Shown piece after piece: positions 1 to 64,000 of a stretch of 64,000 nucleotides of DNA. Position numbers and translations under genes: made by a program. The notes under the pieces are model-generated. The model was not told where the DNA came from, did not search any database, and saw nothing but the letters and a program-made list of their open reading frames with translations. How positions within the stretch are numbered: the stretch's first letter is position 1; the number at the start of each line of letters is the position of its first letter. Location of the stretch: contig CAYSSR010000002.1 in the NCBI GenBank assembly GCA_964433755.1, positions 278,351 through 342,350 on the forward strand. Reading direction: 5' to 3'. This stretch comes from an uncultured Anaerolineales bacterium. GTDB taxonomy: Bacteria > Chloroflexota > Anaerolineae > UBA7937 > B3-Chlor.

Positions 1-321
1 ACGCCCCTGATCCACGAACTCCCTTTCACCGGCGGTGGTGTCCACGTAGACTTCGAGACACGGCAGGTCAGCGTGGATGGGGAGACCGTGTCGCTCACCG
101 GGACTGAATACCGGCTGCTGTACCACCTGGTACGCAACGCAGGACAGGTATTGACCCACGAAACGCTGCTGGCCCGAGTCTGGGGCCGAGAGTACACAGA
201 CGAGATCGACTACCTCAAGGTCTACATCAGCCGACTTCGCAACAAGATCGAGAAGGACCCACGCAATCCAGAGCGTATCCTCACCGAATATGGCGTAGGC
301 TACTGGTTCACGAAGACGTAG
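1..321 (+). CDS. Response regulator, OmpR/PhoB-type winged-helix DNA-binding domain (C-terminal fragment, gene starts before window)
   Basis: Frame continues from nt 1. The sequence LTGTEYRLLYHLVRNAGQVLTHETLLARVWG...YLKVYISRLRNKIE...GVGYWF is the classic trans_reg_C wing-helix. Confidence 0.8.
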   Translation, partial: TPLIHELPFTGGGVHVDFETRQVSVDGETVSLTGTEYRLLYHLVRNAGQVLTHETLLARVWGREYTDEIDYLKVYISRLRNKIEKDPRNPERILTEYGVGYWFTKT

Positions 322-349
322 CCTGGGTTCGGCCCCCTCGTTAACCAGT

Positions 350-380
350 CTTTTACCTCCTTTACCGCCCCTCTTTACCA
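350..380 (+). promoter_or_regulatory. Three direct repeats (C)TTTACC spaced 9 and 13 nt apart, followed by a TATGAT -10 at ~398-403. Candidate OmpR-family response-regulator binding sites replacing a -35.
   Basis: TTTACC at ~352-357, 361-366 and 374-379. A TATGAT lies 18 nt downstream of the last repeat. The repeats sit directly after the response-regulator gene. Confidence 0.35.
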
Positions 381-441
381 CTGTCTGCTATGATGATAGC
401 GAGGAGTATTCGTTTCTGTTCGTCGATGAACCGGAGATGCT

Positions 442-543
442 ATGTCGCGAGCTGAGTTCCGAAGAATGGCGGTCACAGTGGCATTGGTCCTGGTCGCCGC
501 TGCTGTGTCGGTGACAGTCATGTCGCTGTATCTGGGTCGCTAG
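442..543 (+). CDS. Small hydrophobic single-TM peptide (33 aa), MSRAEFRRMAVTVALVLVAAAVSVTVMSLYLGR
   Basis: ATG is preceded by GGAGA with a 4-nt spacer. It lies between the TTTACC-repeat promoter and the patatin gene. It is absent from the ORF track only because it is shorter than 60 aa. Confidence 0.25.
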   Translation: MSRAEFRRMAVTVALVLVAAAVSVTVMSLYLGR

Positions 544-613
544 GTCTACGCGTCGAGTTCGGAATGTGCCTCCCCGTGCAGGCGTGGAGGTTATCTGGGT
601 AGGTTAATAGGAA

Positions 614-1591
614 ATGCTCGCGTTTGTCCTCAGTGGCGGTGGTAATCGAGGTCCTTTGGAGGTCGGGGCTCTCCAGGTTCTCCTGGAGCACGGCATCGTC
701 CCACAGATGTTGGTGGGTACGTCGGCCGGGGCCATCAATGCCGCCTTCCTGGCTGTCGAACCGACCCTACACACCGCTGCGGAATTGGCCAACCTGTGGC
801 AGAACGTGGAGACGAAGCACGTCTTCCAGGGCAACCGATTCACCATGCTGTGGCGCCTCCTCACTGGGAAGGACAGCCTGTACCGCAATCAGAGCCTCGA
901 GCGACTCATCCTGGAGAACCTGCGGCCAGGGACAGATCTCTTCGGGGACATCGACGCAGTCAAACTGTATATCGTGGCCACCCAACTCGATACCGGGGAG
1001 GCTCGGGTCTTCGGCCAGGACCCGCAGGAGCGCCTAATCGATGCTATCATGGCGAGTACAGCTCTACCACCCTTCCTTCCTCCCTGGCAGTGCGGTGACG
1101 AGCTACTGGTGGACGGGGGCATCTCAGCGGATCTCCCCGTGAGAGTCGCGGTGTCCCACGGCGCCAGAGAGATCTACGCTCTTCACCTTGTGGACGCTCC
1201 GCGAGCAGGCCAGCAGATGCGGGGCTTGTTCAGTATCACTGAGCAGACTATCAACACGGTGCTCTCACGACAACTCCAGATGGACCTGGACGAATCAGAA
1301 AGCATCAAGGGCGTTACGCTCCACCACGTCCCGCTCACCGGTTTCTATGGCCTTCCTCTCTGGGACTTCACCCACACCGACGAGATGATCGAGGGTGGCA
1401 GACGCCAGATGGAGGAGTATCTTCAGGCCACCGAAGGGGTTGCCACTTCCAAGAGACTGTCCTCACTGCGCTCAACGTTGAGGCGAGGCGCGAGGAGAGC
1501 ACGGAGAGCATTATCGCGTGTACCTGCCGGTCGTTGGCTCCTTGGACACAGAATGGAGGAAATCTCAGGGTCCATCAAGATCGAATCGTAG
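614..1591 (+). CDS. Patatin-like phospholipase
   Basis: GGGNRG oxyanion motif, GTSAG (GxSxG) nucleophile and a DGG catalytic Asp motif. Confidence 0.85.
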   Translation: MLAFVLSGGGNRGPLEVGALQVLLEHGIVPQMLVGTSAGAINAAFLAVEPTLHTAAELANLWQNVETKHVFQGNRFTMLWRLLTGKDSLYRNQSLERLILENLRPGTDLFGDIDAVKLYIVATQLDTGEARVFGQDPQERLIDAIMASTALPPFLPPWQCGDELLVDGGISADLPVRVAVSHGAREIYALHLVDAPRAGQQMRGLFSITEQTINTVLSRQLQMDLDESESIKGVTLHHVPLTGFYGLPLWDFTHTDEMIEGGRRQMEEYLQATEGVATSKRLSSLRSTLRRGARRARRALSRVPAGRWLLGHRMEEISGSIKIES

Positions 1592-1605
1592 CAGAGGTAG
1601 CAGCT

Positions 1606-2529
1606 ATGACAAAGATCGCCGTAGTCACCGACAGCGTCGCTTGCGTGCCACCGGAGTTGGTGGAGGAATACGTTATCCACGTGGTGCCCTTCACCGTACT
1701 CTGGGACGGCCAAGCCTACAAGGACGGCGTAGACCTCACTCCGGCCGAGTTCTATCGCCTCTTCGGCCAGAACAACGCCTATCCCACCACCTCTCAGCCT
1801 TCATTGGCAGACTTCGTCAGGACGTATGCCACGCTCAGTGAGACCGCCGACGGAATCGTCTCCATCCACATCCCGGCCGAACTGACCGGAACAATCGGTG
1901 TGGCCCAGACGGCCGCTCGCGAGGCCGCGACAGTACCCGTGGTGGTGCTGGACTCAGGACTGGCCACCATAGCTCAGGGTTTCGTGGTCCTAGCTGCCGC
2001 GCGGGCAGCAGCGGCGGGACAGAGTCTCGATGAGGTAGTGGCAGCGGCGAAGTCGATGATGCAGAAGGTCCACTTCTACGCCACCCTGGACGATCTCAAG
2101 CATCTGCACAGAGGGGGTCGCATCGGAGAAGCGGCCACGCTGCTTGGCTCCAAGCTCAGGATCAACCCCATCCTGACCCTGGAGAATGGGAGCGTCAGGG
2201 TGGTCAGCGTGGTCAGGACGAGGCGAAGCGCCGTCGATTGGATGCTAGACACGATGTGGGAGGACGTTGGCGAGCGTCCCCTGCACGCCTCCGTGTTCCA
2301 TGGGGACGCCCTAGAGGAGGCGGACCGCATTGCGGAGCTCATCGACGCCCGCTTCAACTGTGTGGAGTTCTACGTCAGCGAGTTCACCCCGGTGATGGGT
2401 GCTCATACGGGTCCCGGGGTCATTGGCTTTGCGTACTATGCCGACGAGCCGAAGCAGCCACCAGTGGAGACCACTCAGGACGGGGAGCGGGGGCTTGGGT
2501 TCCTGGCCCGGACGATGTCACTGTTCTGA
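1606..2529 (+). CDS. DegV family fatty-acid-binding protein
   Basis: MTKIAVVTDS...TTSQPS...GTIG pattern typical of DegV/FakB. The start was moved to the internal ATG at 1606, which lies after the patatin stop and is preceded by GGAGGAAA. Confidence 0.8.
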   Translation: MTKIAVVTDSVACVPPELVEEYVIHVVPFTVLWDGQAYKDGVDLTPAEFYRLFGQNNAYPTTSQPSLADFVRTYATLSETADGIVSIHIPAELTGTIGVAQTAAREAATVPVVVLDSGLATIAQGFVVLAAARAAAAGQSLDEVVAAAKSMMQKVHFYATLDDLKHLHRGGRIGEAATLLGSKLRINPILTLENGSVRVVSVVRTRRSAVDWMLDTMWEDVGERPLHASVFHGDALEEADRIAELIDARFNCVEFYVSEFTPVMGAHTGPGVIGFAYYADEPKQPPVETTQDGERGLGFLARTMSLF

Positions 2530-2586
2530 TGTGGCTTCTCAGCCACCTTCGCCCGATAGGCAACGGAGCTATCCCCTTCTCGGCCC

Positions 2587-4731
2587 TTAGGTCTTCTCGA
2601 TCCCGCCATAGGCTGCCAGGCAGCGCTTGATTCCTGCGCTGTCGAAGATGACAGTCACCTCTTCGTCATCACTGAGGGGCCTGCTGCTGAGCACGATTCC
2701 CTCGCCGAACTTCGGATGCCGCACACGGTCCCCATCGTGGAACTGCGTGGTCGTGGGACGCTGGGCCCGGACCACGGCTTCGTCCGTGAACCCCTTTCTC
2801 TCGAACAGGTCCGTCGGGATGTCCGCCAGGAAACGAGACGGCTCGCTGAGCTCGTCTCTACCGAACAGCGTGCGCCGGAAGGTGTGCAGGAGATACAAGC
2901 GTTCCTTGGCCCTCGTGATGCCCACGTAGAACAGGCGCCGCTCCTCCTCCAGTTCCTCGGCCGTATCCATGGAGCGGTTGTGGGGCAATATTCCCTCCTC
3001 CAGACCCACGATAAACACGACTGGGAACTCCAACCCCTTGGCCATGTGCAACGTGAGCAAGCATGGGGCCGAGACCTGCTCGTCCAGGTTGTCCACGTCG
3101 GACACCAGGGCCACCTCCTCCAGGAAGGTGGTCAGGCTCTCCTCCACCGGGAGCGAGGAATACTCCTGGGCCACACTCCTCAACTCGTTGATGTTCTCCC
3201 AGCGCTCCTCGCCCTCATCGGTACCGTCCCGGATGTACTCTCCATAGCCGGTCAAATCGAGCACCAGGTCGAGCAACTCCAGCACGCTCAGTTCTCGCCG
3301 CACGCCGATGAACTCCTCTAGCAGGGCCAGAAAACCCAGAAGACTGGTCCGGCCTCTGTCTCCCACGGGGGAGTCCTCGTGGTCGCGCAACATCCGCAGA
3401 GCGTCGAACAGCGATACACCCTGGCTCTCCGCCCACGATTCCAACTGGCTCATCGTCTTCTGGCCGATAGCCCGCCGAGGCACGTTCACGATGCGAATCA
3501 GGCTGACGCTATCCAGCGGGTTGTGGATGACCCGCAGATAGGCCAGAGCATCCTTGATCTCGCGACGCTCGTAGAAACGTGTCGCCCCCACCAGCCTGTA
3601 GGGAACCCCGCCTCGCACGAACGCCTCTTCCAGCGATCGAGACTGGGCGTTGGTGCGATACATCACCGCCAGATCCCCGGGGAAGCGGCCCTCCTCGGTC
3701 ATCAACCTATCGATCTCCTGAAGCACGTACTGAGCCTCTTCCTGCTCGTCGTAGGCCTCCATGGCGACGACGGGGACCCCCGGTTCGTTCTCCGTCCACA
3801 GCCGTTTCTGGACCCGCTGCACGTTCCGCGAGATGACGTGGTGCGCCGTATCCAAGATCATCTGCGTGGACCGGTAGTTCTGTTCCAGAAGAACGGCTTG
3901 CACCTCCTTGTAGTCATCGCGGAAGCGCTGGACATTGCGGAAATCCGCCCCCCTCCAGGCGTAGATGCTCTGATCCTCGTCGCCCACGACGAACAGGTTC
4001 CTGTGGCGGCGGGCGAGCAGCTTCAGAATGATGTACTGCGCAACGTTGGTATCCTGGAACTCGTCAACAAGAATGTGCTGGTACTGCCTCTGGTACTTGT
4101 CGAGCACTTCCTGGTTCTCGCGCAACAGTCGTACCGTCACCATCAGCAAGTCGTCGAAGTCCAAAGCATTGCTCTGTAGCAGAAGCCGCTGGTAGCGGCG
4201 GTAGACGCGCGAGACGATCTCTTGCTTGTAGCTTCCGGCCACGTACTCTCCTGGCCCGATCAACTGGCTCTTCGCTCTGGAGATGCCATCCAGGATACCG
4301 CGCGGGCCGAGGTCTCCGTCGTCGAGGTTGAGCTCCTTCAGGGATCGACGAACCAGGCTGATCTGATCCGCCGTGTCGTAGATGACGAAGTCCCTGTCGT
4401 AGGGGATGTGAGCGGCCTCGCGGCGGAGGATGCGTACGCACACGGCGTGGAACGTGCCGATGGTGATCTGGCGAAGCACGTGATCACCCAGCAACTGACG
4501 GAGACGCTCTTTCATCTCCCGCGCGGCCTTGTTGGTGAAGGTGACCGCCATGATCCGGTAGGGAGACACACCTCGGTTCTTCACCAGGTAGGCCACGCGA
4601 TGGGTAAGCACCCGGGTCTTGCCGCTGCCAGGCCCGGCTACCACCAGCACCGGTCCGTCTGGAGCTTCTACCGCCTCCCTCTGCGCTGGGTTCATTCGCG
4701 CCAGGATATCTTCCATGCCCGCCTCGATCAC
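2587..4731 (-). CDS. pcrA: ATP-dependent DNA helicase PcrA/UvrD (superfamily 1)
   Basis: Walker A GPGSGKT, the conserved UvrD motifs, and a 714-aa length with the C-terminal tail. Confidence 0.9.
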   Translation of the reverse strand: MIEAGMEDILARMNPAQREAVEAPDGPVLVVAGPGSGKTRVLTHRVAYLVKNRGVSPYRIMAVTFTNKAAREMKERLRQLLGDHVLRQITIGTFHAVCVRILRREAAHIPYDRDFVIYDTADQISLVRRSLKELNLDDGDLGPRGILDGISRAKSQLIGPGEYVAGSYKQEIVSRVYRRYQRLLLQSNALDFDDLLMVTVRLLRENQEVLDKYQRQYQHILVDEFQDTNVAQYIILKLLARRHRNLFVVGDEDQSIYAWRGADFRNVQRFRDDYKEVQAVLLEQNYRSTQMILDTAHHVISRNVQRVQKRLWTENEPGVPVVAMEAYDEQEEAQYVLQEIDRLMTEEGRFPGDLAVMYRTNAQSRSLEEAFVRGGVPYRLVGATRFYERREIKDALAYLRVIHNPLDSVSLIRIVNVPRRAIGQKTMSQLESWAESQGVSLFDALRMLRDHEDSPVGDRGRTSLLGFLALLEEFIGVRRELSVLELLDLVLDLTGYGEYIRDGTDEGEERWENINELRSVAQEYSSLPVEESLTTFLEEVALVSDVDNLDEQVSAPCLLTLHMAKGLEFPVVFIVGLEEGILPHNRSMDTAEELEEERRLFYVGITRAKERLYLLHTFRRTLFGRDELSEPSRFLADIPTDLFERKGFTDEAVVRAQRPTTTQFHDGDRVRHPKFGEGIVLSSRPLSDDEEVTVIFDSAGIKRCLAAYGGIEKT

Positions 4732-5136
4732 CTGGGGATTCTAGCATAGGATGTAGTCCGAGGGGAAGATCGAACCTCACGTAGGCGGTCGCACAGAGAC
4801 AGCACGAACGAGTATCGCTCGTTTCAAAGGAAGCCTGGCTCAGGAATGAAAACCATGGCCCGTGACGAAAGCTTCCCCCCCATCCGTACGCAAGCTGCGC
4901 GACAACACAGACATCGCAGTCTGACACCACCCCATCGTACGCTACCATTGCCGAGTGGGCGGTGAACGAACCAGTGCGGAAGGACTACAGGGGACTGCTA
5001 CTGGGGAGGCTCGTCACCCTCTCAATCAGGCCCCAGGAGATACGGATGCTCGCCGACTGGACCTCTCGCCAGATCCGGGCTTGCCCCTCGCGCGCGGTCC
5101 TCAGCCTGTCACAATGCGCAGGACGTCGTGCGCCAA

Positions 5137-6030
5137 CTACCAGCCATTCCGCCACCGCTGCAAGAACTCCATGGCGTACTCGTCCCACCCCATCAACAGA
5201 TTGCCGGCCGCAACCGTCCTCCGGATCTCGACGTCCAGTGGGTTCAAGAGTGCAGAGGTCAAGCCTGCCGCCATACACATCGCCAGAAAGGATCGATTGA
5301 TCAAGTCGCGCTCGGGCAACCCAAAGGACATGTTGCTGCCACCCAGAGTGGTGTTGACGTCGAGACTTGTGCAGATCGACGTGATAGCCTGCAAAGTCAC
5401 GAGGGCAGCCTGCTGATCCGACGCTATGGCCATGGCAAGAGGATCGATGACCACGTCCTCCACAGGAATGCCGTGTTCGTCGGCGGCCCCAACGATCCTC
5501 TTCGCTATTTCGAGCCGACTAGAGGAATCCTTTGGTATGCCGCCTTCGTCTATACACAGCCCCACCACCGCACAATCGCGGTCCTTGACCAACGGGAGAA
5601 CGACCTCAAGGGATGCCTTCTCACCGGTCACGGAGTTCACCAGAGGCCTGCCCGGACAGACATCTAGCGCCGTGGCGAGCGCACGGTGATCGCTGGTATC
5701 GATGCAAATGGGGACATCGACGATCCCTGCCACCTCCTTCACCGCCAATGGCAGGATTCGTTCCTCGTCGACATCCAACGCGCTCACGTTCACGTCTATG
5801 ACCTGAGCACCCGCCGCAGACTGTGCCAGGGCTTCCTCCCGCACCAGCGACATATCGCCTTTCACGAGCAATTCGGCCAGCACCTCCCGACCGCTGGGGT
5901 TGATTCGCTCGCCAATGACAACAAAAGGTCCCCCACTATCGATCGTTACGGTCTGTCCAGCACCCTCTAAAACGGTCCGCACTCTTATGACCCTCCGACA
6001 TGCTTGAACGCATTCATCGAGCAGATGCAC
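5137..6030 (-). CDS. Methyltetrahydrofolate:corrinoid methyltransferase (pterin-binding domain, MetH/AcsE/MtrH-like)
   Basis: IGERINPSG, VIDVN, ICIDTS, NSV, DPL and GGSNMSFG are the DHPS-like pterin-binding motifs. Confidence 0.75.
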   Translation of the reverse strand: MHLLDECVQACRRVIRVRTVLEGAGQTVTIDSGGPFVVIGERINPSGREVLAELLVKGDMSLVREEALAQSAAGAQVIDVNVSALDVDEERILPLAVKEVAGIVDVPICIDTSDHRALATALDVCPGRPLVNSVTGEKASLEVVLPLVKDRDCAVVGLCIDEGGIPKDSSSRLEIAKRIVGAADEHGIPVEDVVIDPLAMAIASDQQAALVTLQAITSICTSLDVNTTLGGSNMSFGLPERDLINRSFLAMCMAAGLTSALLNPLDVEIRRTVAAGNLLMGWDEYAMEFLQRWRNGW

Positions 6031-6186
6031 CGCTCATATCGATTTGATGTTGCTGGCCCCTGAGCACCGACCCACCACGCTGACGGCTCACCCGAGCAGC
6101 GGCGACGAGCCGCCAAGCCCAGCGCTTTCCACACCGGTAACACGCTCCGAGTCGGCTGCCCCATCGCAGGTCGGCACCTGGAATCG

Positions 6187-6822
6187 TCAGGAAAGACCCA
6201 GCAACTCCTTGCCCCTTCTCGCAGCCGCTGCTGCATCTGGCGCGTAACCGTCTGCGCCGACCCGGTCCGCATACGCCTGCGTCACGGGAGCGCCTCCCAC
6301 CAACACCTTGACGTTGTCACGGACCCCGGCCTTCACCAGTGCCTCGATGGTGGTGCCCACGGCCGGCAAGGTGGTTGTAAGCAGAGCCGACATTCCCACG
6401 ATATCGGGGTTGTTCTCTTTCACAGCTCCGACGAACGCCTCAGCCGACACATCTATGCCGATGTCGATCACATCAAAACCTGCCGCCTCGAACATCATCC
6501 GGACCAGGTTCTTGCCTATGTCATGCAGGTCACCTTTGACTGTCCCGATGACCATCCGGCCCACCTTCTCGATCTCGCTGCCCGTCAGAAACGGCTCGAG
6601 TACAGACACGCCTGTCTGCATCGCCCGCGCGGCAAGCAGCATCTCCGGGACAAAGATCTCGCCTCGCTCGAAACGATCCCCCACTTCCGCCAGTGCAGGA
6701 ATGAGGTATCCAGAGATGATCTCACCCGCTGGAACGCCTTCCTCCACGGCCTGTCCCACCAACTGCTCCACAGCGTTTCTGTCTCCAACAACAGTCTTGT
6801 CGCGAATGTCCTGTAAGTCCAT
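6187..6822 (-). CDS. Corrinoid (cobalamin-binding) protein
   Basis: A B12-binding-2 helical cap plus the GDLHDIGKN (DxHxxG) motif and a Rossmann-like B12 domain. The start was taken at MDLQDIRD. Confidence 0.8.
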   Translation of the reverse strand: MDLQDIRDKTVVGDRNAVEQLVGQAVEEGVPAGEIISGYLIPALAEVGDRFERGEIFVPEMLLAARAMQTGVSVLEPFLTGSEIEKVGRMVIGTVKGDLHDIGKNLVRMMFEAAGFDVIDIGIDVSAEAFVGAVKENNPDIVGMSALLTTTLPAVGTTIEALVKAGVRDNVKVLVGGAPVTQAYADRVGADGYAPDAAAAARRGKELLGLS

Positions 6823-6854
6823 GCTGCCTCCCAAAATCTCACATGGCGTGAGAA

Positions 6855-7766
6855 TCAATCAGCTTCAGCGCTGGCCGAACCAGCGTGCTCCGCACCCAGA
6901 AGAAGGCGCGGATTGGCCCTCGTCATGACTGCCAGTTCCTCTTCTTCGAATCCTTCGCCACCCAGCGCCTCACAGAAGATCCTCAGCCCGTCCACCGGCG
7001 CAGGATTCTGGATTTGGCCCAGGTCGCTGGAGATCACGTTGCGCTCTATGCCAGTTGCTCGTATCGCCGCGCCGATCTCTGCCACCGGCACTCCGTACTG
7101 CTCATCCACTATGGAGTAGGCGCAGCGCTCAAAGTAGATCCCCTGGCGGCTCAGATCGACCTGCTCGTGTATGAGCATACCTACCAGAGGTGAGTCGGGA
7201 TGGGTGACGAGTATCTTCGTGACCCCCGCGCGGATGGCCAGTTCCACCAACCCCCGCACAGCGGCGGGCGCCAGATGACCCGTGGCCAGGACCGCATCCG
7301 CGTCGCCAATGCAACCCAATATCCTGTGCATGCACGCCACAGTCTCGGGATCCCCCAGATCCACCGTCGTCTGACTCACCAGGTCTTGGTACCGTTGAGC
7401 CGTCCCGGACACCGCTGCCCCATTCTCATCAACAGGCACCATGGTAGGCATCCATATCACCTTCGCCCCCAGGGCAAGATTGGCCTGCACCGCCTCAGCA
7501 TTGAGACCCCCCGTCGCGCCCTGGTTGAGGACCACACCGCCGAACACCCGCACCCCGGTCACCATCTTGTCCACGAGCCAGGCTCGGCCGACCGTGGAGA
7601 ACAGATGGTTCTTCAAGACCACCGCCTCCATTCCCGCCGTCTCCGCCTGACGGGCCACCTGCACATCGTCCACCAACCTGGGCATCACGTCCGGGGCGCT
7701 ATGCACGTGCATGTCGATGGCCCCTGTGAGATCGTAGTCTCTGCCAGTCGAACTGCGCACTTTCAC
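6855..7766 (-). CDS. TIM-barrel metal-dependent hydrolase-like protein (amidohydrolase/PHP-like HxH motif), function unknown
   Basis: IDMHVHS metal-binding motif near the N-terminus. It is embedded in the corrinoid methyltransferase operon. Confidence 0.4.
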   Translation of the reverse strand: MKVRSSTGRDYDLTGAIDMHVHSAPDVMPRLVDDVQVARQAETAGMEAVVLKNHLFSTVGRAWLVDKMVTGVRVFGGVVLNQGATGGLNAEAVQANLALGAKVIWMPTMVPVDENGAAVSGTAQRYQDLVSQTTVDLGDPETVACMHRILGCIGDADAVLATGHLAPAAVRGLVELAIRAGVTKILVTHPDSPLVGMLIHEQVDLSRQGIYFERCAYSIVDEQYGVPVAEIGAAIRATGIERNVISSDLGQIQNPAPVDGLRIFCEALGGEGFEEEELAVMTRANPRLLLGAEHAGSASAEAD

Positions 7767-8341
7767 CCTCTCGTGATCCTACGGCCCCAGCTCCCGTCCC
7801 CTCAGGTGGCCCTTCTGCGCGAGAGGGCGAAGCTGCCGATCCGTCGCGGCCCCTGTGCTGCAAGCGATCAAAGCTCAGACCACAGACCCTGAGCGCAACC
7901 TGTCAACGATCCCCGGCAACATGGATAGCCAGGCCGCATCTCACCACGAGACAACCCCGAACCTTGCCATGAGTCGGGCTTCGATCCCCGGCATCAGCAG
8001 CAACGCACCCTTCCACGATCCAAGGGACTGAATCCCGGAACGACACAGCCGCCGCTCACACAGGCGCTGAGTTTACACCACAAGCGGACGACATGCCAGC
8101 CATTCTACCTGATGATCGAGTGAGGTACGCAAGCGAGGCATCAAACACTCGTGCCACGAGGCCTGATCCTGACGGCACGAGCCTTGCGACTGCGACAAGC
8201 GGCCCGTCTCCAGAGTGGCGCGGCCAAACAGAAGAGCAAGGATGTGCACTTGGGTGTTGATTCGCCAGTGGAGTCCCGATCCTCATGCGCCTGGCCGTGA
8301 GTGGGGCAGCAGCCAGGATCGTGCCCATGTCCCACGTCACA

Positions 8342-9499
8342 TCAAGCGTATGTGCCCTGTTCAGCAAGTGTGTCCGCCAGAACCGCGAAATTCTCCCTCT
8401 TCGCCTCCATGATCTGCCCGGCTGCATAGAGCACGTATCCCCCGCCCTCCTTGGCGGCCTCCAGGCAACGTATCACCTCCTGGCGGACAGCCTCCGGATC
8501 GTCACCCACCAGCACCCTCTCGTTGAATCCCCCCATCAAGGCGACCTTGTCCCCTACTCGCCTCTTGGCATCCACAAGCTCGATGTCACCACCACCCGAA
8601 GCCGCAGGCGGAGTCAGCGTCTCGATTGCGTCCGGCTCGGCGGCAGCCATCCTCTCCAGCAGATGATCGGTCTTTCCGCAGTTGTGGAAGTCGGCGATGG
8701 CGCCGTGCTCCTTGACGACATCGATCATCCGTCGATCGTTGTCTGCCACGAACTGGTCGTACATCTCTGATGACATGATCCCGATGAAGCTATCATTGTG
8801 CATGACCGAGTGAAGACCGGTGGTGCGGCATATGTGCGCCAGGATTCGCACGCTGTAGTCAGTCAGGATCTCCAGAAGCTCTTTCACCCACTCGGGCCGA
8901 TCGTAGACGTCGAACAGGAGATCATTCATGCCTCTCAGATGAAGAGCCTCGTCCCAGGCACCGGGATAGATGAGATTGACGATGCCCCGATCCCCCAACT
9001 TGTCGACCATGTCCTCGAGGAGCCGGGTGTTCAAGGACTCCGGGTCCGGCCGGTAACGCAGGAGCTCGATGTCTTCCGGTTCTTTGATCATAAAATCCAT
9101 CGCCCACTTCTGGTAGCGCTCGTACTTGCACGTCGTCGTCAAGCGCCCCTTCGGGGTCGTGACGGTGAATACTATCTGGGATTCCTCCGGATCGCTCTCC
9201 TTGGAGACTTGCCAGTCCTTGCACGCTTCCTCCGGCCAGGAGAAGATGGCGGAAGGCCAACTGGAGATGAACATCCCGTGCCACCAATGGGGATACAGCA
9301 CGGGATCGAGGCCCAGCTCCTCCTGAACCTCAATCACACGTTCGAGGAGATCGGTCTGGAGGTGGGTAGACGGATTCCCGTCGATCGGTCCAATCAGCTC
9401 GTGCTCCAGGTACTCTAGGCCGAGCCGCAATACGACGGGCACCCTGTCCACCGGCTCTCTGCGCAGAGCAGCCAGCAGTCTTCCTCGGCTATTCATCAT
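8342..9499 (-). CDS. Uroporphyrinogen-decarboxylase (URO-D) family methyltransferase (MtaA/CmuA-like, putative substrate:corrinoid methyltransferase)
   Basis: N-terminal RGRLLAALRREPVDRVPV is the URO-D/MtaA signature. Length 385 aa. Confidence 0.65.
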   Translation of the reverse strand: MMNSRGRLLAALRREPVDRVPVVLRLGLEYLEHELIGPIDGNPSTHLQTDLLERVIEVQEELGLDPVLYPHWWHGMFISSWPSAIFSWPEEACKDWQVSKESDPEESQIVFTVTTPKGRLTTTCKYERYQKWAMDFMIKEPEDIELLRYRPDPESLNTRLLEDMVDKLGDRGIVNLIYPGAWDEALHLRGMNDLLFDVYDRPEWVKELLEILTDYSVRILAHICRTTGLHSVMHNDSFIGIMSSEMYDQFVADNDRRMIDVVKEHGAIADFHNCGKTDHLLERMAAAEPDAIETLTPPAASGGGDIELVDAKRRVGDKVALMGGFNERVLVGDDPEAVRQEVIRCLEAAKEGGGYVLYAAGQIMEAKRENFAVLADTLAEQGTYA

Positions 9500-9530
9500 T
9501 CATCCATCCTTCGTTCCGCCAGCGATCGTG

Positions 9531-10625
9531 CTAGGCGGCATCGTGCACCCAGCCTTCGCTCAATTCCCTCAAAGTCGTGGCTGCATCCTCCGCCGAGTCT
9601 ACGATTACTTGGAGGGCCAACCCTCGGGGCGACAGTGACTCCTTCATCTCGTCCAGTTCCCCGGAAGTGAACTCCCCCCAAACCAGCAGAGGTTTGTGTT
9701 CCTGGATTCTTCTGAGAACAGGTATGAGTTCCCCTAGCGCCGGCCCGCTGGCATCGTAGTTCACCTCCACTACGGCTAGGTGCTTCTCGGCCAGAAGGTG
9801 ATCGAGAGGATACATGCACGGTGAGTGTAGGTGAAAACCAGCATACTCGAACGAGCTCGCGATCTGCCTCTCCCCATCCTCCAGAAACCGACTGTACAGT
9901 TCAGGAGACCAGGACGCCACCGAGTCTTCCTGAGACCAACCAGCAGAGCCAGGAGTCCACAATTGATACAGGCCCAGTGCACATCCTCCGTGGAACTCAG
10001 GGATGCGCTCCAACTGAGCCTTGGCTACATCGACCCAGATCTGGGTGCATCTGTCCATGAAGCGCCGAACCTGCTCAGGGTGGTCATAGAGGTCATAGAT
10101 CGCCTGAGAGTGGCCTCGTGCGGCCGACAGGAGATCAGCAAGGCCTCTCATCAGGGTGACCCCCACGGGATAGCGCCCTCGTGAGGCCGACGCCAACGAC
10201 TCCGTGAACTCGAGCAGCTTCACGAACCATGGGTTGTCCTCGGTCAGATTGATCTCTTCCAGCTTGGCCCAGTCATCGAGAAAGGGCTCAGACCAGATAG
10301 TCCCCTCTGAGCACCTCACCTCGCAACCCAGGATGGCCTCCATCCAGCACATGCCCCAAAAAGGTATGGCCACCCAGGGCACATCTCCGCCGGCCCTGGC
10401 GTGCAACTCGAAGAGCCGGTCGTAATCCGGCAAGAAACGCTCGACATCGACCATCTCCGGTGTCAGGCGTCCCGCCGAAAGTTGCTGTACCCCGGAGGAA
10501 TAGCTATCGAACGGTATTTGCGTGCCGACCCAGATGGAAACGAGAGGGCGGTCCACCTCGTCGCGGTTCCAGAAGCGCAGACTCCGCGATCTCATCGAGT
10601 CCAGGTCGAAGTCCGGTGTCAACAC
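9531..10625 (-). CDS. Second URO-D-like (methyltransferase-fold) protein
   Basis: 364 aa with a weak URO-D-like central motif (AIPFWGMCWMEAILGCEV). It is adjacent to the paralogous methyltransferase. Confidence 0.4.
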   Translation of the reverse strand: MLTPDFDLDSMRSRSLRFWNRDEVDRPLVSIWVGTQIPFDSYSSGVQQLSAGRLTPEMVDVERFLPDYDRLFELHARAGGDVPWVAIPFWGMCWMEAILGCEVRCSEGTIWSEPFLDDWAKLEEINLTEDNPWFVKLLEFTESLASASRGRYPVGVTLMRGLADLLSAARGHSQAIYDLYDHPEQVRRFMDRCTQIWVDVAKAQLERIPEFHGGCALGLYQLWTPGSAGWSQEDSVASWSPELYSRFLEDGERQIASSFEYAGFHLHSPCMYPLDHLLAEKHLAVVEVNYDASGPALGELIPVLRRIQEHKPLLVWGEFTSGELDEMKESLSPRGLALQVIVDSAEDAATTLRELSEGWVHDAA

Positions 10626-10631
10626 TGCCTC

Positions 10632-12191
10632 CTACGTCTCGTTGCTGGGGGCCGCGCCCTGCAATGCGCTCCGCATGATATCCTCAGATAGGGCCTCTGT
10701 CCAGGGGTACTCACCCACGATTCGACCTTCCTTCATCACCAGCAAACGGTCGGAGAGAGCCAGCAGTTCCGGAAGCTCCGAGGAAATCAGAATAATACCC
10801 ATCCCTTGAGCGGCCAGGTCCGATATGATGTCATGTATCTCTGCCTTCGCCCCCACATCAATGCCCTGGGTCGGTTCATCGAGAATCAGTACCTTGGGGC
10901 GCATGGCTAGCCAGCGAGACATGACCACCTTCTGCTGGTTTCCTCCACTCAGGTTTGCGACCGTCTGTTCAATGCTTGGAGTCTGAACGTGCAGGCGGTC
11001 CACGTACTCGGAGACCAAGGATCGTTCCTTGTCCCGGCTGAGGAAGCCAAGGCGGGCCAGATCCCGCAAAATGGCCATACTCACGTTCTCCCGCACCGAC
11101 ATGCTCAGAAACAACCCCTGGAGCTTCTTGTCTTCGGGTACGAATCCAATGCGCCGTCGCACCGCATCCCTGGGTGAGGAGATGTCAGTCCGTTCTCCTT
11201 CAACGTACACCTCTCCCCCGCTTGCCCGCAGTGCCCCAAAGAGCGTCATTGCCATGGCGGTCCGCCCTGCTCCCACAAGCCCAGCAAAACCAAGGATCTC
11301 GCCCGCGTGTAGGGTGAAACTCACGCCATTCACTTCGTTGTCGTGCTCCAGCCCTCTCACCTCCAGGATCGGCTCACCGCTCACCGGAGCCCGCTCACGG
11401 GGCTGGACTCGCATCTCCCTACCTACCATCATCTGGATAACCGAATCAACGCTCGTAGCCTCGGTGTCAACCGTGGCAATCCGTCTGCCATCACGAAGGA
11501 CGGTTATCTTGTCACAGATATGAAACACCTCGCTGAGTCGATGCGAAACGAATACTACTGCTATCCCCTCCCCTCTCAGCCGTTCGATAGTCTTGAACAA
11601 CCGGTCAGTCTCCATCGAGGCCAGGGAGGAATTGGGCTCGTCCATCATCACCAGTCGCGCCTTGTACGAGAGTGCTTTGGCGATCTCCACCAATTGCTGC
11701 TCGGACGCCGTCAAGCGCTCGACGCTCTGTCGAACGTCCATCTCGACGCCTAGTGAAGCAAGCAGTCTGTGGGCTTCGTCATCCACCTGTTCCTGCCTGA
11801 TGAAGCCCAGACTACCCGATGGCATATGTCCCAGGAAGATGTTGTCCGCGACGCTCAGGTTGGGGGCAAGGGCCGCCTCTTGATGAACCACCGCTATTCC
11901 CAGCCGGGCCGCCTCATGTGGGTTCCGAAGATCGACGTCCTGTCCACCGTAGTAGATGTGACCAGCGTCGCGCCTGTGCGCCCCACTCAGCACGTGCACC
12001 AGAGTGGTCTTGCCAGCACCGTTCTCTCCAACAAGACCATGCACCTCTCCTTCGTACACTTCGAAGGAGACCTCGTTGAGCGCCTGAACCCCTGGGAAGC
12101 CCTTGCTGATGTTCTCGGCTCTAAGCAACACCCCGTCCGTCACTTCGGCCCTTGCCCCCTTCCTAGGCTCACATTGAGTCCGGCAGAACAC
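10632..12191 (-). CDS. Sugar ABC transporter ATP-binding protein with two fused ATPase domains (CUT2/RbsA-type)
   Basis: Two Walker A boxes (GENGAGKTT, GLVGAGRT) and two LSGG signatures. The N-terminal start is uncertain. Confidence 0.9.
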   Translation of the reverse strand: MFCRTQCEPRKGARAEVTDGVLLRAENISKGFPGVQALNEVSFEVYEGEVHGLVGENGAGKTTLVHVLSGAHRRDAGHIYYGGQDVDLRNPHEAARLGIAVVHQEAALAPNLSVADNIFLGHMPSGSLGFIRQEQVDDEAHRLLASLGVEMDVRQSVERLTASEQQLVEIAKALSYKARLVMMDEPNSSLASMETDRLFKTIERLRGEGIAVVFVSHRLSEVFHICDKITVLRDGRRIATVDTEATSVDSVIQMMVGREMRVQPRERAPVSGEPILEVRGLEHDNEVNGVSFTLHAGEILGFAGLVGAGRTAMAMTLFGALRASGGEVYVEGERTDISSPRDAVRRRIGFVPEDKKLQGLFLSMSVRENVSMAILRDLARLGFLSRDKERSLVSEYVDRLHVQTPSIEQTVANLSGGNQQKVVMSRWLAMRPKVLILDEPTQGIDVGAKAEIHDIISDLAAQGMGIILISSELPELLALSDRLLVMKEGRIVGEYPWTEALSEDIMRSALQGAAPSNET

Positions 12192-12194
12192 CCC

Positions 12195-13367
12195 CTAGTC
12201 GGGTGTCCAGGTGGTCTCACCCCTGCCGGCCACCTCGTCCACGTTATCTGCGTTGGCGATCTCAGACCTTACCGGGAAGAACCCATGCTCCAACGGCTCC
12301 TCGCCCGTGGCGGTGTTGACCGTCGGTACTTCACCCGTGACCAGATAGTTGTAGAGCATGATGGTGGCGTCATGGCCCTGACCCCACAGGTCCTGACCGA
12401 TGGTAGCTCGTATGGCGCCCTCGCGGATCAGGTCTACCGTCTCCGCCACGAAGTCGAAACACAGCACCGTGATCTGGTCACTGAGGCCTTCTTCCAAGAC
12501 GGCTTGCCCAGCCCCGAAAGGACCCCCAGCCGTGACGTAGATACCGGCCAGATCCGGATTGGCCGTGATCATGTCTTTCGCCAGTGTGTATGCTGTGTCG
12601 CCCTTGTCCTCGTTCTCATATCGGCCAACGATCTCGACGTTGGGGCAGTTCTCAGCCAGAGCATCCTCGAACCCCATGCGCCTCAGCTCATGCGAGGTGA
12701 CACCGAAATACCCGGTGATGATGCCCACCTTGCCCTCGCCTCCGATCTCCTGGCACATCATCTCGCCCAGTTGCGCCCCGGCACCGTAAAGGTCCTGAGC
12801 CAGATAGAAGACACGTCCTGTCTCCCAGGTGGTCTCTCCCTCCGTCAGGTAGGTGGCCACTGTGACACCTGAGTCCATGGCGTCCTTGATGATCGGGTTG
12901 ACACCATCGTTAAGTGCCAACAGCAGCGCACCGTCGTACCCCTTGGCGATGACCGTCTCCATCGCCGAGATCATGGAATCGGTATCCAGCACCTCTGCCA
13001 CGGTGATGCAGTCCACATCGGCCACATCTGCCAGCTCGGCCTTGGCGGACTCGCAGCCCGAGAAGGTCACCGCGATAGCCGGGTTCGTGATATACCCCAG
13101 GAAGGCGATCTGGAACCGCTCGGGAGGCGCTTCATCTACCGGCTCTGGACGCGGAACTTGATACACAGGGGGCAGCTCCACCGTCGGCGCCGGCGTGGGG
13201 CTTGCCTCCTCTACGACCGACTCCTGCGTAGGCTCAGTCGCCGCTCCCGTGGTCTCCTCTGGCTCGGCCGCCGGGGTTGCCCCCGTCCCGCAACCGCCCA
13301 GCGCTCCTGCCAGTAGCGCCACAATCGCGAACCAACACAGTATGCGCACTCCTAACTTCGTCGACAT
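12195..13367 (-). CDS. ABC transporter periplasmic sugar-binding lipoprotein (type I PBP, RbsB-like) with long Pro/Glu-rich linker
   Basis: Lipobox LLAGALGGC, followed by a low-complexity linker and a PBP1 fold. Confidence 0.8.
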   Translation of the reverse strand: MSTKLGVRILCWFAIVALLAGALGGCGTGATPAAEPEETTGAATEPTQESVVEEASPTPAPTVELPPVYQVPRPEPVDEAPPERFQIAFLGYITNPAIAVTFSGCESAKAELADVADVDCITVAEVLDTDSMISAMETVIAKGYDGALLLALNDGVNPIIKDAMDSGVTVATYLTEGETTWETGRVFYLAQDLYGAGAQLGEMMCQEIGGEGKVGIITGYFGVTSHELRRMGFEDALAENCPNVEIVGRYENEDKGDTAYTLAKDMITANPDLAGIYVTAGGPFGAGQAVLEEGLSDQITVLCFDFVAETVDLIREGAIRATIGQDLWGQGHDATIMLYNYLVTGEVPTVNTATGEEPLEHGFFPVRSEIANADNVDEVAGRGETTWTPD

Positions 13368-13591
13368 CTTGATTCCCTCCTTGACATGGCTTGTTGGAGA
13401 CCCTCAGCCTCCATCTAGAAACTGTCGCTCCTCACCCACTTGCCCTTCACATGACCGCATGCCCTCCTCATCAGTCATACTCCCCGCCGTGCCCTCACAG
13501 ATCGGGGCACAAACATCCGCTGCCAAGAACCGACCCGTGGCCCACCGATCACCGATGCACTTCCCACATTCGGTTGTCGTGACGGCGCAGA

Positions 13592-14587
13592 TCAACGCCG
13601 TCTGAGTTGATCGATGGCCACAGCAAGTATGATGACGACGCCTATCGTGACCACCTGCCAGAAGGTCGAAACCCCCAGCAGAACGAACCCATTGCGCAGC
13701 ACGCCCATCAGCCCAGCGCCCAGAATCGACCCCAGGATGGTCCCCGCTCCACCACTCAGGCTAGCGCCCCCGATTACTGCTGCGGCAATCACGTCCAACT
13801 CGAACCCCTCACCCATGACTGGATCGGCCATCGAGAGGTTGCCGGACAACATGATGCCTCCGATGGCCGCACAGAGACCCTGCGCGACGAAAGCCAGCCT
13901 CTTGATGCGCTCGACACCGATGCCCGATAGCCTGGCCGCGCGGGGATTGCTGCCCACGGCGTAGATCTGTCGACCTAGCACCGTACGGGACAGGAATATG
14001 TGGGCAACCACAGCCAAGCACAGCAGCAGTATGCCTGGGATTGGCACCGGACCAATGTAACCACGGCCTAGAAAGGCCAGCGTCTCAGGCATCGACAGGG
14101 GGAGCCCTCCGGTAAGGAGAAGTGCGAAGCCCCTGGCGACGCTCAGCGTGCCCAGAGTGGTTATCAGAGAGTTTACTCGCAGCTTGGTCACTATGAGCCC
14201 ATTCACCACCCCCATCACGGCCCCGATGGCCAGTGCCCCGAGTAGTGAAGGCCAGGGCGGCACCCCGTGACGCATCAACGTGGCCATAGCCGCGGCGCTA
14301 AGCCCCAGCACCTGCCCAACAGACAGGTCTACCTCACCGGACGCCATGAGGATCGTACAGCCGACCGTCATCACGCCCACGACCGATATCTGACGCACTA
14401 CGTTGAAGATGTTGCGCGTCGTGAAGAAGTATGGGCTGAGGAGACCCAGCAGAAGGCATACTACGACGAAGGCGGAGAGGACCCCGATCTCCTTCATCTG
14501 GAGCAGGCCACCAAGCCTCGTCACCAGCCTCTGTGGACCCGTCCCCCTGCCCTCCGTGGCACGACTGTCTTCAGGTCGGTCAGACAC
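13592..14587 (-). CDS. ABC transporter permease (RbsC/branched-chain sugar type)
   Basis: Polytopic membrane protein with the typical CUT2 permease length and pattern. Confidence 0.85.
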   Translation of the reverse strand: MSDRPEDSRATEGRGTGPQRLVTRLGGLLQMKEIGVLSAFVVVCLLLGLLSPYFFTTRNIFNVVRQISVVGVMTVGCTILMASGEVDLSVGQVLGLSAAAMATLMRHGVPPWPSLLGALAIGAVMGVVNGLIVTKLRVNSLITTLGTLSVARGFALLLTGGLPLSMPETLAFLGRGYIGPVPIPGILLLCLAVVAHIFLSRTVLGRQIYAVGSNPRAARLSGIGVERIKRLAFVAQGLCAAIGGIMLSGNLSMADPVMGEGFELDVIAAAVIGGASLSGGAGTILGSILGAGLMGVLRNGFVLLGVSTFWQVVTIGVVIILAVAIDQLRRR

Positions 14588-14634
14588 GTCTCCCCTCCCC
14601 GCTACCGCGATTCAAAGTGTGCAAGCACCAGCAA

Positions 14635-15732
14635 TCAGTTGCCAGGGCTTCTAACGACAGTACCATCTGGCCGGATCTCTCTCACGCGTTCACGCCCGGT
14701 GTACACCAGTGCCTTCAATGCGACCTTCTGAGATGCACCTGGACCGAGCTTCAGCGACGAACCTCGCTCCACGGCGTCAGCGATCCCGTCGCCTGGGTAG
14801 CCGGTCCACGGCTCCAGCGCCATGTTGTACGTCCGTCCATACCATGGATAACCATAGGATCCCCTACACACCTGCCACATCCAGACGCTGGTGAAAACCT
14901 CCTTGGGCCACACCAGGCCAAAGCCCACCTCTTTCTCCGTGTTGGTGATCCCGTACCAACCTTGCTCCAAGTCGGTCAGGAATAAGACATCAGCCGTCTT
15001 GTTGGCAGGCGATGGCACCTTACTCAGGTCCACTTCTCCGCCTTTGCGGGCGGGCGCCAAAGGCCACGCAAAACTAATGCCCGTATCCACCCGCTGGCTG
15101 GGGAAGTACTCCGCTTCCCCAGTGAGGCCCGTCCTCGCCGGTACGTCAATGACGCAGTGCTCGTCGAGGAAGTTGGCTCCCAGGGCAGGATGGTGACCCC
15201 ACATCAACTCCATCTCTTCCTCAGCCTCGTTGACCAGCGTCTCTTCGATCTCAAGGACAGGCGCTTCTGCCGAGAGTGACAGAGTCTTCTCGAGGTAGAA
15301 AGGGGATCGATAGGTACGAACCCAGAACTTGACACTCACTCTCTCCGGGGAATCCTCAACCACTGCGAAGTCCCAAGGGATGGTGCTGCTCTCGCCATGC
15401 AGGCCGAACTCGGCACCCTTGTAGGTGGACGAAGGGCCCCCGCTTGGCATGATCTCCTGCCACCCTCCCTCGTAGAAGTCGTACCAGAAACCCAGCGAAC
15501 CGCTTGAAGAGGGAACTGTCGTGGCAGGGTTCCGCAAGCCCATGGGCGATCGCCACATGAAGTCGATGTCCAAAGGTTTGTAGAGGAACTCGTAGATGTC
15601 AGTACCTTTGTCGGCAAGCACGGTAACCCTCAGACACGGGTTCTCGAGAACGACAGTACGCATTCCCAACAGCGTGCCCTGGGTGACCAATCGACAGCCG
15701 TAATTCCTACTTGGCAACATCGTGTTCGCCAT
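14635..15732 (-). CDS. Aldose-1-epimerase-like (galactose-mutarotase fold) protein
   Basis: 365 aa, rich in beta strands, with a mutarotase-like pattern. Assignment is weak. Confidence 0.35.
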   Translation of the reverse strand: MANTMLPSRNYGCRLVTQGTLLGMRTVVLENPCLRVTVLADKGTDIYEFLYKPLDIDFMWRSPMGLRNPATTVPSSSGSLGFWYDFYEGGWQEIMPSGGPSSTYKGAEFGLHGESSTIPWDFAVVEDSPERVSVKFWVRTYRSPFYLEKTLSLSAEAPVLEIEETLVNEAEEEMELMWGHHPALGANFLDEHCVIDVPARTGLTGEAEYFPSQRVDTGISFAWPLAPARKGGEVDLSKVPSPANKTADVLFLTDLEQGWYGITNTEKEVGFGLVWPKEVFTSVWMWQVCRGSYGYPWYGRTYNMALEPWTGYPGDGIADAVERGSSLKLGPGASQKVALKALVYTGRERVREIRPDGTVVRSPGN

Positions 15733-15839
15733 TTGCCTCCCTCACTTCACCATGCTACGGCTCGGAGAGCATCTCCCTACAGCGTTTCACGCTCCCGTGG
15801 TGCTCCCCGCACGCCCCCCGTGCTCCTCATCCACAGCAC

Positions 15840-16802
15840 CTACACGATCTGCGCGCGCGGACGCTCTGCAAGCCGCCACCCGGCTTGCACTTGACCCTCG
15901 GCCCTCATGCTGCGAAGATGCGCCGTCGTGACGCCCACGGACTGCAACGACACCCCACCGGCGCTGATCAGTTGGCTGCCTATCCCGTCAGCGATCTCGC
16001 TGATGCTGAGTGGCTCGCGGGCCTCGGAAAGGGCCTTCTCGATGAATGCCTGGGCGTCCTCCGTGTAGGCTATGCTCTCCCGAACCAGATCCTTGGCTTC
16101 CTCTCCCCGGAGAACTGGGCAGTGCGCCCCCAGCAAGTAGTCAATCTCCAGGTCGAGGAGACGCTCCAGTCCCTCCACGTAGGGGTCCAACTCGGTGTAC
16201 AGAGGCCCAACCACCGTCTCCTGACCTACCATTGGGATGCCATGCCCCTGCACCGTGTCGCCTGTGAGCACGACCTTGTGCTTGGCGTCGTAGAAACTCA
16301 CGTGGCCTGGGCTGTGGCCTGGAGTCGGCACCACCTCCAGAGTGTGCTCACGACCCAACTTGATCCTATCCCCGTTACGAAAGACCTCATCCACTTTGGT
16401 GTCGGGGCCACAGTAGATGTTCATGATGGCGTCCTTTGTGGCCGCATCGAAGGTCAGGTCTCCTGGGAACCCTTCCCACAGCTCCCGCCAGTGCAGTTCG
16501 TGATCCTCGACCCAGGCCGCATCTGCTAGCGGTGCGAGGATCCGCGCACCGGACGCCTCCTTCACCTCATGATTGCCTCCGAAGTGATCTGGATGTCCGT
16601 GCGTGTGAAGAATCATGGTGATATCGGACGGCTTGAGCCCTATGGACGCCAGATATGGCTCCACAACACTGGAGAGCATGCCAGGCACGCCCGTATCCAC
16701 CAAGGCGATCTCGTCGTCCTTGATGAGGTACAGGTACAACGGTATGCCAGCCAACTCCGGGTAATTCGTCTCAATCCGATGAATGCCTCTCACCACTTGC
16801 AT
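15840..16802 (-). CDS. MBL-fold metallo-hydrolase
   Basis: HTHGHPDHFGG (HxHxDH) motif. The start was moved to MQVVRGIHRIE to avoid an overlap with the upstream SDR gene. Confidence 0.8.
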   Translation of the reverse strand: MQVVRGIHRIETNYPELAGIPLYLYLIKDDEIALVDTGVPGMLSSVVEPYLASIGLKPSDITMILHTHGHPDHFGGNHEVKEASGARILAPLADAAWVEDHELHWRELWEGFPGDLTFDAATKDAIMNIYCGPDTKVDEVFRNGDRIKLGREHTLEVVPTPGHSPGHVSFYDAKHKVVLTGDTVQGHGIPMVGQETVVGPLYTELDPYVEGLERLLDLEIDYLLGAHCPVLRGEEAKDLVRESIAYTEDAQAFIEKALSEAREPLSISEIADGIGSQLISAGGVSLQSVGVTTAHLRSMRAEGQVQAGWRLAERPRAQIV

Positions 16803-16822
16803 AGCGTCATCCTCCTTGGTGG

Positions 16823-17569
16823 CTAGTGCATTATCCAACCACCGTCGATCTCGATGGTCTGCCCGGTGATGAAATCGCTCTCGTCGCTGGCCAGGAAGCA
16901 TACCAGGTTGCCGATGTCATCGGGCGTGCCCCTACGCTTGATGCACTGTTTCTCGATCACACTCAGGCTGTATGCTTCGGGGTCAGGAAGTGTCTGTTCT
17001 GCGTCCGTGGGGAATGCTCCTGGAGAGATGGCATTCACGTTGATGTTGTCAGGTCCCAGTTCGCGTGCCAAAGTCCGCGTGAAACCCACAACCGCCCCCT
17101 TGGTCGATGCGTAGTGCAAGAAGTTCTCGAAACCCAAGAAGAACGTGATCGAGGCCAGATTCACGATCTTCCCCTTGCCCACCGCCTTCATGTGTGGGGC
17201 GACGGCCTTCGCGCACAGGAAATAGCCCCTGATGTTGACGGCGAAGACTTTGTCCCACTCCTCCCTGCTTATTTCGTCCCAGGGGCGGTAGGGATAGATG
17301 GCGGCGTTATTGACCAGGACGTCGATCCGCCCGAACTCCTCGACCGTCTTGGCAACCATTTGCGCTATGCTCTCTTCGCTGGAGACGTCAGTTTGCACGT
17401 ACAAGCATCTCGGGCCGGCTTTGGAGGCCTTCTCCGCTGCTGTGCGCCCGTACTCCTCGATCTCCGCGATGACCACGTTCGCACCGACCTTCGCCAACCC
17501 TATGGCCTCTGCCTCGCCTAATCCGCGACCGCCTCCGGTCACGATGGCAACCCTTCCCTCGAGTTTCAT
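16823..17569 (-). CDS. SDR family oxidoreductase
   Basis: TGGGRGLG Rossmann motif, NNAA, and a YxxxK region. Confidence 0.85.
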   Translation of the reverse strand: MKLEGRVAIVTGGGRGLGEAEAIGLAKVGANVVIAEIEEYGRTAAEKASKAGPRCLYVQTDVSSEESIAQMVAKTVEEFGRIDVLVNNAAIYPYRPWDEISREEWDKVFAVNIRGYFLCAKAVAPHMKAVGKGKIVNLASITFFLGFENFLHYASTKGAVVGFTRTLARELGPDNINVNAISPGAFPTDAEQTLPDPEAYSLSVIEKQCIKRRGTPDDIGNLVCFLASDESDFITGQTIEIDGGWIMH

Positions 17570-17627
17570 CGCCTATGTCCTTTCCTTGATAGATGCCACT
17601 GACGAATGCTACTGTCCCTGCGCCCGT

Positions 17628-18584
17628 CTACAAATCCCACACCTTGGGATTCGCCACGCACTCGACCCTCTCGCCTCGCAGCACCGCCAACACCGCCTCG
17701 ACCACCTGGACGGACATTCTCTCCAGAGCCTCCCCTGTGCTGGAAGCTATGTGAGGCGACAGGATGATCTTCTCGGACGTCAGTAGCGGTGAGTTCGCGG
17801 CAGGCGGCTCCTCAGAGAACACGTCGAGGGCCGCCCCGGCCAACTTCCCAGTGCGTACTGCGTCGGCCAACGAGGACTCATCCACCACGGCTCCTCTCGA
17901 GGTGTTGACCAGGTACGCAGTCGGCTTCATCATCGCCAGGTGTGCCGGGCCAATCATCCCTCTCGTCTCCTCCGTCAACAGCGCATTGACACTCACGAAG
18001 TCCGAGGCGACGACCAGCGACTCCAGGTCTGCGACGATCTCCACCCCATCAGAGCCAGGTGACTCGGGCACGTAGGGATCATAGGCAAGAACCGACATCC
18101 CCAGGCCCTTCCCGCAGATGTCAGCCACCCGTCGACCCACTCTCCCCAAACCAACAATCCCCAGGGTCTTCTCCCGCAACTCAGTACCGGTCAGTTCGCC
18201 CCGGCGACTAAACTGCCCGTCCCTGACGTACCTGTCGGCCAGGTGAAGGTTCCGCGCAACCGCCAGCATGAGGGCCACCACATACTCCGCAACCGAGTCA
18301 GCATTGGCATCGGGAGTATAGACGACGGGTATCCCCCGCTGAGTGGCACAATCCAAGTCGACGTTGTCGACCCCAGTACCGTGGCGCCCGATCACTTTGA
18401 GCCTTGGGGCACTCTGCATCAACTGCTGACCCACGGGGAAGAGTCGTACGATGATTCCATCCACATCTCCAATGAGAGAATCGGCCGTCTGCCCTGCCGC
18501 CGGACTGACAACCTCCGTCTCTGAGCGAAGCAGTTCCAGCCCTCGTGGATGAATCTGTTCAGTGACAAGCATTCTCAGGGTCAT
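17628..18584 (-). CDS. D-isomer-specific 2-hydroxyacid dehydrogenase (PGDH/GyaR-like)
   Basis: GIVGLGRVGRRVA NAD-binding motif and 2-Hacid_dh catalytic domain pattern. Confidence 0.85.
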   Translation of the reverse strand: MTLRMLVTEQIHPRGLELLRSETEVVSPAAGQTADSLIGDVDGIIVRLFPVGQQLMQSAPRLKVIGRHGTGVDNVDLDCATQRGIPVVYTPDANADSVAEYVVALMLAVARNLHLADRYVRDGQFSRRGELTGTELREKTLGIVGLGRVGRRVADICGKGLGMSVLAYDPYVPESPGSDGVEIVADLESLVVASDFVSVNALLTEETRGMIGPAHLAMMKPTAYLVNTSRGAVVDESSLADAVRTGKLAGAALDVFSEEPPAANSPLLTSEKIILSPHIASSTGEALERMSVQVVEAVLAVLRGERVECVANPKVWDL

Positions 18585-18610
18585 GTGCTGGATACCTATG
18601 ACGTCGTCTC

Positions 18611-19372
18611 TCAGGCTCTCACGCCTTGCAGAAACGCCCTGGACGCACTCCCGAGGAGGCCCTCCGTACCTATGACCAGGTACCGGTAACCTTCCTCCAC
18701 GCGCGCCTTGGCCGAGTCGACGTCACGAACAATGGTCCCCAGCACTCGCCCTCGGTCTCTGATCTCCTGTGCCGCGGCTGCGACTGCCTCTTGAACTCTT
18801 GGATCACCGGTTTGTCCGGGTATGCCGAGCGAGTTGGAAAGGTCCACCGGACCCATGTAGAGGACATCGAGACCCTGCACTTCCAGGATCTCGCCTATGT
18901 TTCTCACTCCCACTATGTTCTCAATGTGAGCAACCACCATGCTCTCCGCGTTGGCGACCCTCACGTAGTCGCTTAGCGGCTCGAGTTGCCCGTAGCCAGA
19001 GGCCCGCACTCCGGCCAGGCCCCGCTGGCCCTCGGGCTGATACTTGACTCCACTCACCGCCGCTACCGCGTCTTCCTTCGTGTTGACGTCTGGCACGTGT
19101 ACTCCTATGGCGCCTGTATCCATGAAGCGCAGTATCGTACTCGGCACGATATTGGGAACCCGAACCAAAGCCGGAATCCCGGATACCTCGGCCGCACGGA
19201 CGAGGTGCTCGACAGTCTCTTCGCCCAGCGGACCGTGCTCCGCGTCCAGTACGACGAAGTCGAATCCGTTATATGCACATATCTCCACCAGTGCTGGGGC
19301 CGCGACGCGCACGAAGGCACCGATCACCGTCTGCCCCTGGGCCAGCTTCTCCTTCAAGGGGTTCTTTCTCAT
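18611..19372 (-). CDS. HpcH/HpaI family aldolase (2-keto-3-deoxy-acid aldolase)
   Basis: GAFVRV...FDFVVLDAEHGP pattern. The start was taken at MRKN (codon 8 of the ORF). Confidence 0.75.
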   Translation of the reverse strand: MRKNPLKEKLAQGQTVIGAFVRVAAPALVEICAYNGFDFVVLDAEHGPLGEETVEHLVRAAEVSGIPALVRVPNIVPSTILRFMDTGAIGVHVPDVNTKEDAVAAVSGVKYQPEGQRGLAGVRASGYGQLEPLSDYVRVANAESMVVAHIENIVGVRNIGEILEVQGLDVLYMGPVDLSNSLGIPGQTGDPRVQEAVAAAAQEIRDRGRVLGTIVRDVDSAKARVEEGYRYLVIGTEGLLGSASRAFLQGVRA

Positions 19373-19393
19373 TACCTCACTCCATCCAACCAA

Positions 19394-20368
19394 CTATGGG
19401 ATCACCTTTGACTGTCGCAGGCGCTGCAACTGTCGAGCTATCTCCTCATTCCTCGCCGCTTCCACCTCGGTTGGGTCTCGACGTGACCAGTCGTAGAAGC
19501 CCCTGCCCGTCTTGACGCCCAACTCGCCGCTGGCTACCGAGTCGGCCAACAGTGAATTGGGTGACTCGGAGTGCTCGAGCTCCGGTAGCAGATAGCGATG
19601 AATAGAGAGAATCAGATCAAGGCCAACAAGGTCCATATTCTCCAAGGGCCCGATGGCTGGCGAACGTAGCCCGAAGGTTAGCTTGGCCACTGTGTCGACG
19701 TCTGCCGGATCCGCTATTCCTCTCTCCACAATCGAAATCGCCTCACGCCACAGGGCGTGAAGCATCCTGTTGCCGATGAAGCCAGGCACGTCTTTGTAGA
19801 CTGTGACCGGCACTTTGTCGATCCGCCGAACGAGGTCGCTGGCCACTTGCACGGCCTGCTCGGATGTCTGTGCACCCTTCACAACCTCCACCAAGGGCAT
19901 CAGCTCTGGCGGGTTCCAGAAGTGGGTGCCCACAACGAGATCAGGCCTGCCCGTAGCACGACCAAGCTCGGTGATGCTCAGACCTGACGTCTGAGTCGCC
20001 AGGATCGTATGACGGGGGGCGGCCGCATCGACAATGGACAGCAGTTCACATTTGAGGGCTAGATCCTCCCCGACTGATTCCAGTGCGAAATCGCACTTCT
20101 CAGCGGCTCCTGCCAGGTCTGTAGAGTAGCTTATCCTGCCAGCGATACGAGCAGCATCGTCCTCAGACAGCCCTAACATCGCAGACAGAGTACCCAGGCT
20201 CTTCAACACTCTATCCGCGCCACGCTTCAGGCTGTCCTCGCTACGACCCCAGACATCGACGTGGAACCCCACCCGCGCGCAGGCGACGGCCGTCCCGGCG
20301 CCCATCACCCCTGGCCCCAGGATGAGAATCCGTTTCAGCTTGTCCAGATCTGGCGAGTCCGCCGTCAT
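19394..20368 (-). CDS. 3-hydroxyacyl-CoA dehydrogenase family protein (L-gulonate 3-dehydrogenase-like)
   Basis: ILILGPGVMGAG N-terminal NAD fold and a 3HCDH C-terminal domain. Confidence 0.75.
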   Translation of the reverse strand: MTADSPDLDKLKRILILGPGVMGAGTAVACARVGFHVDVWGRSEDSLKRGADRVLKSLGTLSAMLGLSEDDAARIAGRISYSTDLAGAAEKCDFALESVGEDLALKCELLSIVDAAAPRHTILATQTSGLSITELGRATGRPDLVVGTHFWNPPELMPLVEVVKGAQTSEQAVQVASDLVRRIDKVPVTVYKDVPGFIGNRMLHALWREAISIVERGIADPADVDTVAKLTFGLRSPAIGPLENMDLVGLDLILSIHRYLLPELEHSESPNSLLADSVASGELGVKTGRGFYDWSRRDPTEVEAARNEEIARQLQRLRQSKVIP

Positions 20369-21174
20369 GATTGCTTCCTCTTGGCCACTACTCCTGACAC
20401 CCCACTCAGGCCGCCGGAGACGGACAGTACCTCCCCGGTGATGTGAGAAGACTCGTCGCTGACGAGGAAGATGACCGCCTTCGCAACATCATCCGGCTCC
20501 ACCCACCGTCCCAGAGGAATCGATGCCGCGACCGCCTCCACCATCTGTGCCTCGTCGGTTCCCGCCCAAGCCGCCCGCTGGCTCATCACCTTGCGGTTAA
20601 AGTCCGTGTACACCGGTCCCGGACAGATCGTATTGACGTTGACGTGATACGGAGCCAACTCGTAGGCCATGCTCTTGGTCAGACTGATGACGCCGGCCTT
20701 CGAAACGTTGTATGCGATACACAGCGGTGCTGGGCTGAGACCGTTGATGGATGAGATGTTGAGAATCTTGCCAGACCCCTTCTCCATGAAGTGTTTGGCC
20801 GCCTGTTGGCAACAGAGCAGAGTTCCCGTGAGGTTTACGGCCATGATCTTGTTCCACTCTTGGAGCGAAAGATCGACGGCCGGCATGATGGTCTGCCCTA
20901 TCCCCGCGTTGTTCACCAAGATGTCCAGGCCACCGAACGTAGCGACCGTTTCCTCTACCATGGAGGCAACAGACTGGGGATCGCTCACGTCTATGCCGAG
21001 CGCCAAGGCCCGTCCCCCAGCTTGCTCGATCACCCGCGCGGCACGTGTCGCCGACTCCAGGTTGAGGTCAGCCACCACTACCGATGCTCCCTCGCCTGCG
21101 ATTCGGGCGGCAATCGCCTCTCCTATCCCCTGTCCGGATCCTGTGACTACTGCTATCTTTCCTTCTAACGACAT
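20365..21174 (-). CDS. SDR family oxidoreductase
   Basis: MSLEGKIAVVTGSGQGIGEA. The start was taken at MSLEGK, which leaves room for the upstream promoter. Confidence 0.85.
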   Translation of the reverse strand: MSLEGKIAVVTGSGQGIGEAIAARIAGEGASVVVADLNLESATRAARVIEQAGGRALALGIDVSDPQSVASMVEETVATFGGLDILVNNAGIGQTIMPAVDLSLQEWNKIMAVNLTGTLLCCQQAAKHFMEKGSGKILNISSINGLSPAPLCIAYNVSKAGVISLTKSMAYELAPYHVNVNTICPGPVYTDFNRKVMSQRAAWAGTDEAQMVEAVAASIPLGRWVEPDDVAKAVIFLVSDESSHITGEVLSVSGGLSGVSGVVAKRKQS

Positions 21175-21261
21175 CCGAACCTCCGTGAAGGTACCCGTGC
21201 GATGCGAACCTCGCACGGGGCCGCGATGACCGCAACAGGTCAGGCGGCCTGACCAATTACC

Positions 21262-21290
21262 AGTATAGCACAACCTCTACCACTTGTCAA
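21262..21290 (-). promoter_or_regulatory. Sigma70-type promoter (minus strand): TTGACA-17-TATACT with TGC extended -10, driving the SDR/dehydrogenase operon
   Basis: Reverse complement reads cTTGACAAGTggtagaggTTGTGCTATACTg. The same CTTGACAAGT...TGTGCTATACT module recurs at the TPP and tRNA-His promoters. Confidence 0.6.
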
Positions 21291-21314
21291 GTACCCAAAT
21301 CCGTCAAACTGACC

Positions 21315-21344
21315 TTGACAAAACCACCCTCCGCGTAGTATAAT
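21315..21344 (+). promoter_or_regulatory. Sigma70-type promoter TTGACA-18-TATAAT for the GntR regulator gene, divergent from the previous promoter
   Basis: The sequence ccTTGACAaaaccaccctccgcgtagTATAATgg lies ~75 nt upstream of the GTG start. Confidence 0.6.
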
Positions 21345-21422
21345 GGATAGAGTTCACTCCAGAATCTGCCAGGTGGCCTGTCCACCACCGCCTGCTGCTG
21401 CCACGTCGGAAGGAGGGATGCC

Positions 21423-22157
21423 GTGCCGCTACAGCGCATCAGTAAGGACAAGTTGTATGTACAGATCATCAAACAGATCCTCCACATGATTAACGAAGAT
21501 GGGTATGACGTTGGACAGCGCTTACCCTCCGAGCGTGATCTGGCAGAGCAACTCGGGGTGAGCCGGCCCTCTGTACGAGAAGCCATAGCAGGTCTGGAAG
21601 TCCTTGGAATCGTGGAGACACGGATCGGCTCCGGCATCGTGGTCCGAGATCTGGCTGCCTTGGACCGAGACCAAGCATCTCCCGCGTTCGCCGAAATAGA
21701 GTTCGCAGAGGATGAGAGCCCCTATGAGATCATGGCCGTCAGGGAGATACTGGAGACCGGCGCGATCAGAATGGCTGTCGAGCGGGCCACCGAGCAGGAC
21801 CTGGAGGACATCAGAGTCGCTCTGGAGGCTATGATCGCCGCGGCCCAGTCGTCACAGCAGTATCGCATAGAGCTCGATTTCGACTTCCACCTTGCAGTTG
21901 TCAGGGCATCCCACAACAGTATACTGATCAGGATCATGGAGAGCCTGGGCGAACTCGTTAACCAACGCCTCTACCGTGCTATGATAGACCTCCTACGTCG
22001 TGATCCGGTCCGGGCCGCCATCCAGACAGAGGATCATAGACTAATCTACGAAGCGGTCAAAGAGAGAGACCTCGACAAGGCAGTGGCAAGTATCCAGCGC
22101 CACTCCGATCACTGGTCTCTGCCAGAGTTGGAGGATGTCCCACCGCCAGAGCTCTGA
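21423..22157 (+). CDS. GntR family transcriptional regulator (FadR/FCD subfamily)
   Basis: RLPSERDLAEQLGVSRPSVREAIAGLEVLGIV helix-turn-helix and an FCD C-terminal domain. GTG start with a GGAGGG ribosome-binding site. Confidence 0.85.
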   Translation: MPLQRISKDKLYVQIIKQILHMINEDGYDVGQRLPSERDLAEQLGVSRPSVREAIAGLEVLGIVETRIGSGIVVRDLAALDRDQASPAFAEIEFAEDESPYEIMAVREILETGAIRMAVERATEQDLEDIRVALEAMIAAAQSSQQYRIELDFDFHLAVVRASHNSILIRIMESLGELVNQRLYRAMIDLLRRDPVRAAIQTEDHRLIYEAVKERDLDKAVASIQRHSDHWSLPELEDVPPPEL

Positions 22158-22409
22158 CTGCCGAACCGCATGACTCCTTCCACTACACCGTCCGAGCCCG
22201 GGACGTTTGGTCTGACCCCAAGCTAGTGCCAGCGGCGGAAAGGTAACCCATTGACCATGGAAAACGCAAGATCGCCGCAGTGGATGCAGCGAAGCGCGGC
22301 GAGCCATCTCCGCCGATACGATTCTTGCCCCCAGGTTCAAGGAGATTGCGCGAACTGACTGGCAGGAGGCCGTGGTACGGAGCCCCGATAGGGAGAAGAG
22401 GAACGAAGA

Positions 22410-23444
22410 ATGAAAGCCGTAGTGCTGTACGACCGCAAGGACGGCTGTGTGGAGCTAAGAGACGTCCCCCGTCCTCAGATCAAAGAGGACGAGGTCCTGG
22501 TCCAGGTCAGCTTCGTAGGTGTATGTGGCAGTGATATCCACATCTACCACAATGAGGTCACGTACCAAGTCCTTCCACCTCTGATTCTGGGCCACGAATT
22601 CTCTGGAGTCGTGATCGAGAAGGGGAAGCGAGTGACCACCGTTGACCTAGGGGACAAGGTGACCGCAGAGACACACGCCTACATCTGTGGCTCCTGCCAG
22701 TACTGCCACTCGGGGCAGTACAACCTGTGCCCGTCCCGACGAGGGTACGGCTTCGGCGAAGACGGGGCCTTCGCCGAGTACGTGACCGTCCCGGAGAGGA
22801 TCCTCCATCGCATCCCCGATGGCGTCACCATGGAAGAGGCTGCCGTGACCGAGCCAGCGTGTGTAGCCTACAACGCACTAGTCGAAAAGACGACGATCCG
22901 GCCGGGTGACCTGGTCGTCATCCTGGGTCCCGGCCCTATTGGCCTCCTGTGCCTCGAAATGGCGCAGCTCGCCGGCGCCGGCAGGACCGTGGTCTCGGGA
23001 GTATCTCGGGACGCGGCGCGCCTCGAACTGGCGAGTGATCTCGGTGCCGATCACGTCGTTGATGCAGAGACGGCCGATCCCGTGGCCCTCGTTCGTGAAC
23101 TGAGCAGCGGGGCAGGGGCCGACATCGTCGTCGACGCCGCCGGACCCTCCCACACGCTTCGTCAGAGCCTCGATATGGTTCGCAGAAACGGGCAGATCAC
23201 GAAGATCGGGTGGGGACCCGATCCAGTCAACTTCAGCTTGGATCCTATCATCGAGAAGTGCATTACGCTGCAAGGGTCGTTCAGCCACACGTGGCCCACC
23301 TGGGAGCGCTGTTTGCAGCTCATGGCGCTGGGCAAGCTGAGGACCAGGCCGCTCATCAGTCACCAGTTGCCGCTGACACAATGGCGAGAAGCTTTCCAAA
23401 TGGTCGAGGACGCCACGGCGGTCAAGGTACTGCTACAGCCATGA
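22410..23444 (+). CDS. Zinc-dependent medium-chain dehydrogenase (sorbitol/threonine dehydrogenase-like)
   Basis: GVCGSDIH, GHEFSG, and GPGPIGL Rossmann motif. Confidence 0.85.
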   Translation: MKAVVLYDRKDGCVELRDVPRPQIKEDEVLVQVSFVGVCGSDIHIYHNEVTYQVLPPLILGHEFSGVVIEKGKRVTTVDLGDKVTAETHAYICGSCQYCHSGQYNLCPSRRGYGFGEDGAFAEYVTVPERILHRIPDGVTMEEAAVTEPACVAYNALVEKTTIRPGDLVVILGPGPIGLLCLEMAQLAGAGRTVVSGVSRDAARLELASDLGADHVVDAETADPVALVRELSSGAGADIVVDAAGPSHTLRQSLDMVRRNGQITKIGWGPDPVNFSLDPIIEKCITLQGSFSHTWPTWERCLQLMALGKLRTRPLISHQLPLTQWREAFQMVEDATAVKVLLQP

Positions 23445-23546
23445 CAGCCCTGTCGTGAGGAGCCGCACATCAGGCCCCTGCCGGCAGGCGCGCAACGAGG
23501 CAAACCGGTACATGAGCCGTCAGGCGCACGGGAAGGAAGTCACCAC

Positions 23547-24152
23547 GTGATTGAGGAAAGAGAGCGTATCGCCAAAGAGATCTGTGCCATATCCGGAAGG
23601 TTGGCTCAACGAGGGTGGTGCCCAGCCGCCAGCGGCAACATCAGCGCTCGACTTCCGGGCACGGCTCACATCCTCACGAAGATCACCGGCAGGAGCATGT
23701 ACGGGCTGGAGGCGTGCGATCTGGTGGAGATCGATCTGGACGGCAATCAACTGGACGGGGAAGGTCCTCCCACCAAAGAGTGGCGCTTTCACGCCGGGAT
23801 CTACCGGTGCCGGCCAGAGGTGAATGCAGTCGTCCACGTTCACTCACCAGCCGCAACGGGCTTCGCGGTGGCGGGAGTGGAGCCGCCTCTCGTGACGGCC
23901 CCAGCGAAGGCCCAGTTCGGCCGTATCGCTATCCTTCCCCCCGCTGCTCCCGGCTCGGTAGAGCTGGCACGAAGCGTCACCGATGCCTTCGAGGATGTGT
24001 CCACAAAGGCCGTCTTACTGGCAGGCCATGGCGTCGTGGTCGTCGGAAAGACGTTGTTCGACGCGTGGTGCCTGGCGGAGCTGGTGGAAGACAACGCCAA
24101 GGTCGCCGTGCTCGCTGATTGGCTTGAGGCCCGACGAGCGAAGAAGGGATAG
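23547..24152 (+). CDS. Class II aldolase/adducin family protein (fuculose-phosphate aldolase / ribulose-5-P 4-epimerase-like)
   Basis: SGNISAR...H.H pattern. Length 201 aa. Confidence 0.75.
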   Translation: MIEERERIAKEICAISGRLAQRGWCPAASGNISARLPGTAHILTKITGRSMYGLEACDLVEIDLDGNQLDGEGPPTKEWRFHAGIYRCRPEVNAVVHVHSPAATGFAVAGVEPPLVTAPAKAQFGRIAILPPAAPGSVELARSVTDAFEDVSTKAVLLAGHGVVVVGKTLFDAWCLAELVEDNAKVAVLADWLEARRAKKG

Positions 24153-24155
24153 GCA

Positions 24156-25694
24156 ATGGCGGACAAGTATCTATTGGGCGTTGACGTTGGGTCCATGGGC
24201 ATGAAGACGGCTCTCGTCGATCTCTCCGGCCAGATCGTGGCACGTACGACCTACGAGTATCCTATTCTTCACCCGGAGCCCGGAGCAGCCGTGCACGATG
24301 TGCACACCTGGCTGAGAGCACTGAAGAAGACCATCGGCGCAGTGCTCCGCACGGCAGGGATTTCGCCCCGCAGCATCCTGGGTGTAGGCATAGACTGTCT
24401 TTGTCCGTCTCTCATCTGCATGGACAGAAACGGGGAGCCCCTTCATCCCTCCATCTTCTTCATGGACCGACGAAGCATCCAACACGCCGCCATGCTCGAG
24501 CAACTGATTGGTGAAGAGGATCTGTTTCGTATCACGGGGAATCGTGTCGCACCCTCAGCGTTCTCTGCCCCCATTCTGCTCTGGCTCATGGACAGCAGGC
24601 CCAAGGTGTTCGCCCGCACTCACAAGTTCGTTCACGCCAATGGCTTCATAGCCCACTACTTGACCGGTCGGTACACGATGGACTGGACGAACGCCTCTCT
24701 CACTCAACTGTTCGACGTCGGGAACCGCAGTTGGGACACCACAATCGTGGACCGCCTGGGAGTGTCTGTGGACAAGCTCCCAGATCTGGTAGCGCCCTGG
24801 GAACCCATAGGAGAGGTGCACGAGCAAGCCGCAGCAGAAACAGGGCTGGCCCCGGGCACAGTCGTTGTGGGCGGAGGGGCAGACACAGCCTGCGCTGCCC
24901 TGGGACTTGGATGTGTCGGCCCTGGGGACAGCATAGATGATGCGGGCACTGCCACCAAGCTGGCGGTCACCATCGACGCACCCCGTTTCATCAAAGAGAC
25001 GATGAATCGGTGCCACGTGGTCCCCGACCGCTGGCTACTGGTGGCGCCCTCGAGCGCCACTGGGGCAGCGCTACGATGGTTCCGAGAACAATTCGGTGAT
25101 CGAGAGGAGGAGGCAGCCCGCAACAACTCGACCACTCCCTACGCATTGATGGCGCAAGAGGCTGGCGAGTCCGCCATCGGCGCCAATGGGCTCGTCTTTC
25201 TGCCCTATCTGGCCCCCGGGGGCGAGCGCTCGCCGATATGGGACCCATCAGCGCGCGGTGTGCTCTTTGGCCTCACTCTTGCCCATACGCGGCAGGACGT
25301 GCTGCGCGCGGTCTTCGAAGCCTCGGCCTACGCCCTGCGAGACAACGTGGACACGATCGAGTCCCAAGGCATCCATGTGGACAAGCTGCGGGTATCGGGA
25401 GGTCAAAACAAGAGTGAATTCTGGAGGCAGCTCAAGGCCAACGTGACCGGCAAGCCAATCGAACTGACGCAGTACGCCGAAGACGCAACTGCGTTTGGAG
25501 CATCGATACTGGCACGGGTCGGTGTGGGAGAGTTCTCCAGCCCTGAGGATGTGACTTCGCTGATCAGAGTCGTTGAGTCAGTCACGCCAGAGCCGCATCA
25601 GCACGACCAATACACGGCGTATTTCCACCTGTATAGAGAAGTGTACCAGAACCTCCGCGGTAGTTACGAGTACCTGTCGGAGCTTCGAAGCTAG
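24156..25694 (+). CDS. FGGY-family carbohydrate kinase (xylulokinase-like)
   Basis: LGVDVGSMGMKTALVD N-terminus, the FGGY_N/C architecture, and a length of 512 aa. Confidence 0.85.
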   Translation: MADKYLLGVDVGSMGMKTALVDLSGQIVARTTYEYPILHPEPGAAVHDVHTWLRALKKTIGAVLRTAGISPRSILGVGIDCLCPSLICMDRNGEPLHPSIFFMDRRSIQHAAMLEQLIGEEDLFRITGNRVAPSAFSAPILLWLMDSRPKVFARTHKFVHANGFIAHYLTGRYTMDWTNASLTQLFDVGNRSWDTTIVDRLGVSVDKLPDLVAPWEPIGEVHEQAAAETGLAPGTVVVGGGADTACAALGLGCVGPGDSIDDAGTATKLAVTIDAPRFIKETMNRCHVVPDRWLLVAPSSATGAALRWFREQFGDREEEAARNNSTTPYALMAQEAGESAIGANGLVFLPYLAPGGERSPIWDPSARGVLFGLTLAHTRQDVLRAVFEASAYALRDNVDTIESQGIHVDKLRVSGGQNKSEFWRQLKANVTGKPIELTQYAEDATAFGASILARVGVGEFSSPEDVTSLIRVVESVTPEPHQHDQYTAYFHLYREVYQNLRGSYEYLSELRS

Positions 25695-25971
25695 AGCGAG
25701 CAGAACGGGATCACCATTCCTGCACGCGACTCTGCAGTTCGGAGCATGACGGAGACCTTCCCATCCGGCGGGCCTGCACTGGTCCGGTCCGCGCCAACCT
25801 CGCTCGCGAGACAGCAGGAGTGGAACAGTCTGCGCTTCAAGAGCGCCTCTCTCCCCTGACCACTTGCGAAGCAGCCATCTGCTTGTCCCGTGCTCCGGTC
25901 GTCTTTCCACCCATAGATCGGGACCCGAGCCAGTGCTTGCGGTGTCCAGACTCCTGAACTGAGCGCTTGAC

Positions 25972-26000
25972 TTGACCCTCGCCGCAAAACGCCCTATAAT
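25972..26000 (+). promoter_or_regulatory. Sigma70-type promoter TTGACC-17-TATAAT upstream of the FAD-oxidase/GlcF-like pair
   Basis: The sequence gcgcTTGACTTGACCctcgccgcaaaacgcccTATAATc. Confidence 0.55.
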
Positions 26001-26040
26001 CTTGCGCGTGTCCGATGGCCTTCGTCGAGATGAGGGCAAC

Positions 26041-27510
26041 ATGATCGACAACGAGAAGTCCGAGCAGGCTTTTCAGCAACTGCAAGCGGTCCTCGGGCAG
26101 AGAGCCACCAGAGAGAAGACTCACCGCCTCGGCTACAGCCGCGATTGGAGCCCCCGCCACCGATCCCACGTCGACCTACCCGACGTCGTGGTCGCGCCCA
26201 AGACCACCGACGAGGTGGTGGAGATCGTGAAGATCGCCTACCGTCACCGGATCCCCATCGTGCCCTTCGCAGGCGGCACGGGCATGGGTGGAGGCGTAGC
26301 GGCCTGGAAGGGCGGCATCGTTATCGAGACCAAGGGCCTCAACCAGATCCTGGAGCTGGACGAGGCCAACATGATGATCACCGTGCAAGCTGGTCTCAGC
26401 ATCTGGGAGCTTAACGAGGCACTGGCCCGCAGTGGCCTGTGGTTTCCCCACCAGCCAGAGAGCAAGAGGGTCTGCACCATAGGTGCCTCCATCGGCTGCG
26501 ACAACGATTCCACCTTCGGCTTGCGCTACGGGAAGATCCTCGACGTCTTGAGCAACGTGGTGATGGTCACCGGAGAGGGAGAGGCTGTGCGTTTCGGCCG
26601 ACGCAAAGCCGCCTTCACCTCCAGTGGCTACAAGCTGCTGGACCTCATCGTCGGCTCCGAAGGGACCTTGGGGGTAGTCACAGAGGCCACGTTGAGGGTA
26701 TTCCCCTTGCCCGAGACGAGACTGGTGAGGGGCTTCGTTTGCCGCAGTCTCGAAGACGGCATCAGAGCCCTGGAGCGGATGCTGGCGTCGGGCCTGGGCA
26801 TCGAGAGCGCCCACCTCAACTGCCGGCAGCGGCTGCGCTTCTACACCCACGCCTATCGCGAGAAGTACCAGCGCGAACCCGAAATCCCCGATTGGGCCGA
26901 GGCTATTCTGTTCCTCTCCTTTGCCGGCGACAGGGACGTGGTCGACTTCAGCACCGACAAAGCGACGTCCATCCTCCTGAAGCAGTACTCCGCCGTGCCG
27001 GTCAGGGAGCAGGAGATGGTCGATGGCTGGTGGGCTTCCAAACACAGCCTCGAGTTCATCCCCTTCAAGCAGAAGTGGCCCGACAGCCAGCGCCAGAAGA
27101 AGTTCGGGGCCGCGGACATTGGACTGCCCATCGGCCGGGTGGAGGAAGCCTACCAGCGCTTCCTCGAGATCGCAGCGAAATGGCACCAGGACATCCTGGG
27201 CATGACCGTCTACAACGAATCGCCCAACAAGCCCACGGCGAGCATCAGCTTCGCCCTTTTCGTGGACGACTCCACCGAGGAGAGTGTCGCCGACTTCTAC
27301 AACTACGTGCGAGAGATGAGCGCCATGGCGGTGGAGATGGAAGGCACCATGAGTTCGTATATCGGTGACGGGGACCGCCTGGGTGGTTTCAACGAACTGG
27401 AGCACGGCGCGAGCTACGCATACATGAAGCGGATCAAGGAGATGTTCGATCCCGGGGGCATCTTCAACCCAGGCAAGAAGTTCGAATCCAGATGGATAAC
27501 CACACCCTAG
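26041..27510 (+). CDS. FAD-linked oxidase (GlcD/D-lactate dehydrogenase-like)
   Basis: FAD_binding_4 motifs (VPFAGGTGMGGG...GGIVIETKGLN). The start was taken at MIDNEK. Confidence 0.8.
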   Translation: MIDNEKSEQAFQQLQAVLGQRATREKTHRLGYSRDWSPRHRSHVDLPDVVVAPKTTDEVVEIVKIAYRHRIPIVPFAGGTGMGGGVAAWKGGIVIETKGLNQILELDEANMMITVQAGLSIWELNEALARSGLWFPHQPESKRVCTIGASIGCDNDSTFGLRYGKILDVLSNVVMVTGEGEAVRFGRRKAAFTSSGYKLLDLIVGSEGTLGVVTEATLRVFPLPETRLVRGFVCRSLEDGIRALERMLASGLGIESAHLNCRQRLRFYTHAYREKYQREPEIPDWAEAILFLSFAGDRDVVDFSTDKATSILLKQYSAVPVREQEMVDGWWASKHSLEFIPFKQKWPDSQRQKKFGAADIGLPIGRVEEAYQRFLEIAAKWHQDILGMTVYNESPNKPTASISFALFVDDSTEESVADFYNYVREMSAMAVEMEGTMSSYIGDGDRLGGFNELEHGASYAYMKRIKEMFDPGGIFNPGKKFESRWITTP

Positions 27511-28571
27511 AGCAGTACGCCGAGGAGATCTACACCTGTAACCGCAGCCGCTGTGGCTTCTGCGTCAGCGACTGCCCGGTCTACCGGGTCAAGGGCTTCG
27601 AGGCCTACACCAGCCGGGGCAAGATGATGATCGCCAGGGGTCTGTTAGAAGGACTCGTCGAGCCTACGGCGGAGATGCAGGAGATCCTGGAAGGCTGCCT
27701 GCTCTGCGGCTACTGCCAGGCTCGCTGTGCTCTCACCAACGTGGAGATCTTCACCCTCTTGAGACAGCGCCTGGCGGAGCAAGGACTCGCTGCCCCTGAG
27801 CACGAAGAAAAGGTAGCCAGGATAGTGGAGCGGGGCCTGCTCTTCGACCGCCCAGCTCCCATCAAGCGAGACGGCACGGTGCCCCTCTACCTGGGATGCC
27901 TCTACCAGAGCAAGCCGGTCGAGACACGGACCATCATCTCCGTCCTGGAGCGGTGCGGACTTGACCCCCTGGTCGTCGATGAGACCTGCTGTGGCTACTT
28001 CGCCGAGGCCACCGGCTTCGGCACCCAGTTCGAGCGTATCCAGGAGCGCTTCAGAGAAGGCTACGGAGACCACGCCGATCAGGAGATCCTGACCCTGTGC
28101 CCCACCTGCACGGTCACCCTGCGGGAGAAGTACGGTCTGAACGTCAAGCACGCCATCGTCGCCGTGGCGGAGAGGATAGACCGGCTGAGCCCGCGCCAGC
28201 TGGAATTGAAGGCCGCTTACCACGACCCGTGCCACCTGGGCCGGATGCTGGGCATCTTCGAGGAACCCAGAGCCATTCTGCGCGCGCTGGGAGTGGACTT
28301 GGTGGAGATGGAACACAACCGCTTCTTCTCCACCTGTTGCGGCGGAGGCGGTGGCGTGGCGGATACCGACCCGTCCCTGGCCCTGGAGGTCTCCAAGAAC
28401 CGCGTTCGCGATGCTCTACAAGTGGGAGTGGAGAGCATAGTCACGGTCTGCCCTACCTGCGAGCCCACCCTGCTGCGAGGGGCAAGCCGGCTGGCCAACG
28501 AGGCAGACGTGTTCGTCGATGTGCGCGGCCTCTGGGACCTGCTAGACGAGGCCCTCCCTCCTTCGGAGTAG
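27492..28571 (+). CDS. Fe-S oxidoreductase with two CCG (cysteine-rich) domains, GlcF/HdrD-like
   Basis: CxxCxxCxxxCP ferredoxin motifs and two CCG domains. It overlaps the upstream gene by 19 nt, which suggests translational coupling. Confidence 0.8.
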   Translation: MDNHTLEQYAEEIYTCNRSRCGFCVSDCPVYRVKGFEAYTSRGKMMIARGLLEGLVEPTAEMQEILEGCLLCGYCQARCALTNVEIFTLLRQRLAEQGLAAPEHEEKVARIVERGLLFDRPAPIKRDGTVPLYLGCLYQSKPVETRTIISVLERCGLDPLVVDETCCGYFAEATGFGTQFERIQERFREGYGDHADQEILTLCPTCTVTLREKYGLNVKHAIVAVAERIDRLSPRQLELKAAYHDPCHLGRMLGIFEEPRAILRALGVDLVEMEHNRFFSTCCGGGGGVADTDPSLALEVSKNRVRDALQVGVESIVTVCPTCEPTLLRGASRLANEADVFVDVRGLWDLLDEALPPSE

Positions 28572-28734
28572 CCTCTGCCCCCCTCCCGCCAGATAGCCGG
28601 ACCAGGTACAGCCAGCCGCACCTAGGCTTGTCTTGCTTGCGTCCTTTGGGCGAGGACAGAGCTTGAGAGAGTCAACTCGACCCCACGGCCGCAAGTGAGG
28701 AGGTCAAGAGGCTGGCCCTACGTGACAACCCCTC

Positions 28735-29136
28735 TCACTCGTCGTCTTCGCTTGGTTCCTGTGCAGGCTTCCCTTGTTTGCCCCAGTAGTCTTCTATCGC
28801 CGCTCGGACGGCGTCGGCGGCCAGATTAGAGCAATGCATCTTCTGCGCGGGCAACCCTCCCAGTGCTTCAGCCACCGCCTTGTTGGAGAGCTTGACCGCT
28901 TCCTCGACGGGTTTCCCTTTGATCATCTCCGTGGCGATGCTGCTGGTGGCAATGGCGGCGCCGCAGCCGAACGTGCGGAACTTGACGTCGTCGATACGGT
29001 CGTCCTTCACCTTGATGAACATCTCCATCACGTCGCCGCACATGGGGTTCCCGACCTTACCCACTCCGTCGGCGTCCTCGATGACACCCACATTGTGGGG
29101 ATTGCTGAAATGCTGCATGACCAGTTCGGAATACAT
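28735..29136 (-). CDS. iscU: Fe-S cluster assembly scaffold NifU/IscU N-terminal domain
   Basis: NPHNVG...GNPMCGDVMEM...FRTFGCGAAIA motif. Confidence 0.85.
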   Translation of the reverse strand: MYSELVMQHFSNPHNVGVIEDADGVGKVGNPMCGDVMEMFIKVKDDRIDDVKFRTFGCGAAIATSSIATEMIKGKPVEEAVKLSNKAVAEALGGLPAQKMHCSNLAADAVRAAIEDYWGKQGKPAQEPSEDDE

Positions 29137-29170
29137 CTCTGCCTTTCTCTCCTTGCTAGCAAGAAGCCCG

Positions 29171-30346
29171 TCAGCCCTCATACAGAGGTGACATGGCCCG
29201 TAGTCGTTCTATGATGCCAGGGAGGACCTTCAACACCCGGTCCACGTCCTCTTCGGTGTTCTCGTGCCCCAGAGTCAGACGGACGGTGCCTCGCGCCATA
29301 CCTGGCTCCACTCCCATCGCCAACAGCACGTGGGACGGATCGGAGGAGCCAGTCGCGCACGCGGAGCCGCTGGAAGCTGCAATACCCTCCATGTCCAGTC
29401 CTAGCAGTATGCCCTCGCCCTCTACGTGCTCGAAAGCGATGTTGACGTTATTGGGCAGACGATTCTCAGGGTGGCCCATCAAGGCACAGTGGTCCACCTC
29501 GGAAAGCACGCCCTCTATCAGACGGTCTCGAAGCCCCGCCAGCCGCCGCGTTTCTTCGCACCTCCACCCCTCAACCAGCTTCAATGCGGTCGCCAGTCCC
29601 ACAATCTCGGCCACGTTCTCCGTGCCTGAGCGGCGGCCGCTCTCGTGCCCGCCGCCCGTCTGGCACGGCAGCAGGTCCACACCCTCTCGCACGTACAACA
29701 CCCCCACCCCTTTCGGCGCGTAGAACTTGTGGCCCGAGAGGCTGAGGAGGTCAACGTTCAACTCGTCTACATCCAGGCTCAGAGAGCCCGCGGCTTGTAC
29801 CGCATCCGTGTGGAAAGGGATACCGTGGCTACGAGCGATCCTTCCTATCTCAGAGATCGGCTCGACCGTGCCCATCTCGTTGTTCGCGTACATAACACTG
29901 ATCAGAATGGTGGTATCGGTGATCGCCCGCTCCACGTCCGCCGGATCTACCTGTCCATACTGATCCACGGGCAGATAGGTGACCTCAAAGCCGAACTGTC
30001 TCTCCATTTGCTCCAGTGTGTGGCTCACGGCGTGGTGCTCGATGGATGAAGTAATGATGTGATCGCCCCGGCGCCGGTTCTGCCACGCCACACCTCTGAG
30101 GGCCAGATTGTCGCTTTCCGTCCCACAACTGGTGAAGACTATCTCTCGAGGGCTACAGCAAAGCATCCCGGCCACGTCCGCGCGTGCCTGCTCCAACGCC
30201 TGGTGTGCCTCCCGCCCCAGACTGTGCAGGCTGGAGGCGTTGCCATAGCGCTCACCGAAGTAGGGAAGCATGGCCTCCACCACTTGGGGGTGCACAGACG
30301 TCGTCGCGGCGTGGTCGAGATACAGCACTCTCCTCTCATCCATCAT
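29171..30346 (-). CDS. nifS: Cysteine desulfurase NifS/IscS
   Basis: Aminotransferase class V with the SGHK PLP-Lys and the SSGSACAT catalytic Cys loop. Confidence 0.9.
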   Translation of the reverse strand: MMDERRVLYLDHAATTSVHPQVVEAMLPYFGERYGNASSLHSLGREAHQALEQARADVAGMLCCSPREIVFTSCGTESDNLALRGVAWQNRRRGDHIITSSIEHHAVSHTLEQMERQFGFEVTYLPVDQYGQVDPADVERAITDTTILISVMYANNEMGTVEPISEIGRIARSHGIPFHTDAVQAAGSLSLDVDELNVDLLSLSGHKFYAPKGVGVLYVREGVDLLPCQTGGGHESGRRSGTENVAEIVGLATALKLVEGWRCEETRRLAGLRDRLIEGVLSEVDHCALMGHPENRLPNNVNIAFEHVEGEGILLGLDMEGIAASSGSACATGSSDPSHVLLAMGVEPGMARGTVRLTLGHENTEEDVDRVLKVLPGIIERLRAMSPLYEG

Positions 30347-30396
30347 CGTTCCGCTTCTCCCAGGCTACGAGCCTGCTCCACGAACCTGTGTCTGCC

Positions 30397-30825
30397 TCAC
30401 CTGCCTGTGGCGACAGGCTCTATCAAATCCTCTAGCGTGGTGGAATCGAGCACCTCGACGATCCCATCGTGCATCTTCCTCCACACATCCCTGGCCGCAC
30501 AGATGCCCTGCCGGCCGCACGATTCCTCGGTTCTCTCGTGAGGAATACACTTCAGGGGCATGATGTACCCCTCTTCCAGCGCCCTCACCACGTCACCGAC
30601 CGTGATCTGGCGCGGGGCGCGACAAAGCTCGTAGCCGCCACGCGCGCCCCGAGTGCTCTCCACCAGGTTCGCTTCCTTCAGCAACGGGATGATCTGTTCC
30701 AGATAGCCCAAGGAGACGCCCTGGGCCTCAGCCACGTCGCCCAGCGACATGGGGCCCTGGCCGTGGCGCCTGCCAAGCTCGATCATCGCTCTGAGACCGT
30801 ACTGTTCTCTGGCAGATAGCTTCAT
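30397..30825 (-). CDS. iscR: Rrf2 family transcriptional regulator (IscR-like, with C-terminal Cys cluster)
   Basis: MKLSAREQYGLRAMIELG helix-turn-helix, with C-terminal cysteines for [Fe-S] binding. Confidence 0.8.
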   Translation of the reverse strand: MKLSAREQYGLRAMIELGRRHGQGPMSLGDVAEAQGVSLGYLEQIIPLLKEANLVESTRGARGGYELCRAPRQITVGDVVRALEEGYIMPLKCIPHERTEESCGRQGICAARDVWRKMHDGIVEVLDSTTLEDLIEPVATGR

Positions 30826-30854
30826 GAGGTAATTCCAAGCATAAACTAAGAATT

Positions 30855-30883
30855 ATCATACCACACATCTCTCCAGCAGTCAA
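30855..30883 (-). promoter_or_regulatory. Sigma70-type promoter (minus) TTGACT-17-TATGAT for iscR-nifS-nifU
   Basis: Reverse complement reads cgacTTGACTgctggagagatgtgtggTATGATaattc, ~30 nt before the iscR ATG. Confidence 0.5.
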
Positions 30884-30960
30884 GTCGGCGCTTGCACCGT
30901 GTTGGCGGGCGGTGAATGAGATGCAGCTGAAGGAGTCCCGAGCGACGGGCGGAGAAAGGT

Positions 30961-30993
30961 GAGGGAGTGGACAGCGGGGCTGTCCACTCCCTC
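30961..30993 (-). terminator. Perfect 14-15 bp GC-rich hairpin (gagggagtggacag/ctgtccactccctc) downstream of the C1 protease gene. Likely a terminator insulating the isc operon.
   Basis: Seen directly in the sequence. On the minus strand it is followed by CCTTTCTCC. Confidence 0.45.
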
Positions 30994-31049
30994 AGCGGTA
31001 TGTTCGCGTGGGGCCAGCAGAAGCACTGGCCCCACAGGCATTGGGGGAC

Positions 31050-32357
31050 CTACCCTGTTACGAAGGGTACGAAGGTCCTAAGATCCAGACCACCAGTGGT
31101 AAGGACGAATCGGGCGGTCACCGTTTTGTCGGAGTCCACGATGACACTTATCGACTCGCTGTCGCCAGCTACGTCACCATCCCATCCAGCGAACTCGTAG
31201 CCGTCCACGGGTACCGCAGTAAGCATCACCTCGGTGCCCGACTCACACCCGTCCACCACGCAGGCCAGGGGCTCGGAGAGGATGGCGCCGCCACCTGTGG
31301 GTGCTACGCTGGGGTAGAGGTGGTAGGAGGGCAAAGGTACCTCGACGATGGGAACGTAGGCGTAGTCGTCGATCCCACACTCACCGTACGCTATCTTGAA
31401 CCAACCGTTCTCGCCCCAACCTCTGCCCCAGCTATTCTTCGCGATCCAGTAGCCCTCCTCATCGTCGTAACCAACCACGGTGACAGCGTGGCCACCTTCC
31501 AGCGTGCCTGTGGTGTGCCGGTAGACGCCTCCCTCGTAAGTCCAGAAATCCGAGTAGACCAGCATGGTCGCCTCGAAAGGTCCACTATCAGCCAGTGCCT
31601 GCTTCATATCGTCCGAGTTGGTCAGCCCGACCCACTCAGTGAGGCGTGTGACCCGATTCTGCCAGTCGGGACACAACCTGCACGTCTGATCAGACGTGTC
31701 GTAGGGGTAGCATGGCTCCTCAGTGATGCCTACGTCACGAGCGGCATTCAGCGCTGCAAAGGGGGTCCAGCCGGTAGCGCAGCTACTGCCTGAGTTACAG
31801 AAGAACAGGTGCGCCTCCGAAAGGTCGGGGTTGAGAGCGGGACTGCCCAATGCAATCTCCAGACGGGACTCGATGGCCCCGACGGTGGCGAAGGCCACGC
31901 AGGATCCGCAGGCACTCTGGTTCCGGATGCCAGTCGTCCAGTTTTCACCATCCACGTCCCGCCAATCGAGCCTGGCCGGATAGCCGTAGCTGGCAGAGAG
32001 CTTCACGCCAGCCTCGCTGGCCTGCTCCTTCTCCCACTCCGTCACCTCCATCGGCACACCCAGCAGCCCAACCAGGTCTTCAGGACCCGATTCCAGCAGC
32101 GGGGGCTCGGTGGAGGGCAAAGAGTCTTCGTCGCCGAGTGAGATGGTCTGGGTGACGGTGGTGCCGACAGTATCCGTCGGGGTAGACGAGGCGAAGAGGG
32201 TAGTGGTAATGGTTTCCGGTTGCCAGAGCGTATCCTCGGGGCACCCGGTCGGCTCAGGCGACTCCGTCTGCGCCATAGCAGGAACCTGCAAGACCACACT
32301 GACGCCTGTAGCCAGCAGAACCGCCACGACTAGAACTAGAGTTGACTTGATTCTCAC
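31050..32357 (-). CDS. Secreted papain-family (C1A) cysteine protease with C-terminal InlB-B-repeat-like domain
   Basis: Signal peptide. Catalytic Cys in CGSCVAF, and His/Asn in GGHAV...NSWG. The C-terminal repeat is GYEFAGWDGD. Confidence 0.85.
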   Translation of the reverse strand: MRIKSTLVLVVAVLLATGVSVVLQVPAMAQTESPEPTGCPEDTLWQPETITTTLFASSTPTDTVGTTVTQTISLGDEDSLPSTEPPLLESGPEDLVGLLGVPMEVTEWEKEQASEAGVKLSASYGYPARLDWRDVDGENWTTGIRNQSACGSCVAFATVGAIESRLEIALGSPALNPDLSEAHLFFCNSGSSCATGWTPFAALNAARDVGITEEPCYPYDTSDQTCRLCPDWQNRVTRLTEWVGLTNSDDMKQALADSGPFEATMLVYSDFWTYEGGVYRHTTGTLEGGHAVTVVGYDDEEGYWIAKNSWGRGWGENGWFKIAYGECGIDDYAYVPIVEVPLPSYHLYPSVAPTGGGAILSEPLACVVDGCESGTEVMLTAVPVDGYEFAGWDGDVAGDSESISVIVDSDKTVTARFVLTTGGLDLRTFVPFVTG

Positions 32358-32391
32358 TTTCGCCCCACCCCCGTCGAGACAATGGTGGGGA

Positions 32392-32440
32392 CGAAAGAAA
32401 ACGCGCTCTCAACCACGGTGCCAAAGGGAAAAAGAGCGCG
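32392..32440 (-). terminator. Intrinsic terminator/attenuator in the leader between riboswitch A and the protease gene (CGCGCUCU...AGAGCGCG + UUUUCUUUCG)
   Basis: A perfect 8-bp stem with a 23-nt loop and a U tract on the minus strand. Confidence 0.5.
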
Positions 32441-32454
32441 CTGAATAGCTAGCT

Positions 32455-32550
32455 TTTCTTCGGAGGCAACCCGGCCACCATAGTTCGCTCAGAACCGTAG
32501 GCCCGTGGCTTTGCGTCCCCACCTTTCGATGGGTTTGCCTTTATCACCGA
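32455..32550 (-). promoter_or_regulatory. c-di-GMP-I (GEMM-I) riboswitch aptamer A, in the leader of the C1 protease gene
   Basis: Minus-strand RNA reads GGUGAUAAAGGCAAACCCAUCGAAAGGUGGGGACGCAAAGCCACGGGCCUACGG...GGCCGGGUUGCCUCCGAAG. It matches the GEMM-I core (GGCAAACC, GAAA-capped P2, GGGACGCAAAGCC, a long P3, and P1 closure). Confidence 0.8.
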
Positions 32551-32618
32551 CTTACTGTTAAGGTCTTGCCTGTGAACTGATCCGCGTCAGCACCCCGTAA
32601 AGGACGCCGACTGGTATC

Positions 32619-33896
32619 TCACGCTTGAGCTCTCGTCGTCAACGGCACGTGGCTCTGCTGCAGCGATCCACTGGTCACGGAGAGGATCACCTGCACATCG
32701 ACAGACATGCCCCCGGCGTCTACGGTTATCGTCCCTGCGTGAATCCCTTCAGCGGTCGGGAAGCCCTCCAAGTAGACCACCACGGTCGATTGGCCGGATC
32801 CGGCAGCCTGGCTCAGCTTGATCCAGTCTTGATCGGCGCTGGCAGTCCAGTTGGCCCAGGTGTCGATGTGCACCCCGTTCCCGGCCGGCACCGTGGGCGC
32901 AGAACCCTGCATAGAGAGAAACACCAACGAATCGGGCGACACCCTCAAAGGCAGATCGAGGTAGATGCTGTCGCGGCTCTCGAGCACGGTCGAGCCCCGC
33001 CTGATCTGAGCAAGCACCGTAGCGGGTGATCCATCGCCGGTGGACAACGTCCATGCCTTGTCAGAGGAGAAGGGTTCCCAGGCCGACCAAGTCTCGCCTG
33101 CGTTGCGGAACCTCATCTCCGTCGCCCAGTCCTGGCCATACACGTACAGGTCAACGGAGAGGCTGGCCGTTGACCACGCCTCTCCGTCGACCACCACAGG
33201 GTAGAAGGCATTTCCTTGTACGCCGTTCCGAGCCCCAAGATCAAGGGTCCAGTAGTGGTAGTAATACGCGCTGCCAGAGAAGGCATAGCCCCCTCCCGCC
33301 TCGCGGAAATCCACACTCAGCATGTTGTCCCTGTGACCGGGGCTATTCATCCAGGCATCGACCACCGCCCCAGACGACGTGTACCCCGCTGCGACGTTCT
33401 CGCCAAGATACGTATGGTTCAGGTACCCTGCATTCTCGATCCTGGTGACCCAGTCTGGTTCGCCAGAGCACGTGTGGGCGAAGCAGTCGTGGTTGGCCAT
33501 CCAGTCGCTGTGAAACTGCGCAGAGTCCATCAACTCTGAGGCCGCCTTCAGGGGCGGCAGCCCCCGACTCAGCCGTCTCACGTTTGTGAGACGGACCAGT
33601 GCGTGCCCCTGAGGCTCGTCGGGCGCCCCTGCACCCGCACTGACACTGACCAAACCTTCGTCCGAGTCACTGAGAGTGGATTCCGTGATGGAAGTGGTTC
33701 CGTCGGCGCCAATGAACCCGATGGCAACCGGGTTCCCGTCTCCATCGGCGCCTCCCACCGTGGCCAAGCTGGCCGACGCCAGCAAGAGCAGCAGGAGCGT
33801 ACAGGCAACAATACGATTCCTGGAGACTTCTCTACCTATCCGCAACATCCCGTTACTCGATAACATCTTGCGTTCGCTACGCTGTGCCAATCCCAT
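32619..33896 (-). CDS. Secreted CAP/SCP (YkwD-like) domain protein with C-terminal Ig-like/beta-sandwich domains
   Basis: Signal peptide (the true start is probably an internal ATG, MLRIG...). The SPGHRDNMLSVDFREAGGGYA motif is CAP-type. Confidence 0.75.
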   Translation of the reverse strand: MGLAQRSERKMLSSNGMLRIGREVSRNRIVACTLLLLLLASASLATVGGADGDGNPVAIGFIGADGTTSITESTLSDSDEGLVSVSAGAGAPDEPQGHALVRLTNVRRLSRGLPPLKAASELMDSAQFHSDWMANHDCFAHTCSGEPDWVTRIENAGYLNHTYLGENVAAGYTSSGAVVDAWMNSPGHRDNMLSVDFREAGGGYAFSGSAYYYHYWTLDLGARNGVQGNAFYPVVVDGEAWSTASLSVDLYVYGQDWATEMRFRNAGETWSAWEPFSSDKAWTLSTGDGSPATVLAQIRRGSTVLESRDSIYLDLPLRVSPDSLVFLSMQGSAPTVPAGNGVHIDTWANWTASADQDWIKLSQAAGSGQSTVVVYLEGFPTAEGIHAGTITVDAGGMSVDVQVILSVTSGSLQQSHVPLTTRAQA

Positions 33897-33906
33897 TAAC
33901 TAAGAA

Positions 33907-33942
33907 GCGCCCTTCGCCACATGCCGTTGGTTCGAAGAGCGC
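33907..33942 (-). terminator. Hairpin (GCGCUCUUCG/CGAAGGGCGC) in the leader between riboswitch B and the CAP-protein gene. Candidate attenuator.
   Basis: 10-bp stem with one G-U pair, followed by a weak U tract that overlaps the annotated start region. Confidence 0.35.
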
Positions 33943-33959
33943 TGCGTCTATGCTAGTTG

Positions 33960-34055
33960 TCCTTCGGAGGCAACCCGGCGACCGTAGTTCGACTGAACCG
34001 TAGGCCCGTGGCTTTGCGTCCCCACCTTTCGATGGGTTTGCCTTTGTCACCGCTC
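33960..34055 (-). promoter_or_regulatory. c-di-GMP-I (GEMM-I) riboswitch aptamer B, in the leader of the CAP-protein gene
   Basis: ~93% identical to aptamer A over ~90 nt, with the same GEMM-I core. Confidence 0.8.
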
Positions 34056-34088
34056 GATTGTCAAGGTAAGACCCTCAATGCCATTCCA

Positions 34089-34117
34089 AGTATACAGCAA
34101 GCAGCGCAGACAATCAA
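34089..34117 (-). promoter_or_regulatory. Sigma70-type promoter (minus) TTGATT-17-TATACT driving riboswitch B
   Basis: Reverse complement reads ccaTTGATTgtctgcgctgcttgctgTATACTtgg. Confidence 0.5.
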
Positions 34118-34240
34118 TGGTAAGATGGTACCATACCCAGCAACAACGAGCGGGGGGCTAGGCCGTCCTCTGGAACTTTGGCCTTATGCGAAGCCGCCGT
34201 CAGGGCGCTCTTGTCCAAAGCATGGACGTGCCTATGCGCC

Positions 34241-34269
34241 TTGACACCACCCGGACGGTTGTCTATAAT
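34241..34269 (+). promoter_or_regulatory. Consensus sigma70 promoter TTGACA-17-TATAAT driving riboswitch C and the PEP-CTERM operon
   Basis: The sequence ccTTGACAccacccggacggttgtcTATAATtc is a perfect consensus. Confidence 0.7.
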
Positions 34270-34299
34270 TCGTGATGCCTCTACATCGACTGATCAACG

Positions 34300-34395
34300 C
34301 AGGGTAACGAAAAGGCAACCTTCCTGCGAGGGAAGGAACGCAAAGCCTCGGATCTAGGCTGAACGCGCTCTGACGCCCAGATAGCCGAGCTGCCG
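34300..34395 (+). promoter_or_regulatory. GEMM-I-class (c-di-GMP-I or related cyclic dinucleotide) riboswitch aptamer C
   Basis: AAAAGGCAACC-UUCCUGCGAGGGAAGG (GNRA-capped P2)-AACGCAAAGCC-long P3-GCUGCC. It deviates from consensus at GCAA(A)CC and GGAACGC, so the call is less certain than A and B. Confidence 0.55.
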
Positions 34396-34425
34396 AACTA
34401 CTCAGGCGGCTCGGCGTTTTTTGTT
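34384..34425 (+). terminator. Intrinsic terminator (GCCGAGCUGCC...GGCGGCUCGGC + GUUUUUUGUU) forming the expression platform of riboswitch C
   Basis: 11-bp stem plus a U tract. The 5' arm is shared with the aptamer P3/P1 3' side, which implies a ligand-dependent antitermination (ON) switch. Confidence 0.7.
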
Positions 34426-34549
34426 GCCAAGGACTTTAAAACGCTTTTAAGGCCCGCTTAATGGCTGTTTAAGCTCCGCATGGTAGAGTCGGTAGTTGGT
34501 GACGTCGGCGTTCGGCCCGTGAGTCGACTCGCAGGGAGGAGATAGGAGT

Positions 34550-36130
34550 ATGCTTACTGGAAATGGTCGCATCTCATCGTGGGCGCGCGGCGTCAGTGTT
34601 GTCACTGTCGCCCTTCTTATGCTGATCGCACCCGGGTTGGCGCAGGCTCAGGGACCCGGGGCATGGGAGGAATACTCCGGCAACCCCATCATCGATCCCC
34701 CGGAAGAGGACGCCTACTACCCCAGCGTGCTCTACGACTCTTCCCCGACACCCTTTAGTGGCCACGGGGAAGCAAGCGCCTTCAAGATGTGGCACGACAA
34801 CGGTCTCCAGTACAGAGTCTCCGACGACGGTCTGTCGTGGACCAAAGTAGGAGACATGGATGACGGCACCATCACCGGCCTGCCCGCTGGAGAGGTGCGC
34901 CATCCTCTCGTGGAGTACTACGCGGCTGGGTTCACTGGCAGGAACGATGGCGACAACCCCAGCTCCGCTACCATGTACTATCGTCTCTGGTTCTGGCACC
35001 TGGGCCAGGACCTGTACAGTGTAGCTGCCATCCACTACGCCGAGTCGCCCGATGGAAAGGCCTGGTACAACGTGCAGCCGCTCCAGAACGGCACAGTGCC
35101 CATCGTCACGGGCACCTGGCCTGACTGGAATAGAGGATCGTACGGACCTTGCGATGTCCTCTTCTTTCCGGGAGCCAGCAACTCCGGAACTGACTGGACC
35201 TTCTGGATGTACTATGACGGCACCACCGGCGGAGACGAAGCCATAGGTCTCGGCTTCTCGGCCGATGGCGTGACCTGGACCGGGTACGATCCCGGCGGAG
35301 ACGGCCAGGCTGATGCCGTGATGAACGGCACCTACGTCTCCGGAGACTGGGACTACAACTACCTATCGCGCGCCACCATCTGGAGAGAGGCACCCGGCGA
35401 CTACCGCATGTGGTACAGCGCCGGCGTCGACACCATGAACCATGGCCTCGGATACGCCACCTCCTCCGACGGACTGAGCTGGACACGAGACCCCAACAAC
35501 CCCATCTTCTACAAGGACGATACCGGCTATCCTGGGTATCCCTGGCGCGAGAACCGTAGCTACACCCCCGTGGTGTTGCGTGCCGGGAACCTCTGGTTCA
35601 TGTGGTATTCCGGCGAGAACGGCGGGGGCAAGTGCATCGGTGTAGCCTATTCCAGCGCAGGACTTCCGGAGCAACTCCTGGAGATCGAGAAGAGCGCCCA
35701 TCCAGCGCAGATCGCTGTGGGTGAGAAGACTCTGTTCACCATCACCGTGACCAACGCCTCGATGGACGCCGCCGATGACGTAGTGGTCACGGACGAGATC
35801 GACGCGGGCCTGGAGATCGTGAACGTCCAGACCTCGAAGGGATTGATCTCCACGGCTGGGCAACAAGTGACGGTGGACGTGGGGTCCATGGCCCCAGATG
35901 AGACCGTGGTGATCGAGATTCGGGTGCTGGCGCTGGAGATCGGACAAATCGAGAACGTAGCGGTCGTGACCACGCCGCGAGTCGTCGCCGACGCTGGAGC
36001 GACGCTCGACGTGGTCAGCGCAGCAGCCGTGGAAGAGGAGTTCGTGCCCGAGCCGGGAAGCCTGCTTCTGATGGGCAGCGGCCTGCTCACCATGGCTGGA
36101 TACGCCATCAAGCGAGGTCGAAGACACTAG
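34550..36130 (+). CDS. Secreted BNR/Asp-box beta-propeller (glycoside-hydrolase-like) + DUF11 domain protein with PEP-CTERM sorting signal
   Basis: Signal peptide. Repeated SDDGLSWT / SADGVTWT / SSDGLSWT Asp-boxes and a DUF11 region (TITVTNASMDAADDVVVTDEID). The C-terminus VPEPGSLLLMGSGLLTMAGYAIKRGRRH is PEP-CTERM. Confidence 0.8.
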   Translation: MLTGNGRISSWARGVSVVTVALLMLIAPGLAQAQGPGAWEEYSGNPIIDPPEEDAYYPSVLYDSSPTPFSGHGEASAFKMWHDNGLQYRVSDDGLSWTKVGDMDDGTITGLPAGEVRHPLVEYYAAGFTGRNDGDNPSSATMYYRLWFWHLGQDLYSVAAIHYAESPDGKAWYNVQPLQNGTVPIVTGTWPDWNRGSYGPCDVLFFPGASNSGTDWTFWMYYDGTTGGDEAIGLGFSADGVTWTGYDPGGDGQADAVMNGTYVSGDWDYNYLSRATIWREAPGDYRMWYSAGVDTMNHGLGYATSSDGLSWTRDPNNPIFYKDDTGYPGYPWRENRSYTPVVLRAGNLWFMWYSGENGGGKCIGVAYSSAGLPEQLLEIEKSAHPAQIAVGEKTLFTITVTNASMDAADDVVVTDEIDAGLEIVNVQTSKGLISTAGQQVTVDVGSMAPDETVVIEIRVLALEIGQIENVAVVTTPRVVADAGATLDVVSAAAVEEEFVPEPGSLLLMGSGLLTMAGYAIKRGRRH

Positions 36131-36184
36131 GTCTGTTTCTGTTCGCGCCGGGAGGCACCTGAGGATGCTGGCAAGGAGAAAGAC

Positions 36185-37756
36185 GTGAGTCGAGGCCATT
36201 TCACACTGATTGCTGTGTTGCTCCCCACACTTCTGCTCGGGCTGGCCGCGTCGGGCGCCGCCTTCGCCGACGGTACGACGCATTACGTGAGTCCCGGACA
36301 AGACATCCAGGGGATCATCGACACCGCCAGTCCAGGGGACACTATCCAGTTCGCCCCAGGCACCTACACGCTGGCCTCGACCCTCTGCGTGAGCAAACCG
36401 CTTACTCTCACCTCTGCCGACCCCTACGCAGAAGTCAAACCCCTTCTCGACGGTGGAGGGAGTCTGGAGACCATCGTCTACGTGAACTCGGACAGCGTGG
36501 TCATCGATGGGCTGGAGATCGCCAATGGCACCGGCGATCTCGTCCTCCAGAGCGGGGCGTACGCAGAAACCGTGGTCCGGAACAACACTGTCCACGATTC
36601 GACCGGAGACGAGGGCATCCAGTTGAAGCAGTGCACGGATTGCGTTGTCGAATTCAACCTCATCTACGACGTCGCTCAGGATGGCATCTGCATAGCGGAC
36701 GCCTCGCACGACTGCCTGATCAGCAACAACGAGATCTACAACTCGTACAGCGAGAACGCCGTCATCTACGTCTACGATTCATACAACATCACTGTGGAAA
36801 GCAACTACATCCACGATACGCAGGGAGCCAACGGCATCACGTTCTACAAGAACTACGGCGCCACCCACACCATCACCAACAACCTCATCGTCAGCAACGA
36901 GTGGCGGGGTGGCAAGCACTGCTACGACGAAGCCGACGGAAATGCGGTGAGCATCTACAAGCCCCGGACGTCCAGCACCTACGTGGTCACTCACAATACC
37001 ATCGATGACAACACGCCGGCCAACGGTTGCGCCCAGCCGGGAAACGCCATCTACGTCAACGATGGCTCCGGGGTGGGCTTCAGCACCGACGTGCAGAGCA
37101 ACATCGTGACCAATCACAGCGGCTACGGCATCCGCACCTACTGTGAGGCTCTGGTGGGCTATGGCTGCAACGACCTGTGGCAGAATGCTCTCGGCGCCAC
37201 GGACGGCAACCCCGTAGATGCCGGCGGCAACATCTCCGCTGATCCCCTCTTCGATACCGACCACTCCTTGCTGGAAGGAAGCCCCGCCATCGACATGGCC
37301 TGCGACGGGAAAGACATGGGGGTCGACTTCTCGTTGTGGGGATACGAGCCCGCACTCCAGATCACGAAGGCCGTGAATCCGCTCTCGGTGGAAGAGGGAG
37401 CGGGGGCGACGTTCACCATCACTGTAACGAACGACGGCCCTGGGGCGGCACAGGACGTGGTGCTCACCGACGAGATAGACGCAGACCTTCAGATCTCCTC
37501 CGTGGAGACTACTCAGGGCACCCCACTCCAGGTAGGCCAGACGATCACTGTCGATATCGGGATGCTCGAGCGTAACGAAACCGTGACCGTCACCATCGCC
37601 GTGACAGCAACCGAGATGGGCACCCAGGTCAACGTCGCCCATCTGCGCTCCCTCACAGTCGAGGGGATGGATTCCAACAGTGTGCCGCTGGAGGTAGGGC
37701 CGCCCGCCCAACCACCACCCAACTTCTACTTTCCGCTCGTGCTCTGTGCTTTCTGA
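36185..37756 (+). CDS. Secreted right-handed parallel beta-helix (pectate-lyase-fold, PbH1 repeats) + DUF11 domain protein
   Basis: Signal peptide. Repeated NNT/NNE...I.N/D beta-helix rungs and a DUF11 region (TFTITVTNDGPGAAQDVVLTDEID). It has a hydrophobic C-terminus but no PEP motif. Confidence 0.7.
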   Translation: MSRGHFTLIAVLLPTLLLGLAASGAAFADGTTHYVSPGQDIQGIIDTASPGDTIQFAPGTYTLASTLCVSKPLTLTSADPYAEVKPLLDGGGSLETIVYVNSDSVVIDGLEIANGTGDLVLQSGAYAETVVRNNTVHDSTGDEGIQLKQCTDCVVEFNLIYDVAQDGICIADASHDCLISNNEIYNSYSENAVIYVYDSYNITVESNYIHDTQGANGITFYKNYGATHTITNNLIVSNEWRGGKHCYDEADGNAVSIYKPRTSSTYVVTHNTIDDNTPANGCAQPGNAIYVNDGSGVGFSTDVQSNIVTNHSGYGIRTYCEALVGYGCNDLWQNALGATDGNPVDAGGNISADPLFDTDHSLLEGSPAIDMACDGKDMGVDFSLWGYEPALQITKAVNPLSVEEGAGATFTITVTNDGPGAAQDVVLTDEIDADLQISSVETTQGTPLQVGQTITVDIGMLERNETVTVTIAVTATEMGTQVNVAHLRSLTVEGMDSNSVPLEVGPPAQPPPNFYFPLVLCAF

Positions 37757-37873
37757 GGGCTACTCTCGCGGCCCCTCAGACCATGACTTGCCTCTTCGGC
37801 AAGCCAGAATAGGAAATGGTGGTGACTCAATAGTTGAAGGCGACGACTCGAGACATCGGGAGGAGGAAAGACA

Positions 37874-39451
37874 ATGAAGCATAGACAGGGTAGGGTCTCA
37901 CTGCGCACAGCGGGTGCTTGTATGGCGATCGTCATCTCCCTTCTGCTGCTCGTTCCAGGGCTGGCGCAGGCCCAGGGACCCGGCACCTGGGAAGAGTACT
38001 CGGGCAACCCCATCATCGGTCCCACCACCGACGCCGACGGTTTGTATCCCTCCATACTCTACGATCCGTCCCCGACCCCCTTCGGTGGTCACGGGGAAGC
38101 GAGCCACTTCAAGATGTGGCACAACATGAATCTCCAGTATCGAACCTCAGACGATGGCATCTCGTGGACCAAAGTAGGCGATATGCTGGACGGCACCATC
38201 ACAGGCTTGCCAGCAGGCCACGTGAGTCACCCGTTGGTGGAGTACTATGCAGACGGGTTCCCGGGTCGCAACGATGGCACCAATCCCAGCGCAAGCACGA
38301 TGTACTACCGGCTGTGGTTCTGGCACACCAGCTACCTCTACACCGTTATGTCTACCCACTACGCCGAATCAGCCGATGGCAAGGCCTGGTACAACCTGCA
38401 GCCCCTTCAGAATGGCGCTGTGCCCATCGTCACGGGGGTGTATGGCGATTGGAACCGAGGGTCGTACGGACCTTGCGACGTGCTCTATGACCCTGGTGCC
38501 AGCAACAGCGGCACCGACTGGACCTTCCGGCTGTACTACGATGGCACTACGGGCGGTGACGAAGCTGTAGGACTTGGCTTCTCGGCAGACGGAGTCACCT
38601 GGACCGGCTACGATCCCGACAATGATGGAGACGCCGATGACGTCATGAACGGCACCTACGTGGCCGGGGACTGGGACTACAACTACGTATCGCGCGCGAC
38701 CGTCTGGAGAGAGGGTCCAGGGGACTACCGCATGTGGTACAGCGCCGGCCCCGGGGAGATGCGCCAGGGCATAGGCTACGCCACGTCTCCCGACGGGTTG
38801 ACCTGGACCCGCGACCCCGGCAACCCCATCTTCCACAAGACCGATACCGGATATCCTGGCTATCCCTGGCGACAGAACTGGTCTTACACGCCCATGGTCT
38901 TGCGCGCCGAGAACCTCTGGCTGATGTGGTACTCTGGTGAGGGCGGAGAAGGGCAGTGCCTGGGTCTCGCCTACGCCAGCGCGGGACTGCCGATCACACT
39001 GATAGAGATCGAGAAGAGCGCCCACCCGCCCGAGGTGAGCGTGGGGGAGGAAGCCCTGTTCAACATCACCGTGACTAACGCCTCGCTGGACATCGTTGAT
39101 GACGTGATGGTCAAAGACAAGATCGACGCCAGCCTGGAGATATTGGACGTTCAGACCACCAAGGGATCGATCTCCACAACCGGGCAATTGGTGACGGTGA
39201 ACATAGGGGCCATGGACCCAGACGAGAGCGTGGAGATAACCATTCGAGTGCTGGCTACAGAACCAGGGACGATCGAGAACGTGGCCACCGTGGTCGCTCC
39301 GCGCGTCGAAGATACCGCCGAAGCCGTTCTCACCGTGATTCCCGCTGTCGCCGAGGAGTATGTGCCCGAGGCTGGGTCGCTGCTGCTGCTGGCCAGCGGA
39401 CTCGCCAGCATGGTCGGATTCGCCCGCGGCCGCCGCGGAAGGGCCAGATAA
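37874..39451 (+). CDS. Paralog of 34550..36130: BNR-propeller + DUF11 protein with PEP-CTERM-like signal (VPEAGSLLLLASGLASMVGFARGRRGRAR)
   Basis: ~65-70% identical to the first copy, with the same domain order. Confidence 0.8.
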   Translation: MKHRQGRVSLRTAGACMAIVISLLLLVPGLAQAQGPGTWEEYSGNPIIGPTTDADGLYPSILYDPSPTPFGGHGEASHFKMWHNMNLQYRTSDDGISWTKVGDMLDGTITGLPAGHVSHPLVEYYADGFPGRNDGTNPSASTMYYRLWFWHTSYLYTVMSTHYAESADGKAWYNLQPLQNGAVPIVTGVYGDWNRGSYGPCDVLYDPGASNSGTDWTFRLYYDGTTGGDEAVGLGFSADGVTWTGYDPDNDGDADDVMNGTYVAGDWDYNYVSRATVWREGPGDYRMWYSAGPGEMRQGIGYATSPDGLTWTRDPGNPIFHKTDTGYPGYPWRQNWSYTPMVLRAENLWLMWYSGEGGEGQCLGLAYASAGLPITLIEIEKSAHPPEVSVGEEALFNITVTNASLDIVDDVMVKDKIDASLEILDVQTTKGSISTTGQLVTVNIGAMDPDESVEITIRVLATEPGTIENVATVVAPRVEDTAEAVLTVIPAVAEEYVPEAGSLLLLASGLASMVGFARGRRGRAR

Positions 39452-39470
39452 GCCAGAATCTCTGCGACTG

Positions 39471-40229
39471 CTAGTCGACTTCGAGCGCGGACAGGAGCTG
39501 CCCTTTCAAGGATGCGAACGCACCCGAGGTGATCATGTCTCGCTGCCGCGGGCGCGCCAGTGGAATGCTGAGCTCCAGCTTGATCCTTCCGGGCCGAGGA
39601 CTCATGACGTAGACGCGGTCGGCGAGGTAGATGGCCTCGTCTACGTCGTGGGTCACGAAGATGATCGTTTGCCCAAACTGGCTCCACACCTCGAGCAACC
39701 ACTGCTGTAGCTGCCGCCTGGTTAGGGCATCCAGGGCACCGAAGGGTTCGTCCAGCAGCATCACGTCCCTCCGGCAGAGGAACGTCCGCAACAGAGCAGC
39801 CCTTTGCCTCATACCTCCTGACAACGTTGCCGGGTAACTCCCCTCGAACCCTTCCAGGCCGAAGAGAGGAAGCAGGCCCACAGCTTCCTGCCGCGCCTCC
39901 TTCCTGCTCGCGCCGCTGATCTCGGGACCGAGGATCACGTTGTCCAGGACCTTCCGCCAGGGGAGCAGCAAGTCCTTCTGTAGCATGTAGCCCACCAGAC
40001 CGGTGCGATCCACGACCGGCTGGCCGTCCAGGAGCACCTCTCCCCGGTCAGGTTGCACCAGGCCGCAGATGATGTTCAGCAGCGTGCTCTTTCCGCAGCC
40101 GCTCGGCCCGATGAGGACCACGAACTCCCCGTCTTTGGCAGAGAGACTGACCCCGTCCAGCGTGGTGACCAGCCTGCCATCCACGTGGTAGTCCTTGAAG
40201 ACCTGCCGTACCTCGACCTCGCTGACCAT
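39471..40229 (-). CDS. ABC transporter ATP-binding protein (NitT/TauT family)
   Basis: GPSGCGKST Walker A and LSGGMRQR signature. Confidence 0.9.
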   Translation of the reverse strand: MVSEVEVRQVFKDYHVDGRLVTTLDGVSLSAKDGEFVVLIGPSGCGKSTLLNIICGLVQPDRGEVLLDGQPVVDRTGLVGYMLQKDLLLPWRKVLDNVILGPEISGASRKEARQEAVGLLPLFGLEGFEGSYPATLSGGMRQRAALLRTFLCRRDVMLLDEPFGALDALTRRQLQQWLLEVWSQFGQTIIFVTHDVDEAIYLADRVYVMSPRPGRIKLELSIPLARPRQRDMITSGAFASLKGQLLSALEVD

Positions 40230-40230
40230 G

Positions 40231-41226
40231 CTACGGCAAGAACTCGTTGGTAAAGGCAGCCCCGGCGTCGATGTGGCTGGGCAGCAGTTCTCTATCGGCC
40301 ATCCAATCGGCGTAGCCCTTCCAGATCTCCAGCTTCTGCTCTCCCCACCTGGCGGCGTCCTCCTGGTAGTGAGCGCTCAGCCACTCCTGGCTACGCTCGA
40401 CCAGTTCCGCGTTGCTCTCGGGCGCATACTCCAGGAGGATCTGAGCCGCCTCGGACGGGTTGGATATGGCGAACTCGTACCCCCGGGAGGTGGCCGCCAT
40501 GAAGCCGCGCACTAGCTCCGGGTCCTCGGCGATGTTCTCCTCGCTGGTGATGATCACCGGCGTGTAGTAGTCGGGTACACAGTCAGCCCAGTCGCTCAAC
40601 ATCACGATATCGACGGGGCTCCCTCGCAACTCCGCCTCCATCCCCGTCCAGCCATAGAAGATCCACGCGAAGTCCACGTCCCGCTCGACGACGGTGAAGT
40701 AGTCGGCCCAACCGATATCGATGAACTCCACCTCGTTCACATCGCCGCCGTCACAGGTCATCAGCACGTCCAGCACAGCCCGCTCGATGGGAGAACCCCA
40801 ACTGCCATATCGTTTCCCTTCGAAATCCTTGGGCCGCTCGATGCCCCGATCCTGCGGGCTGGCAAACCCAGACGTGTTGTGCTGGATGACAGCCGCCACT
40901 GACACGATGGGGATTTCCTCAGCCCGAGCATAGGACACCTCTTCCTGATAGCTGATGCCGAAATCTGCCTGCCCCGCCGCCACCACCTGAACGAGGGTGC
41001 TGCCCTCCGCTGGCTCGATGATCTCCACGGCCAGTCCTTCGTCGCTGTACCAACCCTTGTCCAGCGCCACGTAGAGACCAGTATGATTGGTGTTGGGGAA
41101 CCAGTCCAACATCACCACCACCGGCTCAGGGGGCTCCGTGGCCACGGGCTGGGCGCCCTGGCAGCCGATCACCGTCACCAACAGAACAGCCAGGAATACG
41201 ACTCGTCTCCACTTGCAGGCCAACAT
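40231..41226 (-). CDS. ABC transporter substrate-binding lipoprotein, NMT1/THI5-like (thiamine-precursor binding)
   Basis: Start reset to MLACKWRR (lipobox VIGC). The 220-aa N-terminal extension in the ORF track overlaps the permease gene and was rejected. Confidence 0.75.
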   Translation of the reverse strand: MLACKWRRVVFLAVLLVTVIGCQGAQPVATEPPEPVVVMLDWFPNTNHTGLYVALDKGWYSDEGLAVEIIEPAEGSTLVQVVAAGQADFGISYQEEVSYARAEEIPIVSVAAVIQHNTSGFASPQDRGIERPKDFEGKRYGSWGSPIERAVLDVLMTCDGGDVNEVEFIDIGWADYFTVVERDVDFAWIFYGWTGMEAELRGSPVDIVMLSDWADCVPDYYTPVIITSEENIAEDPELVRGFMAATSRGYEFAISNPSEAAQILLEYAPESNAELVERSQEWLSAHYQEDAARWGEQKLEIWKGYADWMADRELLPSHIDAGAAFTNEFLP

Positions 41227-41285
41227 CGTCTTTCTCCTTTGGTCGATACGGTGCCCTGACCTTTGAGGGTCACGCCACCGCCGAC

Positions 41286-42152
41286 TCATGCCTCCTCCCA
41301 GACTTCCTCCCGCTGCGCGTAGTACCACGGTAGCACCGAGCGCTCCAGCAACATCACTACGGCAAACATGAGAATGCTCAGCAACGACGTCACGGCGATG
41401 GCGGCGAACACTCGATCTGTCAAGAAGTTCTTGGACGACCGGATCATGAAGATGCCCAGGCCTCGGCTCGCCCCCACCCATTCGCCGATGACAGCACCGA
41501 CCACACTGTACGTGATGGCGATCTTGAGACCAGAGAAGAACGAGGGAAGCGCTCCGGGCACCCGCACCTTGAGGAATATCTGACGTCTGTTCGCCCCCAT
41601 GGCCCTGAGCAGAGCGATCAGATCCGGGTCGGCCACCCTCAGTCCATCTGCGGTGCTGACGGCGATAGGGAAAAAGCAGACCAGGGCCACCACGATGACC
41701 TTGGGCAAGATTCCATATCCGAACCAGATGATGAGCAGAGGAGCAAGGGCCAGCACCGGCACAGTCTGGGAGGTCACCAACAATGGGTAGACCGTCCGGC
41801 GCAGCAGGCTCGACGAGTCGACCACCACGGCCAGGCAGAGGCCGACCATCAGAGCAAGGCCCAGCCCCAGCCACGTCTCCTTGAGAGTCTGCCACGTATG
41901 CGGACCCAGCAACTCACGCGCTTCATAGCCAGCCCTGACGATCTGTGTAGGGGACGGCAACAGCCACTTCGGGATCTGCATCAGCGAGGTGCCGAGCTGC
42001 CAGGCAAACAACAGCAGCAGAATGAGTATCAGCGGCGGCGCGTACAACCGAACCAGGCGGAGTGCTCCTACCAGTCGCGCTGGCCCCCCACGGGTATCAA
42101 GCGAAGAATCCCGACTCGGACCGGACTTCCGTCGAGCTCCCTCAGACTTCAT
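41286..42152 (-). CDS. ABC transporter permease (NitT/TauT family)
   Basis: Six predicted TM helices and an EAA-like loop. Confidence 0.85.
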   Translation of the reverse strand: MKSEGARRKSGPSRDSSLDTRGGPARLVGALRLVRLYAPPLILILLLLFAWQLGTSLMQIPKWLLPSPTQIVRAGYEARELLGPHTWQTLKETWLGLGLALMVGLCLAVVVDSSSLLRRTVYPLLVTSQTVPVLALAPLLIIWFGYGILPKVIVVALVCFFPIAVSTADGLRVADPDLIALLRAMGANRRQIFLKVRVPGALPSFFSGLKIAITYSVVGAVIGEWVGASRGLGIFMIRSSKNFLTDRVFAAIAVTSLLSILMFAVVMLLERSVLPWYYAQREEVWEEA

Positions 42153-42436
42153 GGTTCCCTGTACTTGGCCACCTTCTCGGCGATGGTAGTGCCCCCTACC
42201 ACGTCCACGATCTTGACGAAGGTCACGACGCGCTCCGCCCCTGCCTCGAAGCAGGCCCGATGTCCTCCCTTCACGATCTCCAGGAGGTCATCAAGTTCCC
42301 CTTGCATGGTCGTTTCGTGGGGCCCGACCTCATACTCCACGCCCGAGTGTTGCACCACTTCGATCGCCTTGTCCACTACGGGATAGGGATCGTCGCAGAT
42401 CGGTATCACCTGGAAGCTAACCGTGATCTCGCTCAT
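42149..42436 (-). CDS. YkoF/MTH1187 family thiamine/HMP-binding protein
   Basis: MSEITVSFQVIP...VEYEVGPHETTMQGELDDLLEIVK pattern. Start taken at MSEITV. Confidence 0.7.
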   Translation of the reverse strand: MSEITVSFQVIPICDDPYPVVDKAIEVVQHSGVEYEVGPHETTMQGELDDLLEIVKGGHRACFEAGAERVVTFVKIVDVVGGTTIAEKVAKYREP

Positions 42437-43109
42437 GCTCACCTTCTTTCGCGTGTGCTCCGTTGTCGTCCAAGGGCCGATGGTGATGAACCAGCAGCAG
42501 GAGTCCATCCCGTACCCGTACCCTGGCTCGAGAGGCAACCAGCACGTTGCTCACTCCTCGACTGGCGCCAAACTGGAGTGACTCATCGGTCAGAGGATAC
42601 TCCAGACCCTCTGTGTGAACGCCCACGGCGTCCCCGCCAATCGGCAGCAGAGAGACGGTGTCGCCAGGCCGACCCTCGATCAGGATCTCGTCCCTCAGCA
42701 ACGCCAACTCCTGGTTACCATCTATCATTCTCGCTGAAACAGAACTCAATTCCGGTATGGCCAGCAGCATGACGTTGGCGAGGGTGTGGTCTATACGACC
42801 TCCAAGGGCTGCGAGTATGAGTAGCTCTGTTGCCCCCTCTGACAAGGCGTACCTCACGGCCAGTTCGGAGTCGGTCTCATCCTTGCGCGATGGGTACTCC
42901 ACGAACAGACAGCCCTCTCCCTCCAGATGGCGGCGCAGTTCAGGGTCGATGGAATCCATGTCGCCAATCACGACGCTGGGTTCCAGTCCCAGTGCCAGCG
43001 CATTTCCAGCTCCGCCATCCACGCACACCACCAGGTCCTCGCTCGTGATTCGAGGTCGTGGAATGGGCGGCCTCGGCAGGGGTCCATTGGCTACGATCAC
43101 CGCACGCAT
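42417..43109 (-). CDS. Thiamine pyrophosphokinase
   Basis: DGGA, IGDMDS, KDETDSE and GGRIDHTLAN motifs. Start taken at MRAVIVANG, which is preceded by GGGGAGGAG. Confidence 0.75.
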   Translation of the reverse strand: MRAVIVANGPLPRPPIPRPRITSEDLVVCVDGGAGNALALGLEPSVVIGDMDSIDPELRRHLEGEGCLFVEYPSRKDETDSELAVRYALSEGATELLILAALGGRIDHTLANVMLLAIPELSSVSARMIDGNQELALLRDEILIEGRPGDTVSLLPIGGDAVGVHTEGLEYPLTDESLQFGASRGVSNVLVASRARVRVRDGLLLLVHHHRPLDDNGAHAKEGEHERDHG

Positions 43110-43120
43110 GGCTCCTCCCC

Positions 43121-43158
43121 AACAAAAGAGAGCCGCCTCCCTCGCAGGGCTGCGGCTC
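43121..43158 (-). terminator. Intrinsic terminator (GAGCCGC...GCGGCUC + UCUUUUGUU) forming the expression platform of the TPP riboswitch
   Basis: 7-bp GC stem plus a U tract, immediately upstream of the thiamine pyrophosphokinase ribosome-binding site. Confidence 0.6.
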
Positions 43159-43177
43159 GAAACAAGCTCTTCAGCAA

Positions 43178-43280
43178 CCTTCCCTACGCTGGCATTACCC
43201 ATGTCAGGTTCGTGGGGTCGAGGGCATTGCGGGCCCTCCTCTCAGCCTGGCTCACCAAGCTCCCCTGGGTGCTTCCATTC
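43178..43280 (-). promoter_or_regulatory. TPP (thiamine pyrophosphate) riboswitch
   Basis: Minus-strand RNA reads ...GGGGAGC...GCUGAGAGG...ACCCCACGAACCUGACAUGGGUAAUGCCAGCGUAGGGAAGG. It matches the conserved TPP aptamer blocks. Confidence 0.85.
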
Positions 43281-43293
43281 AATTGTCAGGACT

Positions 43294-43322
43294 AGTATAG
43301 CACAAGCCCCTTTACTTGTCAA
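43294..43322 (-). promoter_or_regulatory. Sigma70-type promoter (minus) TTGACA-17-TATACT (TGC extended -10) driving the TPP riboswitch and thiamine operon
   Basis: Reverse complement reads cTTGACAAGTaaaggggcTTGTGCTATACTagt. Confidence 0.65.
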
Positions 43323-43668
43323 GAAGCGATTGTGTAGCGACAGATCTGAGACCCACCCACGGCACCGTAGTTGGTCGGTCGACGGCGCTGGGGAAAGACC
43401 CCCGTTGCCCCCGAAGCCTCATCTGGTGCGCTCGATGCCGTCAGCGGGTTGGGCGCTTCCGACCCGCTGCCAGGACCAAAGCCAGCTCATGGAGTGGTGC
43501 GAGTCGAGGACTTTGCAGAATGGTCATCGCGCGACCGAAGTCCGGGGCCGGAAGATGGGAGGCAGGCTCCAGCCGGTTCCGAGATGGGGGGTGAACAAAC
43601 GCTGATCGGTGGCCCACACGTCCGGCCGGCGCGCCATGCCCACACGCACAACGTGCCGGACCGCCCTC

Positions 43669-44292
43669 CTAGTCTGGCGGGGCGTCGTCTTGGACTGCAG
43701 CCACTTCCGTGTCGCTCCGGGCAAGCTCCCCCTCGAGTTGTCTCGAGACCAAAAACGTGCACGAGTCGTCACCCCGCGCAACACACTCCGTCTCAATGAC
43801 ACGGAAACCCTCTTCCTCAGTGAGCCAGTGGAGTACTTCGTCTACCATGCCAGCAATGCCGAAGCAGACAGGTGCCTCCGAGACTCTGCCCCAGCACTCG
43901 GGACAGTGCTCGATCATCAGAAGAAGATCGCCGGCCCGCTCCTCGAGATGGGCATCCACGTCGCTGAACTTGCCCAAGACGTCGGCCAGAGTGTTCAACC
44001 CCACCTTGACCTTGGCTCCGACGGGCAAGAGCTTGAAGGCAGGGTCCGGGAGGTCCGCCATCAGCCCACCCTCAGTGACCGCTTGTCGAAGAGTCGCCCT
44101 GCCCGCCCGCCGGCAGAGTCCCTTCGCCCCTTGCGGCCCGCACATCTCCAGGACGGACTGGTTGAGCGCGGCGAAATCCTCGAAGGGGACCTCGCTGTCG
44201 AGCGTGTCCGGTGGGTAGTCGCCAATCAGGTGGTCGAGCCTCGCCAGACGCAGAACGGCAGCAACACCGTTGCTGCCCATTATGTCCTCCAT
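43669..44292 (-). CDS. V4R (4-vinyl reductase) domain protein
   Basis: C-terminal HCPECWG...C motif typical of V4R small-molecule-binding domains. Confidence 0.6.
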   Translation of the reverse strand: MEDIMGSNGVAAVLRLARLDHLIGDYPPDTLDSEVPFEDFAALNQSVLEMCGPQGAKGLCRRAGRATLRQAVTEGGLMADLPDPAFKLLPVGAKVKVGLNTLADVLGKFSDVDAHLEERAGDLLLMIEHCPECWGRVSEAPVCFGIAGMVDEVLHWLTEEEGFRVIETECVARGDDSCTFLVSRQLEGELARSDTEVAAVQDDAPPD

Positions 44293-44479
44293 GGCCGTCA
44301 GATAGAGACGAGCCAGCTCATTGGAGTAGTATCTTCTTTCGCCGTTCCATACCTCTGACAGGGCCCACCTCCGCCCACGGCATCACAGGTACTGCTTTCG
44401 AGCCCACCAACTGACTCCCCTCTGCCAATCCACACCTCTCCGTATCGCGGCAGATGTGTTCAGGCCATCGACGAACAGC

Positions 44480-44854
44480 TCACACGATCTGGGCCAGATC
44501 CTCCGCGGCGCGCTTCATATCCAGAAGCAGCAACCCCAGCCGAGCATCACTGCGAGCCAGCACTGTCAGCACTGCCTCCTCCCCCACGGCTCGCAGAATG
44601 ACGTAGCCGTCCTCGCCCTTGATGTGAACCTGCTCCAACACCCCGCGCCCCAGCTCTCCCGCTATGCGCTCCCCGAGAGAGAGCATGGCGGCGGACATGG
44701 CCGAGACCCGATCCTCTTCCACTCCAGGGGGAAGCGAGGAGGCCATGATCAGTCCATCAAGACTGACCACTGCCGAGGCTTCGATATCGGGGGTGGTCAC
44801 CTGGAGGTCCCTCAGGCGCTCCACCATCTGCACCGTCCTCGGTTTGGCCATCAC
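44480..44854 (-). CDS. Roadblock/LC7 (MglB-like) domain protein
   Basis: 124 aa with the Robl_LC7 pattern (SAVVSLDGLIMASS). Confidence 0.8.
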   Translation of the reverse strand: MMAKPRTVQMVERLRDLQVTTPDIEASAVVSLDGLIMASSLPPGVEEDRVSAMSAAMLSLGERIAGELGRGVLEQVHIKGEDGYVILRAVGEEAVLTVLARSDARLGLLLLDMKRAAEDLAQIV

Positions 44855-44971
44855 ACTTCCTCCTCAGGCAAGTCCAGGGCCCTCATCTCGAAGGCCCGTG
44901 TTGTGGCACTGGCCACACGCAGTCGCCCCTGGCTGTGATTCTGGCAAGCTTGCTCAACCTCTGGATCCCCC

Positions 44972-45505
44972 CTATCCTTCGCTGATCGACTCCAGTATCG
45001 AGTAGAGCAGCTCAAGGAGTACCCCCTTCACGCTTTCACGGTCGGTGGCCACGCACGAGAGGACCTTTGCGTCCGAGGAGGCCCTCAGTGCGATTCGCAT
45101 ATCCTCCGGGGGCCACGCATCCTCCACGTCTTGCTTGTTAGCCGCTATCACGAAGGGTGTCGGAGAGTACCGGCGGAAGCGGTCCAGTATCATCTTTGCC
45201 TCGCGGAAGGTCTCCGGGCGAGCGCTATCCACCAGTACCACGAAGCCCAGCATCCCCTCCGAGAGAATGTCCCACATGAAGTCGAAGCGCTTTTGGCCCG
45301 GCGTCCCGAACAGGTACAGAGTGAGGTCGTTGTCCACTGTAATGCGGCCGAAGTCCATGGCCACGGTGGTCTTTCCCTTCACCACCCGTGACCCGTCGGT
45401 GATCTTCTGCTCGGTGGATACGACGTCTATCTCGCTGACGCTACTGATGAACTCGGTCTTGCCTGCATTGAAAGGTCCTGTGACCACCACCTTCACAGTC
45501 TGCAT
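44972..45505 (-). CDS. Small Ras-like GTPase (MglA/CvnD-like, COG2229)
   Basis: P-loop GPFNAGKT and NKQD G4 motif. Start taken at MQTVKVVV. Confidence 0.8.
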   Translation of the reverse strand: MQTVKVVVTGPFNAGKTEFISSVSEIDVVSTEQKITDGSRVVKGKTTVAMDFGRITVDNDLTLYLFGTPGQKRFDFMWDILSEGMLGFVVLVDSARPETFREAKMILDRFRRYSPTPFVIAANKQDVEDAWPPEDMRIALRASSDAKVLSCVATDRESVKGVLLELLYSILESISEG

Positions 45506-45563
45506 ATGGACAGCACACTCCTCGAACACCCTACGGCGATCTCAGGGTACGGAAGAGATCCGA

Positions 45564-46379
45564 CTACATCCTCTTGACCCTATCTATGAGGCGAAGAATC
45601 AAGCTCCGCTTCACCGGTGGAGGCGCACTGACTGCCTCCGACGCAGGAGGCGCCTGCTTGGGCCCCTCCGGCAGGACCAGCTCGACGAGACCGGCGGACA
45701 ACAACCCATACACGATCCTCCGTATCTTGAAGTCAGCCATCGAGTTGGCCTTGGCTATCTGCCTGATGGTGTTGCGTGGATTGATGAAGGAAATGACCCG
45801 CCACTCCTCCACGGTGAGGTTGATGTCACGAAGCCTGGCATCCGGCCGTTCGGTGAACTTCAGGGCCATGTTCAGGTCGGGCAGCTCATTCTGGAGCTTC
45901 TCGTACTCCTTGACGCGCCGGCTGCCCTCCATGATGATGTTCTCGAGATTGATGGGTACAGTGATCGCCCCCTCGGCGGGGAGTCTGTTCGGTTCGAAGC
46001 GAAACGACCCATCAGTCCACGTGAACAGCAGATAGACCACATCCAGAGTGTGTGAGCGCACACTCTGGACGATGTCGTCCTGTGTCACGTAGCCAGCGTT
46101 GATCAGGAGCAGACCCAGTTCTTTGTCGGCGTCGGTCTTGGACCTCGCTCGAATGACTCGTGATTGTTCCGAGCTGATCTTGCCTGCCCTCTCGAGCATC
46201 CCGATCAGCCCATCGTCCTGGACATTGAGGGACGCATACACAAGCCTGCCTTCCTTGAAGCAGACCTCTGCCTTCCTGCCGCTTCCTTCAATGGTCAGGG
46301 AGCCGGTCTTCCGAGCAAGGTTGATGAGATTGAAGAGCTGAGTGACGTTGAAGTCCTTCAGATTACCTTTCAAGGCCAT
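45564..46379 (-). CDS. DUF4388 domain protein
   Basis: The N-terminal LKGNLKDFNVTQLFNLINLARKTGSL is the DUF4388 signature. Confidence 0.7.
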   Translation of the reverse strand: MALKGNLKDFNVTQLFNLINLARKTGSLTIEGSGRKAEVCFKEGRLVYASLNVQDDGLIGMLERAGKISSEQSRVIRARSKTDADKELGLLLINAGYVTQDDIVQSVRSHTLDVVYLLFTWTDGSFRFEPNRLPAEGAITVPINLENIIMEGSRRVKEYEKLQNELPDLNMALKFTERPDARLRDINLTVEEWRVISFINPRNTIRQIAKANSMADFKIRRIVYGLLSAGLVELVLPEGPKQAPPASEAVSAPPPVKRSLILRLIDRVKRM

Positions 46380-46903
46380 CTTCTGCTCCTCTACGCGCTA
46401 CCACGAGCCAGGACTTGAGGTGGTGGTCCAGGAACAAGATCTCTCGGCGCCGCACCCCGCGCCAGGCAGGCGCCACCCCAGGGTCCGGCCAGAACAGGCA
46501 GACTGGTATTATACATTTACACTCCAGCATAGTCAACTGCATGCGGCAGGGTAGGGAACAAGGGTTCTCACAACCTTCTGCGTTGGGCCAGAGAAGCTGA
46601 CGACGCAGCGAAGCGCCTATTCGAGCCGGCTTCGCCGACGTTCGACCAGATCAGGGACTGGCGCCGAAACGAACCGTGGAAGCGATCGCCTCGTTTCGCC
46701 CACGTCGTACTGCGTTGCTGGCCGCGCACACATCAGTGAGTTCGCCAGGCCCCTCACGGATACGCCGTGCAGCCCTGCCGGAGGAGCGACACGGCGTGCG
46801 GCGGGAATCACTACCCCGCCGCCCATGACTCTAAGCGCTCTTAAACACACCTAGATTCTAGTGTAGCTTTCGACGACATGTCAATAGTCCAATGGTACCG
46901 CCG

Positions 46904-46932
46904 TTGACTTTGCGACTACATCGGACTAGAAT
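46904..46932 (+). promoter_or_regulatory. Sigma70-type promoter TTGACT-17-TAGAAT for the E1 alpha/beta operon
   Basis: The sequence ccgTTGACTttgcgactacatcggacTAGAATcg. Confidence 0.45.
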
Positions 46933-46952
46933 CGTGCGGGAGGGATACTCTG

Positions 46953-47912
46953 GTGGAACTGGAACGAGACCTCTGCGTAGACATGCTCAGCACGATGTAC
47001 AAGATCCGCTTCTTCGAAGAGACCGTGGATGATCTCTTCGCGCGCGGGCTGGTCCATGGCACGATGCACCTTTCCATCGGCCAGGAGGCGTCGGCTGTGG
47101 GCAGCGTTTTCGCTTTGGGAACTGAGGACTACATCCTGAGCACTCATCGTGGGCACGGCCATTGTATCGCCAAGGGCGCAGACATCAACCTGATGATGGC
47201 CGAGTTTCAGGGGAAGGAGACCGGCTACTGCCGAGGCAGAGGGGGCTCCATGCACATCGCCGACATGCAGGGCCGGAATCTAGGCGCCAATGGGGTCGTC
47301 GGTGGAGGTATCCCTCTCGCCGTGGGCGTCGGACTCAGCCTCCAGATGCGGGCCACCGGCGAGGTTATCATGTGCTTCTTTGGAGACGGGGCCGCCAACC
47401 AGGGCTCTTTCCACGAGGCGCTGAACATGGCCGCCATCTGGTCCCTCCCTGTGGTCTACATCTGTGAGAACAACCAGTACGGGATGTCGATGTCTACACA
47501 GCGCGCACTCAACATCGACCGTGTCTCCTTGCGGGCAGACAGTTACGGAATGCCGGGGGTGACCGTGGACGGCAACGACGTAGTCGCCGTGTACGACGCA
47601 GCGTCGGAAGCGGTGGAGCGCGCCAGGTCCGCCGGAGGTCCCACTCTCGTCGAGTGCATGACGTACCGTTGGAAGGGGCACTCCAAGAGCGACCAGGAGC
47701 GATACCGTACCAAGGAGGAGATCGCGGCCTGGAAGGAAAAGGACCCCATCAAGAGGTTCCGGGAGTTGCTCGTCAGTAAGGGGACGATCAACGAGGAGGA
47801 AGCGGCAGGGATCGAGGAAGAGGCCAGGCGCACCATCGCGGCAGCGCTGGAGTTCGCGAAATCCAGTCCGGAGCCAGACGTGGACACGATACTCGAAGGG
47901 GTGTACGCCTAG
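46953..47912 (+). CDS. 2-oxoacid (pyruvate/acetoin) dehydrogenase E1 component alpha subunit, TPP-dependent
   Basis: GQEA...G, GDGA.NQG and YR TPP-binding motifs. GTG start. Confidence 0.85.
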
Positions 47913-48890
47913 ATGAGGGAGTTAACGTATGCAGAGGCCATACGAGAGGCGCTGCGCCAGGAGATGGTCCGTGACGAGTCAGTCTTTCTTATCGGCGAGG
48001 ACATAGGCAGGTACGGAGGTGCCTTTGGCGTATCCTATGGCCTGGTGGACGAATTCGGAGAGGAGCGCGTGCGCGACACCCCCATCTCGGAGGCCGGGAT
48101 CGCCGGCGCAGCCACAGGCGCGGCCCTCACTGGCATGCGACCCATCGCCGAGATCATGTTCATGGATCTCACTACCATCGCCATGGACCAGTTGGTCAAC
48201 CAGGCGGCCAAGCTGCGGTTCATGTTTGGCGGCAAGGCGAAGGTGCCCCTGGTCTTGCGCACGCCCGGCGGTTCTGGCACGGGAGCATCTGCCCACCATT
48301 CCCAGAGCCTCGAGGCCTGGTTCGTCCATGTACCCGGCCTCAAGGTAGTCATGCCCAGCACTCCTTATGATGCCAAGGGGCTCCTCCTCGCTTCGATTCG
48401 CGACGACAATCCGGTCGTCTTCGTCGAGCACAAGCTACTGTACAAGACGAAGGGGCCGGTGCCCGAAGACGACTACACCATTCCCCTGGGAGTCGGGGAC
48501 GTCAAGCGGCCAGGCAGGGACCTCACCATCGTCGCTACTTCCATCATGGTCCCCCGCGCCTTGGAGGCAGCGGAAACCCTCGCCCAGGAAGGGATCGAGA
48601 TGGAGGTAGTGGATCCACGGACTCTCAAGCCACTGGACGACGGGATCATCGTCGAATCGGTGATCAAGACCGGCAGAGTCCTCGTTGCCCACGAAGCCTG
48701 CAAGACGGGAGGCGTGGGAGCGGAGATCGTAGCCCGCATCGCAGAGAGTGAAGCGTTCGACTACCTAGACGCTCCCATCAAGCGGCTTGCCGGCCTGGAC
48801 ATACCGGTGCCTTACAACCGCAACCTCGAGCGGCACATGGTGCCCCAGGTGGAGAACATCGTCGCAGCCGCCAGGGAACTGGTGGGCTGA
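47913..48890 (+). CDS. 2-oxoacid dehydrogenase E1 component beta subunit
   Basis: Transketolase-like pyrimidine-binding and C-terminal domains. Start abuts the alpha-subunit stop. Confidence 0.9.
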
Positions 48891-48952
48891 CCCCGCAGCC
48901 ACGACACATTTCCGCACGTGGCAGTCGCCCGCGCTTTGCCCGGAAGGAATCA

Positions 48953-50422
48953 ATGACAAACAAGACCGTGACTCACGGTTTCGAGCAAGACGCCGAAGCC
49001 TTCCACCAGGAGCTGCACCGGGAATACTACCTGGCGGAGGCCGGACTGAAGGACGAACTAGACATCACACCCATCTACGATCGTTGGGCGCACCTCTTCA
49101 CCGAGGAAGCTGCCAGGCGATGGCTGGGTGCGGCCCACGACCGCGAGGGTAGGTACGTGGCCGAGTGGGTCACCCTTGAATATCTGGAGAACATGGTCAA
49201 GGGGCTGACCGAGCGCGTCAGCAATGCGATGAGGACCGCGACCGTGGAGTGGGACGGCGAGCAGGTGCCCTATCACAACTTGAGGCCGATGATGGGCAAC
49301 GAGACAGACATGACCCGCCGTCATCGACTCGAGGAGCTAGAACGAGGGGTCACGGCCAGCGCCAATGGAGAGCGAGTCGAGCGTCTCAGGACCTTTCACC
49401 AGGCGGCTCTGGATCTGGGGTTCGATAGCTACGTCACCATGTGTGACGATCTGCGTGCGCTACGACTCGACCCTCTCACGGAGCAAATGCAGTTTCTGCT
49501 AGACGAGACGCGGGAGCTGTTCCCGCACATCCTCGAGGAGTACCTTTCAGATATCCACGTGCCCATCGAGGCGGCTAGCACCTGCGACATTCTGGCGCTC
49601 TTCCGCGCCAGGAGATTCGATGCGCTCTTCCCCGAAGAGCAGTTGCTCGCCGCCCTCCACACTACCCTGGCAGGAATGGGCATCGATCTGGCCAAACAGT
49701 CGAACCTGCAATTGGATACCGAAGCTCGGCCCCTCAAGACGCCCCGGGCGTTCTGCGTGCCCATTCGCGTCCCAGAAGAGGTCAAACTGGTGATCAAGCC
49801 TGCGGGCGGTCCAGATGACTACGGGAGCCTCTTCCACGAAGCGGGGCACGCCGAGCACTTCGCCCACGTAGATCCTGGGCAACCGTTTCCTTTCCGCAGG
49901 CTGGGAGACAACTCGGTCACCGAAGGATATGCCTTCCTTTTCGAGTACCTGCTGCTCAGCGATTCGTGGATGGAGCAAGTGCTGGGCATCGACGATGCTC
50001 GGGACTACCTCAGGTTCGCTCGCTTCCAGAAGCTATGGTTTCTGCGACGCTACGGCAGCAAGCTCATCTATGAGCAGGAATTGCACAACGAGGTCGAGGG
50101 AGCGGATCGGAGATACGTGAGCATCCTCACCGACGCGTTGAATGTAACCATTTCCGCCGAGAACTACCTGGCCGACACCGACGACGCGTTCTATTGCGCT
50201 CAGTACCTACGGGCGTGGATCTTCGAGGCGCAGTTGAGACGCTTCCTGGAGGATCGCTTCGGAACTGAGTGGTTCGCCAGCCACGATGCAGGCGACCACC
50301 TCATCTCTCTCTGGAGACGAGGGCAGGAGCTGCCCGTCGAGGAAATGGCTAGAGACATGGGCTACGATGGGTTGGACGCCAGGTACCTCACGCAGGAACT
50401 CATGGACTTGGGGGAGCATTAG
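48953..50422 (+). CDS. HExxH zinc metallopeptidase (M3/M32-like)
   Basis: LFHEAGHAEH motif. Length 489 aa. The family cannot be resolved by eye. Confidence 0.45.
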   Translation: MTNKTVTHGFEQDAEAFHQELHREYYLAEAGLKDELDITPIYDRWAHLFTEEAARRWLGAAHDREGRYVAEWVTLEYLENMVKGLTERVSNAMRTATVEWDGEQVPYHNLRPMMGNETDMTRRHRLEELERGVTASANGERVERLRTFHQAALDLGFDSYVTMCDDLRALRLDPLTEQMQFLLDETRELFPHILEEYLSDIHVPIEAASTCDILALFRARRFDALFPEEQLLAALHTTLAGMGIDLAKQSNLQLDTEARPLKTPRAFCVPIRVPEEVKLVIKPAGGPDDYGSLFHEAGHAEHFAHVDPGQPFPFRRLGDNSVTEGYAFLFEYLLLSDSWMEQVLGIDDARDYLRFARFQKLWFLRRYGSKLIYEQELHNEVEGADRRYVSILTDALNVTISAENYLADTDDAFYCAQYLRAWIFEAQLRRFLEDRFGTEWFASHDAGDHLISLWRRGQELPVEEMARDMGYDGLDARYLTQELMDLGEH

Positions 50423-50473
50423 ACGGCCGGTGGAGCTATGTCGGACCGTGGACAGTGACTCAGAGAGAAGCTA

Positions 50474-51865
50474 GTGAAGATCACCTTCTGGGGTGCAGCC
50501 CGAGCGGTGACGGGCTCTCAGCACCTGATTCAGGCCAACGGTAAACGCGTCCTCCTGGATTGCGGCCTCTTCCAGGGCCATCGTGCTGAGGCCCTCGAAC
50601 GAAACCGCAACCTGCCCTTCGACGCTGCGAGCCTCGACGCCCTCGTCCTCTCGCACGCCCACATAGACCACTGCGGCAACATCCCCACACTGGTCAAGGG
50701 CGGCTTCCAAGGAGACATCCATTGCACGATGGCTACGTCCGACCTGGTCTCCATCATGCTTCGGGACAGCGCCCACATCAACAGCAAGGACGTAGAGTAC
50801 GTCAACAAGAAGCACCGGCGCAAGGGCCTTCCTCTGGTGGAGCCTCTCTACACGATCGAGGAGGCAGAGCAGGCCCTGGATTATCTCGTGGCCCACAAGT
50901 ACAACCGCTGGTTCCCGGTGACCAAGGGTGTGCAGGCCATCCTGCTCGATGCGGGCCACATCCTGGGATCGGCCATCACCGTACTGCGCATCAGCGAGAA
51001 CGGTCAGACGGTGAGGCTAGGCTTCACAGGCGACCTGGGACGCAAGGATCTCCCCATCCTGCGCGACCCCACCGTGGTGCGAGACCTCGATTACCTGATC
51101 ACGGAGAGCACCTACGGGAATCGGCTCCACGAAGACATCAACCGGGTGGAACAAGAGCTCGCCGAGACCGTGACGGAGACCTACTCCCGAGGAGGCAAGC
51201 TCATCATCCCCGCCTTCGCCGTGGAAAGAACCCAGGAAGTGATCTACACCCTGCACCGTCTGCGGTTGGCCGGTAGGATACCACCCCTTCCCGTCTACGT
51301 GGACAGTCCCCTGGCCATCGACGCCACCGAGATCTTCCGCCTCCATCCCGAGTGTTTCGACGAGGAGACGAACGAGTTTCTCCTACGGGAGCAGGACCCG
51401 TTTGGATTCCGAGGGCTGCACTACACCAGAAACGTCGATGAGTCGAAGGCACTCAACGAGATGGATGGCCCCATGATCATCATCTCGGCCTCCGGCATGT
51501 GTGAGGCCGGGAGGATCCTGCATCACCTTAAGAACAACGTCGAGGACTCTCGAAACACCGTGCTCATCGTCAGCTTTCAGGCCGAGCACACTCTGGGGCG
51601 TCGTATCGCGGAGAAGAGGGAGAAGGTCCGCATTTTTGGCGACGAGTACCGGCTTCGGGCGCGGGTGAAGGTCATCGAAGCCTTCAGCGCTCACGCGGAC
51701 CGGGACGAGTTGCTGTGGTGGGTAGGCTTCGCCAAGCCCGGTTTGAAGAAGCTCTTCGTGGTGCACGGAGAGGAGGACGAGTCCCTGGCCCTCGCAGAGG
51801 CCATCGAAGACCGGACGACCCCGGACGTCTTGGTGCCGCGCCGAGGAGACAGGGTCACCCTCTGA
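50474..51865 (+). CDS. MBL-fold beta-CASP family ribonuclease
   Basis: HAHIDHCG (HxHxDH) motif and beta-CASP motifs. GTG start. Confidence 0.8.
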   Translation: MKITFWGAARAVTGSQHLIQANGKRVLLDCGLFQGHRAEALERNRNLPFDAASLDALVLSHAHIDHCGNIPTLVKGGFQGDIHCTMATSDLVSIMLRDSAHINSKDVEYVNKKHRRKGLPLVEPLYTIEEAEQALDYLVAHKYNRWFPVTKGVQAILLDAGHILGSAITVLRISENGQTVRLGFTGDLGRKDLPILRDPTVVRDLDYLITESTYGNRLHEDINRVEQELAETVTETYSRGGKLIIPAFAVERTQEVIYTLHRLRLAGRIPPLPVYVDSPLAIDATEIFRLHPECFDEETNEFLLREQDPFGFRGLHYTRNVDESKALNEMDGPMIIISASGMCEAGRILHHLKNNVEDSRNTVLIVSFQAEHTLGRRIAEKREKVRIFGDEYRLRARVKVIEAFSAHADRDELLWWVGFAKPGLKKLFVVHGEEDESLALAEAIEDRTTPDVLVPRRGDRVTL

Positions 51866-51922
51866 ACATCGCCGCGCCGGGCGGCTCCCCAATCGGGGCG
51901 CTGGAGGTCGCGACCAGCCCCA

Positions 51923-52591
51923 CTAGCCGCTGTGATACCGGATCACGTCACCCACCGGCAGTCTCTCCGGAGCCTCCACCTCGGTGGTCTCGGGCACGCC
52001 CATGGGGATCACCATCACCATCTCCAGATCATCTTCGATGTCCAGCATCTCCCGAAGAGCGTCCTTCACGGCAATAGGACCATCCATGGCACAGGTCCCG
52101 TAGCCCAGAGAGTGGGCCTTGAGGAGCATGTTCTGCACAGCCATAGCCACGCTCTTCTGCACCGTGTCCAAGACGATGGGCTTCACGTCCAGACCCGTCT
52201 CCCCCAGCGCTGTGGTCTTCTCGATGACAGTGCTCATGGGCATCTTGAGCACGGGGTTCTCGTAGGGTTTGGTGCAAGCCACTATCACCAGCGGCGCGTC
52301 GGTGAAGAAGCTGGTGTAGCTGCGCAGAAACCTGCAAAACGCAGCAACCCTCTTCTCGCCCTGCTGGAGGGCTTCCTTGGAAAGCGCCTGGAACTTGTCG
52401 TAGACGACCTTGGCCATCGCGGCAATCGTCTCCCGGTTCTCTACGACGATGAAGCGCCACGGCTGGATGTTGGTGCTGCTCGGTGCCCAACATCCGGCCT
52501 CGATGATGGCTTCGATGTCCTTTCGCGGGATGGGCGCATCCTTGTACTTCCTGATGCTGCGTCGCTGCTTGATGGCTTCATCCAGATCCAT
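51923..52591 (-). CDS. Nitroreductase family protein
   Basis: RRSIRKY...PSSTNIQPWRF pattern. Confidence 0.85.
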   Translation of the reverse strand: MDLDEAIKQRRSIRKYKDAPIPRKDIEAIIEAGCWAPSSTNIQPWRFIVVENRETIAAMAKVVYDKFQALSKEALQQGEKRVAAFCRFLRSYTSFFTDAPLVIVACTKPYENPVLKMPMSTVIEKTTALGETGLDVKPIVLDTVQKSVAMAVQNMLLKAHSLGYGTCAMDGPIAVKDALREMLDIEDDLEMVMVIPMGVPETTEVEAPERLPVGDVIRYHSG

Positions 52592-52659
52592 GGCTCCCTG
52601 CCCTCCTCATTTCTCTGCCCCATACAACACCCTTCACCGTCGGAGGTGACGAGTGTTGC

Positions 52660-53295
52660 CTAGCCAGGCTTCTTCACGGCTACTACGACACCCACTACAC
52701 TCCACTCGTCGACCACCTCTCGACGCTCGACCGAGAACGGTGAATGCGCGAACAGCTCCCGTGCCGCCTCCCAGGTCCGTGGCGAGACGGTGACCCGAAA
52801 GGCCCAGTTGAGAAGCCTGCTCCAGAGGTCCTCTCTCAACAGGCGCCCGCCTTCCACCACGACCAACCGTCCTCCAGGTACGAGCACGCGCGCCATCTCC
52901 TCCTGCGCCACGCGATCCAAGATGAAGTAATCGGGAAAGGTGGCCACCGCGGAGTCGAAAGCCCCATCAGGGAAAGGCAACTCCTGGGCCCGAGCGCGAC
53001 AGATGGGTGCTTCCCTTCCTCGGCGGCGAAACTTGCGAGTGGTGACCCAAACCATGTACGGAGACAGGTCCACGCCGACGCAGTGATAGCCTTCGGTCAC
53101 CAGGTCCCACAACAGATTCCCCGTGCCGAAGGCCACCTCCAGCACCCGGTCGCCTCGCAGCTCCCGCAAGGCTGCCCGTTGCCAGTCATGCCACTTGCCG
53201 CGCGAGACCACGCGGCTCACCAGATCGTAGGTCCAGGCGAACTCGTTGTAGAAATGAAAGAACGCGAACCTGACGAACCTGTACCAGAGAGACAA
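52660..53295 (-). CDS. Class I SAM-dependent methyltransferase
   Basis: VLEVAFGTGN motif I. Confidence 0.75.
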   Translation of the reverse strand: MSLWYRFVRFAFFHFYNEFAWTYDLVSRVVSRGKWHDWQRAALRELRGDRVLEVAFGTGNLLWDLVTEGYHCVGVDLSPYMVWVTTRKFRRRGREAPICRARAQELPFPDGAFDSAVATFPDYFILDRVAQEEMARVLVPGGRLVVVEGGRLLREDLWSRLLNWAFRVTVSPRTWEAARELFAHSPFSVERREVVDEWSVVGVVVAVKKPG

Positions 53296-53424
53296 GAGTC
53301 GAGTCTCCTTCGGGCGCTATTGTACGTGGTTGACTGTACCTGGGCAAACCATGGGCTGGGCGTGGCAGCGCAAACAAACCCGCGCTATAATCGAAACGGA
53401 CATTAGCCAGTTGGAGGTGGCATC

Positions 53425-55071
53425 ATGAGGACAAACGTGCACGCCCCTCGCGGTACGGAACTCACCTGCAAGGGTTGGGGACAGGAAGCAGCGATGCGCA
53501 TGCTGATGAACAACCTGGACCCGGAGGTGGCTGAGAAGCCCGAAGAGCTGATCGTCTACGGTGGAGGCGGGAAGGCAGCCAGGAACTGGGAGGCCTTCGA
53601 AGCCATCGTAGCCACCTTGAAGGAGCTGGAGAACGACGAGACCCTGCTGGTCCAATCGGGCAAGCCGGTGGGCGTCTTCACCACCCACCGCGACGCACCG
53701 CGCGTCCTCCTGGCCAACGCCAACCTCGTACCGGCTTGGGCCAACCAGCCATACTTCGACGAACTGGACGCCCAGGGCCTCATCATGTACGGCCAGATGA
53801 CGGCGGGAAGCTGGATCTACATAGGCACCCAGGGCATCCTTCAGGGGACGTACGAGACCCTGGGAACCCTGGCTCAGAAGCACTTCGGATCGAGCCTGAA
53901 GGGGAAGTTCATCCTCACCGCGGGACTCGGCGGCATGGGCGGCGCCCAGCCGTTAGCCATCACCATGAACGAGGGTGTCGGCCTCATCGTCGAGGTGGAC
54001 CCCGTACGCGCCCAACGTCGCCTGGAGACCGCCTACGTGGATGAGGTGGTGGATGACCTGGAGGAGGCGATGACGCTGGTGGAGGAAGCGCTATCCCAGG
54101 AGATGCCGAAATCCGTCGGCCTCATCGCCAACGCCGCCGACGTCTACCCGGAACTGGTGATTCGAGGCGTGGTGCCCGACGTGGTCACCGACCAGACACC
54201 GGCCCACGATCCCCACAACTACATACCCCAGGGGCTATCGGTCCAGGAGGCGGAGAAGCTGTGGGAGAAGGACCCGGAGGAGTACAAGCGCCGCTCCATC
54301 GAATCCATAGGACGACACGTCAGGGCCATGCTCGATTTCCAGACGAAGGGTTCGGTGGTCTTCGACTACGGCAACAACATCCGCCAGAGGGCCTACGAGG
54401 CGGGAGTCAAGAACGCCTTCGACTTCCCTGGCTTCGTGCCCGCTTACATCAGGCCGCTCTTCTGCGAGGGCAAGGGGCCTTTCCGCTGGGTGGCCCTGTC
54501 TGGTGATCCTGAGGACATCTACAAGACCGACGAAGTGGTGATGAGAGAGTTCTCCTACGACGAGCACCTCGTGCGCTGGATCAAGATGGCCCAGGAGAGG
54601 GTCAAGTTCCAGGGATTGCCATCGCGCATCTGCTGGCTGGGCTACGGCGAGCGGGCCAAGTTCGGGCTCATCATCAACGACATGGTAGGCAGCGGTGAGA
54701 TCTCGGCCCCTATCGTCATCGGTCGGGACCATCTGGACGGCGGCTCGGTAGCCTCACCCTATCGAGAGACCGAGGGGATGAAGGACGGAAGCGACGCAGT
54801 CGCCGACTGGCCGCTGTTGAACGCCCTCCTCAACGCGGTGGGTGGCGCTACCTGGATCTCCATCCACCACGGCGGCGGCGTGGGCATCGGCTACTCCATC
54901 CACGCTGGACAGGTCATCGTCGCGGACGGCACTCCCGAGGCGGCGCGGCGGCTGGAACGTGTGCTGACCACGGACCCCGGGACCGCCATCATGCGCCACG
55001 TGGATGCCGGATACGAAGAGGCCGTAGACGCGGCCAAGCGTCACGGGATCAAGATCCCCATGATGAGGTAG
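53425..55071 (+). CDS. hutU: Urocanate hydratase
   Basis: 548 aa with GGGGK NAD-binding and the conserved HutU blocks. GGAGGTGG ribosome-binding site. Confidence 0.9.
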
Positions 55072-55165
55072 TGGCCGGGCTTCCGCACATTATCCCGCCC
55101 GCTAGGAGATCGAGCTCTCCGTTTGACAATCACTTGAGATTCCGGTAGACTGTAAGTAATACGAT

Positions 55166-55684
55166 ATGACTTTCCAGCAGGGAGATTGTAAGGAGCTGCC
55201 CATGCCTGGGGTGATGCTGGCCAAACTAACCACAAAAGGACAGATGACCATTCCTCAGGACCTTCGGTCCTCGCTGAACCTTGCACCAGGCGACTATGTC
55301 GTCTTGCGCCCAGTCCTGGGCGGCATATTCCTCTCGAAAGCCTCCGTCGAGCCGGAGGTCAGTCCGGATGCCGCTCTCAAGACGTTGGCCTCTGCTCTGC
55401 TTGACACTCGACGGGCGAAAGAACCGGAGGGCTCGACCGGCGGTGGGCCTGCCACGAGCGGCAGCACACGGCCCGATGGGACCAACGAGGAACTGCCGGA
55501 GAGCGCCGGAAGACGAATAGCCGAGTTGACGCTTGCCTATCTGGGACGGGAACCCGAGGAACTGGAGGATGCCGATCAGATAGAGATAGACTCGGACAGG
55601 ATTGCCCAGGCTATTGCGGAGAAGTACGGGACAGACGACATCGTCGAGATCATCGACAGAGTGCGAGGCCGCGGAGGGACCTAG
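55166..55684 (+). CDS. AbrB/MazE/SpoVT-type antitoxin-like protein with long acidic C-terminal tail
   Basis: KGQMTIPQDLRSSLNLAPGDYVVL swapped-hairpin motif. The stop lies 4 nt before the PIN gene. Confidence 0.55.
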   Translation: MTFQQGDCKELPMPGVMLAKLTTKGQMTIPQDLRSSLNLAPGDYVVLRPVLGGIFLSKASVEPEVSPDAALKTLASALLDTRRAKEPEGSTGGGPATSGSTRPDGTNEELPESAGRRIAELTLAYLGREPEELEDADQIEIDSDRIAQAIAEKYGTDDIVEIIDRVRGRGGT

Positions 55685-55687
55685 GAC

Positions 55688-56149
55688 TTGATCGCCGTTG
55701 ACACCGATGTCTTGGCCATCCACTACATCTTCACCCGCGACAAGCGGCAACCCGTTACCACGCGTTTCCTGGAGCGCGCTTCGGAGTCGGGCTACGGCGT
55801 ACCCATCTTCAGCCTCCTGGAACTGTGTGGGCTGATGGTCACCGCGTCCCAGTCGAAGGACGCTATGAAGCTTTTCGATCTGTACCTCGCCTCTCGGCGC
55901 ACAGGCATCCTGTACCCTCCTGTCGCACTACGTTCCGGCGATGATTTCTGGGCCGTGCAGAACGCAGCACTGCTGAATCGCATCCAGCGAGGGATGAGGC
56001 TGGGGGACGCGGCCATCCTGTGGACGGTAGAGGCCACAGGATGTGACACCATCGTGACCTGGAACACCAGACACTACCAGGGCAAGACTCACATCCCCGT
56101 TCAATCTCCTGACGCCTGGCTCGCGGAGACGACTAGCCGTGGAATGTGA
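55688..56149 (+). CDS. PIN-domain (VapC-like) toxin
   Basis: IAVDTDVL N-terminal acidic motif. 153 aa, TTG start. Overlaps hutI by 11 nt. Confidence 0.6.
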   Translation: MIAVDTDVLAIHYIFTRDKRQPVTTRFLERASESGYGVPIFSLLELCGLMVTASQSKDAMKLFDLYLASRRTGILYPPVALRSGDDFWAVQNAALLNRIQRGMRLGDAAILWTVEATGCDTIVTWNTRHYQGKTHIPVQSPDAWLAETTSRGM

Positions 56150-57401
56150 TCTTGTCATCTATGGCGCCGCGCAACTGCTCACTCTAGCCGGACCAGATGG
56201 TCCCAGAAAGGGACCCAGCTTGAAACAACTGGAGTTCATCGAGGACGGTGCCGTGGCCATCCAGGGTGACCGCATCGCCCTGGTGGGAAGAACCGGCGAT
56301 GTCCTGGCCCAGGCCGGAGACACCGCCAGGCTCATAGACGCCTCCGGCAAGGTCATTCTACCCGGCTTCGTGGACCCCCACACCCACCTCGTGTTCGCCG
56401 GGGATCGCGCTGGGGAGTTCGAGAAACGACTCCAGGGCACCCCCTACATGGAGATCCTGGCCGCCGGGGGCGGGATCATGAACACCGTGCGGGCCACCAG
56501 AGAAGCCAGCCTCGAGGATCTAGTAGGTCAGAGCCGCGCAAGACTGGACAGGATGCTGGCCTACGGCACCACCACCGTGGAGGCCAAGACCGGTTACGGC
56601 CTCGACACGGACAACGAGTTGAAGATGCTGGAGGCTATCCGGCTGCTGGATCAGAGCCACCCCGTGGACCTGGTCCCCACCTTCCTTGGAGCACACGCTG
56701 TCCCCGTGGAGTACCAGGGCCGGGCAGACGAATACGTCGACCTCGTGATCGAGGAGATGCTGCCGGCCCTCGAGAGAGAAGGCTATCTGGCGGCGGAGAA
56801 ACCACTTTTCTGCGACGTCTTCTGCGAGGAGGGAGCGTTCTCCGTCGAAGAGAGCCGGCGTATCCTGAAAAGGGCCAAGGATCTGGGCCTGGGCCTGAAG
56901 ATCCACACCGACGAATTCAAGTCTCTGGGCGGAACGACCCTGGCCGTGGAGCTGGGGGCCACCTCCGCCGACCATCTGGCCTGCACGACGGACGAAGAGA
57001 TCGCACTCCTGGCCGGCTCTAACACCATCGGCGTGCTCCTCCCCGGCACCCCCTTTGGCCTGGCTGAGGATCACTACTCCCCCGCTAGAAAGATGATCGA
57101 CGCGGGGGTGGCCGTGGCCCTGGCGACGGATCTCAACCCAGGGACCTGCTACTGCGAATCCATGCCCTTCATCCAGGCTCTCGCCTGCCGGCAGATGGGG
57201 ATGACGCCCACGGAGGCCATCGTGGCCTCCACCATCAACGCCGCCTTCGCCATCGGCCGTGGTCACGAGACGGGAAGCCTGGAGGTGGGCAAGAAGGCGG
57301 ATCTTGTCATCCTGGACGTCGCAGACTATCGCCACCTGGCCTACCGCTTCGGCACCAATCCCGTGCAGGCCGTGATCAAAGCTGGACGCCTGATCCCATG
57401 A
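56139..57401 (+). CDS. hutI: Imidazolonepropionase
   Basis: Amidohydrolase HTHLVFAGDR motif and the HutI pattern. GTG start. Confidence 0.85.
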   Translation: MECDLVIYGAAQLLTLAGPDGPRKGPSLKQLEFIEDGAVAIQGDRIALVGRTGDVLAQAGDTARLIDASGKVILPGFVDPHTHLVFAGDRAGEFEKRLQGTPYMEILAAGGGIMNTVRATREASLEDLVGQSRARLDRMLAYGTTTVEAKTGYGLDTDNELKMLEAIRLLDQSHPVDLVPTFLGAHAVPVEYQGRADEYVDLVIEEMLPALEREGYLAAEKPLFCDVFCEEGAFSVEESRRILKRAKDLGLGLKIHTDEFKSLGGTTLAVELGATSADHLACTTDEEIALLAGSNTIGVLLPGTPFGLAEDHYSPARKMIDAGVAVALATDLNPGTCYCESMPFIQALACRQMGMTPTEAIVASTINAAFAIGRGHETGSLEVGKKADLVILDVADYRHLAYRFGTNPVQAVIKAGRLIP

Positions 57402-57419
57402 GCAGAGGGAGGCACGCAG

Positions 57420-57926
57420 TTGGAGCTCTACGACATCAGTGACGCCGACAAGGTCAAGATGCTACGCAAGCTGGCTCTCTTCTGGGATGGCCAGTGGTTC
57501 CTGCGCAGCGTAGAGAAGTTCAGTCTGGAGGAGGCGGTCGAGCTCAACGCGGCGGTGCGCGAGTCCTTCGGCCGCATCGAGATGCGCACCATACTCAAGG
57601 CCGTGCACAAGAAGGCAGCCGACGACCTCACAGATGCCGTAAGGATGATCGCGACCCACAGCGACCTGCTGCTCGGACCGGGAGTCAGGGCCACCTACGA
57701 GACCGGCGACAACAAAGCGCGCATCATCGTGCGCCGCTGTGCAGCCTTCGAGGGCGCCAAGAGAGCGAACCTGCCCCGGCAAGACCAGTCCTGTGTCGCG
57801 TGTGAAGCTTTGTGGGACGCCTGGTTCAAAGCCCTCTTGCCTGGTGCCGACATCAGTGTCGCGTACCCCCAACGACAGGGCATGGGCGACCCCGTGTGTG
57901 AGTTTCTCGTCGTACAGCACTCATAG
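57420..57926 (+). CDS. Hypothetical Cys-containing protein (168 aa) inside the hut cluster
   Basis: No motif recognised. Cysteines at CAAFEG, CVACEALW and CEF. Confidence 0.4.
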   Translation: MELYDISDADKVKMLRKLALFWDGQWFLRSVEKFSLEEAVELNAAVRESFGRIEMRTILKAVHKKAADDLTDAVRMIATHSDLLLGPGVRATYETGDNKARIIVRRCAAFEGAKRANLPRQDQSCVACEALWDAWFKALLPGADISVAYPQRQGMGDPVCEFLVVQHS

Positions 57927-57929
57927 TCC

Positions 57930-57958
57930 TTGCAATCCTCGCCCCGGTGTGCTATACT
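57930..57958 (+). promoter_or_regulatory. Sigma70-type promoter TTGCAA-17-TATACT (TGC extended -10) for tRNA-His
   Basis: The sequence cTTGCAatcctcgccccggtgTGCTATACTagg lies ~24 nt before the tRNA. Confidence 0.55.
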
Positions 57959-57981
57959 AGGATGTCATCTTTGGACGCTGT

Positions 57982-58055
57982 GGTGGACGTAGCTCAACTG
58001 GCAGAGCACTGGACTGTGGATCCTGAGGTTGCGGGTTCGATCCCCGTCGTCCACC
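57982..58055 (+). tRNA. tRNA-His (anticodon GTG) with encoded G-1. No encoded CCA.
   Basis: Manual fold: 7-bp acceptor stem plus G-1, D arm GCUC/GAGC, anticodon loop CUGUGGA, T arm GCGGG-UUCGAUC-CCCGU, discriminator C. Confidence 0.85.
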
Positions 58056-58169
58056 CTTGTAGCCGTTGGAGGAGCCGCAGGTACTCGACCCGGGCTCCTC
58101 TTTTTTACCCCCGTGGCCAACCCACCGTCGAGCCAAACGCACTTCGTTGACGTTACAGGAGGCCAACTG

Positions 58170-59885
58170 ATGGAGCAGCACAAGGATGACCCTCACCACT
58201 CCAGTACGCTCCTCATCGACGGAGAAGCTCTGTCCGTCGATGAGGTGGTGGATGTGGCTCGCCACGGCAGAACAGTCCAGTTGTCTTCTCAGGCGATGGA
58301 ACGCGTCGAGGATTGCCGGCAGTGGGTGGACGAGATCGTGAACGAGGGAAAGCTCACGGTGTATGGGTTGACGACTGGCTACGGCTCGCTGGCGGAGGTC
58401 AAGATCCCAGCGACTGACGTCGAGACCCTGACCCGAAACATGATCATGAGCCACTCTGCAGGAGTCGGCCAACCCCTCGATACCGAGACGGTGCGAGCCA
58501 CGATGTTGATTCGCGCCAATACGCTAGCCAAGGGGTATTCGGGTGTCAGAGTGGAGGTTCTGGAGACGCTCCTAGCCATGCTCAACAGGGGTGTACACCC
58601 TGTCTTGCCGGAGAAAGGCTCTCTGGGCGCCAGCGGAGACCTGGCCCCGCTGTCCCACCTGGCTCTGGCGCTGAGCGAGGACACGGAGGGAGGCGAAGCC
58701 TTCTACCAGGGTAGGTGGATGACCGCCAAGGAGGCCATGGAGAGGGCCGGCCTCCAGCAGGTGGAACTGAAGGCCAAGGAGGGCCTGGCCCTCAACAACG
58801 GGGCCACAGTCAGCGCGGCCATCGCAGCGCTGGCTCTGCACGACGCGGAGATGCTGGTCAAGAACTCTGAGATCGCCCTGGCCATGAGCCTGGAGGCTCT
58901 GCGCGGGGTATCCGACGCGTTTCACCATAGAGTGCATGCGGCACGCGGCCACGACGGGCAGATCCGCTGCGCCGCCAACGTTCTGCGTCTGGTCGAAGGG
59001 AGCGAGCTGATCGATTCCACCTCACGGGTCCAGGACGCCTACTCCCTACGCTGTGCGCCTCAGGTCATCGGTGCGGCGCGAGACGTCCTGTCCTTCGTAC
59101 GCTACGTCGTCGACAGGGAGATCAACGCCGCCACAGACAATCCGCTCATCTTCCTGGACCTGCCGGAGAGCAGGGAGAACAAAGCCATCTCGGCCGGCAA
59201 CTTCCATGGAGAGCCCCTGGCCCTGGCCATGGACATGCTGGGCATGGCCGTCGCCGAGATAGGAAGTATCTCCGAGCGCAGGGTCTTCCGTCTCCTCGAC
59301 AACACGCTCAGCGCCGGCCTGCCCGCCATGCTCATCGAAGACAGCGGGCTCAACAATGGGCTGATGATGGCGCAGTACACGGCGGCTGCGCTCGTCTCCG
59401 ACGACAAGACCCTGGCCCATCCGGATAGCGTGGACTCGATACCCACGTGCGCCAACCAGGAAGACCACGTCAGTATGAGCACCAACGCCGCCCGGCACGC
59501 CAGAGAGATCGTGCGCAACGTGGAGCACATCGTGGGGATCGAGATGGTCTGCGCGGCCCAGGCCCTCGACTTCCGACGAAGTGGACTCGAGTTCTGCGCC
59601 ACGTCGTGGCAACGGGACGACGACTTGCGGCAGTGCCGCAAGACTGTAGAATACGAGTTGAGAAAGGGAAGAGCGGTGAGCAAGGCCCGTCTCGGCGTGG
59701 GCACTGAGGCCGCGCACCAGGCTATCAGAGCACAGATCGAGCATCTGAGTCAGGACAGGCCCATCTACCCTGACCTCGGCCGTGCTGCTGCCATGGTGCA
59801 TAGTGGTGACATCGTCAGGACGGTCGAAACGTCTCTGGGGGAGCCTCTGGCCGGCCTGGCAGAACTCACGATCAAAGGGAACTAG
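58170..59885 (+). CDS. hutH: Histidine ammonia-lyase
   Basis: ASGDLAPLSHLAL (MIO-forming Ala-Ser-Gly). Start taken at MEQHK, preceded by AGGAGG. Confidence 0.9.
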   Translation: MEQHKDDPHHSSTLLIDGEALSVDEVVDVARHGRTVQLSSQAMERVEDCRQWVDEIVNEGKLTVYGLTTGYGSLAEVKIPATDVETLTRNMIMSHSAGVGQPLDTETVRATMLIRANTLAKGYSGVRVEVLETLLAMLNRGVHPVLPEKGSLGASGDLAPLSHLALALSEDTEGGEAFYQGRWMTAKEAMERAGLQQVELKAKEGLALNNGATVSAAIAALALHDAEMLVKNSEIALAMSLEALRGVSDAFHHRVHAARGHDGQIRCAANVLRLVEGSELIDSTSRVQDAYSLRCAPQVIGAARDVLSFVRYVVDREINAATDNPLIFLDLPESRENKAISAGNFHGEPLALAMDMLGMAVAEIGSISERRVFRLLDNTLSAGLPAMLIEDSGLNNGLMMAQYTAAALVSDDKTLAHPDSVDSIPTCANQEDHVSMSTNAARHAREIVRNVEHIVGIEMVCAAQALDFRRSGLEFCATSWQRDDDLRQCRKTVEYELRKGRAVSKARLGVGTEAAHQAIRAQIEHLSQDRPIYPDLGRAAAMVHSGDIVRTVETSLGEPLAGLAELTIKGN

Positions 59886-59964
59886 CCGACCATCTCGCAC
59901 CAAACCAGACGGTGACGGAAGACCTAGAGGCAGACAGAACAAAGCAGAGAAAGGGCAAAGCAGA

Positions 59965-61302
59965 GTGGCTACTACAGTGACACCCAAGCTTCCCAGAGGG
60001 ATGAGGGACTTCCTGCCCCGGCAGATGATCCTTCGCCAGTACGTGATCGACGTCATCCGAGAGGTATTCGAGAGCTTCGGATACGAGCCTCTCAGCACTC
60101 CCTCTGTGGAACTCCACGAGACCCTGACCGGAAAGTACGGCCCCGACGCCGAGCGTATGATCTACAACGTCTCGCGGAGAGGTGGCAAGGAGAAGCTGGC
60201 GCTGCGGTACGACCTCTCGGTACCCCTCTCGCGCGTCGCAGCCATGTATCCAGATCTCCAGAAGCCCTTCAAACGATACCAGATCTCCCCCGTCTGGCGA
60301 GGGGAGCGTCCAGGCAAGGGTCGCTATCGCGAGTTCTATCAGTGCGACGTGGATACGGTGGGCAGCGCCAGCATGCTCGCCGACGCCGAGATGGTTGACA
60401 TCATGCACGAGGTCCTGAGCCGCCTCGGTTTCCAGCAGTTCGTGGTGAGGATCAACAACCGCAAGATCTTGACGGGCATCGGCCAATTCGCCGGGGTGCC
60501 GCAGGAGTTGCTGGGCGGTCTGTACCGCTCTATCGACAAGCTGGACAAGATCGGCCTGGACGGGGTCAAGGAAGAGCTCAGGTCCAATCAGATCCCTGAG
60601 GACGTGATCGCTCGACTCGTGGAGCTGCTTCAGGTCACCGGTGACGGCAAGGCCATCCCCGACGAGCTCAGACGGACGCTGGGTGACTATCCAGCAGCCC
60701 TGGAAGGCATCGAGGAACTGGAAGAGATCGTCGCATACCTGGAAGCTCTGGAAGTCCCTCGCGAGCGATACCAGGTCGATTTCGCCATGGTGAGGGGCCT
60801 CGACTACTACACCGGCCCCATCTACGAGACAGTGGTGGAGGAGCCCCGCATCGGCAGCATCTGCGGAGGCGGTCGGTACGACGAACTGATCGGCACCTTC
60901 ACCGACAGGAGCTACCCCGCGACGGGCACTAGCTTCGGTATCGAGCGCATCATCGACGTGATGGAAGAGCTCCACATGTTCCCCCCTGAGGTGGGCACGA
61001 CCAACACGCAAGTTCTGGTCACCATCTTCGACGAGACCCACACCGGCGCCTCGCTCAGAACGAGCAACCGCCTACGTGGGGGTGGTCTGAACGTGGATCT
61101 GTACTTCGAGAACGATCCCCTGGGAGATCAGATACGCCACGCCCTGAAAAAGGGCATCCCCTACGTGGTCATCGTAGGGCCTGACGAACTTGCCTCGGGG
61201 CAGGTCACTATCCGCAACCTGTCCCTGAAAGAGCAGCGGACCGTTGCCGAATCCGAGGTCGTCGCAAACATCAACGATTGGGAGGCTGCCTCGGACACAT
61301 GA
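59965..61302 (+). CDS. hisS: Histidine--tRNA ligase (class IIa, with anticodon-binding domain)
   Basis: PRGMRDFLP N-terminus, motif 2 GRYREFYQCDVD, motif 3, and a C-terminal anticodon-binding domain. The GTG start is uncertain (the ORF track begins at 59782). Confidence 0.75.
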   Translation: MATTVTPKLPRGMRDFLPRQMILRQYVIDVIREVFESFGYEPLSTPSVELHETLTGKYGPDAERMIYNVSRRGGKEKLALRYDLSVPLSRVAAMYPDLQKPFKRYQISPVWRGERPGKGRYREFYQCDVDTVGSASMLADAEMVDIMHEVLSRLGFQQFVVRINNRKILTGIGQFAGVPQELLGGLYRSIDKLDKIGLDGVKEELRSNQIPEDVIARLVELLQVTGDGKAIPDELRRTLGDYPAALEGIEELEEIVAYLEALEVPRERYQVDFAMVRGLDYYTGPIYETVVEEPRIGSICGGGRYDELIGTFTDRSYPATGTSFGIERIIDVMEELHMFPPEVGTTNTQVLVTIFDETHTGASLRTSNRLRGGGLNVDLYFENDPLGDQIRHALKKGIPYVVIVGPDELASGQVTIRNLSLKEQRTVAESEVVANINDWEAASDT

Positions 61303-62063
61303 GTGGCATCAAAGGCATCATCTTCGACCTCGGCAACACGCTGATGTACCTGGACGATGAATGGGAAAACGTAGGGCTCCGAGGAGCCCAGGACCTGGTG
61401 AGCTTTCTCACGGCGCATGGGCTAGACGTCGATCCCCATCGCTTCGGCGACGACTACCTCTCCGCCCGCCAGGCGCTGTATGCCAGGGCGGTGGAGGAGC
61501 GGGTCGAATACACGGCGGAATACTCGCTGAGAGCTTTGCTCGCCGAGCACGGCCACGAAGACGTTGGCCCAGAGTTGATCGAGATGGCGCTGCGCTCCTT
61601 CTTCTCCTTCGAGGAGGAGAAGTGGACAGCCTACCCGGAGGCCCAGGCCACGTTGCGCCAGTTATCCGACTCGGGCTACAGACTGGCTCTCATCTCCAAC
61701 GCCACAGATGATCGCCTCATCCAGGGTCTGGTGGACCGGTTCGACTTCAGGAAGTGGTTCGACGTAGCCATCACCTCTGCGGGGGTCGGGCTACGCAAGC
61801 CACATCCGGGCATCTTCGAGAAGGTGCTGAGCCAATGGGATTGTCCACCCTCCCAGGTGGTGATGGTCGGGGACACTCTCGGCTTCGACGTCCTGGGTGC
61901 TCACAACTCCGGCGTCAAGGGCGTCCTGGCTGCCTGGGACCTCTACCCTGACTACGCCGCAGGGGGCGACCACGTCGTCCCTGACGCGACCGCCCGCAGC
62001 CTCTCCGACCTGCCGGGAGTCATAGCCACCCTCTCCCGGCCGAACTCCACAGTGACGAAGTAG
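61299..62063 (+). CDS. HAD-superfamily hydrolase
   Basis: IIFDLGNTL motif I. 4-nt overlap with the hisS stop. Confidence 0.8.
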   Translation: MSGIKGIIFDLGNTLMYLDDEWENVGLRGAQDLVSFLTAHGLDVDPHRFGDDYLSARQALYARAVEERVEYTAEYSLRALLAEHGHEDVGPELIEMALRSFFSFEEEKWTAYPEAQATLRQLSDSGYRLALISNATDDRLIQGLVDRFDFRKWFDVAITSAGVGLRKPHPGIFEKVLSQWDCPPSQVVMVGDTLGFDVLGAHNSGVKGVLAAWDLYPDYAAGGDHVVPDATARSLSDLPGVIATLSRPNSTVTK

Positions 62064-62067
62064 CCGC

Positions 62068-62697
62068 ATGGAGATCAAGGCCGTCATCTTCGACCTGGGT
62101 GGGGTGCTGGTGCGCACTGAGTTTCCCCAGGCTCGTCGTGAGCTGGCCCGGCAGCTGGGTCAGGACCTCGAGACCCTGGACCGCCTCATCTGGGGCCGCG
62201 AGGACTGGGAGCTGGCCCAGATAGGCGCAATCACCTACGACGAGTATTGGAGCCGCGTGGCGGCCGACCTGGGCTTGACCACACCTGAGGAGTTGTCCGA
62301 TTTCCGCCGGGAGTACTTCTCGGGCGATCGAGTCAACCAGGAACTGGTGGCTCTGATCAAGAACCTGCGGAAAGACTACAAGATCGGCCTCCTCAGCAAC
62401 GCTCCCGACAGGCTGGACGTCTGGCTGGAGGAGCACTGGGGGATCAAGGAGCTCTTCGACGCCATCGTCTACTCGGCGAAGGTAGGTATGGCCAAACCTG
62501 ACCTCGCCATATACCGACTGGTCCTCGACCGGCTCGACGTGCTGCCCTCCGAGGCCGTCTTCATCGACGACTATCCCCGCAACGTCAACGCCGCCCTCGA
62601 ACTGGGCATGAAGGCCATTCGTTTCACCGGTACCGGGGCGTTACTGGAGGAACTCCCACGGTACGTCCAATGGAGCGCCCAGGACCCCAGCGCTTGA
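62068..62697 (+). CDS. HAD-superfamily hydrolase
   Basis: VIFDLGGVL motif I. Confidence 0.8.
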   Translation: MEIKAVIFDLGGVLVRTEFPQARRELARQLGQDLETLDRLIWGREDWELAQIGAITYDEYWSRVAADLGLTTPEELSDFRREYFSGDRVNQELVALIKNLRKDYKIGLLSNAPDRLDVWLEEHWGIKELFDAIVYSAKVGMAKPDLAIYRLVLDRLDVLPSEAVFIDDYPRNVNAALELGMKAIRFTGTGALLEELPRYVQWSAQDPSA

Positions 62698-63383
62698 GGA
62701 TAGACCTTCACGTCCACACGGCGTGCTCCGAGGACTGCTGGGTTCCCCTCGATGCTGTCATCGAGGCAGTGCTGAAAAGCTCCGCAGACGCCATCGCCGT
62801 CATCGACCACAACGAGATCGACGGTGCCCTCCAGCTCGCGAGCCAGGCGCCCTTTCCCGTCATCGTGGGCGAGGAGATCGCGTCGCAGCAAGGGGAGATC
62901 GCGGGGCTGCTCCTCTCGGAGTGTATTCCACCAGGTCTTTCCGCGCAGGAGACCATAGACCGCATCAAGGAGCAGGGTGGCCTGGTCTACGTCCCACGCC
63001 CGCTTGCCAGGGACGTGCCGACCGCCCTCGGTCGCAAGAACCTCGAAGCCATCATCGACCGTGTCGACATCATGGGGGGCTTCAACGCCAGGATTCTGCG
63101 TCACGCGGACAACCTCTCCGCACAAGAGATAGCCCGGCAGTACGACGTTCCCATGGCCGCCGGCAGCGATGCCCACTTCGCCAGGGAGATCGGTCGCGCG
63201 GGGGTAGAGCTCGATCCGTTCACCGGTCCGGCGGAATTCCTGGAAAAGCTGCGCGGCGGCACCATCTTTGGACGTCGCACTCCCTACTTCTACAGCCTGG
63301 TGACGTGCGGCTTGTGGTACGTGGACAAGGGCCGAGAGCTGGCACACAGGGCCAGGAAGCTTGGCCGCCGCGATGGGCAGTAG
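62670..63383 (+). CDS. PHP-domain metal-dependent phosphoesterase
   Basis: LHVHTACSED and IDHNEIDG motifs. The true start may be the TTG at ~62694 overlapping the upstream stop. Confidence 0.7.
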   Translation: MERPGPQRLRIDLHVHTACSEDCWVPLDAVIEAVLKSSADAIAVIDHNEIDGALQLASQAPFPVIVGEEIASQQGEIAGLLLSECIPPGLSAQETIDRIKEQGGLVYVPRPLARDVPTALGRKNLEAIIDRVDIMGGFNARILRHADNLSAQEIARQYDVPMAAGSDAHFAREIGRAGVELDPFTGPAEFLEKLRGGTIFGRRTPYFYSLVTCGLWYVDKGRELAHRARKLGRRDGQ

Positions 63384-63434
63384 CGGGAGTTGGTGAGAGA
63401 GACGTGGTGTGCCAGCCTGGCCCGGGCGACAGAG

Positions 63435-63998
63435 CTACCGGATAATCCCCGTCGCCCTTCCATGACCCTCCTCGAGCACCAGAGTCTCTATGGTCATAGG
63501 CAGGCGTTCGGCTTGGCCCAACTGTTTGTCGATCTCCGCCTGAATGCGCTGCCGAACGAAGCCGGGGACGGACACTCCCCCCATACCCAGATGCTCCACG
63601 ACGATGATCGGGACCCCGTCGCGGAGGGAGACGCTGGCCCGCCCCTCCAGGCCCACACGTAGCCCCGCTATGTGGGCCTCGCCCCAGACCTCCACTCCAT
63701 CAGGATGGATCTCGACCCGCGGATAGCGGAAGGGCATGCTGGGATGCCGGTTCAGGAACCAGGTGATACCCTCCTCGGCCTCCAGGTTGGTGAGCCTCAG
63801 CTCGAAGGGCTCTCCATGGTGCGTCCCCTCGATGATACGCTCCCGCAGATCGGCCAGATCGGGATCGAGCCTGGGCTCCACGACGTGCTGTGGCTCCCTG
63901 GCCGAGAAGGCCAATGTCCAGGCCACACCATTCGCGGCCAGCAGCGCAACCGCGATCCACAGGCTGGCGTTCGTCAGAGAGCGACGAACTACATGCAT
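63435..63998 (-). CDS. Hypothetical membrane-anchored protein
   Basis: N-terminal TM helix. No recognisable motif. Confidence 0.4.
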   Translation of the reverse strand: MHVVRRSLTNASLWIAVALLAANGVAWTLAFSAREPQHVVEPRLDPDLADLRERIIEGTHHGEPFELRLTNLEAEEGITWFLNRHPSMPFRYPRVEIHPDGVEVWGEAHIAGLRVGLEGRASVSLRDGVPIIVVEHLGMGGVSVPGFVRQRIQAEIDKQLGQAERLPMTIETLVLEEGHGRATGIIR

Positions 63999-64000
63999 GG

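Follow-up and report, generated by a model that had tools for sequence, protein, structure and literature searches.

A sugar-acid-type operon joined to a UroD-corrinoid methyltransferase module: a candidate pathway for demethylating a sugar-like compound

Why does an operon of sugar-acid-type enzymes also encode corrinoid-linked methyl-transfer proteins? On the minus strand of the window (the whole 64-kb stretch of DNA analyzed), 15 genes lie between 21290 and 5137 behind a near-consensus promoter-like site. Their products include enzymes of sugar-acid type and a CUT2 ABC importer, with two members of the UroD superfamily (UroD_A and UroD_B), one corrinoid protein and one methyl-THF:corrinoid methyltransferase. 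A preliminary description had listed these families in order behind a strong minus-strand promoter at ~21262–21290, divergent from a GntR gene. Every named family was confirmed by Pfam in that order and the promoter-like site matched the consensus at 11 of 12 positions, but a DUF6282 gene (6855–7766) and a 575-nt spacer (7767–8341) had been overlooked. The tight spacing described before the UroD-like genes was also observed, but the gap between the ABC ATPase stop and the UroD_A GTG start is 6 nt rather than 7. The enzyme and importer genes, in order of transcription and all assigned by Pfam unless another basis is given, are:

20365–21273, minus: SDR 1; probable start ATG at 21177 (MSLEGK...)
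19394–20368, minus: 3-hydroxyacyl-CoA-dehydrogenase-family oxidoreductase (3HCDH)
18611–19393, minus: HpcH/HpaI-family 2-keto-3-deoxy-acid aldolase
17628–18584, minus: D-2-hydroxyacid dehydrogenase family
16823–17569, minus: SDR 2, sugar-1-dehydrogenase-like
15840–16901, minus: metallo-beta-lactamase-fold (MBL) hydrolase; probable start at 16802
14635–15732, minus: DUF4432 protein (66 bits)
13592–14587, minus: CUT2-type ABC permease (BPD_transp_2)
12195–13367, minus: substrate-binding lipoprotein (Peripla_BP_4), with an LGGC lipobox and a long linker
10632–12191, minus: ABC ATPase with two ABC_tran domains

Both SDRs exceeded the cutoff (215 bits) of a "glucose 1-dehydrogenase" subfamily model, SDR 1 with 271 and SDR 2 with 242 bits. 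The HpcH/HpaI-family protein matched the HpaI, GarL and KDR-aldolase models, all below cutoff; no NCBIfam model reached its cutoff with the 3HCDH-family oxidoreductase, and no NCBIfam equivalog was reached with the binding protein, which among solved structures comes closest to monosaccharide-binding proteins (2qvc, E 1e-24). The MBL hydrolase is a candidate lactonase. The earlier label "mutarotase-like" for the DUF4432 protein goes no further than its Pfam family; phmmer found no relative among solved structures. The longest-ORF starts of SDR 1, the MBL hydrolase, the corrinoid protein and the pterin-binding protein are probably too far upstream. The longest ORF of SDR 1 would overlap the promoter, so its start probably lies downstream.

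The methyl-transfer part of the strand comprises:

9531–10625, minus: UroD_A, a divergent UroD-superfamily protein (Pfam URO-D weak, 29.7 bits)
8342–9499, minus: UroD_B, a UroD-superfamily protein (Pfam URO-D, PF01208, 101.8 bits)
7767–8341, minus: non-coding spacer of 575 nt
6855–7766, minus: DUF6282, an amidohydrolase-superfamily metal hydrolase of 303 aa (Pfam, 193 bits), between UroD_B and the corrinoid protein
6187–6858, minus: corrinoid protein with a B12-binding_2 cap, a B12-binding Rossmann domain and a DLHDIG motif; probable start at 6822
5137–6030, minus: methyl-THF:corrinoid methyltransferase (MT II), a pterin-binding TIM barrel (Pfam Pterin_bind)

The pterin-binding protein scored 290 bits with NF005719 (methyl-THF:corrinoid/Fe-S protein methyltransferase; cutoff 259); among solved structures it is closest to MeTr/AcsE and to the MT II of the Desulfitobacterium O-demethylase. 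DHPS (FolP), an identity that the preliminary description had asked to be checked, was rejected: the protein passes NF005719, and no genuine FolP/DHPS was found among the nearest solved relatives (4o0q is deposited under the DHPS name). The corrinoid protein carries the DxHxxG motif; its closest solved structures are 1y80, from Moorella, and 4jgi, the corrinoid protein of the Desulfitobacterium O-demethylase. In DUF6282, H20-x-H22 is invariant, and the structure model (pLDDT 90) has a lactonase-like fold with PTE-like lactonases, PHP and LigI as best fold matches.

The spacer gave no Rfam match at E≤1 and contained neither a coding remnant nor an ORF with homologues; a weak hairpin lies inside it at 8160–8148, and its length in relatives, from gene coordinates, is about 395–400 nt. 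Because this stretch is non-coding, the minus strand may comprise two transcription units split here, with the DUF6282, corrinoid and pterin genes set apart as the second; such a split would speak against the reading preferred below.

UroD_B was rejected as HemE, the other identity that had been flagged for checking: it scored 34.5 bits with TIGR01464 against a cutoff of 303. With the MtaA/MtbA/MtsA/CmuA family model (TIGR01463) it scored 54 bits (cutoff 235), and no curated model matched at its cutoff; UroD_B belongs to a clade of its own that is uncharacterised. In a single-sequence search, the closest solved sequence was CdmB, a corrinoid-dependent MT I (E 6.5e-7, C-terminal half only), and the UroD_B profile scored HemE structures as high as or above methyltransferases. 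The structure model (pLDDT 93) fits the UroD and MtaA folds equally, with a TM of 0.66–0.74 to 4ay7. In the alignment to HemE, nothing in the N-terminal region corresponds to the MRQAGR stretch of HemE.

H272-x-C274 is invariant in UroD_B, E293 is conserved among closer relatives, and G361-Q362 is invariant after the last barrel strand. We take H272-x-C274 and E293 to be the first part of the thiolate-holding zinc site of MtaA, MtsA and MetE; G361-Q362 presumably occupies the place, estimated by us, of the third zinc cysteine of MtaA. HxC motifs are characteristic of relatives that handle thiols, MtaA and MetE among them, which counts against the reading preferred below. In UroD_A, H265-x-H267 is invariant; its family, annotated as hypothetical everywhere, matches that of UroD_B with an hhalign probability of 97.6%. 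The two proteins occur together in 9 loci; UroD_A also occurs alone, and it has relatives without any nearby corrinoid gene.

Relatives at 67–84% identity share the same operon. L085, L089 and L090 keep the gene order of the window through to the pterin methyltransferase, and the position of the spacer too; DUF6282 is kept in these three and missing from the other 84 loci. In L001 (70% identity) and L003 (67%), the UroD_B homologue is flanked by the ABC ATPase gene on one side and the HpcH aldolase gene on the other (the latter gene is directly 3′ of the UroD_B homologue in L001–L003), and the corrinoid protein is encoded at the end of the same operon, without the spacer arrangement. Both loci also carry homologues of SDR 1 (49–55% identical), the MBL hydrolase (56–65%), the CUT2 permease (70–72%) and the 3HCDH-family oxidoreductase, and the SDR 2 homologue of L001 is 77% identical; no pterin methyltransferase was found within 10 kb, which counts against the preferred reading. 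The DUF4432 protein is present in L089 and L090 as well, and 12 remote loci carry a stronger member of this family. In Peptococcaceae CEB3 (49% identity), genes for UroD_A, UroD_B and the corrinoid protein accompany GntR, Zn-ADH, split transketolase and MFS sugar transporter genes.

Of 84 loci, 53 encode a corrinoid protein within 10 kb of the UroD_B homologue, 42 a pterin methyltransferase and 45 a RACo activase, although these loci are mostly related MAGs and not independent, and ORF calling and clustering were crude. The order UroD_B, corrinoid protein, pterin methyltransferase and RACo, the canonical one, was observed in L016 and L061. MTHFR and DUF1638 also recur, as do DUF4432, AP_endonuc_2, GFO_IDH_MocA, CUT1/CUT2 transporters and LacI. 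Members of a remote clade, most of them Actinomycetota MAGs, have the UroD_B homologue some 30 nt ahead of a gene for a xylonate dehydratase of the YjhG/YagF family (1074 bits; cutoff 808); a corrinoid protein, a RACo activase, MTHFR and a THF methyltransferase are encoded ~1–3 kb away. In 27 loci, this D-xylonate dehydratase gene and the UroD_B homologue share a strand and lie ≤200 nt apart, as a rule with the dehydratase gene immediately 3′, and the median distance over all 36 loci that carry it is 29.5 nt.

When lineages were defined at 60% identity, 4 of 10, holding 73 loci, had both B12 parts and sugar markers. The co-occurrence of the module with sugar genes elsewhere, raised as a check in the preliminary description, is thus present in several lineages, and the architecture that it proposed (UroD-like methyltransferase, corrinoid protein and pterin methyltransferase joined to sugar-acid enzymes and a monosaccharide-type importer) is supported. 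RACo activase genes occur in homologous loci, but in the window neither RACo/RamA nor MTHFR nor a sugar-acid dehydratase was found; that the activase is missing here had been overlooked in the preliminary description. The absence of these three is a further observation against the preferred reading.

These data suggest that (i) the module is best read as a demethylase that depends on a corrinoid and acts on a methylated carbohydrate or sugar acid, with UroD_B as the proposed substrate:corrinoid methyltransferase (MT I); and (ii) the locus may encode the catabolism of a sugar-like compound that carries a methyl group, with UroD_B as MT I and THF as methyl acceptor, to which we assign a probability of about 0.5. 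The compound would be taken up by the lipoprotein-anchored CUT2 ABC system. Its methyl group, most likely present as an O-methyl ether or a methyl ester, would be transferred by UroD_B to the corrinoid protein in the Co(I) state, and from there by the pterin-binding methyltransferase to tetrahydrofolate. We infer this direction, and the order of the enzymes that follow. The demethylated carbon skeleton would enter an oxidative sugar-acid route through the SDR sugar dehydrogenases, the MBL and/or DUF6282 lactonase, further dehydrogenases and an HpcH-type aldol cleavage to pyruvate and a small aldehyde. A reductive activase would have to be encoded beyond the window. A point against this reading is that known corrinoid O-demethylases act on aryl ethers, from which phenolate leaves easily; alkoxide is a poor leaving group, and an aliphatic ether would therefore, by our chemical reasoning, need strong activation. 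A precedent for breaking an aliphatic O-CH3 bond with the help of zinc is MtaB.

Two unrelated neighbouring units could also produce this arrangement, with corrinoid-independent UroD-like proteins (decarboxylase-like or other) in the sugar-acid pathway and the DUF6282, corrinoid and pterin genes serving another donor. The spacer with its hairpin, the UroD_A relatives that have no corrinoid gene nearby, the profile scores with HemE structures and the lack of a nearby pterin methyltransferase in L001 and L003 are consistent with this. However, L001 and L003 have the corrinoid gene in the UroD_B operon itself, other relatives keep the spacer position along with the whole gene order, corrinoid and RACo genes recur near UroD_B homologues, some in the canonical order, and the MRQAGR stretch lacks a counterpart, so that we consider two units unlikely. 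It is similarly improbable that the same machinery acts on a thioether, with a methylthio sugar or acid (e.g. 5-methylthioribose-derived) imported, oxidised and S-demethylated, as MtsA/MtpA do with methyl sulfides. The H272-x-C274 and E293 residues with their presumed zinc-site resemblance and the ribose/monosaccharide-like transporter would fit, and for the published mlp clusters, which encode UroD-like methyltransferases, methyl-sulfur or methyl-selenium compounds have been put forward as substrates (PMC10418091). In contrast, sulfur-metabolism genes are missing both from the operon of the window and from the recurrent neighbours, G361-Q362 stands where the third zinc cysteine would be expected, and the mlp clusters lack the THF methyltransferase present here.

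The methyl group might flow in reverse, as in a split methionine synthase, with the pterin protein loading the corrinoid from methyl-THF and UroD_B methylating a metabolite thiol or hydroxyl. Direction is not readable from sequence, the HxC motif and the fold shared with MtaA and MetE suit an enzyme that activates a methyl acceptor, and the MTHFR genes of related loci could equally supply methyl-THF. Yet a repressor-controlled operon with importer, dehydrogenases, lactonase-type hydrolase and aldolase points to catabolism, where a methylated product is not evidently required, and relatives have the module directly before the xylonate-dehydratase-family gene; we find reverse flow rather improbable. 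Least probable is an aryl O-demethylase of the classical kind, placed among sugar genes but acting on methoxylated aromatics (lignin monomers, aromatic glycosides). Characterised UroD-type O-demethylases all act on aryl methyl ethers (PMC13222342), and HpcH/HpaI aldolases and LigI-like amidohydrolases are found in aromatic pathways too, but no ring-cleavage or ring-reduction genes were found, the transporter and binding protein are monosaccharide-type, the recurrent neighbours (the YjhG/YagF dehydratase, DUF4432, AP_endonuc_2, GFO_IDH_MocA, LacI, CUT1/CUT2) are carbohydrate families, and UroD_B is remote from CdmB, the sole solved member of the O-demethylase branch.

How does the proposed sugar demethylase compare with known systems? 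Three-component aryl O-demethylases are known as Odm/Vdm of Acetobacterium dehalogenans, MtvABC of Moorella thermoacetica, the Desulfitobacterium hafniense systems and archaeal Mto. In common with the locus or its relatives they have an MT I of the UroD superfamily, a small corrinoid protein of the His-on type, a methyl-THF-forming MT II and a RACo-type activase (PMC13222342), but they belong to aromatic metabolism, whereas the present genes point to carbohydrate/sugar-acid catabolism with a sugar importer, UroD_B falls into its own clade and the window is without an activase. Many UroD_B carriers are Actinomycetota and Chloroflexota MAGs, not acetogens. The CdmBCA chloromethane system of A. 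dehalogenans has the same MT I/corrinoid protein/MT II layout (PDB 9rui; PMC13222342); CdmB aligns with UroD_B only in the C-terminal half, has other residues in place of the invariant HxC, and contains no metal and a hydrophobic channel (PMC13222342). The MtaA/MtbA/MtsA/CmuA family (TIGR01463), considered here together with the methanol system MtaABC, has the fold (4ay7) and an HxC motif in common with UroD_B, but the locus has no coenzyme M context and no MtaB homologue, and its acceptor would be THF through the pterin methyltransferase.

Type 1 mlp clusters likewise combine several UroD-like methyltransferase homologues with a corrinoid protein in non-methanogens (Kountz and Balskus, PMC10418091). 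They have a Ram/RACE activase and no THF methyltransferase, occur only in obligate anaerobes and are linked to methyl-sulfur/selenium metabolism, whereas the present locus has a THF methyltransferase and sugar genes and no activase in the window. The job proposed here, removal of a methyl ether that blocks sugar catabolism, is performed on 6-O-methyl-D-galactose by an oxidative cytochrome P450 system (PMC6292453, PMC10033563), which consists of unrelated proteins, needs O2 and releases formaldehyde; the present module, if correctly read, would be O2-independent and conserve the methyl group as methyl-THF. No description of a comparable corrinoid sugar-demethylation system was found in the literature searched. 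The pairing of a UroD-corrinoid module with sugar genes in unrelated uncultured bacteria suggests an undescribed oxygen-independent demethylation of sugar-like compounds.

Control of the operon would be exerted by a FadR-type GntR repressor, and the control region and divergent genes comprise:

21262–21290, minus: promoter-like site of the catabolic operon, by consensus match only (TTGACA-17-TATACT, TG-extended; 11/12 matches)
21315–21344, plus: divergent promoter-like site of the GntR gene (TTGACA-18-TATAAT; 12/12 matches)
21423–22157, plus: GntR/FadR-subfamily regulator with GntR HTH and FCD domain (Pfam)
21238–21254, no strand: 17-nt palindrome GGTCAGGCGGCCTGACC just 3′ of the -10 box, a candidate FadR-type GntR operator
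22410–28571, plus: divergent set of Zn-ADH, class II aldolase-family protein, FGGY kinase (XylB-like), GlcD-like FAD oxidase and CCG/Fe-S protein

The two promoter-like sites stand back to back. Two copies of the GGTCAGGCGGCCTGACC pattern are present in the window where 0.9 would be expected, which alone is not significant, and its conservation was looked for in relatives and not found. The nearest NCBIfam models of the regulator are LldR/GlcC/PdhR, each below cutoff, and GntR/FCD genes likewise flank the module in L001, L004, L085 and L089. The divergent set possibly shares a regulon with the catabolic operon, and the GntR/Zn-ADH pair (53% identity) adjoins the UroD module in Peptococcaceae CEB3 too.

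Fifteen co-oriented ORFs run along the minus strand from 21290 to 5137, and their Pfam families matched, in kind and in order, the genes named in the preliminary description. The 5′ part encodes, in order, an SDR (SDR1), a 3-hydroxyacyl-CoA-dehydrogenase-family protein (3HCDH), an HpcH aldolase, a D-2-hydroxyacid dehydrogenase, a second SDR (SDR2), an MBL hydrolase and a DUF4432 protein, followed by the permease, Peripla_BP_4 lipoprotein and double ATPase of a CUT2 ABC importer. Two URO-D-like proteins (UroD_A and UroD_B), a corrinoid protein and a pterin-binding protein are encoded at the 3′ end. All listed families were present; a DUF6282 gene and a 575-nt spacer had been overlooked.

21315-21344 (+): sigma-70 consensus site (12/12) ahead of the GntR/FCD gene, facing the minus-strand site
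21290-21262 (-): promoter-like site of the operon, 11/12 consensus positions plus a TG extension
21238-21254: perfect 17-nt palindrome, candidate operator, just downstream of the operon's -10 box and overlapping the expected transcription start region
21290-5137 (-): the 15 co-oriented ORFs, assigned to Pfam families
9531-10625 (-): UroD_A, weak URO-D match
8342-9499 (-): UroD_B, clear URO-D match
7767-8341 (-): non-coding spacer, 575 nt, with neither a conserved ORF nor an Rfam match
6855-7766 (-): DUF6282 gene, abutting the corrinoid protein ORF
6187-6858 (-): corrinoid protein, from Pfam
5137-6030 (-): pterin-binding protein, from Pfam

The regulator combines a GntR HTH with an FCD domain, placing it in the GntR/FadR subfamily, and divergent promoters are present. 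The palindrome, which is statistically unremarkable, could be the operator of this regulator; a search for a GntR operator conserved across relatives found none. The longest-ORF starts of several genes probably lie too far 5′, most clearly that of SDR1, whose ORF would reach into the promoter. The importer has all the parts that define the CUT2 type (Peripla_BP_4 binding protein, BPD_transp_2 permease and fused double ATPase), and the nearest solved relatives of the binding protein are sugar binders. Both SDR1 and SDR2 scored above the cutoff of the glucose-1-dehydrogenase subfamily. A role in vitamin-B6 degradation was considered and rejected: the top NCBIfam matches of SDR2 and the 3HCDH protein were pyridoxal-DH and FHMPC-DH, but the scores were well under cutoff and barely exceeded those of generic family members.

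UroD_B matched PF01208 with 101.8 bits. Against the HemE model TIGR01464 it reached 34.5 bits (cutoff 303) and UroD_A gave no match, and no haem-pathway genes were found in the window or in the related loci examined. UroD_B scored 54.3 bits against TIGR01463 (MtaA/CmuA; cutoff 235.4), and 41 and 33.5 bits against the MtaA and MtbA equivalogs. By these scores UroD_B is a UroD-superfamily protein other than HemE and falls outside the MtaA/CmuA family. In a single-sequence search its closest solved protein was CdmB (E 6.5e-7), the methyltransferase I of a recently described chloromethane system (PMC13222342); when a profile of the UroD_B family was used, HemE, CdmB and MtaA all scored in the same remote range. 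The predicted structure (pLDDT 93) matched HemE and MtaA folds equally well. Since the curated scores lie below cutoff, the three known proteins are similarly remote and the folds match equally, UroD_B represents a separate deep branch. A profile search retrieved 729 cluster representatives at E<=1e-30, and the family is therefore sizeable and uncharacterised. As to the His-x-Cys ... Cys zinc site of the MtaA/CmuA family, UroD_B has H272-x-C274, invariant across 35 family members, and a near-invariant C345, which the model nevertheless places within a helix; among closer relatives E293 does not vary either. A putative metal site is plausible.

Homology between UroD_A and UroD_B was supported by hhalign (97.6%), and UroD_A has an invariant H-x-H at the position equivalent to H-x-C. 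A role for UroD_A as obligate partner or as MT II is unsupported: it occurs in only 9 loci, and relatives stand alone. Because these lone relatives lack accompanying B12 genes, UroD_A may not be a methyltransferase. Two 605-aa metagenomic homologues (P0132 and P0152) contain both a GntR/FCD regulator and a UroD_A-like domain. Either genuine fusions or artefacts of gene calling, these proteins hint at a close tie between UroD_A and FadR-type regulators.

The remaining module genes bore out the proposed HMM matches, as PF01208 had done for UroD_B. The corrinoid protein has a cap domain (PF02607) and a Rossmann B12 domain (PF02310), and DLHDIG, which fits DxHxxG, is visible in its translation. 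It scored about 203 bits against the MtbC and MtgC models, below their equivalog cutoffs; the solved proteins nearest to it are a cobalamin protein from Moorella and the corrinoid protein of a Desulfitobacterium O-demethylase. The pterin protein passed the cutoff of NF005719 (methyl-THF:corrinoid/Fe-S protein methyltransferase; 290 bits, cutoff 259). Its nearest PDB entries were 2yci, 4o0q and 1f6y, its PDB matches comprising MeTr/AcsE, O-demethylase MT II and MetH folate domains. The possibility that it might be DHPS (FolP) was not borne out, no DHPS model matching at E<=0.001, and MeTr/AcsE and O-demethylase MT II were the closest proteins. The window proteins thus belong to none of HemE, the MtaA/CmuA family and DHPS. 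No homologue of the RACo/RamA reductive activase was detected in the 64-kb window (tblastn; Pfam on most ORFs >=230 aa from 24 kb onward), and tblastn found neither MTHFR nor DUF1638 there. An activase gene could lie elsewhere in the genome. The tested components fit the MT I/CP/MT II/activase class definition, save for the activase missing from the window.

The preliminary description had made its reading depend on linkage of the B12 module to sugar genes in related genomes, and such linkage was found, both in close operons and across a set of 84 loci. Two metagenomic loci (L001 and L003, UroD_B 70% and 67% identical) carry the same genes in one operon, in the order GntR, SDR, UroD_A homologue, SDR2, MBL, permease, binding protein, ATPase and UroD_B, then HpcH, SDR1, 3HCDH and 2-hydroxyacid dehydrogenase, and at the end a cyclase, a split transketolase, a beta-hydroxyacid dehydrogenase and the corrinoid protein; UroD_B thus sits amid the sugar genes. 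L085 (84% identity) and L089/L090 share the gene order of the window, down to DUF6282, the corrinoid-protein and pterin-methyltransferase genes and a spacer of roughly 400 nt. In Peptococcaceae bacterium CEB3 (UroD_B 49% identity), UroD_A, further URO-D genes and corrinoid proteins are found, and the module lies alongside GntR, a Zn-ADH with 53% identity, a split transketolase and a sugar transporter of the MFS type. A metagenome scan for further close relatives yielded short contigs only. The split transketolase halves (N- and C-terminal) and the beta-hydroxyacid dehydrogenase recur in UroD_B operons of the relatives and are absent from the window operon:

L001 and L003, about 15400-17250: split transketolase/beta-hydroxyacid dehydrogenase region
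L004, 6447-8246: split transketolase/beta-hydroxyacid dehydrogenase region

Scanning a single genome for each species added 80 loci at 29-43% identity, bringing the total to 84. Most of the added loci come from Gaiellales/Thermoleophilia and other Actinomycetota MAGs, and the others from Anaerolineales, Acidimicrobiia, one planctomycete and one Clostridia MAG. A corrinoid protein lay <=10 kb from the UroD_B homologue in 53/84 loci and a pterin methyltransferase in 42/84 (tblastn). ORF clustering with Pfam placed a RACo-type activase in 45/84 loci, MTHFR in 16, a small MTHFR-C-terminal-like protein in 11 and DUF1638 in 10; at two loci (L016 and L061) the genes stand in the classical order, with UroD_B followed by the corrinoid protein, the pterin methyltransferase and RACo. 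On the other side of UroD_B, an IlvD/Edd-family gene was present in 36/84 loci (<=200 nt away and on the same strand in 27/36; median distance 29.5 nt over the 36). This neighbour scored 1074 bits against the YjhG/YagF D-xylonate dehydratase model (cutoff 808). In the window operon itself tblastn found no recognisable dehydratase. DUF4432, AP_endonuc_2, GFO_IDH_MocA, Zn-ADH, SDRs and MBL hydrolases are further recurrent neighbours, as are LacI/IclR/GntR regulators and CUT1/CUT2 sugar transporters. The 84 loci are not independent and fall into ten lineages at 60% identity, four of which (73 loci) have both B12 parts and sugar markers. The SDR neighbours carry little weight, being too common; the corrinoid, RACo and xylonate-dehydratase families are rare, and chance would hardly account for their recurrence. 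A conserved ORF of ~465 aa (L021 11557-12951 (-) and eight other loci) adjoins UroD_B homologues in nine Actinomycetota loci and had no Pfam or NCBIfam match.

The spacer between UroD_B and the DUF6282 gene may mark a second transcription unit. Its position is kept in L085 and L089 at about 395-400 nt, with little sequence conservation in the alignment. Rfam searches (gathering level and E<=1) of the spacer and of the region preceding the pterin gene found no riboswitch, whether for cobalamin or for another ligand. A decayed gene was rejected as its origin, since a blastx comparison with every ORF from the related loci yielded only matches at chance level. DUF6282 was likewise rejected as a new component of the corrinoid system, being absent from the other 84 UroD_B loci. 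Its family is large and uncharacterised (at least 1395 matches), and a typical member (L091 6001-6822) follows a TRAP transporter and precedes a GntR/FCD gene, without B12 genes. Modelled with confidence, DUF6282 folds as an amidohydrolase-type barrel that most resembles PTE-like lactonases, PHP and LigI; a literature search on DUF6282 returned nothing. It is a generic family with no other link to corrinoids.

In the proposed pathway, a methylated sugar-like compound would be imported by the ABC system, UroD_B would move its methyl group to Co(I) of the corrinoid protein, and the pterin methyltransferase would hand it on to THF. The demethylated skeleton would then be oxidised and cleaved by the surrounding enzymes, with the MBL protein and DUF6282 (lactonase-like fold) as candidates for lactone hydrolysis and HpcH as a candidate for splitting a 2-keto-3-deoxy acid. 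The divergent plus-strand genes encode a Zn-ADH, a class II aldolase family protein, a XylB-like kinase and a GlcD/GlcF-like oxidase, which could process pathway products. All these assignments of enzymes to steps are inferred. A methyl ether or a methyl ester as donor group is compatible with the data; the ester is the chemically easier leaving group.

The weak points of this reading (the activase missing from the window, the spacer, UroD_A, DUF6282, the flow direction and the HxC motif) lead to four rivals. The operon might comprise two unrelated neighbouring units, in keeping with a spacer that may define a second transcription unit and with UroD_A relatives that stand apart from B12 genes; against this stands the recurrence of corrinoid-protein and RACo genes near UroD_B homologues. 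The donor might instead be an S-methyl compound, as the HxC motif would suit a thioether too. The motif would equally suit a thiol acceptor, and the direction of methyl flow, which cannot be read from sequence, may be reversed. The substrate might also be aromatic; the binding protein has sugar binders as its nearest solved relatives.

The observation in the preliminary description is borne out, with additions, and its interpretation in part: the architecture of the module and its conservation are established, the chemistry being the part that is not. With a probability of roughly 0.4, UroD_B defines a clade of corrinoid-dependent methyltransferases whose targets are aliphatic methyl ethers or esters on carbohydrates; such enzymes would provide the first route for methylated sugars that works independently of O2 and conserves the methyl group. 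Among the candidate substrates are O-methyl pentoses, hexoses or deoxyhexoses, 4-O-methyl-glucuronate, methyl cyclitols and 2-O-methyl-ribose. The hosts of such a route would be Chloroflexota, Firmicutes and abundant Actinomycetota of soils (Gaiellales, Thermoleophilia), in the last of which activase and MTHFR would accompany it.

The known corrinoid demethylases have as substrates aryl ethers, methanol, methylamines, methyl sulfides and halomethanes. The window module would work like the acetogen and Desulfitobacterium demethylases (MT I/CP/MT II/activase), except that no activase lies in the window, and like the Cdm system (PMC13222342). In contrast, it does not fit the type 1 mlp clusters, which lack a THF methyltransferase and have a Ram protein (PMC10418091); the locus has the former, and no Ram was found in the window. 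We found no corrinoid system acting on methylated sugars or carbohydrates in the open-access full-text literature; the only sugar demethylation route found was a P450 acting on 6-O-methyl-galactose, a functional analogue that needs O2 (PMC6292453).

Methyl ethers occur widely on the sugars of plants, algae and microbes, for instance in xylan side chains, pectin RG-II and other polymers such as porphyran, and in cyclitols, and they obstruct normal sugar catabolism. If the module acts on carbohydrates, corrinoid methyl-transfer chemistry would extend to aliphatic sugar ethers or esters, the handling of methylated sugars by anaerobes would be explained, with the methyl group kept as methyl-THF, and about 700 sequence clusters from the profile search, now annotated 'uroporphyrinogen decarboxylase', would gain a role. 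A small, defined set of proteins and the candidate substrates make the module directly testable.

Elsewhere in the window, a 2-kb stretch contains three c-di-GMP-I riboswitches, each preceding genes for proteins that, by family, are likely secreted or surface-located, and a TPP riboswitch stands ahead of a second gene group.

32462-32549 (-): c-di-GMP-I riboswitch
33966-34052 (-): c-di-GMP-I riboswitch
34304-34397 (+): c-di-GMP-I riboswitch
31050-32357: papain-family peptidase, gene behind a c-di-GMP-I riboswitch
32619-33896: CAP-domain protein, gene behind a c-di-GMP-I riboswitch
34550-39451: three DUF11 proteins, genes behind a c-di-GMP-I riboswitch
43163-43276 (-): TPP riboswitch
42417-43202: thiamin-pyrophosphokinase-like gene, ORF start overlapping the TPP riboswitch
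40231-41895: NMT1/THI5-like fusion protein, behind the TPP riboswitch
39471-40229: ABC ATPase, behind the TPP riboswitch

The genes behind the TPP riboswitch look like an uptake unit for thiamine or a precursor.

Follow-up and report, generated by a model that had tools for sequence, protein, structure and literature searches.

The locus that occupies positions 31050–39451 of the window, i.e. of the whole 64,000-nucleotide stretch of DNA from an uncultured Anaerolineae bacterium that has been analysed here, raises the question of how riboswitches of one class are connected to the genes of five secreted proteins: do they all act in the same direction, or is one signal read with opposite outputs? 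The RNA elements have been identified by Rfam cmscan at gathering thresholds, where the gathering score of the c-di-GMP-I family, RF01051, is 35 bits:

32462–32549, minus strand: aptamer A, RF01051 83.9 bits, E 4.6e-15, model positions 1–87 fully covered
33966–34052, minus strand: aptamer B, RF01051 82.9 bits, E 8e-15, model positions 1–87 fully covered
34304–34397, plus strand: aptamer C, divergent, RF01051 52.0 bits, E 2.9e-07, model positions 1–87 fully covered

All three matches exceed the cut-off and are found where the initial annotation had placed GEMM-I aptamers, and a permissive Rfam rescan of positions 30800–39700 has returned no other RNA family. Each aptamer has the two hairpins of RF01051, the first of them capped by a GNRA tetraloop (GAAA in A and B, GCGA in C, according to the Rfam alignment); in the same alignment, GGCAAA, ACGCAAAGCC and UGCC line up with the RF01051 consensus, and the ligand-contact positions keep G, A and C in all three aptamers, which we take to be the equivalents of Vc2 G20, A47 and C92. 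The aptamers are located in 5'-UTRs with expression platforms, i.e. terminators with U-tracts downstream of all three and promoters upstream of B and C. The three elements are c-di-GMP-I riboswitches, and c-di-GMP is the ligand that is predicted from their membership of RF01051. Their previously described layout is correct as to place and strand, while the term “tandem” is imprecise for A and B, as the CAP gene, of about 1.3 kb, separates them, and each heads its own gene (A that of P1, B that of P2). The genes of the locus are the following:

31050–32357, minus strand: P1, secreted C1 papain-family cysteine protease with a C-terminal InlB-B-repeat-like domain
32619–33848, minus strand: P2, secreted CAP/SCP (YkwD-like) protein with a C-terminal Ig/BACON-like region
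34550–36130, plus strand: P3, with a signal peptide, a five-bladed GH130-like propeller, a DUF11/CLIPPER Ig-like domain and a PEP-CTERM tail
36185–37756, plus strand: P4, secreted right-handed beta-helix (Pel9A/NosD-like) protein with DUF11 (Pfam/NCBIfam)
37874–39451, plus strand: P5, paralogue of protein P3 (71% identity), with a tail of VPEAGS, a TM segment and RRGRAR

Signal peptides occur in all five proteins, in agreement with the earlier claim of five secreted products, and Pfam/NCBIfam matches back each of the descriptions given then, except that of a BNR propeller. P1 matches PF00112 (168.7 bits, E 2.6e-49) and PF18998 (E 3.7e-10), and its translation contains a signal peptide and the catalytic Gln/Cys/His/Asn motifs NQSACGSCVAF, GGHAVTVVGY and AKNSWG. 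P2 matches PF00188 (71.5 bits against a cut-off of 21.1, E 1.4e-19); its open reading frame extends to 33896, and its probable start is the ATG at 33848, because the homologue in the related locus L004 is called at 409 aa and the U-tract of the terminator abuts 33896. The tail of protein P3 consists of VPEPGS, a TM segment and KRGRRH, and P4 ends in a conserved YFPLVL motif, with no TM tail. The propeller of proteins P3 and P5 bears SxDGxxW motifs, and no BNR family matches it in Pfam or NCBIfam; its AF2 model has five four-stranded blades, in contrast to the six-bladed sialidase fold, and in Foldseek the sialidase matches superpose on it at 16 Å rmsd, as against a target TM of 0.59–0.63 and an rmsd of about 5–6 Å for the GH130-type matches 4udk, 4udg, 1vkd and 5ayd. 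Profile matches to GH130 PDB chains are weak (E 2e-4 to 0.4), and PF04041 has no match in the propeller protein of the window at E ≤ 0.01 in Pfam; PF04041 or PF22847 is present in some propeller homologues. Judged from the model, the N-terminal domain of P3 and P5 is a GH130-like five-bladed fold.

Gene content, the architecture of the expression platforms and conservation are all shown by the sequences: the locus belongs to the chromosome of an uncultured Anaerolineae bacterium and is conserved, being found again between the isc operon and the thiamin operon in at least eight contigs of related Anaerolineae, and gene order and riboswitches recur in L002, L003, L004, L007, L010, L011, L012 and L014. 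The locus had been called an island, and a horizontal-transfer island has been rejected, because the GC content is flat (0.58–0.63) and the flanks are syntenic in relatives. The P1 homologues of all related loci are preceded by an aptamer, with one to three aptamers always kept; true tandems occur in relatives, where two or three aptamers are located in one leader before the protease, and aptamer C is absent altogether in L003, L010 and L014. The pairing of riboswitches with PEP-CTERM cargo had been considered unusual for such a genome, yet secreted and surface cargo is typical of GEMM-I, and in 111 metagenome contigs the same aptamer subtype precedes genes of proteases, CAP proteins, pilins, a PilB-like ATPase, chitinase and EPS. 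In L015, two c-di-GMP-II-GAG aptamers in tandem lie before the gene of a P3 propeller homologue; as read from the sequence, this is an independent link of the propeller family to c-di-GMP.

The direction of each switch has been read from the relation of the aptamer to its terminator, which for leader C involves the following elements:

34241–34269, plus strand: sigma-70 promoter of leader C, TTGACA-17-TATAAT, 12 of 12 consensus positions
34384–34422, plus strand: intrinsic terminator of leader C, 5' arm GCCGAGCUGCC, 3' arm GGCGGCUCGGC, followed by G and U6
34434–34489, plus strand: AT-rich TTTAAG direct repeats with TGgTAGAGT, candidate activator-dependent internal promoter

The 5' arm of this terminator doubles as the 3' strand of aptamer helices P3/P1, and the overlap of the terminator arms with aptamer C amounts to 13–17 nt in six loci (the window, L002, L007, L011, L012 and L104). 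In L002, the terminator carries a compensatory A-U to G-C change, and in four of four C-type leaders the unconstrained MFE structure has the terminator formed and helix P3 destroyed. Since aptamer and terminator have this 3' strand in common, aptamer C is predicted to be an ON switch: in the transcript that would start from the consensus promoter, bound c-di-GMP would lock the aptamer, the terminator could not form, and transcription would enter the P3-P4-P5 operon. The TTTAAG-repeat element, which is unique in the window (chance expectation 0), is also kept in loci without aptamer C; its sequence suggests that the operon probably has a riboswitch-independent internal promoter as well, and its position downstream of riboswitch C could make the operon partly c-di-GMP-independent.

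The platforms of the two minus-strand leaders are of another kind:

32392–32441, minus strand: intrinsic terminator of leader A, GCGCGCUCU...AGAGCGCGU followed by UUUUCUUUC
33897–33943, minus strand: intrinsic terminator of leader B, AGCGCUCUUCG...CGAAGGGCGCU followed by UCUUAGUU
34089–34117, minus strand: sigma-70-like promoter of leader B, TTGATT-17-TATACT, 9 of 12 consensus positions
32357–32397, minus strand: 13-bp hairpin (consensus fold) that covers the GUG start of P1 together with its Shine-Dalgarno region

Here, the terminators are separate hairpins, located about 20 nt downstream of the aptamer, and the apical part of the terminator (in leader A, GGCACCGUGGUU) is complementary to the 5' strand of aptamer helix P3. 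The duplex of the two has an energy of -20.3 kcal/mol (z -4.25) in leader A and a z of -2.62 in leader B; among the leaders of protease and CAP genes, about 20 distinct ones have energies of -16.6 to -23.8 kcal/mol, with z of -2.1 to -4.9 against shuffles. This complementarity is missing from most other leaders with the same aptamer core, which are mainly of the pilin type, and the OFF prediction is limited to the protease and CAP leaders. An alignment of 29 leaders has 79.3% of cells paired in the terminator register, compared with 36–66% in slid registers, and three of the pairs have changed on both sides; for the anti-terminator register the share is 79.7%, compared with 29–39%, and covariation cannot appear there, because the 5' strand of helix P3 is invariant. 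When the aptamer helices are enforced, the terminator forms in 10 of 11 leaders; the eleventh (L002_B) is no test, its constraint being malformed, and the terminator forms there too. The unconstrained MFE structure of leader A of the window is the anti-terminated one (-57.0 against -54.3 kcal/mol), while leader B and several A-type relatives have the terminator in their full-length MFE structure even when unconstrained, so that anti-termination there would have to be kinetic. From the complementarity of the terminator apex to the 5' strand of helix P3, we predict that aptamer A is an OFF switch for P1 and aptamer B an OFF switch for P2: with the ligand absent, the 5' strand of helix P3, AAGCCACGGGCC, would pair with the apical part of the terminator and block termination; with the ligand present, helix P3 would be held in the aptamer, the terminator would form, and transcription would end before the CAP gene (B) or the C1 protease gene (A). 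In the interval from the stop codon of the CAP gene to aptamer A, the promoter scan has found no promoter, which makes the transcript structure of P1 uncertain; if the CAP and protease genes are co-transcribed, aptamer B is predicted to control P1 too.

Other routes to the polarity have been set aside. The plain overlap of aptamer and terminator, applied to all 124 metagenome aptamers, at times picks spurious long hairpins, and the pilin-type leaders are without the complementarity of terminator apex and helix P3. An apparent covariation in L003 (GAUAGA/UCUAUC) had suggested an anti-terminator in which the GAAGAA linker pairs with the distal 5' arm; this has been rejected as the main mechanism, since the bases concerned are part of an extended terminator stem in L003. 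The MFE structure of the window pairs the terminator apex with J1/2 and the 5' strand of the aptamer, an arrangement that neither L003 nor L010 conserves.

On thermodynamic folding and sequence complementarity, we therefore lean, with some reserve, towards three class I riboswitches that read c-di-GMP with opposite outputs, C being ON and A and B being OFF. The initial annotation had proposed a regulon gated by c-di-GMP in a single direction, in which all three riboswitches act together and the five genes form one c-di-GMP-induced programme of matrix formation, adhesion or polysaccharide remodelling; the single riboswitch class, the arrangement of all three within 2 kb and the secretion of all five products agree with such a programme, which we nonetheless consider unlikely, as the platforms differ in kind: nucleotides common to aptamer and terminator exist only in C, while the terminators of A and B are separate and form whenever the aptamer is folded. 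It is more doubtful still that the main effect of A and B is on translation or mRNA stability, exerted by the hairpin over the Shine-Dalgarno region and GUG start of the protease, the downstream hairpins being constitutive attenuators. That 13-bp hairpin is conserved in its stem, with a variable loop and two compensatory positions, its 5' arm GUCCCCACC perfectly complements the aptamer segment GGUGGGGAC, and the terminators that appear in several leaders regardless of constraint would fit attenuators of this kind; yet the hairpin is located about 110 nt from the aptamer, with a strong terminator in between, nothing equivalent is present in leader B, and the complementarity of terminator apex and helix P3 is specific to the protease and CAP leaders. 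As for the signal itself, the score of aptamer C against RF03167 (49.4 bits) could point to the ligand of the c-di-GMP-I-GGC variant, or to another cyclic dinucleotide, e.g. 3'3'-cGAMP, as in GEMM-Ib; this is highly improbable, given that the score falls short of the cut-off of that family (59), that the A47-equivalent position in aptamer C is A in the Rfam alignment, unlike the G of the GGC variant, that G, A and C are kept at the ligand-contact positions, and that A and B are near-consensus members of RF01051.

With opposite outputs, high c-di-GMP, i.e. the sessile state, would lead to the production of anchored, matrix-active surface proteins, and low c-di-GMP to that of the secreted protease and the CAP protein; by analogy with ZmpI of C. 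difficile, one may speculate that the protease releases or degrades the surface proteins P3 and P5.

How these surface proteins would be anchored depends on their tails. The motif is VPEPGS in P3 and VPEAGS in P5 and most homologues, and both proteins have the hydrophobic helix, the Arg cluster and the signal peptide. Against cut-offs of 20.7 bits (PF07589) and 16 bits (TIGR02595), the P3 tail scores 22.9 bits with PF07589 and, with TIGR02595, 18.9 bits in the full protein and 25.3 bits on the tail alone; P5 reaches 16.2 bits with TIGR02595 on the tail alone, which is marginal, and its full protein has no match. The earlier assignment as PEP-CTERM tails is thus upheld for P3 and, marginally, for P5. 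TIGR02595 matches 14 of 15 tails of the family at E ≤ 1 (best E 1.6e-06). These tails resemble those of known PEP-CTERM/exosortase substrates, e.g. the floc protein PepA, in the PEP-like motif, the hydrophobic helix, the Arg-rich extreme C-terminus and the signal peptide; they differ in the majority motif, VPEAGS, in the host phylum, Chloroflexota, and in that an exosortase has not been located in the loci screened. In a screen for polytopic membrane proteins that covered the ORFs of the window from 150 aa upwards, the core locus excepted, the sole one is an ABC permease, and no exosortase has been found in the window, as expected from the earlier statement that the exosortase is missing from it; neither has one been found in the 10 kb around the homologous loci that were fetched, among the 10 of their 18 polytopic ORFs that were scanned with Pfam, or on one contig traced from a tail homologue. 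A tblastn search of plasmids with the consensus tail, for a seed sequence, has given no match. A classical outer membrane is generally considered to be missing from Chloroflexota.

It is possible, if rather unlikely, that the VPE[P/A]GS-TM-Arg tails are plain membrane anchors, or substrates of another sorting enzyme, in a lineage without exosortase. The search of the window and of the fetched neighbourhoods, which gave no exosortase, the PEA of P5 and of most family members, the other anchors of propeller homologues (LPxTG-like, T9SS and xSFxAR-TM), and a literature search that has found nothing relevant on exosortases or PEP-CTERM in Chloroflexi or Anaerolineae agree with plain anchors; the breadth of the TIGR02595 matches, the score of the P3 tail and the NCBI annotation of PEP-CTERM sorting-domain proteins in several Anaerolineae MAGs speak against them. 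Two further undescribed C-terminal signals have been noticed, the xLxSFxAR-TM tail and the [FY]xPLV end motif.

The fullest reading of the locus is an RNA-only toggle between attachment and release, in which c-di-GMP would turn on glycan-binding propeller proteins with PEP-CTERM anchors, along with a beta-helix enzyme, and would shut off the papain-like sheddase and the CAP protein by which these are removed, combined with sorting of the PEP-CTERM/exosortase type, or an undescribed equivalent, in Chloroflexota; as a whole, we hold it to be improbable.

The locus is a new example of an already known design, and not a new kind of system. In C. difficile, a class I c-di-GMP riboswitch in the leader of zmpI (CD2830) represses, and the leaders of the adhesins CD2831 and CD3246 have an activating riboswitch of class II (PMC6366702). 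Both systems place a secreted protease gene next to genes of C-terminally anchored surface proteins, and both derive opposite outputs from one signal, with the polarity here predicted by folding. They differ in that both polarities are here assigned to class I aptamers, as opposed to the class II ON switches of C. difficile, in the protease (papain-family C1 here, a Zn Pro-Pro endopeptidase there), in the anchors (PEP-CTERM-like here, LPxTG there), in the phylum, which here is Chloroflexota, and in the CAP protein that would here be co-regulated with the protease; that the protease cleaves the surface proteins is here a conjecture. Serial class I aptamers before a secreted or surface gene are known from Bacillus thuringiensis, where the triple-tandem c-di-GMP-I riboswitch Bc3-5 precedes the collagen-adhesion gene cap (PMC4759541), and are comparable to the two or three aptamers before the protease in relatives of our locus; in the window, unlike Bc3-5, the same-strand aptamers are separated by a gene, are predicted to be OFF, and target a protease and not an adhesin. 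With Vc1 and Vc2 of V. cholerae and the general GEMM regulon, the locus has in common RF01051 and the links to environment, membrane and motility genes; it differs in its Anaerolineae lineage and in the A/B anti-terminator, which would use an apical terminator loop that mimics the 3' strand of helix P3.

Anaerolineae are abundant, mostly uncultured filamentous bacteria of sediments, sludge flocs and granules. For this class, the locus provides a compact read-out of c-di-GMP that is free of proteins, consisting of three short leaders, with the two predicted polarities located within one divergent control region of 250 bp, and it yields candidate surface or matrix proteins and a candidate dispersal protease; the PEP-CTERM-like tails, in turn, pose a tractable question of protein sorting for Chloroflexota. 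If the predicted polarity is true, the “adhesin on, sheddase off” design of C. difficile would extend to a distant phylum, in a circuit built from other parts, i.e. class I aptamers only, a C1 protease and PEP-CTERM-like anchors, and the same design from different parts would argue for the convergent evolution of the circuit.

Three c-di-GMP-I aptamers, which the initial annotation had recognised without database searches, are recovered when the whole window is scanned with Rfam at curated thresholds, precisely at the positions proposed there; all three matches to RF01051 are full-length and well above its gathering score of 35, with E-values of 5e-15 to 3e-07, and a permissive rescan of 30800-39700 has revealed no further RNA family. 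Aptamer A heads the gene of the protease P1, aptamer B that of the CAP protein P2, and aptamer C the operon of P3, P4 and P5 (P1 to P5 being the five gene products, as distinct from the aptamer helix that is also called P3). The features of the locus are as follows:

31050-32357, minus strand: P1, papain-family protease with a C-terminal InlB-B-repeat-like domain (PF00112, E 2.6e-49)
32357-32397, minus strand: start hairpin of P1, 13 bp, CUUUCG-U-CCCCACC / GGUGGGG-CGAAAG
32392-32441, minus strand: terminator of leader A
32462-32549, minus strand: aptamer A, c-di-GMP-I (RF01051, 83.9 bits)
32619-33848 or 33896, minus strand: P2, CAP/YkwD-like protein
33897-33943, minus strand: terminator of leader B
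33966-34052, minus strand: aptamer B, c-di-GMP-I (RF01051, 82.9 bits)
34117-34089, minus strand: sigma-70-like promoter of leader B, upstream of aptamer B, weaker than that of leader C
34241-34269, plus strand: promoter of leader C, TTGACA-17-TATAAT, perfect, upstream of aptamer C
34304-34397, plus strand: aptamer C, c-di-GMP-I (RF01051, 52.0 bits)
34384-34422, plus strand: terminator hairpin of leader C, GCCGAGCUGCC/GGCGGCUCGGC followed by U6
34434-34489, plus strand: AT-rich block, TTTAAG direct repeats then TGgTAGAGT, between the leader C terminator and the P3 start
34550-36130, plus strand: P3, N-terminal domain, DUF11/CLIPPER domain and hydrophobic Arg-rich tail
36185-37756, plus strand: P4, right-handed beta-helix and DUF11
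37874-39451, plus strand: P5, with the same layout as P3

In the Rfam alignment, the segments GGCAAA, ACGCAAAGCC and UGCC, which we take to be the Vc2 ligand contacts G20, A47 and C92, are kept in all three aptamers and aligned to the consensus; on this basis, their sequences are of the canonical c-di-GMP type, and neither A20 (cGAMP) nor GGC variants. Aptamer C scores almost as well with the c-di-GMP-I-GGC model (49.4 bits, under the cut-off of 59 of that family) as with RF01051; despite this, its A47-equivalent position is an A.

In leader C, the 5' arm of the terminator is the 3' strand of the aptamer itself, with an overlap of 13-17 nt in the C-type leaders of six loci, and the terminator of the related contig L002 carries a compensatory change; when folded without constraints, the terminator wins over the aptamer in 4 of 4 C-type leaders. 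Because of this overlap, the ligand-stabilised aptamer and the terminator would be mutually exclusive, which predicts that aptamer C is, very likely, an ON switch. Between this terminator and P3, the AT-rich block (repeats CTTTAA, TTTTAAG, CTTAATG and TTTAAG, about 11 nt apart), located 60 nt upstream of the P3 start, occurs once in the window and is kept even in relatives without aptamer C; it is a candidate activator-dependent internal promoter of the P3 operon, in which case riboswitch C would gate only the read-through from the upstream consensus promoter.

The leaders of the A/B type have a separate terminator that starts 18-25 nt past the aptamer; the stretch from the CAP stop codon to aptamer A yielded no promoter. 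When folding is constrained to keep the aptamer helices, the terminator is formed in 10 of 11 such leaders; the constraint for the remaining one (L002_B) was malformed and gave no test, and the terminator forms there too. The terminator apex, GGC..GUGG[C/U] (GGCACCGUGG in leader A), is complementary to the invariant 5' strand of aptamer helix P3, AAGCCACGGGCC; across about 20 different leaders of protease and CAP genes, this duplex amounts to -16.6 to -23.8 kcal/mol, with z between -2.1 and -4.9 against shuffled apices. The signal is absent in most other leaders with the same aptamer core, mainly of the pilin type, the latter being equipped with another terminator (GAAGCGUGCUG...CAGCACGCUUU), which has no such complementarity. 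Across a 29-sequence alignment, 79.3% of cells are paired in the terminator register, where three pairs have changed on both sides, versus 36-66% in slid registers, and 79.7% in the anti-terminator register, versus 29-39%. The unconstrained minimum-energy fold of leader A is the anti-terminated one (-57.0 vs -54.3 kcal/mol); in leader B and some relatives, the anti-terminated fold is seen only until the 3' arm becomes available, so that control there would be kinetic. A terminator that is compatible with the folded aptamer, together with an apex that can pair with the helix P3 strand, predicts that aptamers A and B are OFF switches, a polarity that we hold with moderate confidence.

At the end of leader A, the conserved 13-bp hairpin occludes both the Shine-Dalgarno sequence and the GUG start codon of P1; two of its stem positions covary, its loop sequence is variable, and its 5' arm is fully complementary to GGUGGGGAC in the aptamer.

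The description of the five encoded proteins in the initial annotation was mostly correct as regards the protease, the CAP protein, the paralogous pair (P3 and P5, 71% identity) and the beta-helix/DUF11 protein. By inspection, each of the five ORFs downstream of the aptamers has a signal-peptide-like N-terminus, and the Gln, Cys, His and Asn motifs of P1 are intact. For P3 and P5, the N-terminal domain had been called a BNR propeller, which we reject as a sialidase-like assignment, since no BNR model matches it, its AlphaFold model (pLDDT 82) shows five blades of four strands each, and the best superpositions are with GH130 enzymes (target TM 0.59-0.63, rmsd about 5 A), sialidases superposing at 16 A only; the family profile also gives weak matches to GH130 chains in the PDB. 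The label probably arose from SxDGxxW motifs, which are common in this propeller fold.

PEP-CTERM tails had been claimed for both paralogues: the P3 tail is above the cut-off of both PEP-CTERM models, while that of P5 (VPEAGS) passes by a narrow margin, and only as an isolated tail. TIGR02595 matches 14 of 15 tails across the propeller family at E <= 1, and at the level of sequence the tails fall within the HMM definition of PEP-CTERM. NCBI annotation already names PEP-CTERM proteins in Anaerolineae MAGs; we have found no literature on PEP-CTERM or exosortase in Anaerolineae. As had been noted, the window holds no exosortase, its single polytopic membrane ORF, among those of at least 150 aa outside the core locus, being an ABC permease; within 10 kb of the homologous loci, where 10 of 18 polytopic ORFs were compared with Pfam, no exosortase turned up either. 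Remoter propeller homologues carry other anchors, namely LPxTG-like, T9SS or xSFxAR-TM-basic tails, and this variation in anchor choice supports a cell-surface location of the propeller proteins.

Other endings have also been observed. P1, P2 and P4, which have no TM tail, all terminate in a conserved [FYH][VFL]P[LFV][VLT] motif (31050-31075, ..RTFVPFVTG; 32619-32650, ..SHVPLTTRAQA; 37725-37756, ..NFYFPLVLCAF), common to their homologues and without an NCBIfam sorting-domain match, which may be an undescribed C-terminal signal. A second tail type in Anaerolineae surface proteins, xLxSFxAR followed by a TM helix and a basic end (L003 11939-13204, L010 11937-12482 and L015 2739-3920; e.g. ..ELASFAARPG..RRSQVL and ..TLSSFEARGAD..WRARR), has no such match either. 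In another Anaerolineae MAG (L052 3290-8556), a small PEP-CTERM-tailed ORF adjoins genes of c-di-GMP turnover enzymes (REC-GAF-GGDEF, CHASE4-PAS-GGDEF and REC-PAS-HD-GYP), with a phage-like region on the opposite flank.

The locus had been described as an island; GC is 0.58-0.63 throughout, so it is not a compositional one. It is flanked by iscR-iscS-iscU on one side and by a thiamin operon with a TPP riboswitch on the other, and the nearest genomes with a name, at 86-88% identity, are MAGs of uncultured Anaerolineales and Anaerolineae. The same layout, including riboswitches, occurs in the JGI/GTDB contigs L002, L003, L004, L007, L010, L011, L012 and L014; the protease leader has one to three aptamers in every relative, loss of the CAP gene has left a true tandem pair in L007 and L011, aptamer C is missing from L003, L010 and L014, and an FG-GAP protein replaces P4 and P5 in L003 and L010. 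The thiamin operon (39471-43276, minus strand; thiamin pyrophosphokinase, thiamine-binding protein, NMT1/THI5-like binding protein, permease and ABC ATPase), headed by the TPP riboswitch at 43163-43276 (61.2 bits), is kept in all syntenic loci. It is adjoined in all relatives by V4R, Roadblock/LC7, Ras-like small GTPase and PatA_N genes (43669-46379, minus strand), which by synteny with annotated loci would form an MglA/MglB-like polarity module. Further on (53425-61302, plus strand) lies a histidine-related group of urocanase (hutU), amidohydrolase, tRNA-His (57983-58055, plus strand, from the Rfam scan) and histidyl-tRNA synthetase.

The 26-nt core of the A/B aptamers is present in 111 metagenome contigs (L053-L163), where the downstream genes include those of at least 15 C1 proteases, 6 CAP proteins, type IV pilins, PilX, a REC-MshEN PilB-like (T2SSE) ATPase, a GH18 chitinase, a Wzz tyrosine kinase, transglutaminase-like proteins, a sigma-70 factor and PAS-GAF proteins, which is the classical GEMM set. 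In an Anaerolinea sp. MAG (L015), two tandem c-di-GMP-II-GAG aptamers (RF03169; 2271-2360 and 2455-2542, plus strand; 66 and 54 bits) lie directly 5' of a P3-propeller homologue; the propeller family is thus tied to c-di-GMP through two unrelated riboswitch classes.

The best-supported model for the locus is a reciprocal c-di-GMP switch: at high c-di-GMP, the genes of the anchored propeller/DUF11 proteins and of the beta-helix protein would be transcribed, and the CAP and protease transcripts would be terminated; at low c-di-GMP, both outputs would be reversed. The closest known system is that of C. difficile, where zmpI is under a repressing class I riboswitch, and CD2831 and CD3246, sortase-anchored substrates of ZmpI, are under activating class II riboswitches (PMC6366702); purely by analogy, P1 might act on P3 or P5. 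Unlike that system, class I aptamers alone serve both predicted polarities here, the protease is a C1-family enzyme, the anchors are PEP-CTERM-like instead of sortase-dependent, and the host is an Anaerolineae bacterium. Serial or tandem class I aptamers have precedent, e.g. Bc3-5 (PMC4759541). The riboswitch class is standard, the cargo typical and the chromosomal locus conserved; what the locus adds is the predicted opposite polarities, a predicted anti-terminator in the protease and CAP leaders that relies on apex mimicry, and the diversity of anchors in Anaerolineae.

What the first reader, a model, noticed from the sequence alone, without database searches (positions are those of the whole stretch)
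32455..32550. Riboswitch A: GEMM-I aptamer followed by an intrinsic terminator before the cysteine protease gene
On the minus strand the RNA shows GGCAAACC, a GAAA-capped P2, GGGACGCAAAGCC, a long P3 and P1 closure. Forty nt downstream lies a perfect 8-bp stem plus U tract (32392-32440), then the GTG start of the protease. This looks like a transcription-attenuation type c-di-GMP switch.
Basis: seen in the sequence. Interest (0 to 1): 0.7.

Follow-up and report, generated by a model that had tools for sequence, protein, structure and literature searches.

The report
c-di-GMP riboswitch before a secreted protease
This is a genuine, textbook-class c-di-GMP-sensing RNA switch with a transcription terminator in front of a secreted cysteine protease gene of an uncultured Anaerolineales bacterium; it most likely shuts the gene off when c-di-GMP is high, so it is a good but ordinary find.

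Summary
Rfam's c-di-GMP-I model (RF01051) matches 32462-32549 (-) end to end at 83.9 bits (cut-off 35). G20, A47 and C92 equivalents are present, so the ligand is c-di-GMP, not c-AMP-GMP. Twenty-one nt downstream lies a GC-rich hairpin T plus a U tract (32392-32440), then a GTG-initiated papain-family protease with a signal peptide.

The aptamer plus T platform recurs in 32 distinct Chloroflexota/Anaerolineales sequences. T is 86% paired, with 5 compensatory pairs. T's 5' arm and loop are complementary to the 5' half of the aptamer's second stem (mean -28.6 vs about -19 kcal/mol in controls). T does not overlap the aptamer. This is the layout of an OFF switch: ligand, then terminator.

- A conserved -19 to -32 kcal/mol hairpin (32357-32397) buries the Shine-Dalgarno region up to the start codon. 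Its 5' arm is a perfect 10-nt complement of the aptamer.
- Riboswitch A has no promoter of its own. It is the second, serial copy behind riboswitch B and a CAP-domain gene.
- A divergent third copy is built as an ON switch for a DUF11/PEP-CTERM protein.

Verdict: a new member of a known class; moderate-to-low interest.

The parts
32462..32549 (-). c-di-GMP-I (GEMM-I) aptamer, 'riboswitch A'
   Evidence: RF01051 at 83.9 bits, GA 35, full-length match.
32545..32550 (-). P1 5' strand (UCGGUG; G 32545 is the G14 equivalent)
   Evidence: Pairs with 32460-32465. RNAalifold consensus. P1 covaries across the family: CGGUG/CUCCG versus GGGAUG/CUCCC.
32460..32465 (-). P1 3' strand (CUCCGA; C 32465 is the C93 equivalent)
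   Evidence: Numbering from PMC3764141.
32539..32539 (-). G20 equivalent (ligand G-alpha contact). G indicates c-di-GMP rather than c-AMP-GMP.
   Evidence: Model position 11 in the cmscan alignment. G versus A rule from PMC9481103.
32512..32512 (-). A47 equivalent, the first A of the AAA linker
32466..32466 (-). C92 equivalent (Watson-Crick partner of ligand G-beta)
32441..32459 (-). Linker between P1 and the terminator hairpin
   Evidence: Read from sequence. The terminator does not overlap the aptamer.
32402..32440 (-). Terminator hairpin T: 5' arm 32440-32433, 23-nt loop 32432-32410, 3' arm 32409-32402
   Evidence: -17.7 kcal/mol, z = -2.9. Family model R1 scores it at 78.7 bits. Covariation; the C:G to U:A swap is.
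32392..32401 (-). U tract UUUUCUUUCG
   Evidence: U-rich tails follow T in nearly all family members, including those without hairpin H2.
32486..32510 (-). Aptamer strand of the proposed antiterminator Y (AGCCACGGGCC ... GAGCG: 5' half of the second stem plus its loop)
   Evidence: Part of the MFE of the 158-nt and 206-nt transcripts. Duplex -29.0 kcal/mol; 0/100 dinucleotide shuffles reach it.
32411..32438 (-). T-side strand of antiterminator Y (CGCUC 32438-32434 and GGCACCGUGGUU 32422-32411)
32357..32397 (-). Hairpin H2, which buries the Shine-Dalgarno-like G run (32372-32363) and the first base of the start codon
   Evidence: -23.9 kcal/mol, z = -3.8. Orthologs range from -19 to -32 kcal/mol. 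95% of cells paired in 14 leaders. Part of the RNAalifold consensus.
32384..32393 (-). Anti-SD strand CGUCCCCACC (5' arm of H2)
   Evidence: Near-invariant in 14 leaders while the H2 3' arm varies.
32514..32523 (-). Aptamer segment GGUGGGGACG, a perfect complement of the anti-SD strand (proposed helix Z')
   Evidence: 140/140 cells paired. It is the MFE partner in 11/11 transcripts truncated before the SD. z = -2.6 to -5.4.
31050..32357 (-). Regulated gene: secreted papain-family (C1A) cysteine protease with a C-terminal InlB B-repeat-like domain; GTG start at 32357-32355
   Evidence: Pfam. Translation. Q147, C153, H290 and N308 are invariant in 24 homologs.
32556..32568 (-). Conserved leader motif CAAGACCUUAACA just 5' of P1
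   Evidence: ACCUU[GAU]ACA lies in front of almost every family member. Role unknown.
33966..34052 (-). Sister riboswitch B (aptamer), the first in the same transcription unit
   Evidence: RF01051 at 82.9 bits. Its own T hairpin lies in 33897-33976.
32619..33896 (-). CAP/SCP-domain gene between riboswitches B and A
   Evidence: Pfam CAP, E = 1.4e-19.
34089..34117 (-). Only recognisable promoter of the unit (TTGATT-17-TATACT), upstream of B
   Evidence: The same promoter context is conserved upstream of 'first' riboswitches and absent upstream of A-type copies.

Best explanation
Riboswitch A is a canonical class-I c-di-GMP riboswitch that works by transcription attenuation, most likely as an OFF switch.

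High c-di-GMP: the ligand is held at the three-helix junction by G 32539, A 32512 and C 32466. This locks P1 and the second stem. The downstream GC-rich hairpin T (32440-32402) then forms in front of its U tract (32401-32392), and RNA polymerase terminates about 35 nt before the protease start codon.

Low c-di-GMP: the 5' half of the aptamer's second stem and its loop (32510-32486) pair with the 5' arm and loop of T (32438-32411). This antiterminator, Y, lets the polymerase read into the gene for a secreted papain-family protease.

Riboswitch A has no promoter of its own. It sits 70 nt behind the stop codon of a CAP-domain gene that is itself preceded by the near-identical riboswitch B. Protease mRNA therefore has to pass two c-di-GMP checkpoints in series.

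Shown: aptamer identity and binding-site nucleotides; conservation and covariation of T; conserved complementarity of Y; gene identity; synteny.

Inferred: ligand binding; that T terminates in this organism; the OFF direction; co-transcription with the upstream gene.
For: Aptamer:
- 83.9 bits over the full model, with G20/A47/C92 equivalents in place.
- GAAA tetraloop, AAA linker and covarying P1.

Conservation:
- 12 of 13 full-length protease orthologs with enough upstream sequence (52-93% aa identity) carry the aptamer about 180 nt before the start.

Terminator T:
- The T plus U tract is found in 39 hits (32 distinct). 86.4% of cells are paired against 29-68% when slid.
- 5 pairs and 21 cells show changes on both sides; 0/500 shuffles reach the observed values.
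- The RNAalifold consensus of 11 leaders is aptamer + T + H2.

Antiterminator Y:
- The Y duplex averages -28.6 kcal/mol. Controls: -18.6 (reversed T), -19.7 (dinucleotide shuffles), -14.3 and -17.9 (other aptamer segments).
- 24/31 sequences have at most 5/100 shuffles reaching the native value.
- The loop of the second stem mimics T's 3' arm and changes with it: AGAGCG with CGCUCU/AGAGCG, versus GAGAAC with GUUCUC/GAGAAC.

Energetics: for the window's 158-nt transcript, the Y state is -55.4 kcal/mol and aptamer + T is -49.2 kcal/mol.

Architecture: T is separated from the aptamer by a linker. In contrast, the neighbouring riboswitch C has its terminator 5' arm inside the aptamer, which is the ON layout described in PMC1950547.

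Precedent: all functional C. difficile class-I switches are terminator OFF switches, one of them on the protease gene zmpI (PMC6366702).
Against: - There is no experimental evidence. Ligand binding and termination are not testable here.
- T has a 23-nt loop, outside the 3-8 nt of typical intrinsic terminators, and the simple scan did not call it.
- The aptamer side of Y is invariant, so Y is supported by conserved complementarity and one co-changing block, not by classical two-sided covariation.
- About half of family members have T, rather than Y, in their unconstrained MFE.
- The U tract also serves as part of H2's 5' arm, so its conservation in the protease leaders is not independent evidence. 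U tracts in H2-less relatives are.
- Class-I riboswitches can be ON, OFF or unresponsive in different species (PMC6366702, PMC11218506).
Confidence: 0.72

Rival explanations
1. Two-level switch. Besides termination, the leader controls translation.

The anti-SD strand CGUCCCCACC (32393-32384) can pair in two ways. It can pair with the Shine-Dalgarno region, forming H2, which gives translation OFF; this is favoured when the aptamer is ligand-locked. Or it can pair with the aptamer's GGUGGGGACG (32523-32514), forming helix Z', which gives SD free; this is possible only when the aptamer is ligand-free and captures the strand co-transcriptionally.

This extends the best explanation rather than excluding it.
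For: - H2 is conserved in all 14 protease leaders (-19 to -32 kcal/mol; 95% of cells paired).
- The anti-SD strand is a perfect 10-nt complement of the aptamer in every leader: 140/140 cells paired against 44-70% when slid.
- The anti-SD strand stays fixed while the H2 3' arm varies (GGUGGGGCG, GGGGGCG, GGAGGGGACG, GUGGGGACG, AUGGGGACG). Its ACC is kept even where H2 does not use it.
- Transcripts cut before the SD fold with Z' in 11/11 cases.
- The duplex has z = -2.6 to -5.4 against shuffled anti-SD.
- Precedent for transcription-translation dual control in a class-I switch: Bc1 (PMC11218506).
Against: - At full length the H2 state is more stable than the Z' state by 0.2-12.8 kcal/mol, and by 11.8 for the window itself. 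Z' would therefore have to be a kinetic state.
- There are no compensatory changes, because the aptamer side is invariant.
- The P2 hairpin that Z' must invade is a fast-folding GAAA-capped stem.
- A G-rich SD and a G-rich aptamer strand could share a complement partly by composition.
- The feature is absent from riboswitch B and from other family members.
Confidence: 0.3
2. ON switch: c-di-GMP binding prevents T from forming, for example by freeing the linker to act as an antiterminator. Under this reading the protease would be made at high c-di-GMP.
For: - ON behaviour is common in class I (B. thuringiensis Bc2; many delta-proteobacterial examples; PMC6366702, PMC1950547).
- The window's linker GAAGAAAAGC can pair with GCUCUUUUUC of T.
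Against: - T's arms do not overlap the aptamer, unlike riboswitch C 2 kb away.
- Linker:T pairing is no better than shuffled controls across the family (mean z = -0.18).
- Aptamer:T pairing, by contrast, is strongly enriched.
Confidence: 0.1
3. Structurally intact but functionally silent element: it binds c-di-GMP (or not) without changing expression. Several C. difficile copies and B. thuringiensis Bc1 behave this way.
For: 5 of 16 C. difficile c-di-GMP riboswitches are non-functional, and Bc1 does not respond in vivo (PMC6366702, PMC11218506). One 57%-identical ortholog (L005) has no riboswitch.
Against: The aptamer, T, H2 and their mutual complementarities are far more conserved than the protein they precede (52-93% aa identity), across at least 7 lineages. 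This argues for purifying selection on a working switch.
Confidence: 0.08

Closest known systems
C. difficile class-I c-di-GMP riboswitches (Cd1/Cdi-1-3 before flgB; the class-I switch before zmpI/PPEP-1)
   Same: Both have a GEMM-I aptamer followed by an intrinsic terminator and act as OFF switches on ligand binding. One C. difficile copy controls a secreted protease while adhesin-like surface proteins nearby are switched ON by c-di-GMP (PMC6366702). The same opposing logic is predicted here: A and B OFF, C ON before a DUF11/PEP-CTERM protein.
   Different: The phylum differs (Chloroflexota/Anaerolineales rather than Firmicutes). The protease is a papain-family C1A enzyme, not a zinc metalloprotease. 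The ON partner here is also class I, not class II. This leader has an extra SD-occluding hairpin. Nothing here has been tested experimentally.
Vibrio cholerae Vc2 (structural reference for c-di-GMP-I)
   Same: G20, A47 and C92 equivalents, the C44/G83 equivalents (C 32515, G 32475), the GAAA tetraloop with a receptor-like CCUACG/UAUGG motif, and the AAA J2/3 linker are all present.
   Different: The V. cholerae class-I switches do not act through transcription termination (PMC6366702). This one has a terminator platform.
B. thuringiensis Bc1 (class I with a long expression platform and transcription-translation dual regulation)
   Same: Both have a long platform with more than one stable hairpin between aptamer and start codon, and possible control at both transcription and translation (PMC11218506).
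   Different: Bc1 has two terminators and an incoherent output. Here there is one terminator plus a non-terminator SD-sequestering hairpin, and the predicted outputs are coherent (both OFF with ligand).
Tandem c-di-GMP-I riboswitches (347 doublets and 12 triplets catalogued; B. thuringiensis triplet)
   Same: Complete riboswitches of the same class are arranged in series on one transcript, which is expected to sharpen the dose response (PMC9481103). Relatives of this locus have B- and A-type copies 228-356 nt apart with no gene between them (L059, L025, L002).
   Different: In the window a 1.3-kb CAP-domain gene lies between the two copies. The proximal gene therefore sees one checkpoint and the distal protease gene sees two.

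Membership tests
c-di-GMP-I riboswitch (Rfam RF01051, GEMM-I) | Covariance-model score at or above the curated gathering score (35 bits), full-length | tested here: met
   83.9 bits, model 1-87/87, E = 4.6e-15. It is the best-scoring member of clan CL00126.
c-di-GMP-I riboswitch (Rfam RF01051, GEMM-I) | First hairpin with a 2-bp + 6-bp stem, conserved internal loop and GNRA tetraloop, followed by the AAA linker | tested here: met
   GC/GC pairs, CCCAUC-GAAA-GGUGGG, GAC internal loop, then AAA. Features as described in PMC1950547.
c-di-GMP-I riboswitch (Rfam RF01051, GEMM-I) | Ligand-contacting nucleotides G20, A47, C92 | tested here: met
   G 32539, A 32512 and C 32466, placed by the model alignment. 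Numbering is anchored by C22-G45, G14-C93 and the conserved-position list of PMC3764141.
c-di-GMP-I riboswitch (Rfam RF01051, GEMM-I) | Interhelical C44-G83 pair and a GAAA tetraloop receptor in the second stem | tested here: met
   C 32515 lies in the GAC internal loop and bulged G 32475 lies in the second stem. The receptor-like CCUACG/UAUGG has one change from the 11-nt CCUAAG/UAUGG motif; most relatives have CCUAAG.
c-di-GMP-I riboswitch (Rfam RF01051, GEMM-I) | Closing helix P1 and a position in the 5' leader of a gene | tested here: met
   P1 is 32550-32545 with 32465-32460 and covaries in relatives. The aptamer is 104 nt upstream of the protease start, on the same strand.
c-di-GMP-I riboswitch (Rfam RF01051, GEMM-I) | Selective binding of c-di-GMP | not testable with these tools
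   Needs in-line probing, ITC or equilibrium dialysis.
c-AMP-GMP riboswitch (GEMM-Ib) | A instead of G at position 20 | tested here: not met
   Position 20 is G in the window and in 30 of the 31 distinct relatives listed; L012_786 reads GACAAA, with the A at the following position. G/A rule: PMC9481103.
Intrinsic (Rho-independent) terminator as expression platform | GC-rich stem immediately followed by a U tract | tested here: met
   8 Watson-Crick pairs (6 G-C) extendable to 10-11, then UUUUCUUUC. Conserved with compensatory changes.
Intrinsic (Rho-independent) terminator as expression platform | Short loop (typically 3-8 nt) | tested here: not met
   The loop is 23 nt in the window and 15-27 nt in relatives. 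The consensus scan therefore missed it. The loop carries the antiterminator complement, which may explain its size.
Intrinsic (Rho-independent) terminator as expression platform | Ligand-dependent termination in vitro or in vivo | not testable with these tools
   Needs single-round transcription or Term-seq.
OFF-type riboswitch logic | An alternative helix that uses aptamer nucleotides and excludes the terminator | tested here: met
   Helix Y: -29.0 kcal/mol in the window, 0/100 shuffles reach it. Family mean -28.6 against about -19 kcal/mol. It is part of the MFE.
Tandem (serial) riboswitches of one class | Two complete riboswitches on one transcript | tested here: inconclusive
   B and A are on the same strand with only one promoter-like site, upstream of B. 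The conserved promoter context is present before 'first' copies and absent before A-type copies. Adjacent doublets occur in relatives. Co-transcription itself was not shown.

The most novel reading that the evidence does not exclude
The leader is a three-state, two-level c-di-GMP switch. A single aptamer strand, GGUGGGGACG, has two roles.
- In the ligand-bound fold it forms P2.
- In the ligand-free fold it captures the anti-Shine-Dalgarno strand as it emerges from the polymerase.

c-di-GMP would then coherently turn off both transcription (through terminator T) and translation (through hairpin H2).

This operates inside a conserved Anaerolineales module in which two serial OFF switches (CAP-domain protein, C1 protease) face a divergent ON switch (DUF11/PEP-CTERM surface protein).
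Probability: 0.3. Interest if true: 0.5.

Novelty: new member of a known kind. Interest (0 to 1): 0.3.

Why it matters
It extends well-documented c-di-GMP riboswitch control to uncultured Anaerolineales (Chloroflexota), a filamentous, biofilm- and granule-forming group. I found no paper describing c-di-GMP riboswitches in Chloroflexi, although the one literature search on this was loose (3 of 4 terms required).

It also predicts a simple regulatory picture. At high c-di-GMP, a PEP-CTERM/DUF11 surface protein is switched on, while a secreted papain-like protease and a CAP-domain protein are switched off. This parallels the adhesin/ZmpI logic of C. difficile.

The family found here has near-invariant aptamers, a covarying terminator and a well-defined antiterminator. 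It offers a clean natural set for studying how expression platforms are wired to GEMM-I aptamers, and a candidate for coherent transcription-plus-translation control.

It does not reveal a new class of RNA or a new ligand.

Tried and rejected
1. Linker:terminator pairing ('X', GAAGAAAAGC with GCUCUUUUUC) as a general antiterminator. It looked attractive in the window's MFE and in a few relatives (GAUAGA:UCUAUC, GGACAG:CUGUCC). Over 31 sequences, however, the duplex is no better than shuffled controls (mean z = -0.18). Not adopted.

2. Pairing of the aptamer's 5' end (CGGUGAUAAAGG) with the T loop (CCUUUGGCACCG). This appears in nascent-transcript MFEs of the window. It depends on CACCG, which only a few relatives have, so it is treated as subgroup-specific or fortuitous.

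3. Correlated change of the P1 5' strand (GGUG/GAUG) with the P2 3' strand (GGUGG/GAUGG) as evidence for a 5' alternative hairpin. The correlation is not strict.

4. The simple terminator scan found nothing at this site because of its loop limit. T was established by comparison instead.

5. An own promoter for riboswitch A. None was found by the scan. The conserved ACCTT[GAT]ACA upstream resembles a -35 box, but it lies between the promoter and P1 in 'first' copies, so it is transcribed.

6. Riboswitches before more distant C1-protease homologs. There are none in 19 of 20 loci scanned with Rfam, so the association is confined to this ortholog group and its close paralogs.

7. Two-sided covariation for H2 and for Z'. 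None is available, because one strand is invariant.

Full report
**Observation.** Read on the minus strand, 32549-32462 is CGGUGAUAAAGGCAAACCCAUCGAAAGGUGGGGACGCAAAGCCACGGGCCUACGGUUCUGAGCGAACUAUGGUGGCCGGGUUGCCUCC. Rfam's cmscan of the whole window reports c-di-GMP-I (RF01051) at exactly these coordinates. The match covers all 87 model positions at 83.9 bits (gathering score 35) with E = 4.6e-15. A more permissive local scan gives the same result and no better family of the clan. Two further copies lie nearby: B at 33966-34052 (-, 82.9 bits) and C at 34304-34397 (+, 52 bits).

**Ligand pocket.** The literature fixes the Vc2 numbering through the C22-G45 pair, the G14-C93 pair at the top of P1, J1-2 G20, J2-3 A47-A49 and J3-1 C92 (PMC3764141; PMC5888326; PMC4744006). 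Mapped through the model alignment:
- G20 = 32539
- C44 = 32515
- A47 = 32512
- G83 = 32475
- C92 = 32466

All carry the canonical base. A G at position 20 marks c-di-GMP rather than c-AMP-GMP selectivity (PMC9481103). The GAAA tetraloop, the AAA linker and a receptor-like CCUACG/UAUGG motif are present. P1 (32550-32545 with 32465-32460) covaries in relatives.

**Downstream gene and organism.** The ORF 32357-31050 starts with GTG; orthologs have ATG or GTG at the same position. It encodes a Sec signal peptide, a Thr/Ser/Pro-rich stretch, a Peptidase_C1 domain (E = 2.6e-49) and an InlB B-repeat-like domain. The papain catalytic residues Gln, Cys, His and Asn are invariant in 24 homologs. Homologs and the loci that encode them come from uncultured Anaerolineales, Anaerolineae and Chloroflexota MAGs and from sediment-type metagenomes.

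**Expression platform, hairpin T.** After a linker, CGCGCUCU (32440-32433) pairs with AGAGCGCG (32409-32402) across a 23-nt loop. UUUUCUUUCG (32401-32392) follows. Alone it folds at -17.7 kcal/mol (z = -2.9). The simple terminator scan missed it because it accepts only loops of 3-8 nt.

Comparison settles the question. A pattern search of the protease loci found 31 distinct aptamers, all followed by the same platform: about 22 nt of linker, a hairpin of consensus GCGCGCUCUUCG-AACCGAGGGCNNNGUGGC-GAAGAGCGCGC, and a U tract. A covariance model of the platform recovers 39 instances, 32 of them distinct. On that alignment:
- 86.4% of cells pair, against 29-68% when the partner is slid.
- 5 of 12 pairs and 21 cells change on both sides.
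- No shuffle in 500 reaches the observed pairing or covariation score.

The alignment was fitted to the structure, which the tool warns inflates these figures. An independent RNAalifold run on 11 protease leaders also returns T with a C:G to U:A swap. Three more lineages use GCGUGCUCUUC/GAAGAGUGCGC. U-rich tails follow T even where the next hairpin (H2) is absent. So the U tract is not merely part of H2.

**Direction of the switch.** T does not overlap the aptamer. Instead, T's 5' arm and loop are complementary, antiparallel, to the 5' half of the aptamer's second stem and its loop. In the window:
- AGCCACGGGCC (32510-32500) pairs with GGCACCGUGGUU (32422-32411).
- GAGCG (32490-32486) pairs with CGCUC (32438-32434).

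This helix, Y, is part of the MFE of the 158-nt and 206-nt transcripts. Across 31 sequences the duplex averages -28.6 kcal/mol. Controls give -18.6 (reversed T), -19.7 (dinucleotide shuffles), and -14.3 and -17.9 (other aptamer segments). In 24 of 31 sequences at most 5 of 100 shuffles reach the native value; for the window, 0 of 100 do.

The loop of the second stem also mimics T's 3' arm and changes with it. It reads AGAGCG where T is CGCUCU/AGAGCG, and GAGAAC where T is GUUCUC/GAGAAC. Y excludes both the aptamer fold and T.

For the window, the Y state is -55.4 kcal/mol and aptamer + T is -49.2 kcal/mol. Tight ligand binding could plausibly overcome a gap of this size (my inference, not measured). 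About half of the relatives have T and half have Y in their MFE, as expected for a balanced switch.

This is OFF logic: ligand, then aptamer, then T, then termination. Riboswitch C, 2 kb away, shows the contrasting ON design described by Weinberg et al. (PMC1950547). Its terminator 5' arm GCCGAGCUGCC (34384-34394) is the aptamer's own 3' strand. An ON reading for A would need the linker as antiterminator, but linker:T pairing is not enriched (mean z = -0.18).

CUUUCG-U-CCCCACC ... GGUGGGG-CGAAAG (32397-32357) folds at -23.9 kcal/mol (z = -3.8). It buries the G-rich Shine-Dalgarno region (32372-32363) and ends on the G of the GTG start. Every ortholog has it, at -19 to -32 kcal/mol, with 95% of cells paired in 14 leaders.

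Its 5' arm, CGUCCCCACC (32393-32384), is also a perfect complement of the aptamer's GGUGGGGACG (32523-32514):
- 140 of 140 cells pair, against 44-70% when slid.
- The only two substitutions keep wobble pairs.
- The strand stays fixed while the H2 3' arm varies between lineages.
- Transcripts truncated before the SD emerges fold with this long-range helix (Z') in 11 of 11 cases.
- The duplex beats shuffled controls (z = -2.6 to -5.4).

At full length, however, H2 wins by 0.2-12.8 kcal/mol, and by 11.8 for the window. There is no two-sided covariation either. I therefore treat a translation-level layer as a plausible extension (about 0.3), not as shown. In that model the ligand-free aptamer captures the anti-SD strand, while the ligand-bound aptamer leaves it to close H2. 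Bc1 of B. thuringiensis is a precedent for dual control in this class (PMC11218506).

**Operon context.** The only promoter-like site on this strand is TTGATT-17-TATACT at 34117-34089, upstream of B. The same context recurs before 'first' riboswitches in more than ten loci: a TAGTAC..ATTGA block, a 17-nt spacer, then TATAAT or TATACT. It is absent before all A-type copies, which instead follow a gene or another riboswitch.

A begins 70 nt after the stop codon of the CAP-domain gene (32619-33896). The order DUF11 (divergent), B, CAP, A, protease, Rrf2, IscS, NifU is kept in other metagenomes. In some relatives the B- and A-type copies are adjacent doublets, or parts of triplets. This fits the high frequency of tandem c-di-GMP-I arrangements (PMC9481103). 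The protease is therefore probably gated twice by the same signal.

**Comparison and verdict.** The element meets every testable defining feature of RF01051. It resembles the terminator-type OFF switches of C. difficile, including the one before the protease gene zmpI, whose adhesin substrates are switched ON by c-di-GMP (PMC6366702). It differs in phylum, in protease family, in the unusually large antiterminator-bearing terminator loop, in the extra SD hairpin and in the serial arrangement across a gene.

It is a new member of a known kind. The interest is modest, and rests mainly on the possible two-level mechanism and the tidy OFF/OFF/ON module.

Noticed in passing
window 34304-34422 (+), gene 34550-36130 (+): Third c-di-GMP-I copy (52 bits) with the opposite wiring. 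The terminator 5' arm GCCGAGCUGCC (34384-34394) lies inside the aptamer, the 3' arm is at 34405-34415 and the U tract at 34417-34422, so it is predicted to be an ON switch. It sits behind a perfect TTGACA-17-TATAAT promoter (34241-34269). It precedes a DUF11 + PEP-CTERM protein, followed by a beta-helix + DUF11 protein (36185-37756).
   Followed up: partly
window 34089-34139 (-): The promoter of riboswitch B carries a direct repeat, TACCAT-CT-TACCAT (34130-34117), overlapping the -35 box. A similar block (TAGTACnATnTTnCnATTGA, N17, TATAAT/TATACT) precedes 'first' riboswitches in more than ten unrelated loci. It could be a regulator binding site or a special promoter class.
   Followed up: partly
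window 32556-32568 (-), also 34056-34066 (-): A conserved transcribed motif, (A)AGACCUU[GAU]ACA, lies immediately 5' of P1 in almost every family member. It is complementary to the UAAGGUU strand of the aptamer's second stem. Its role is unknown; it may be a folding or anti-aptamer element.
   Followed up: partly
window 32586-32611 (-): A hairpin, GUCGGCGUCC-UUUAC-GGGGUGCUGAC, lies just after the CAP gene stop codon and has no U tract. Relatives L002 and L003 have a similarly placed hairpin (CAGCGCCC...GGGGAGCUG).
   Followed up: no
L007 ~1530-1580, L010, L012, L085 (upstream of the A-type copy): A decayed aptamer remnant (GGGAAGGTGGGGACGCAAACCCACGAGCCCCAGGTTCGGAAGAACTACC) lies between tandem riboswitches. 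This suggests repeated duplication and decay of riboswitch cassettes.
   Followed up: no
L002/L082 2463-3001: The CAP-domain gene is missing and only its 5' end remains. The B-type and A-type riboswitches therefore lie 356 nt apart as a true tandem pair.
   Followed up: partly
L005 (Ga0315295_10044147): A full-length protease ortholog (57% identity) with more than 2.5 kb of upstream sequence has neither the aptamer nor the T hairpin. The riboswitch association is therefore not universal.
   Followed up: partly
L014 186-273: The riboswitch before a paralogous protease scores best as the Rfam variant c-di-GMP-I-GGC (67 bits, GA 59). It has a GCAA loop and AAGGGCAAAC. It uses the same T platform.
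   Followed up: no
window 43163-43276 (-): TPP riboswitch (RF00059, 61.2 bits, GA 54.3).
   Followed up: no
window 29171-30825 (-): Directly downstream of the protease gene lies an Rrf2-family regulator, a class-V aminotransferase (IscS-like) and, in syntenic loci, NifU. This is an isc-type Fe-S cluster operon, apparently unrelated to the riboswitch module.
   Followed up: no
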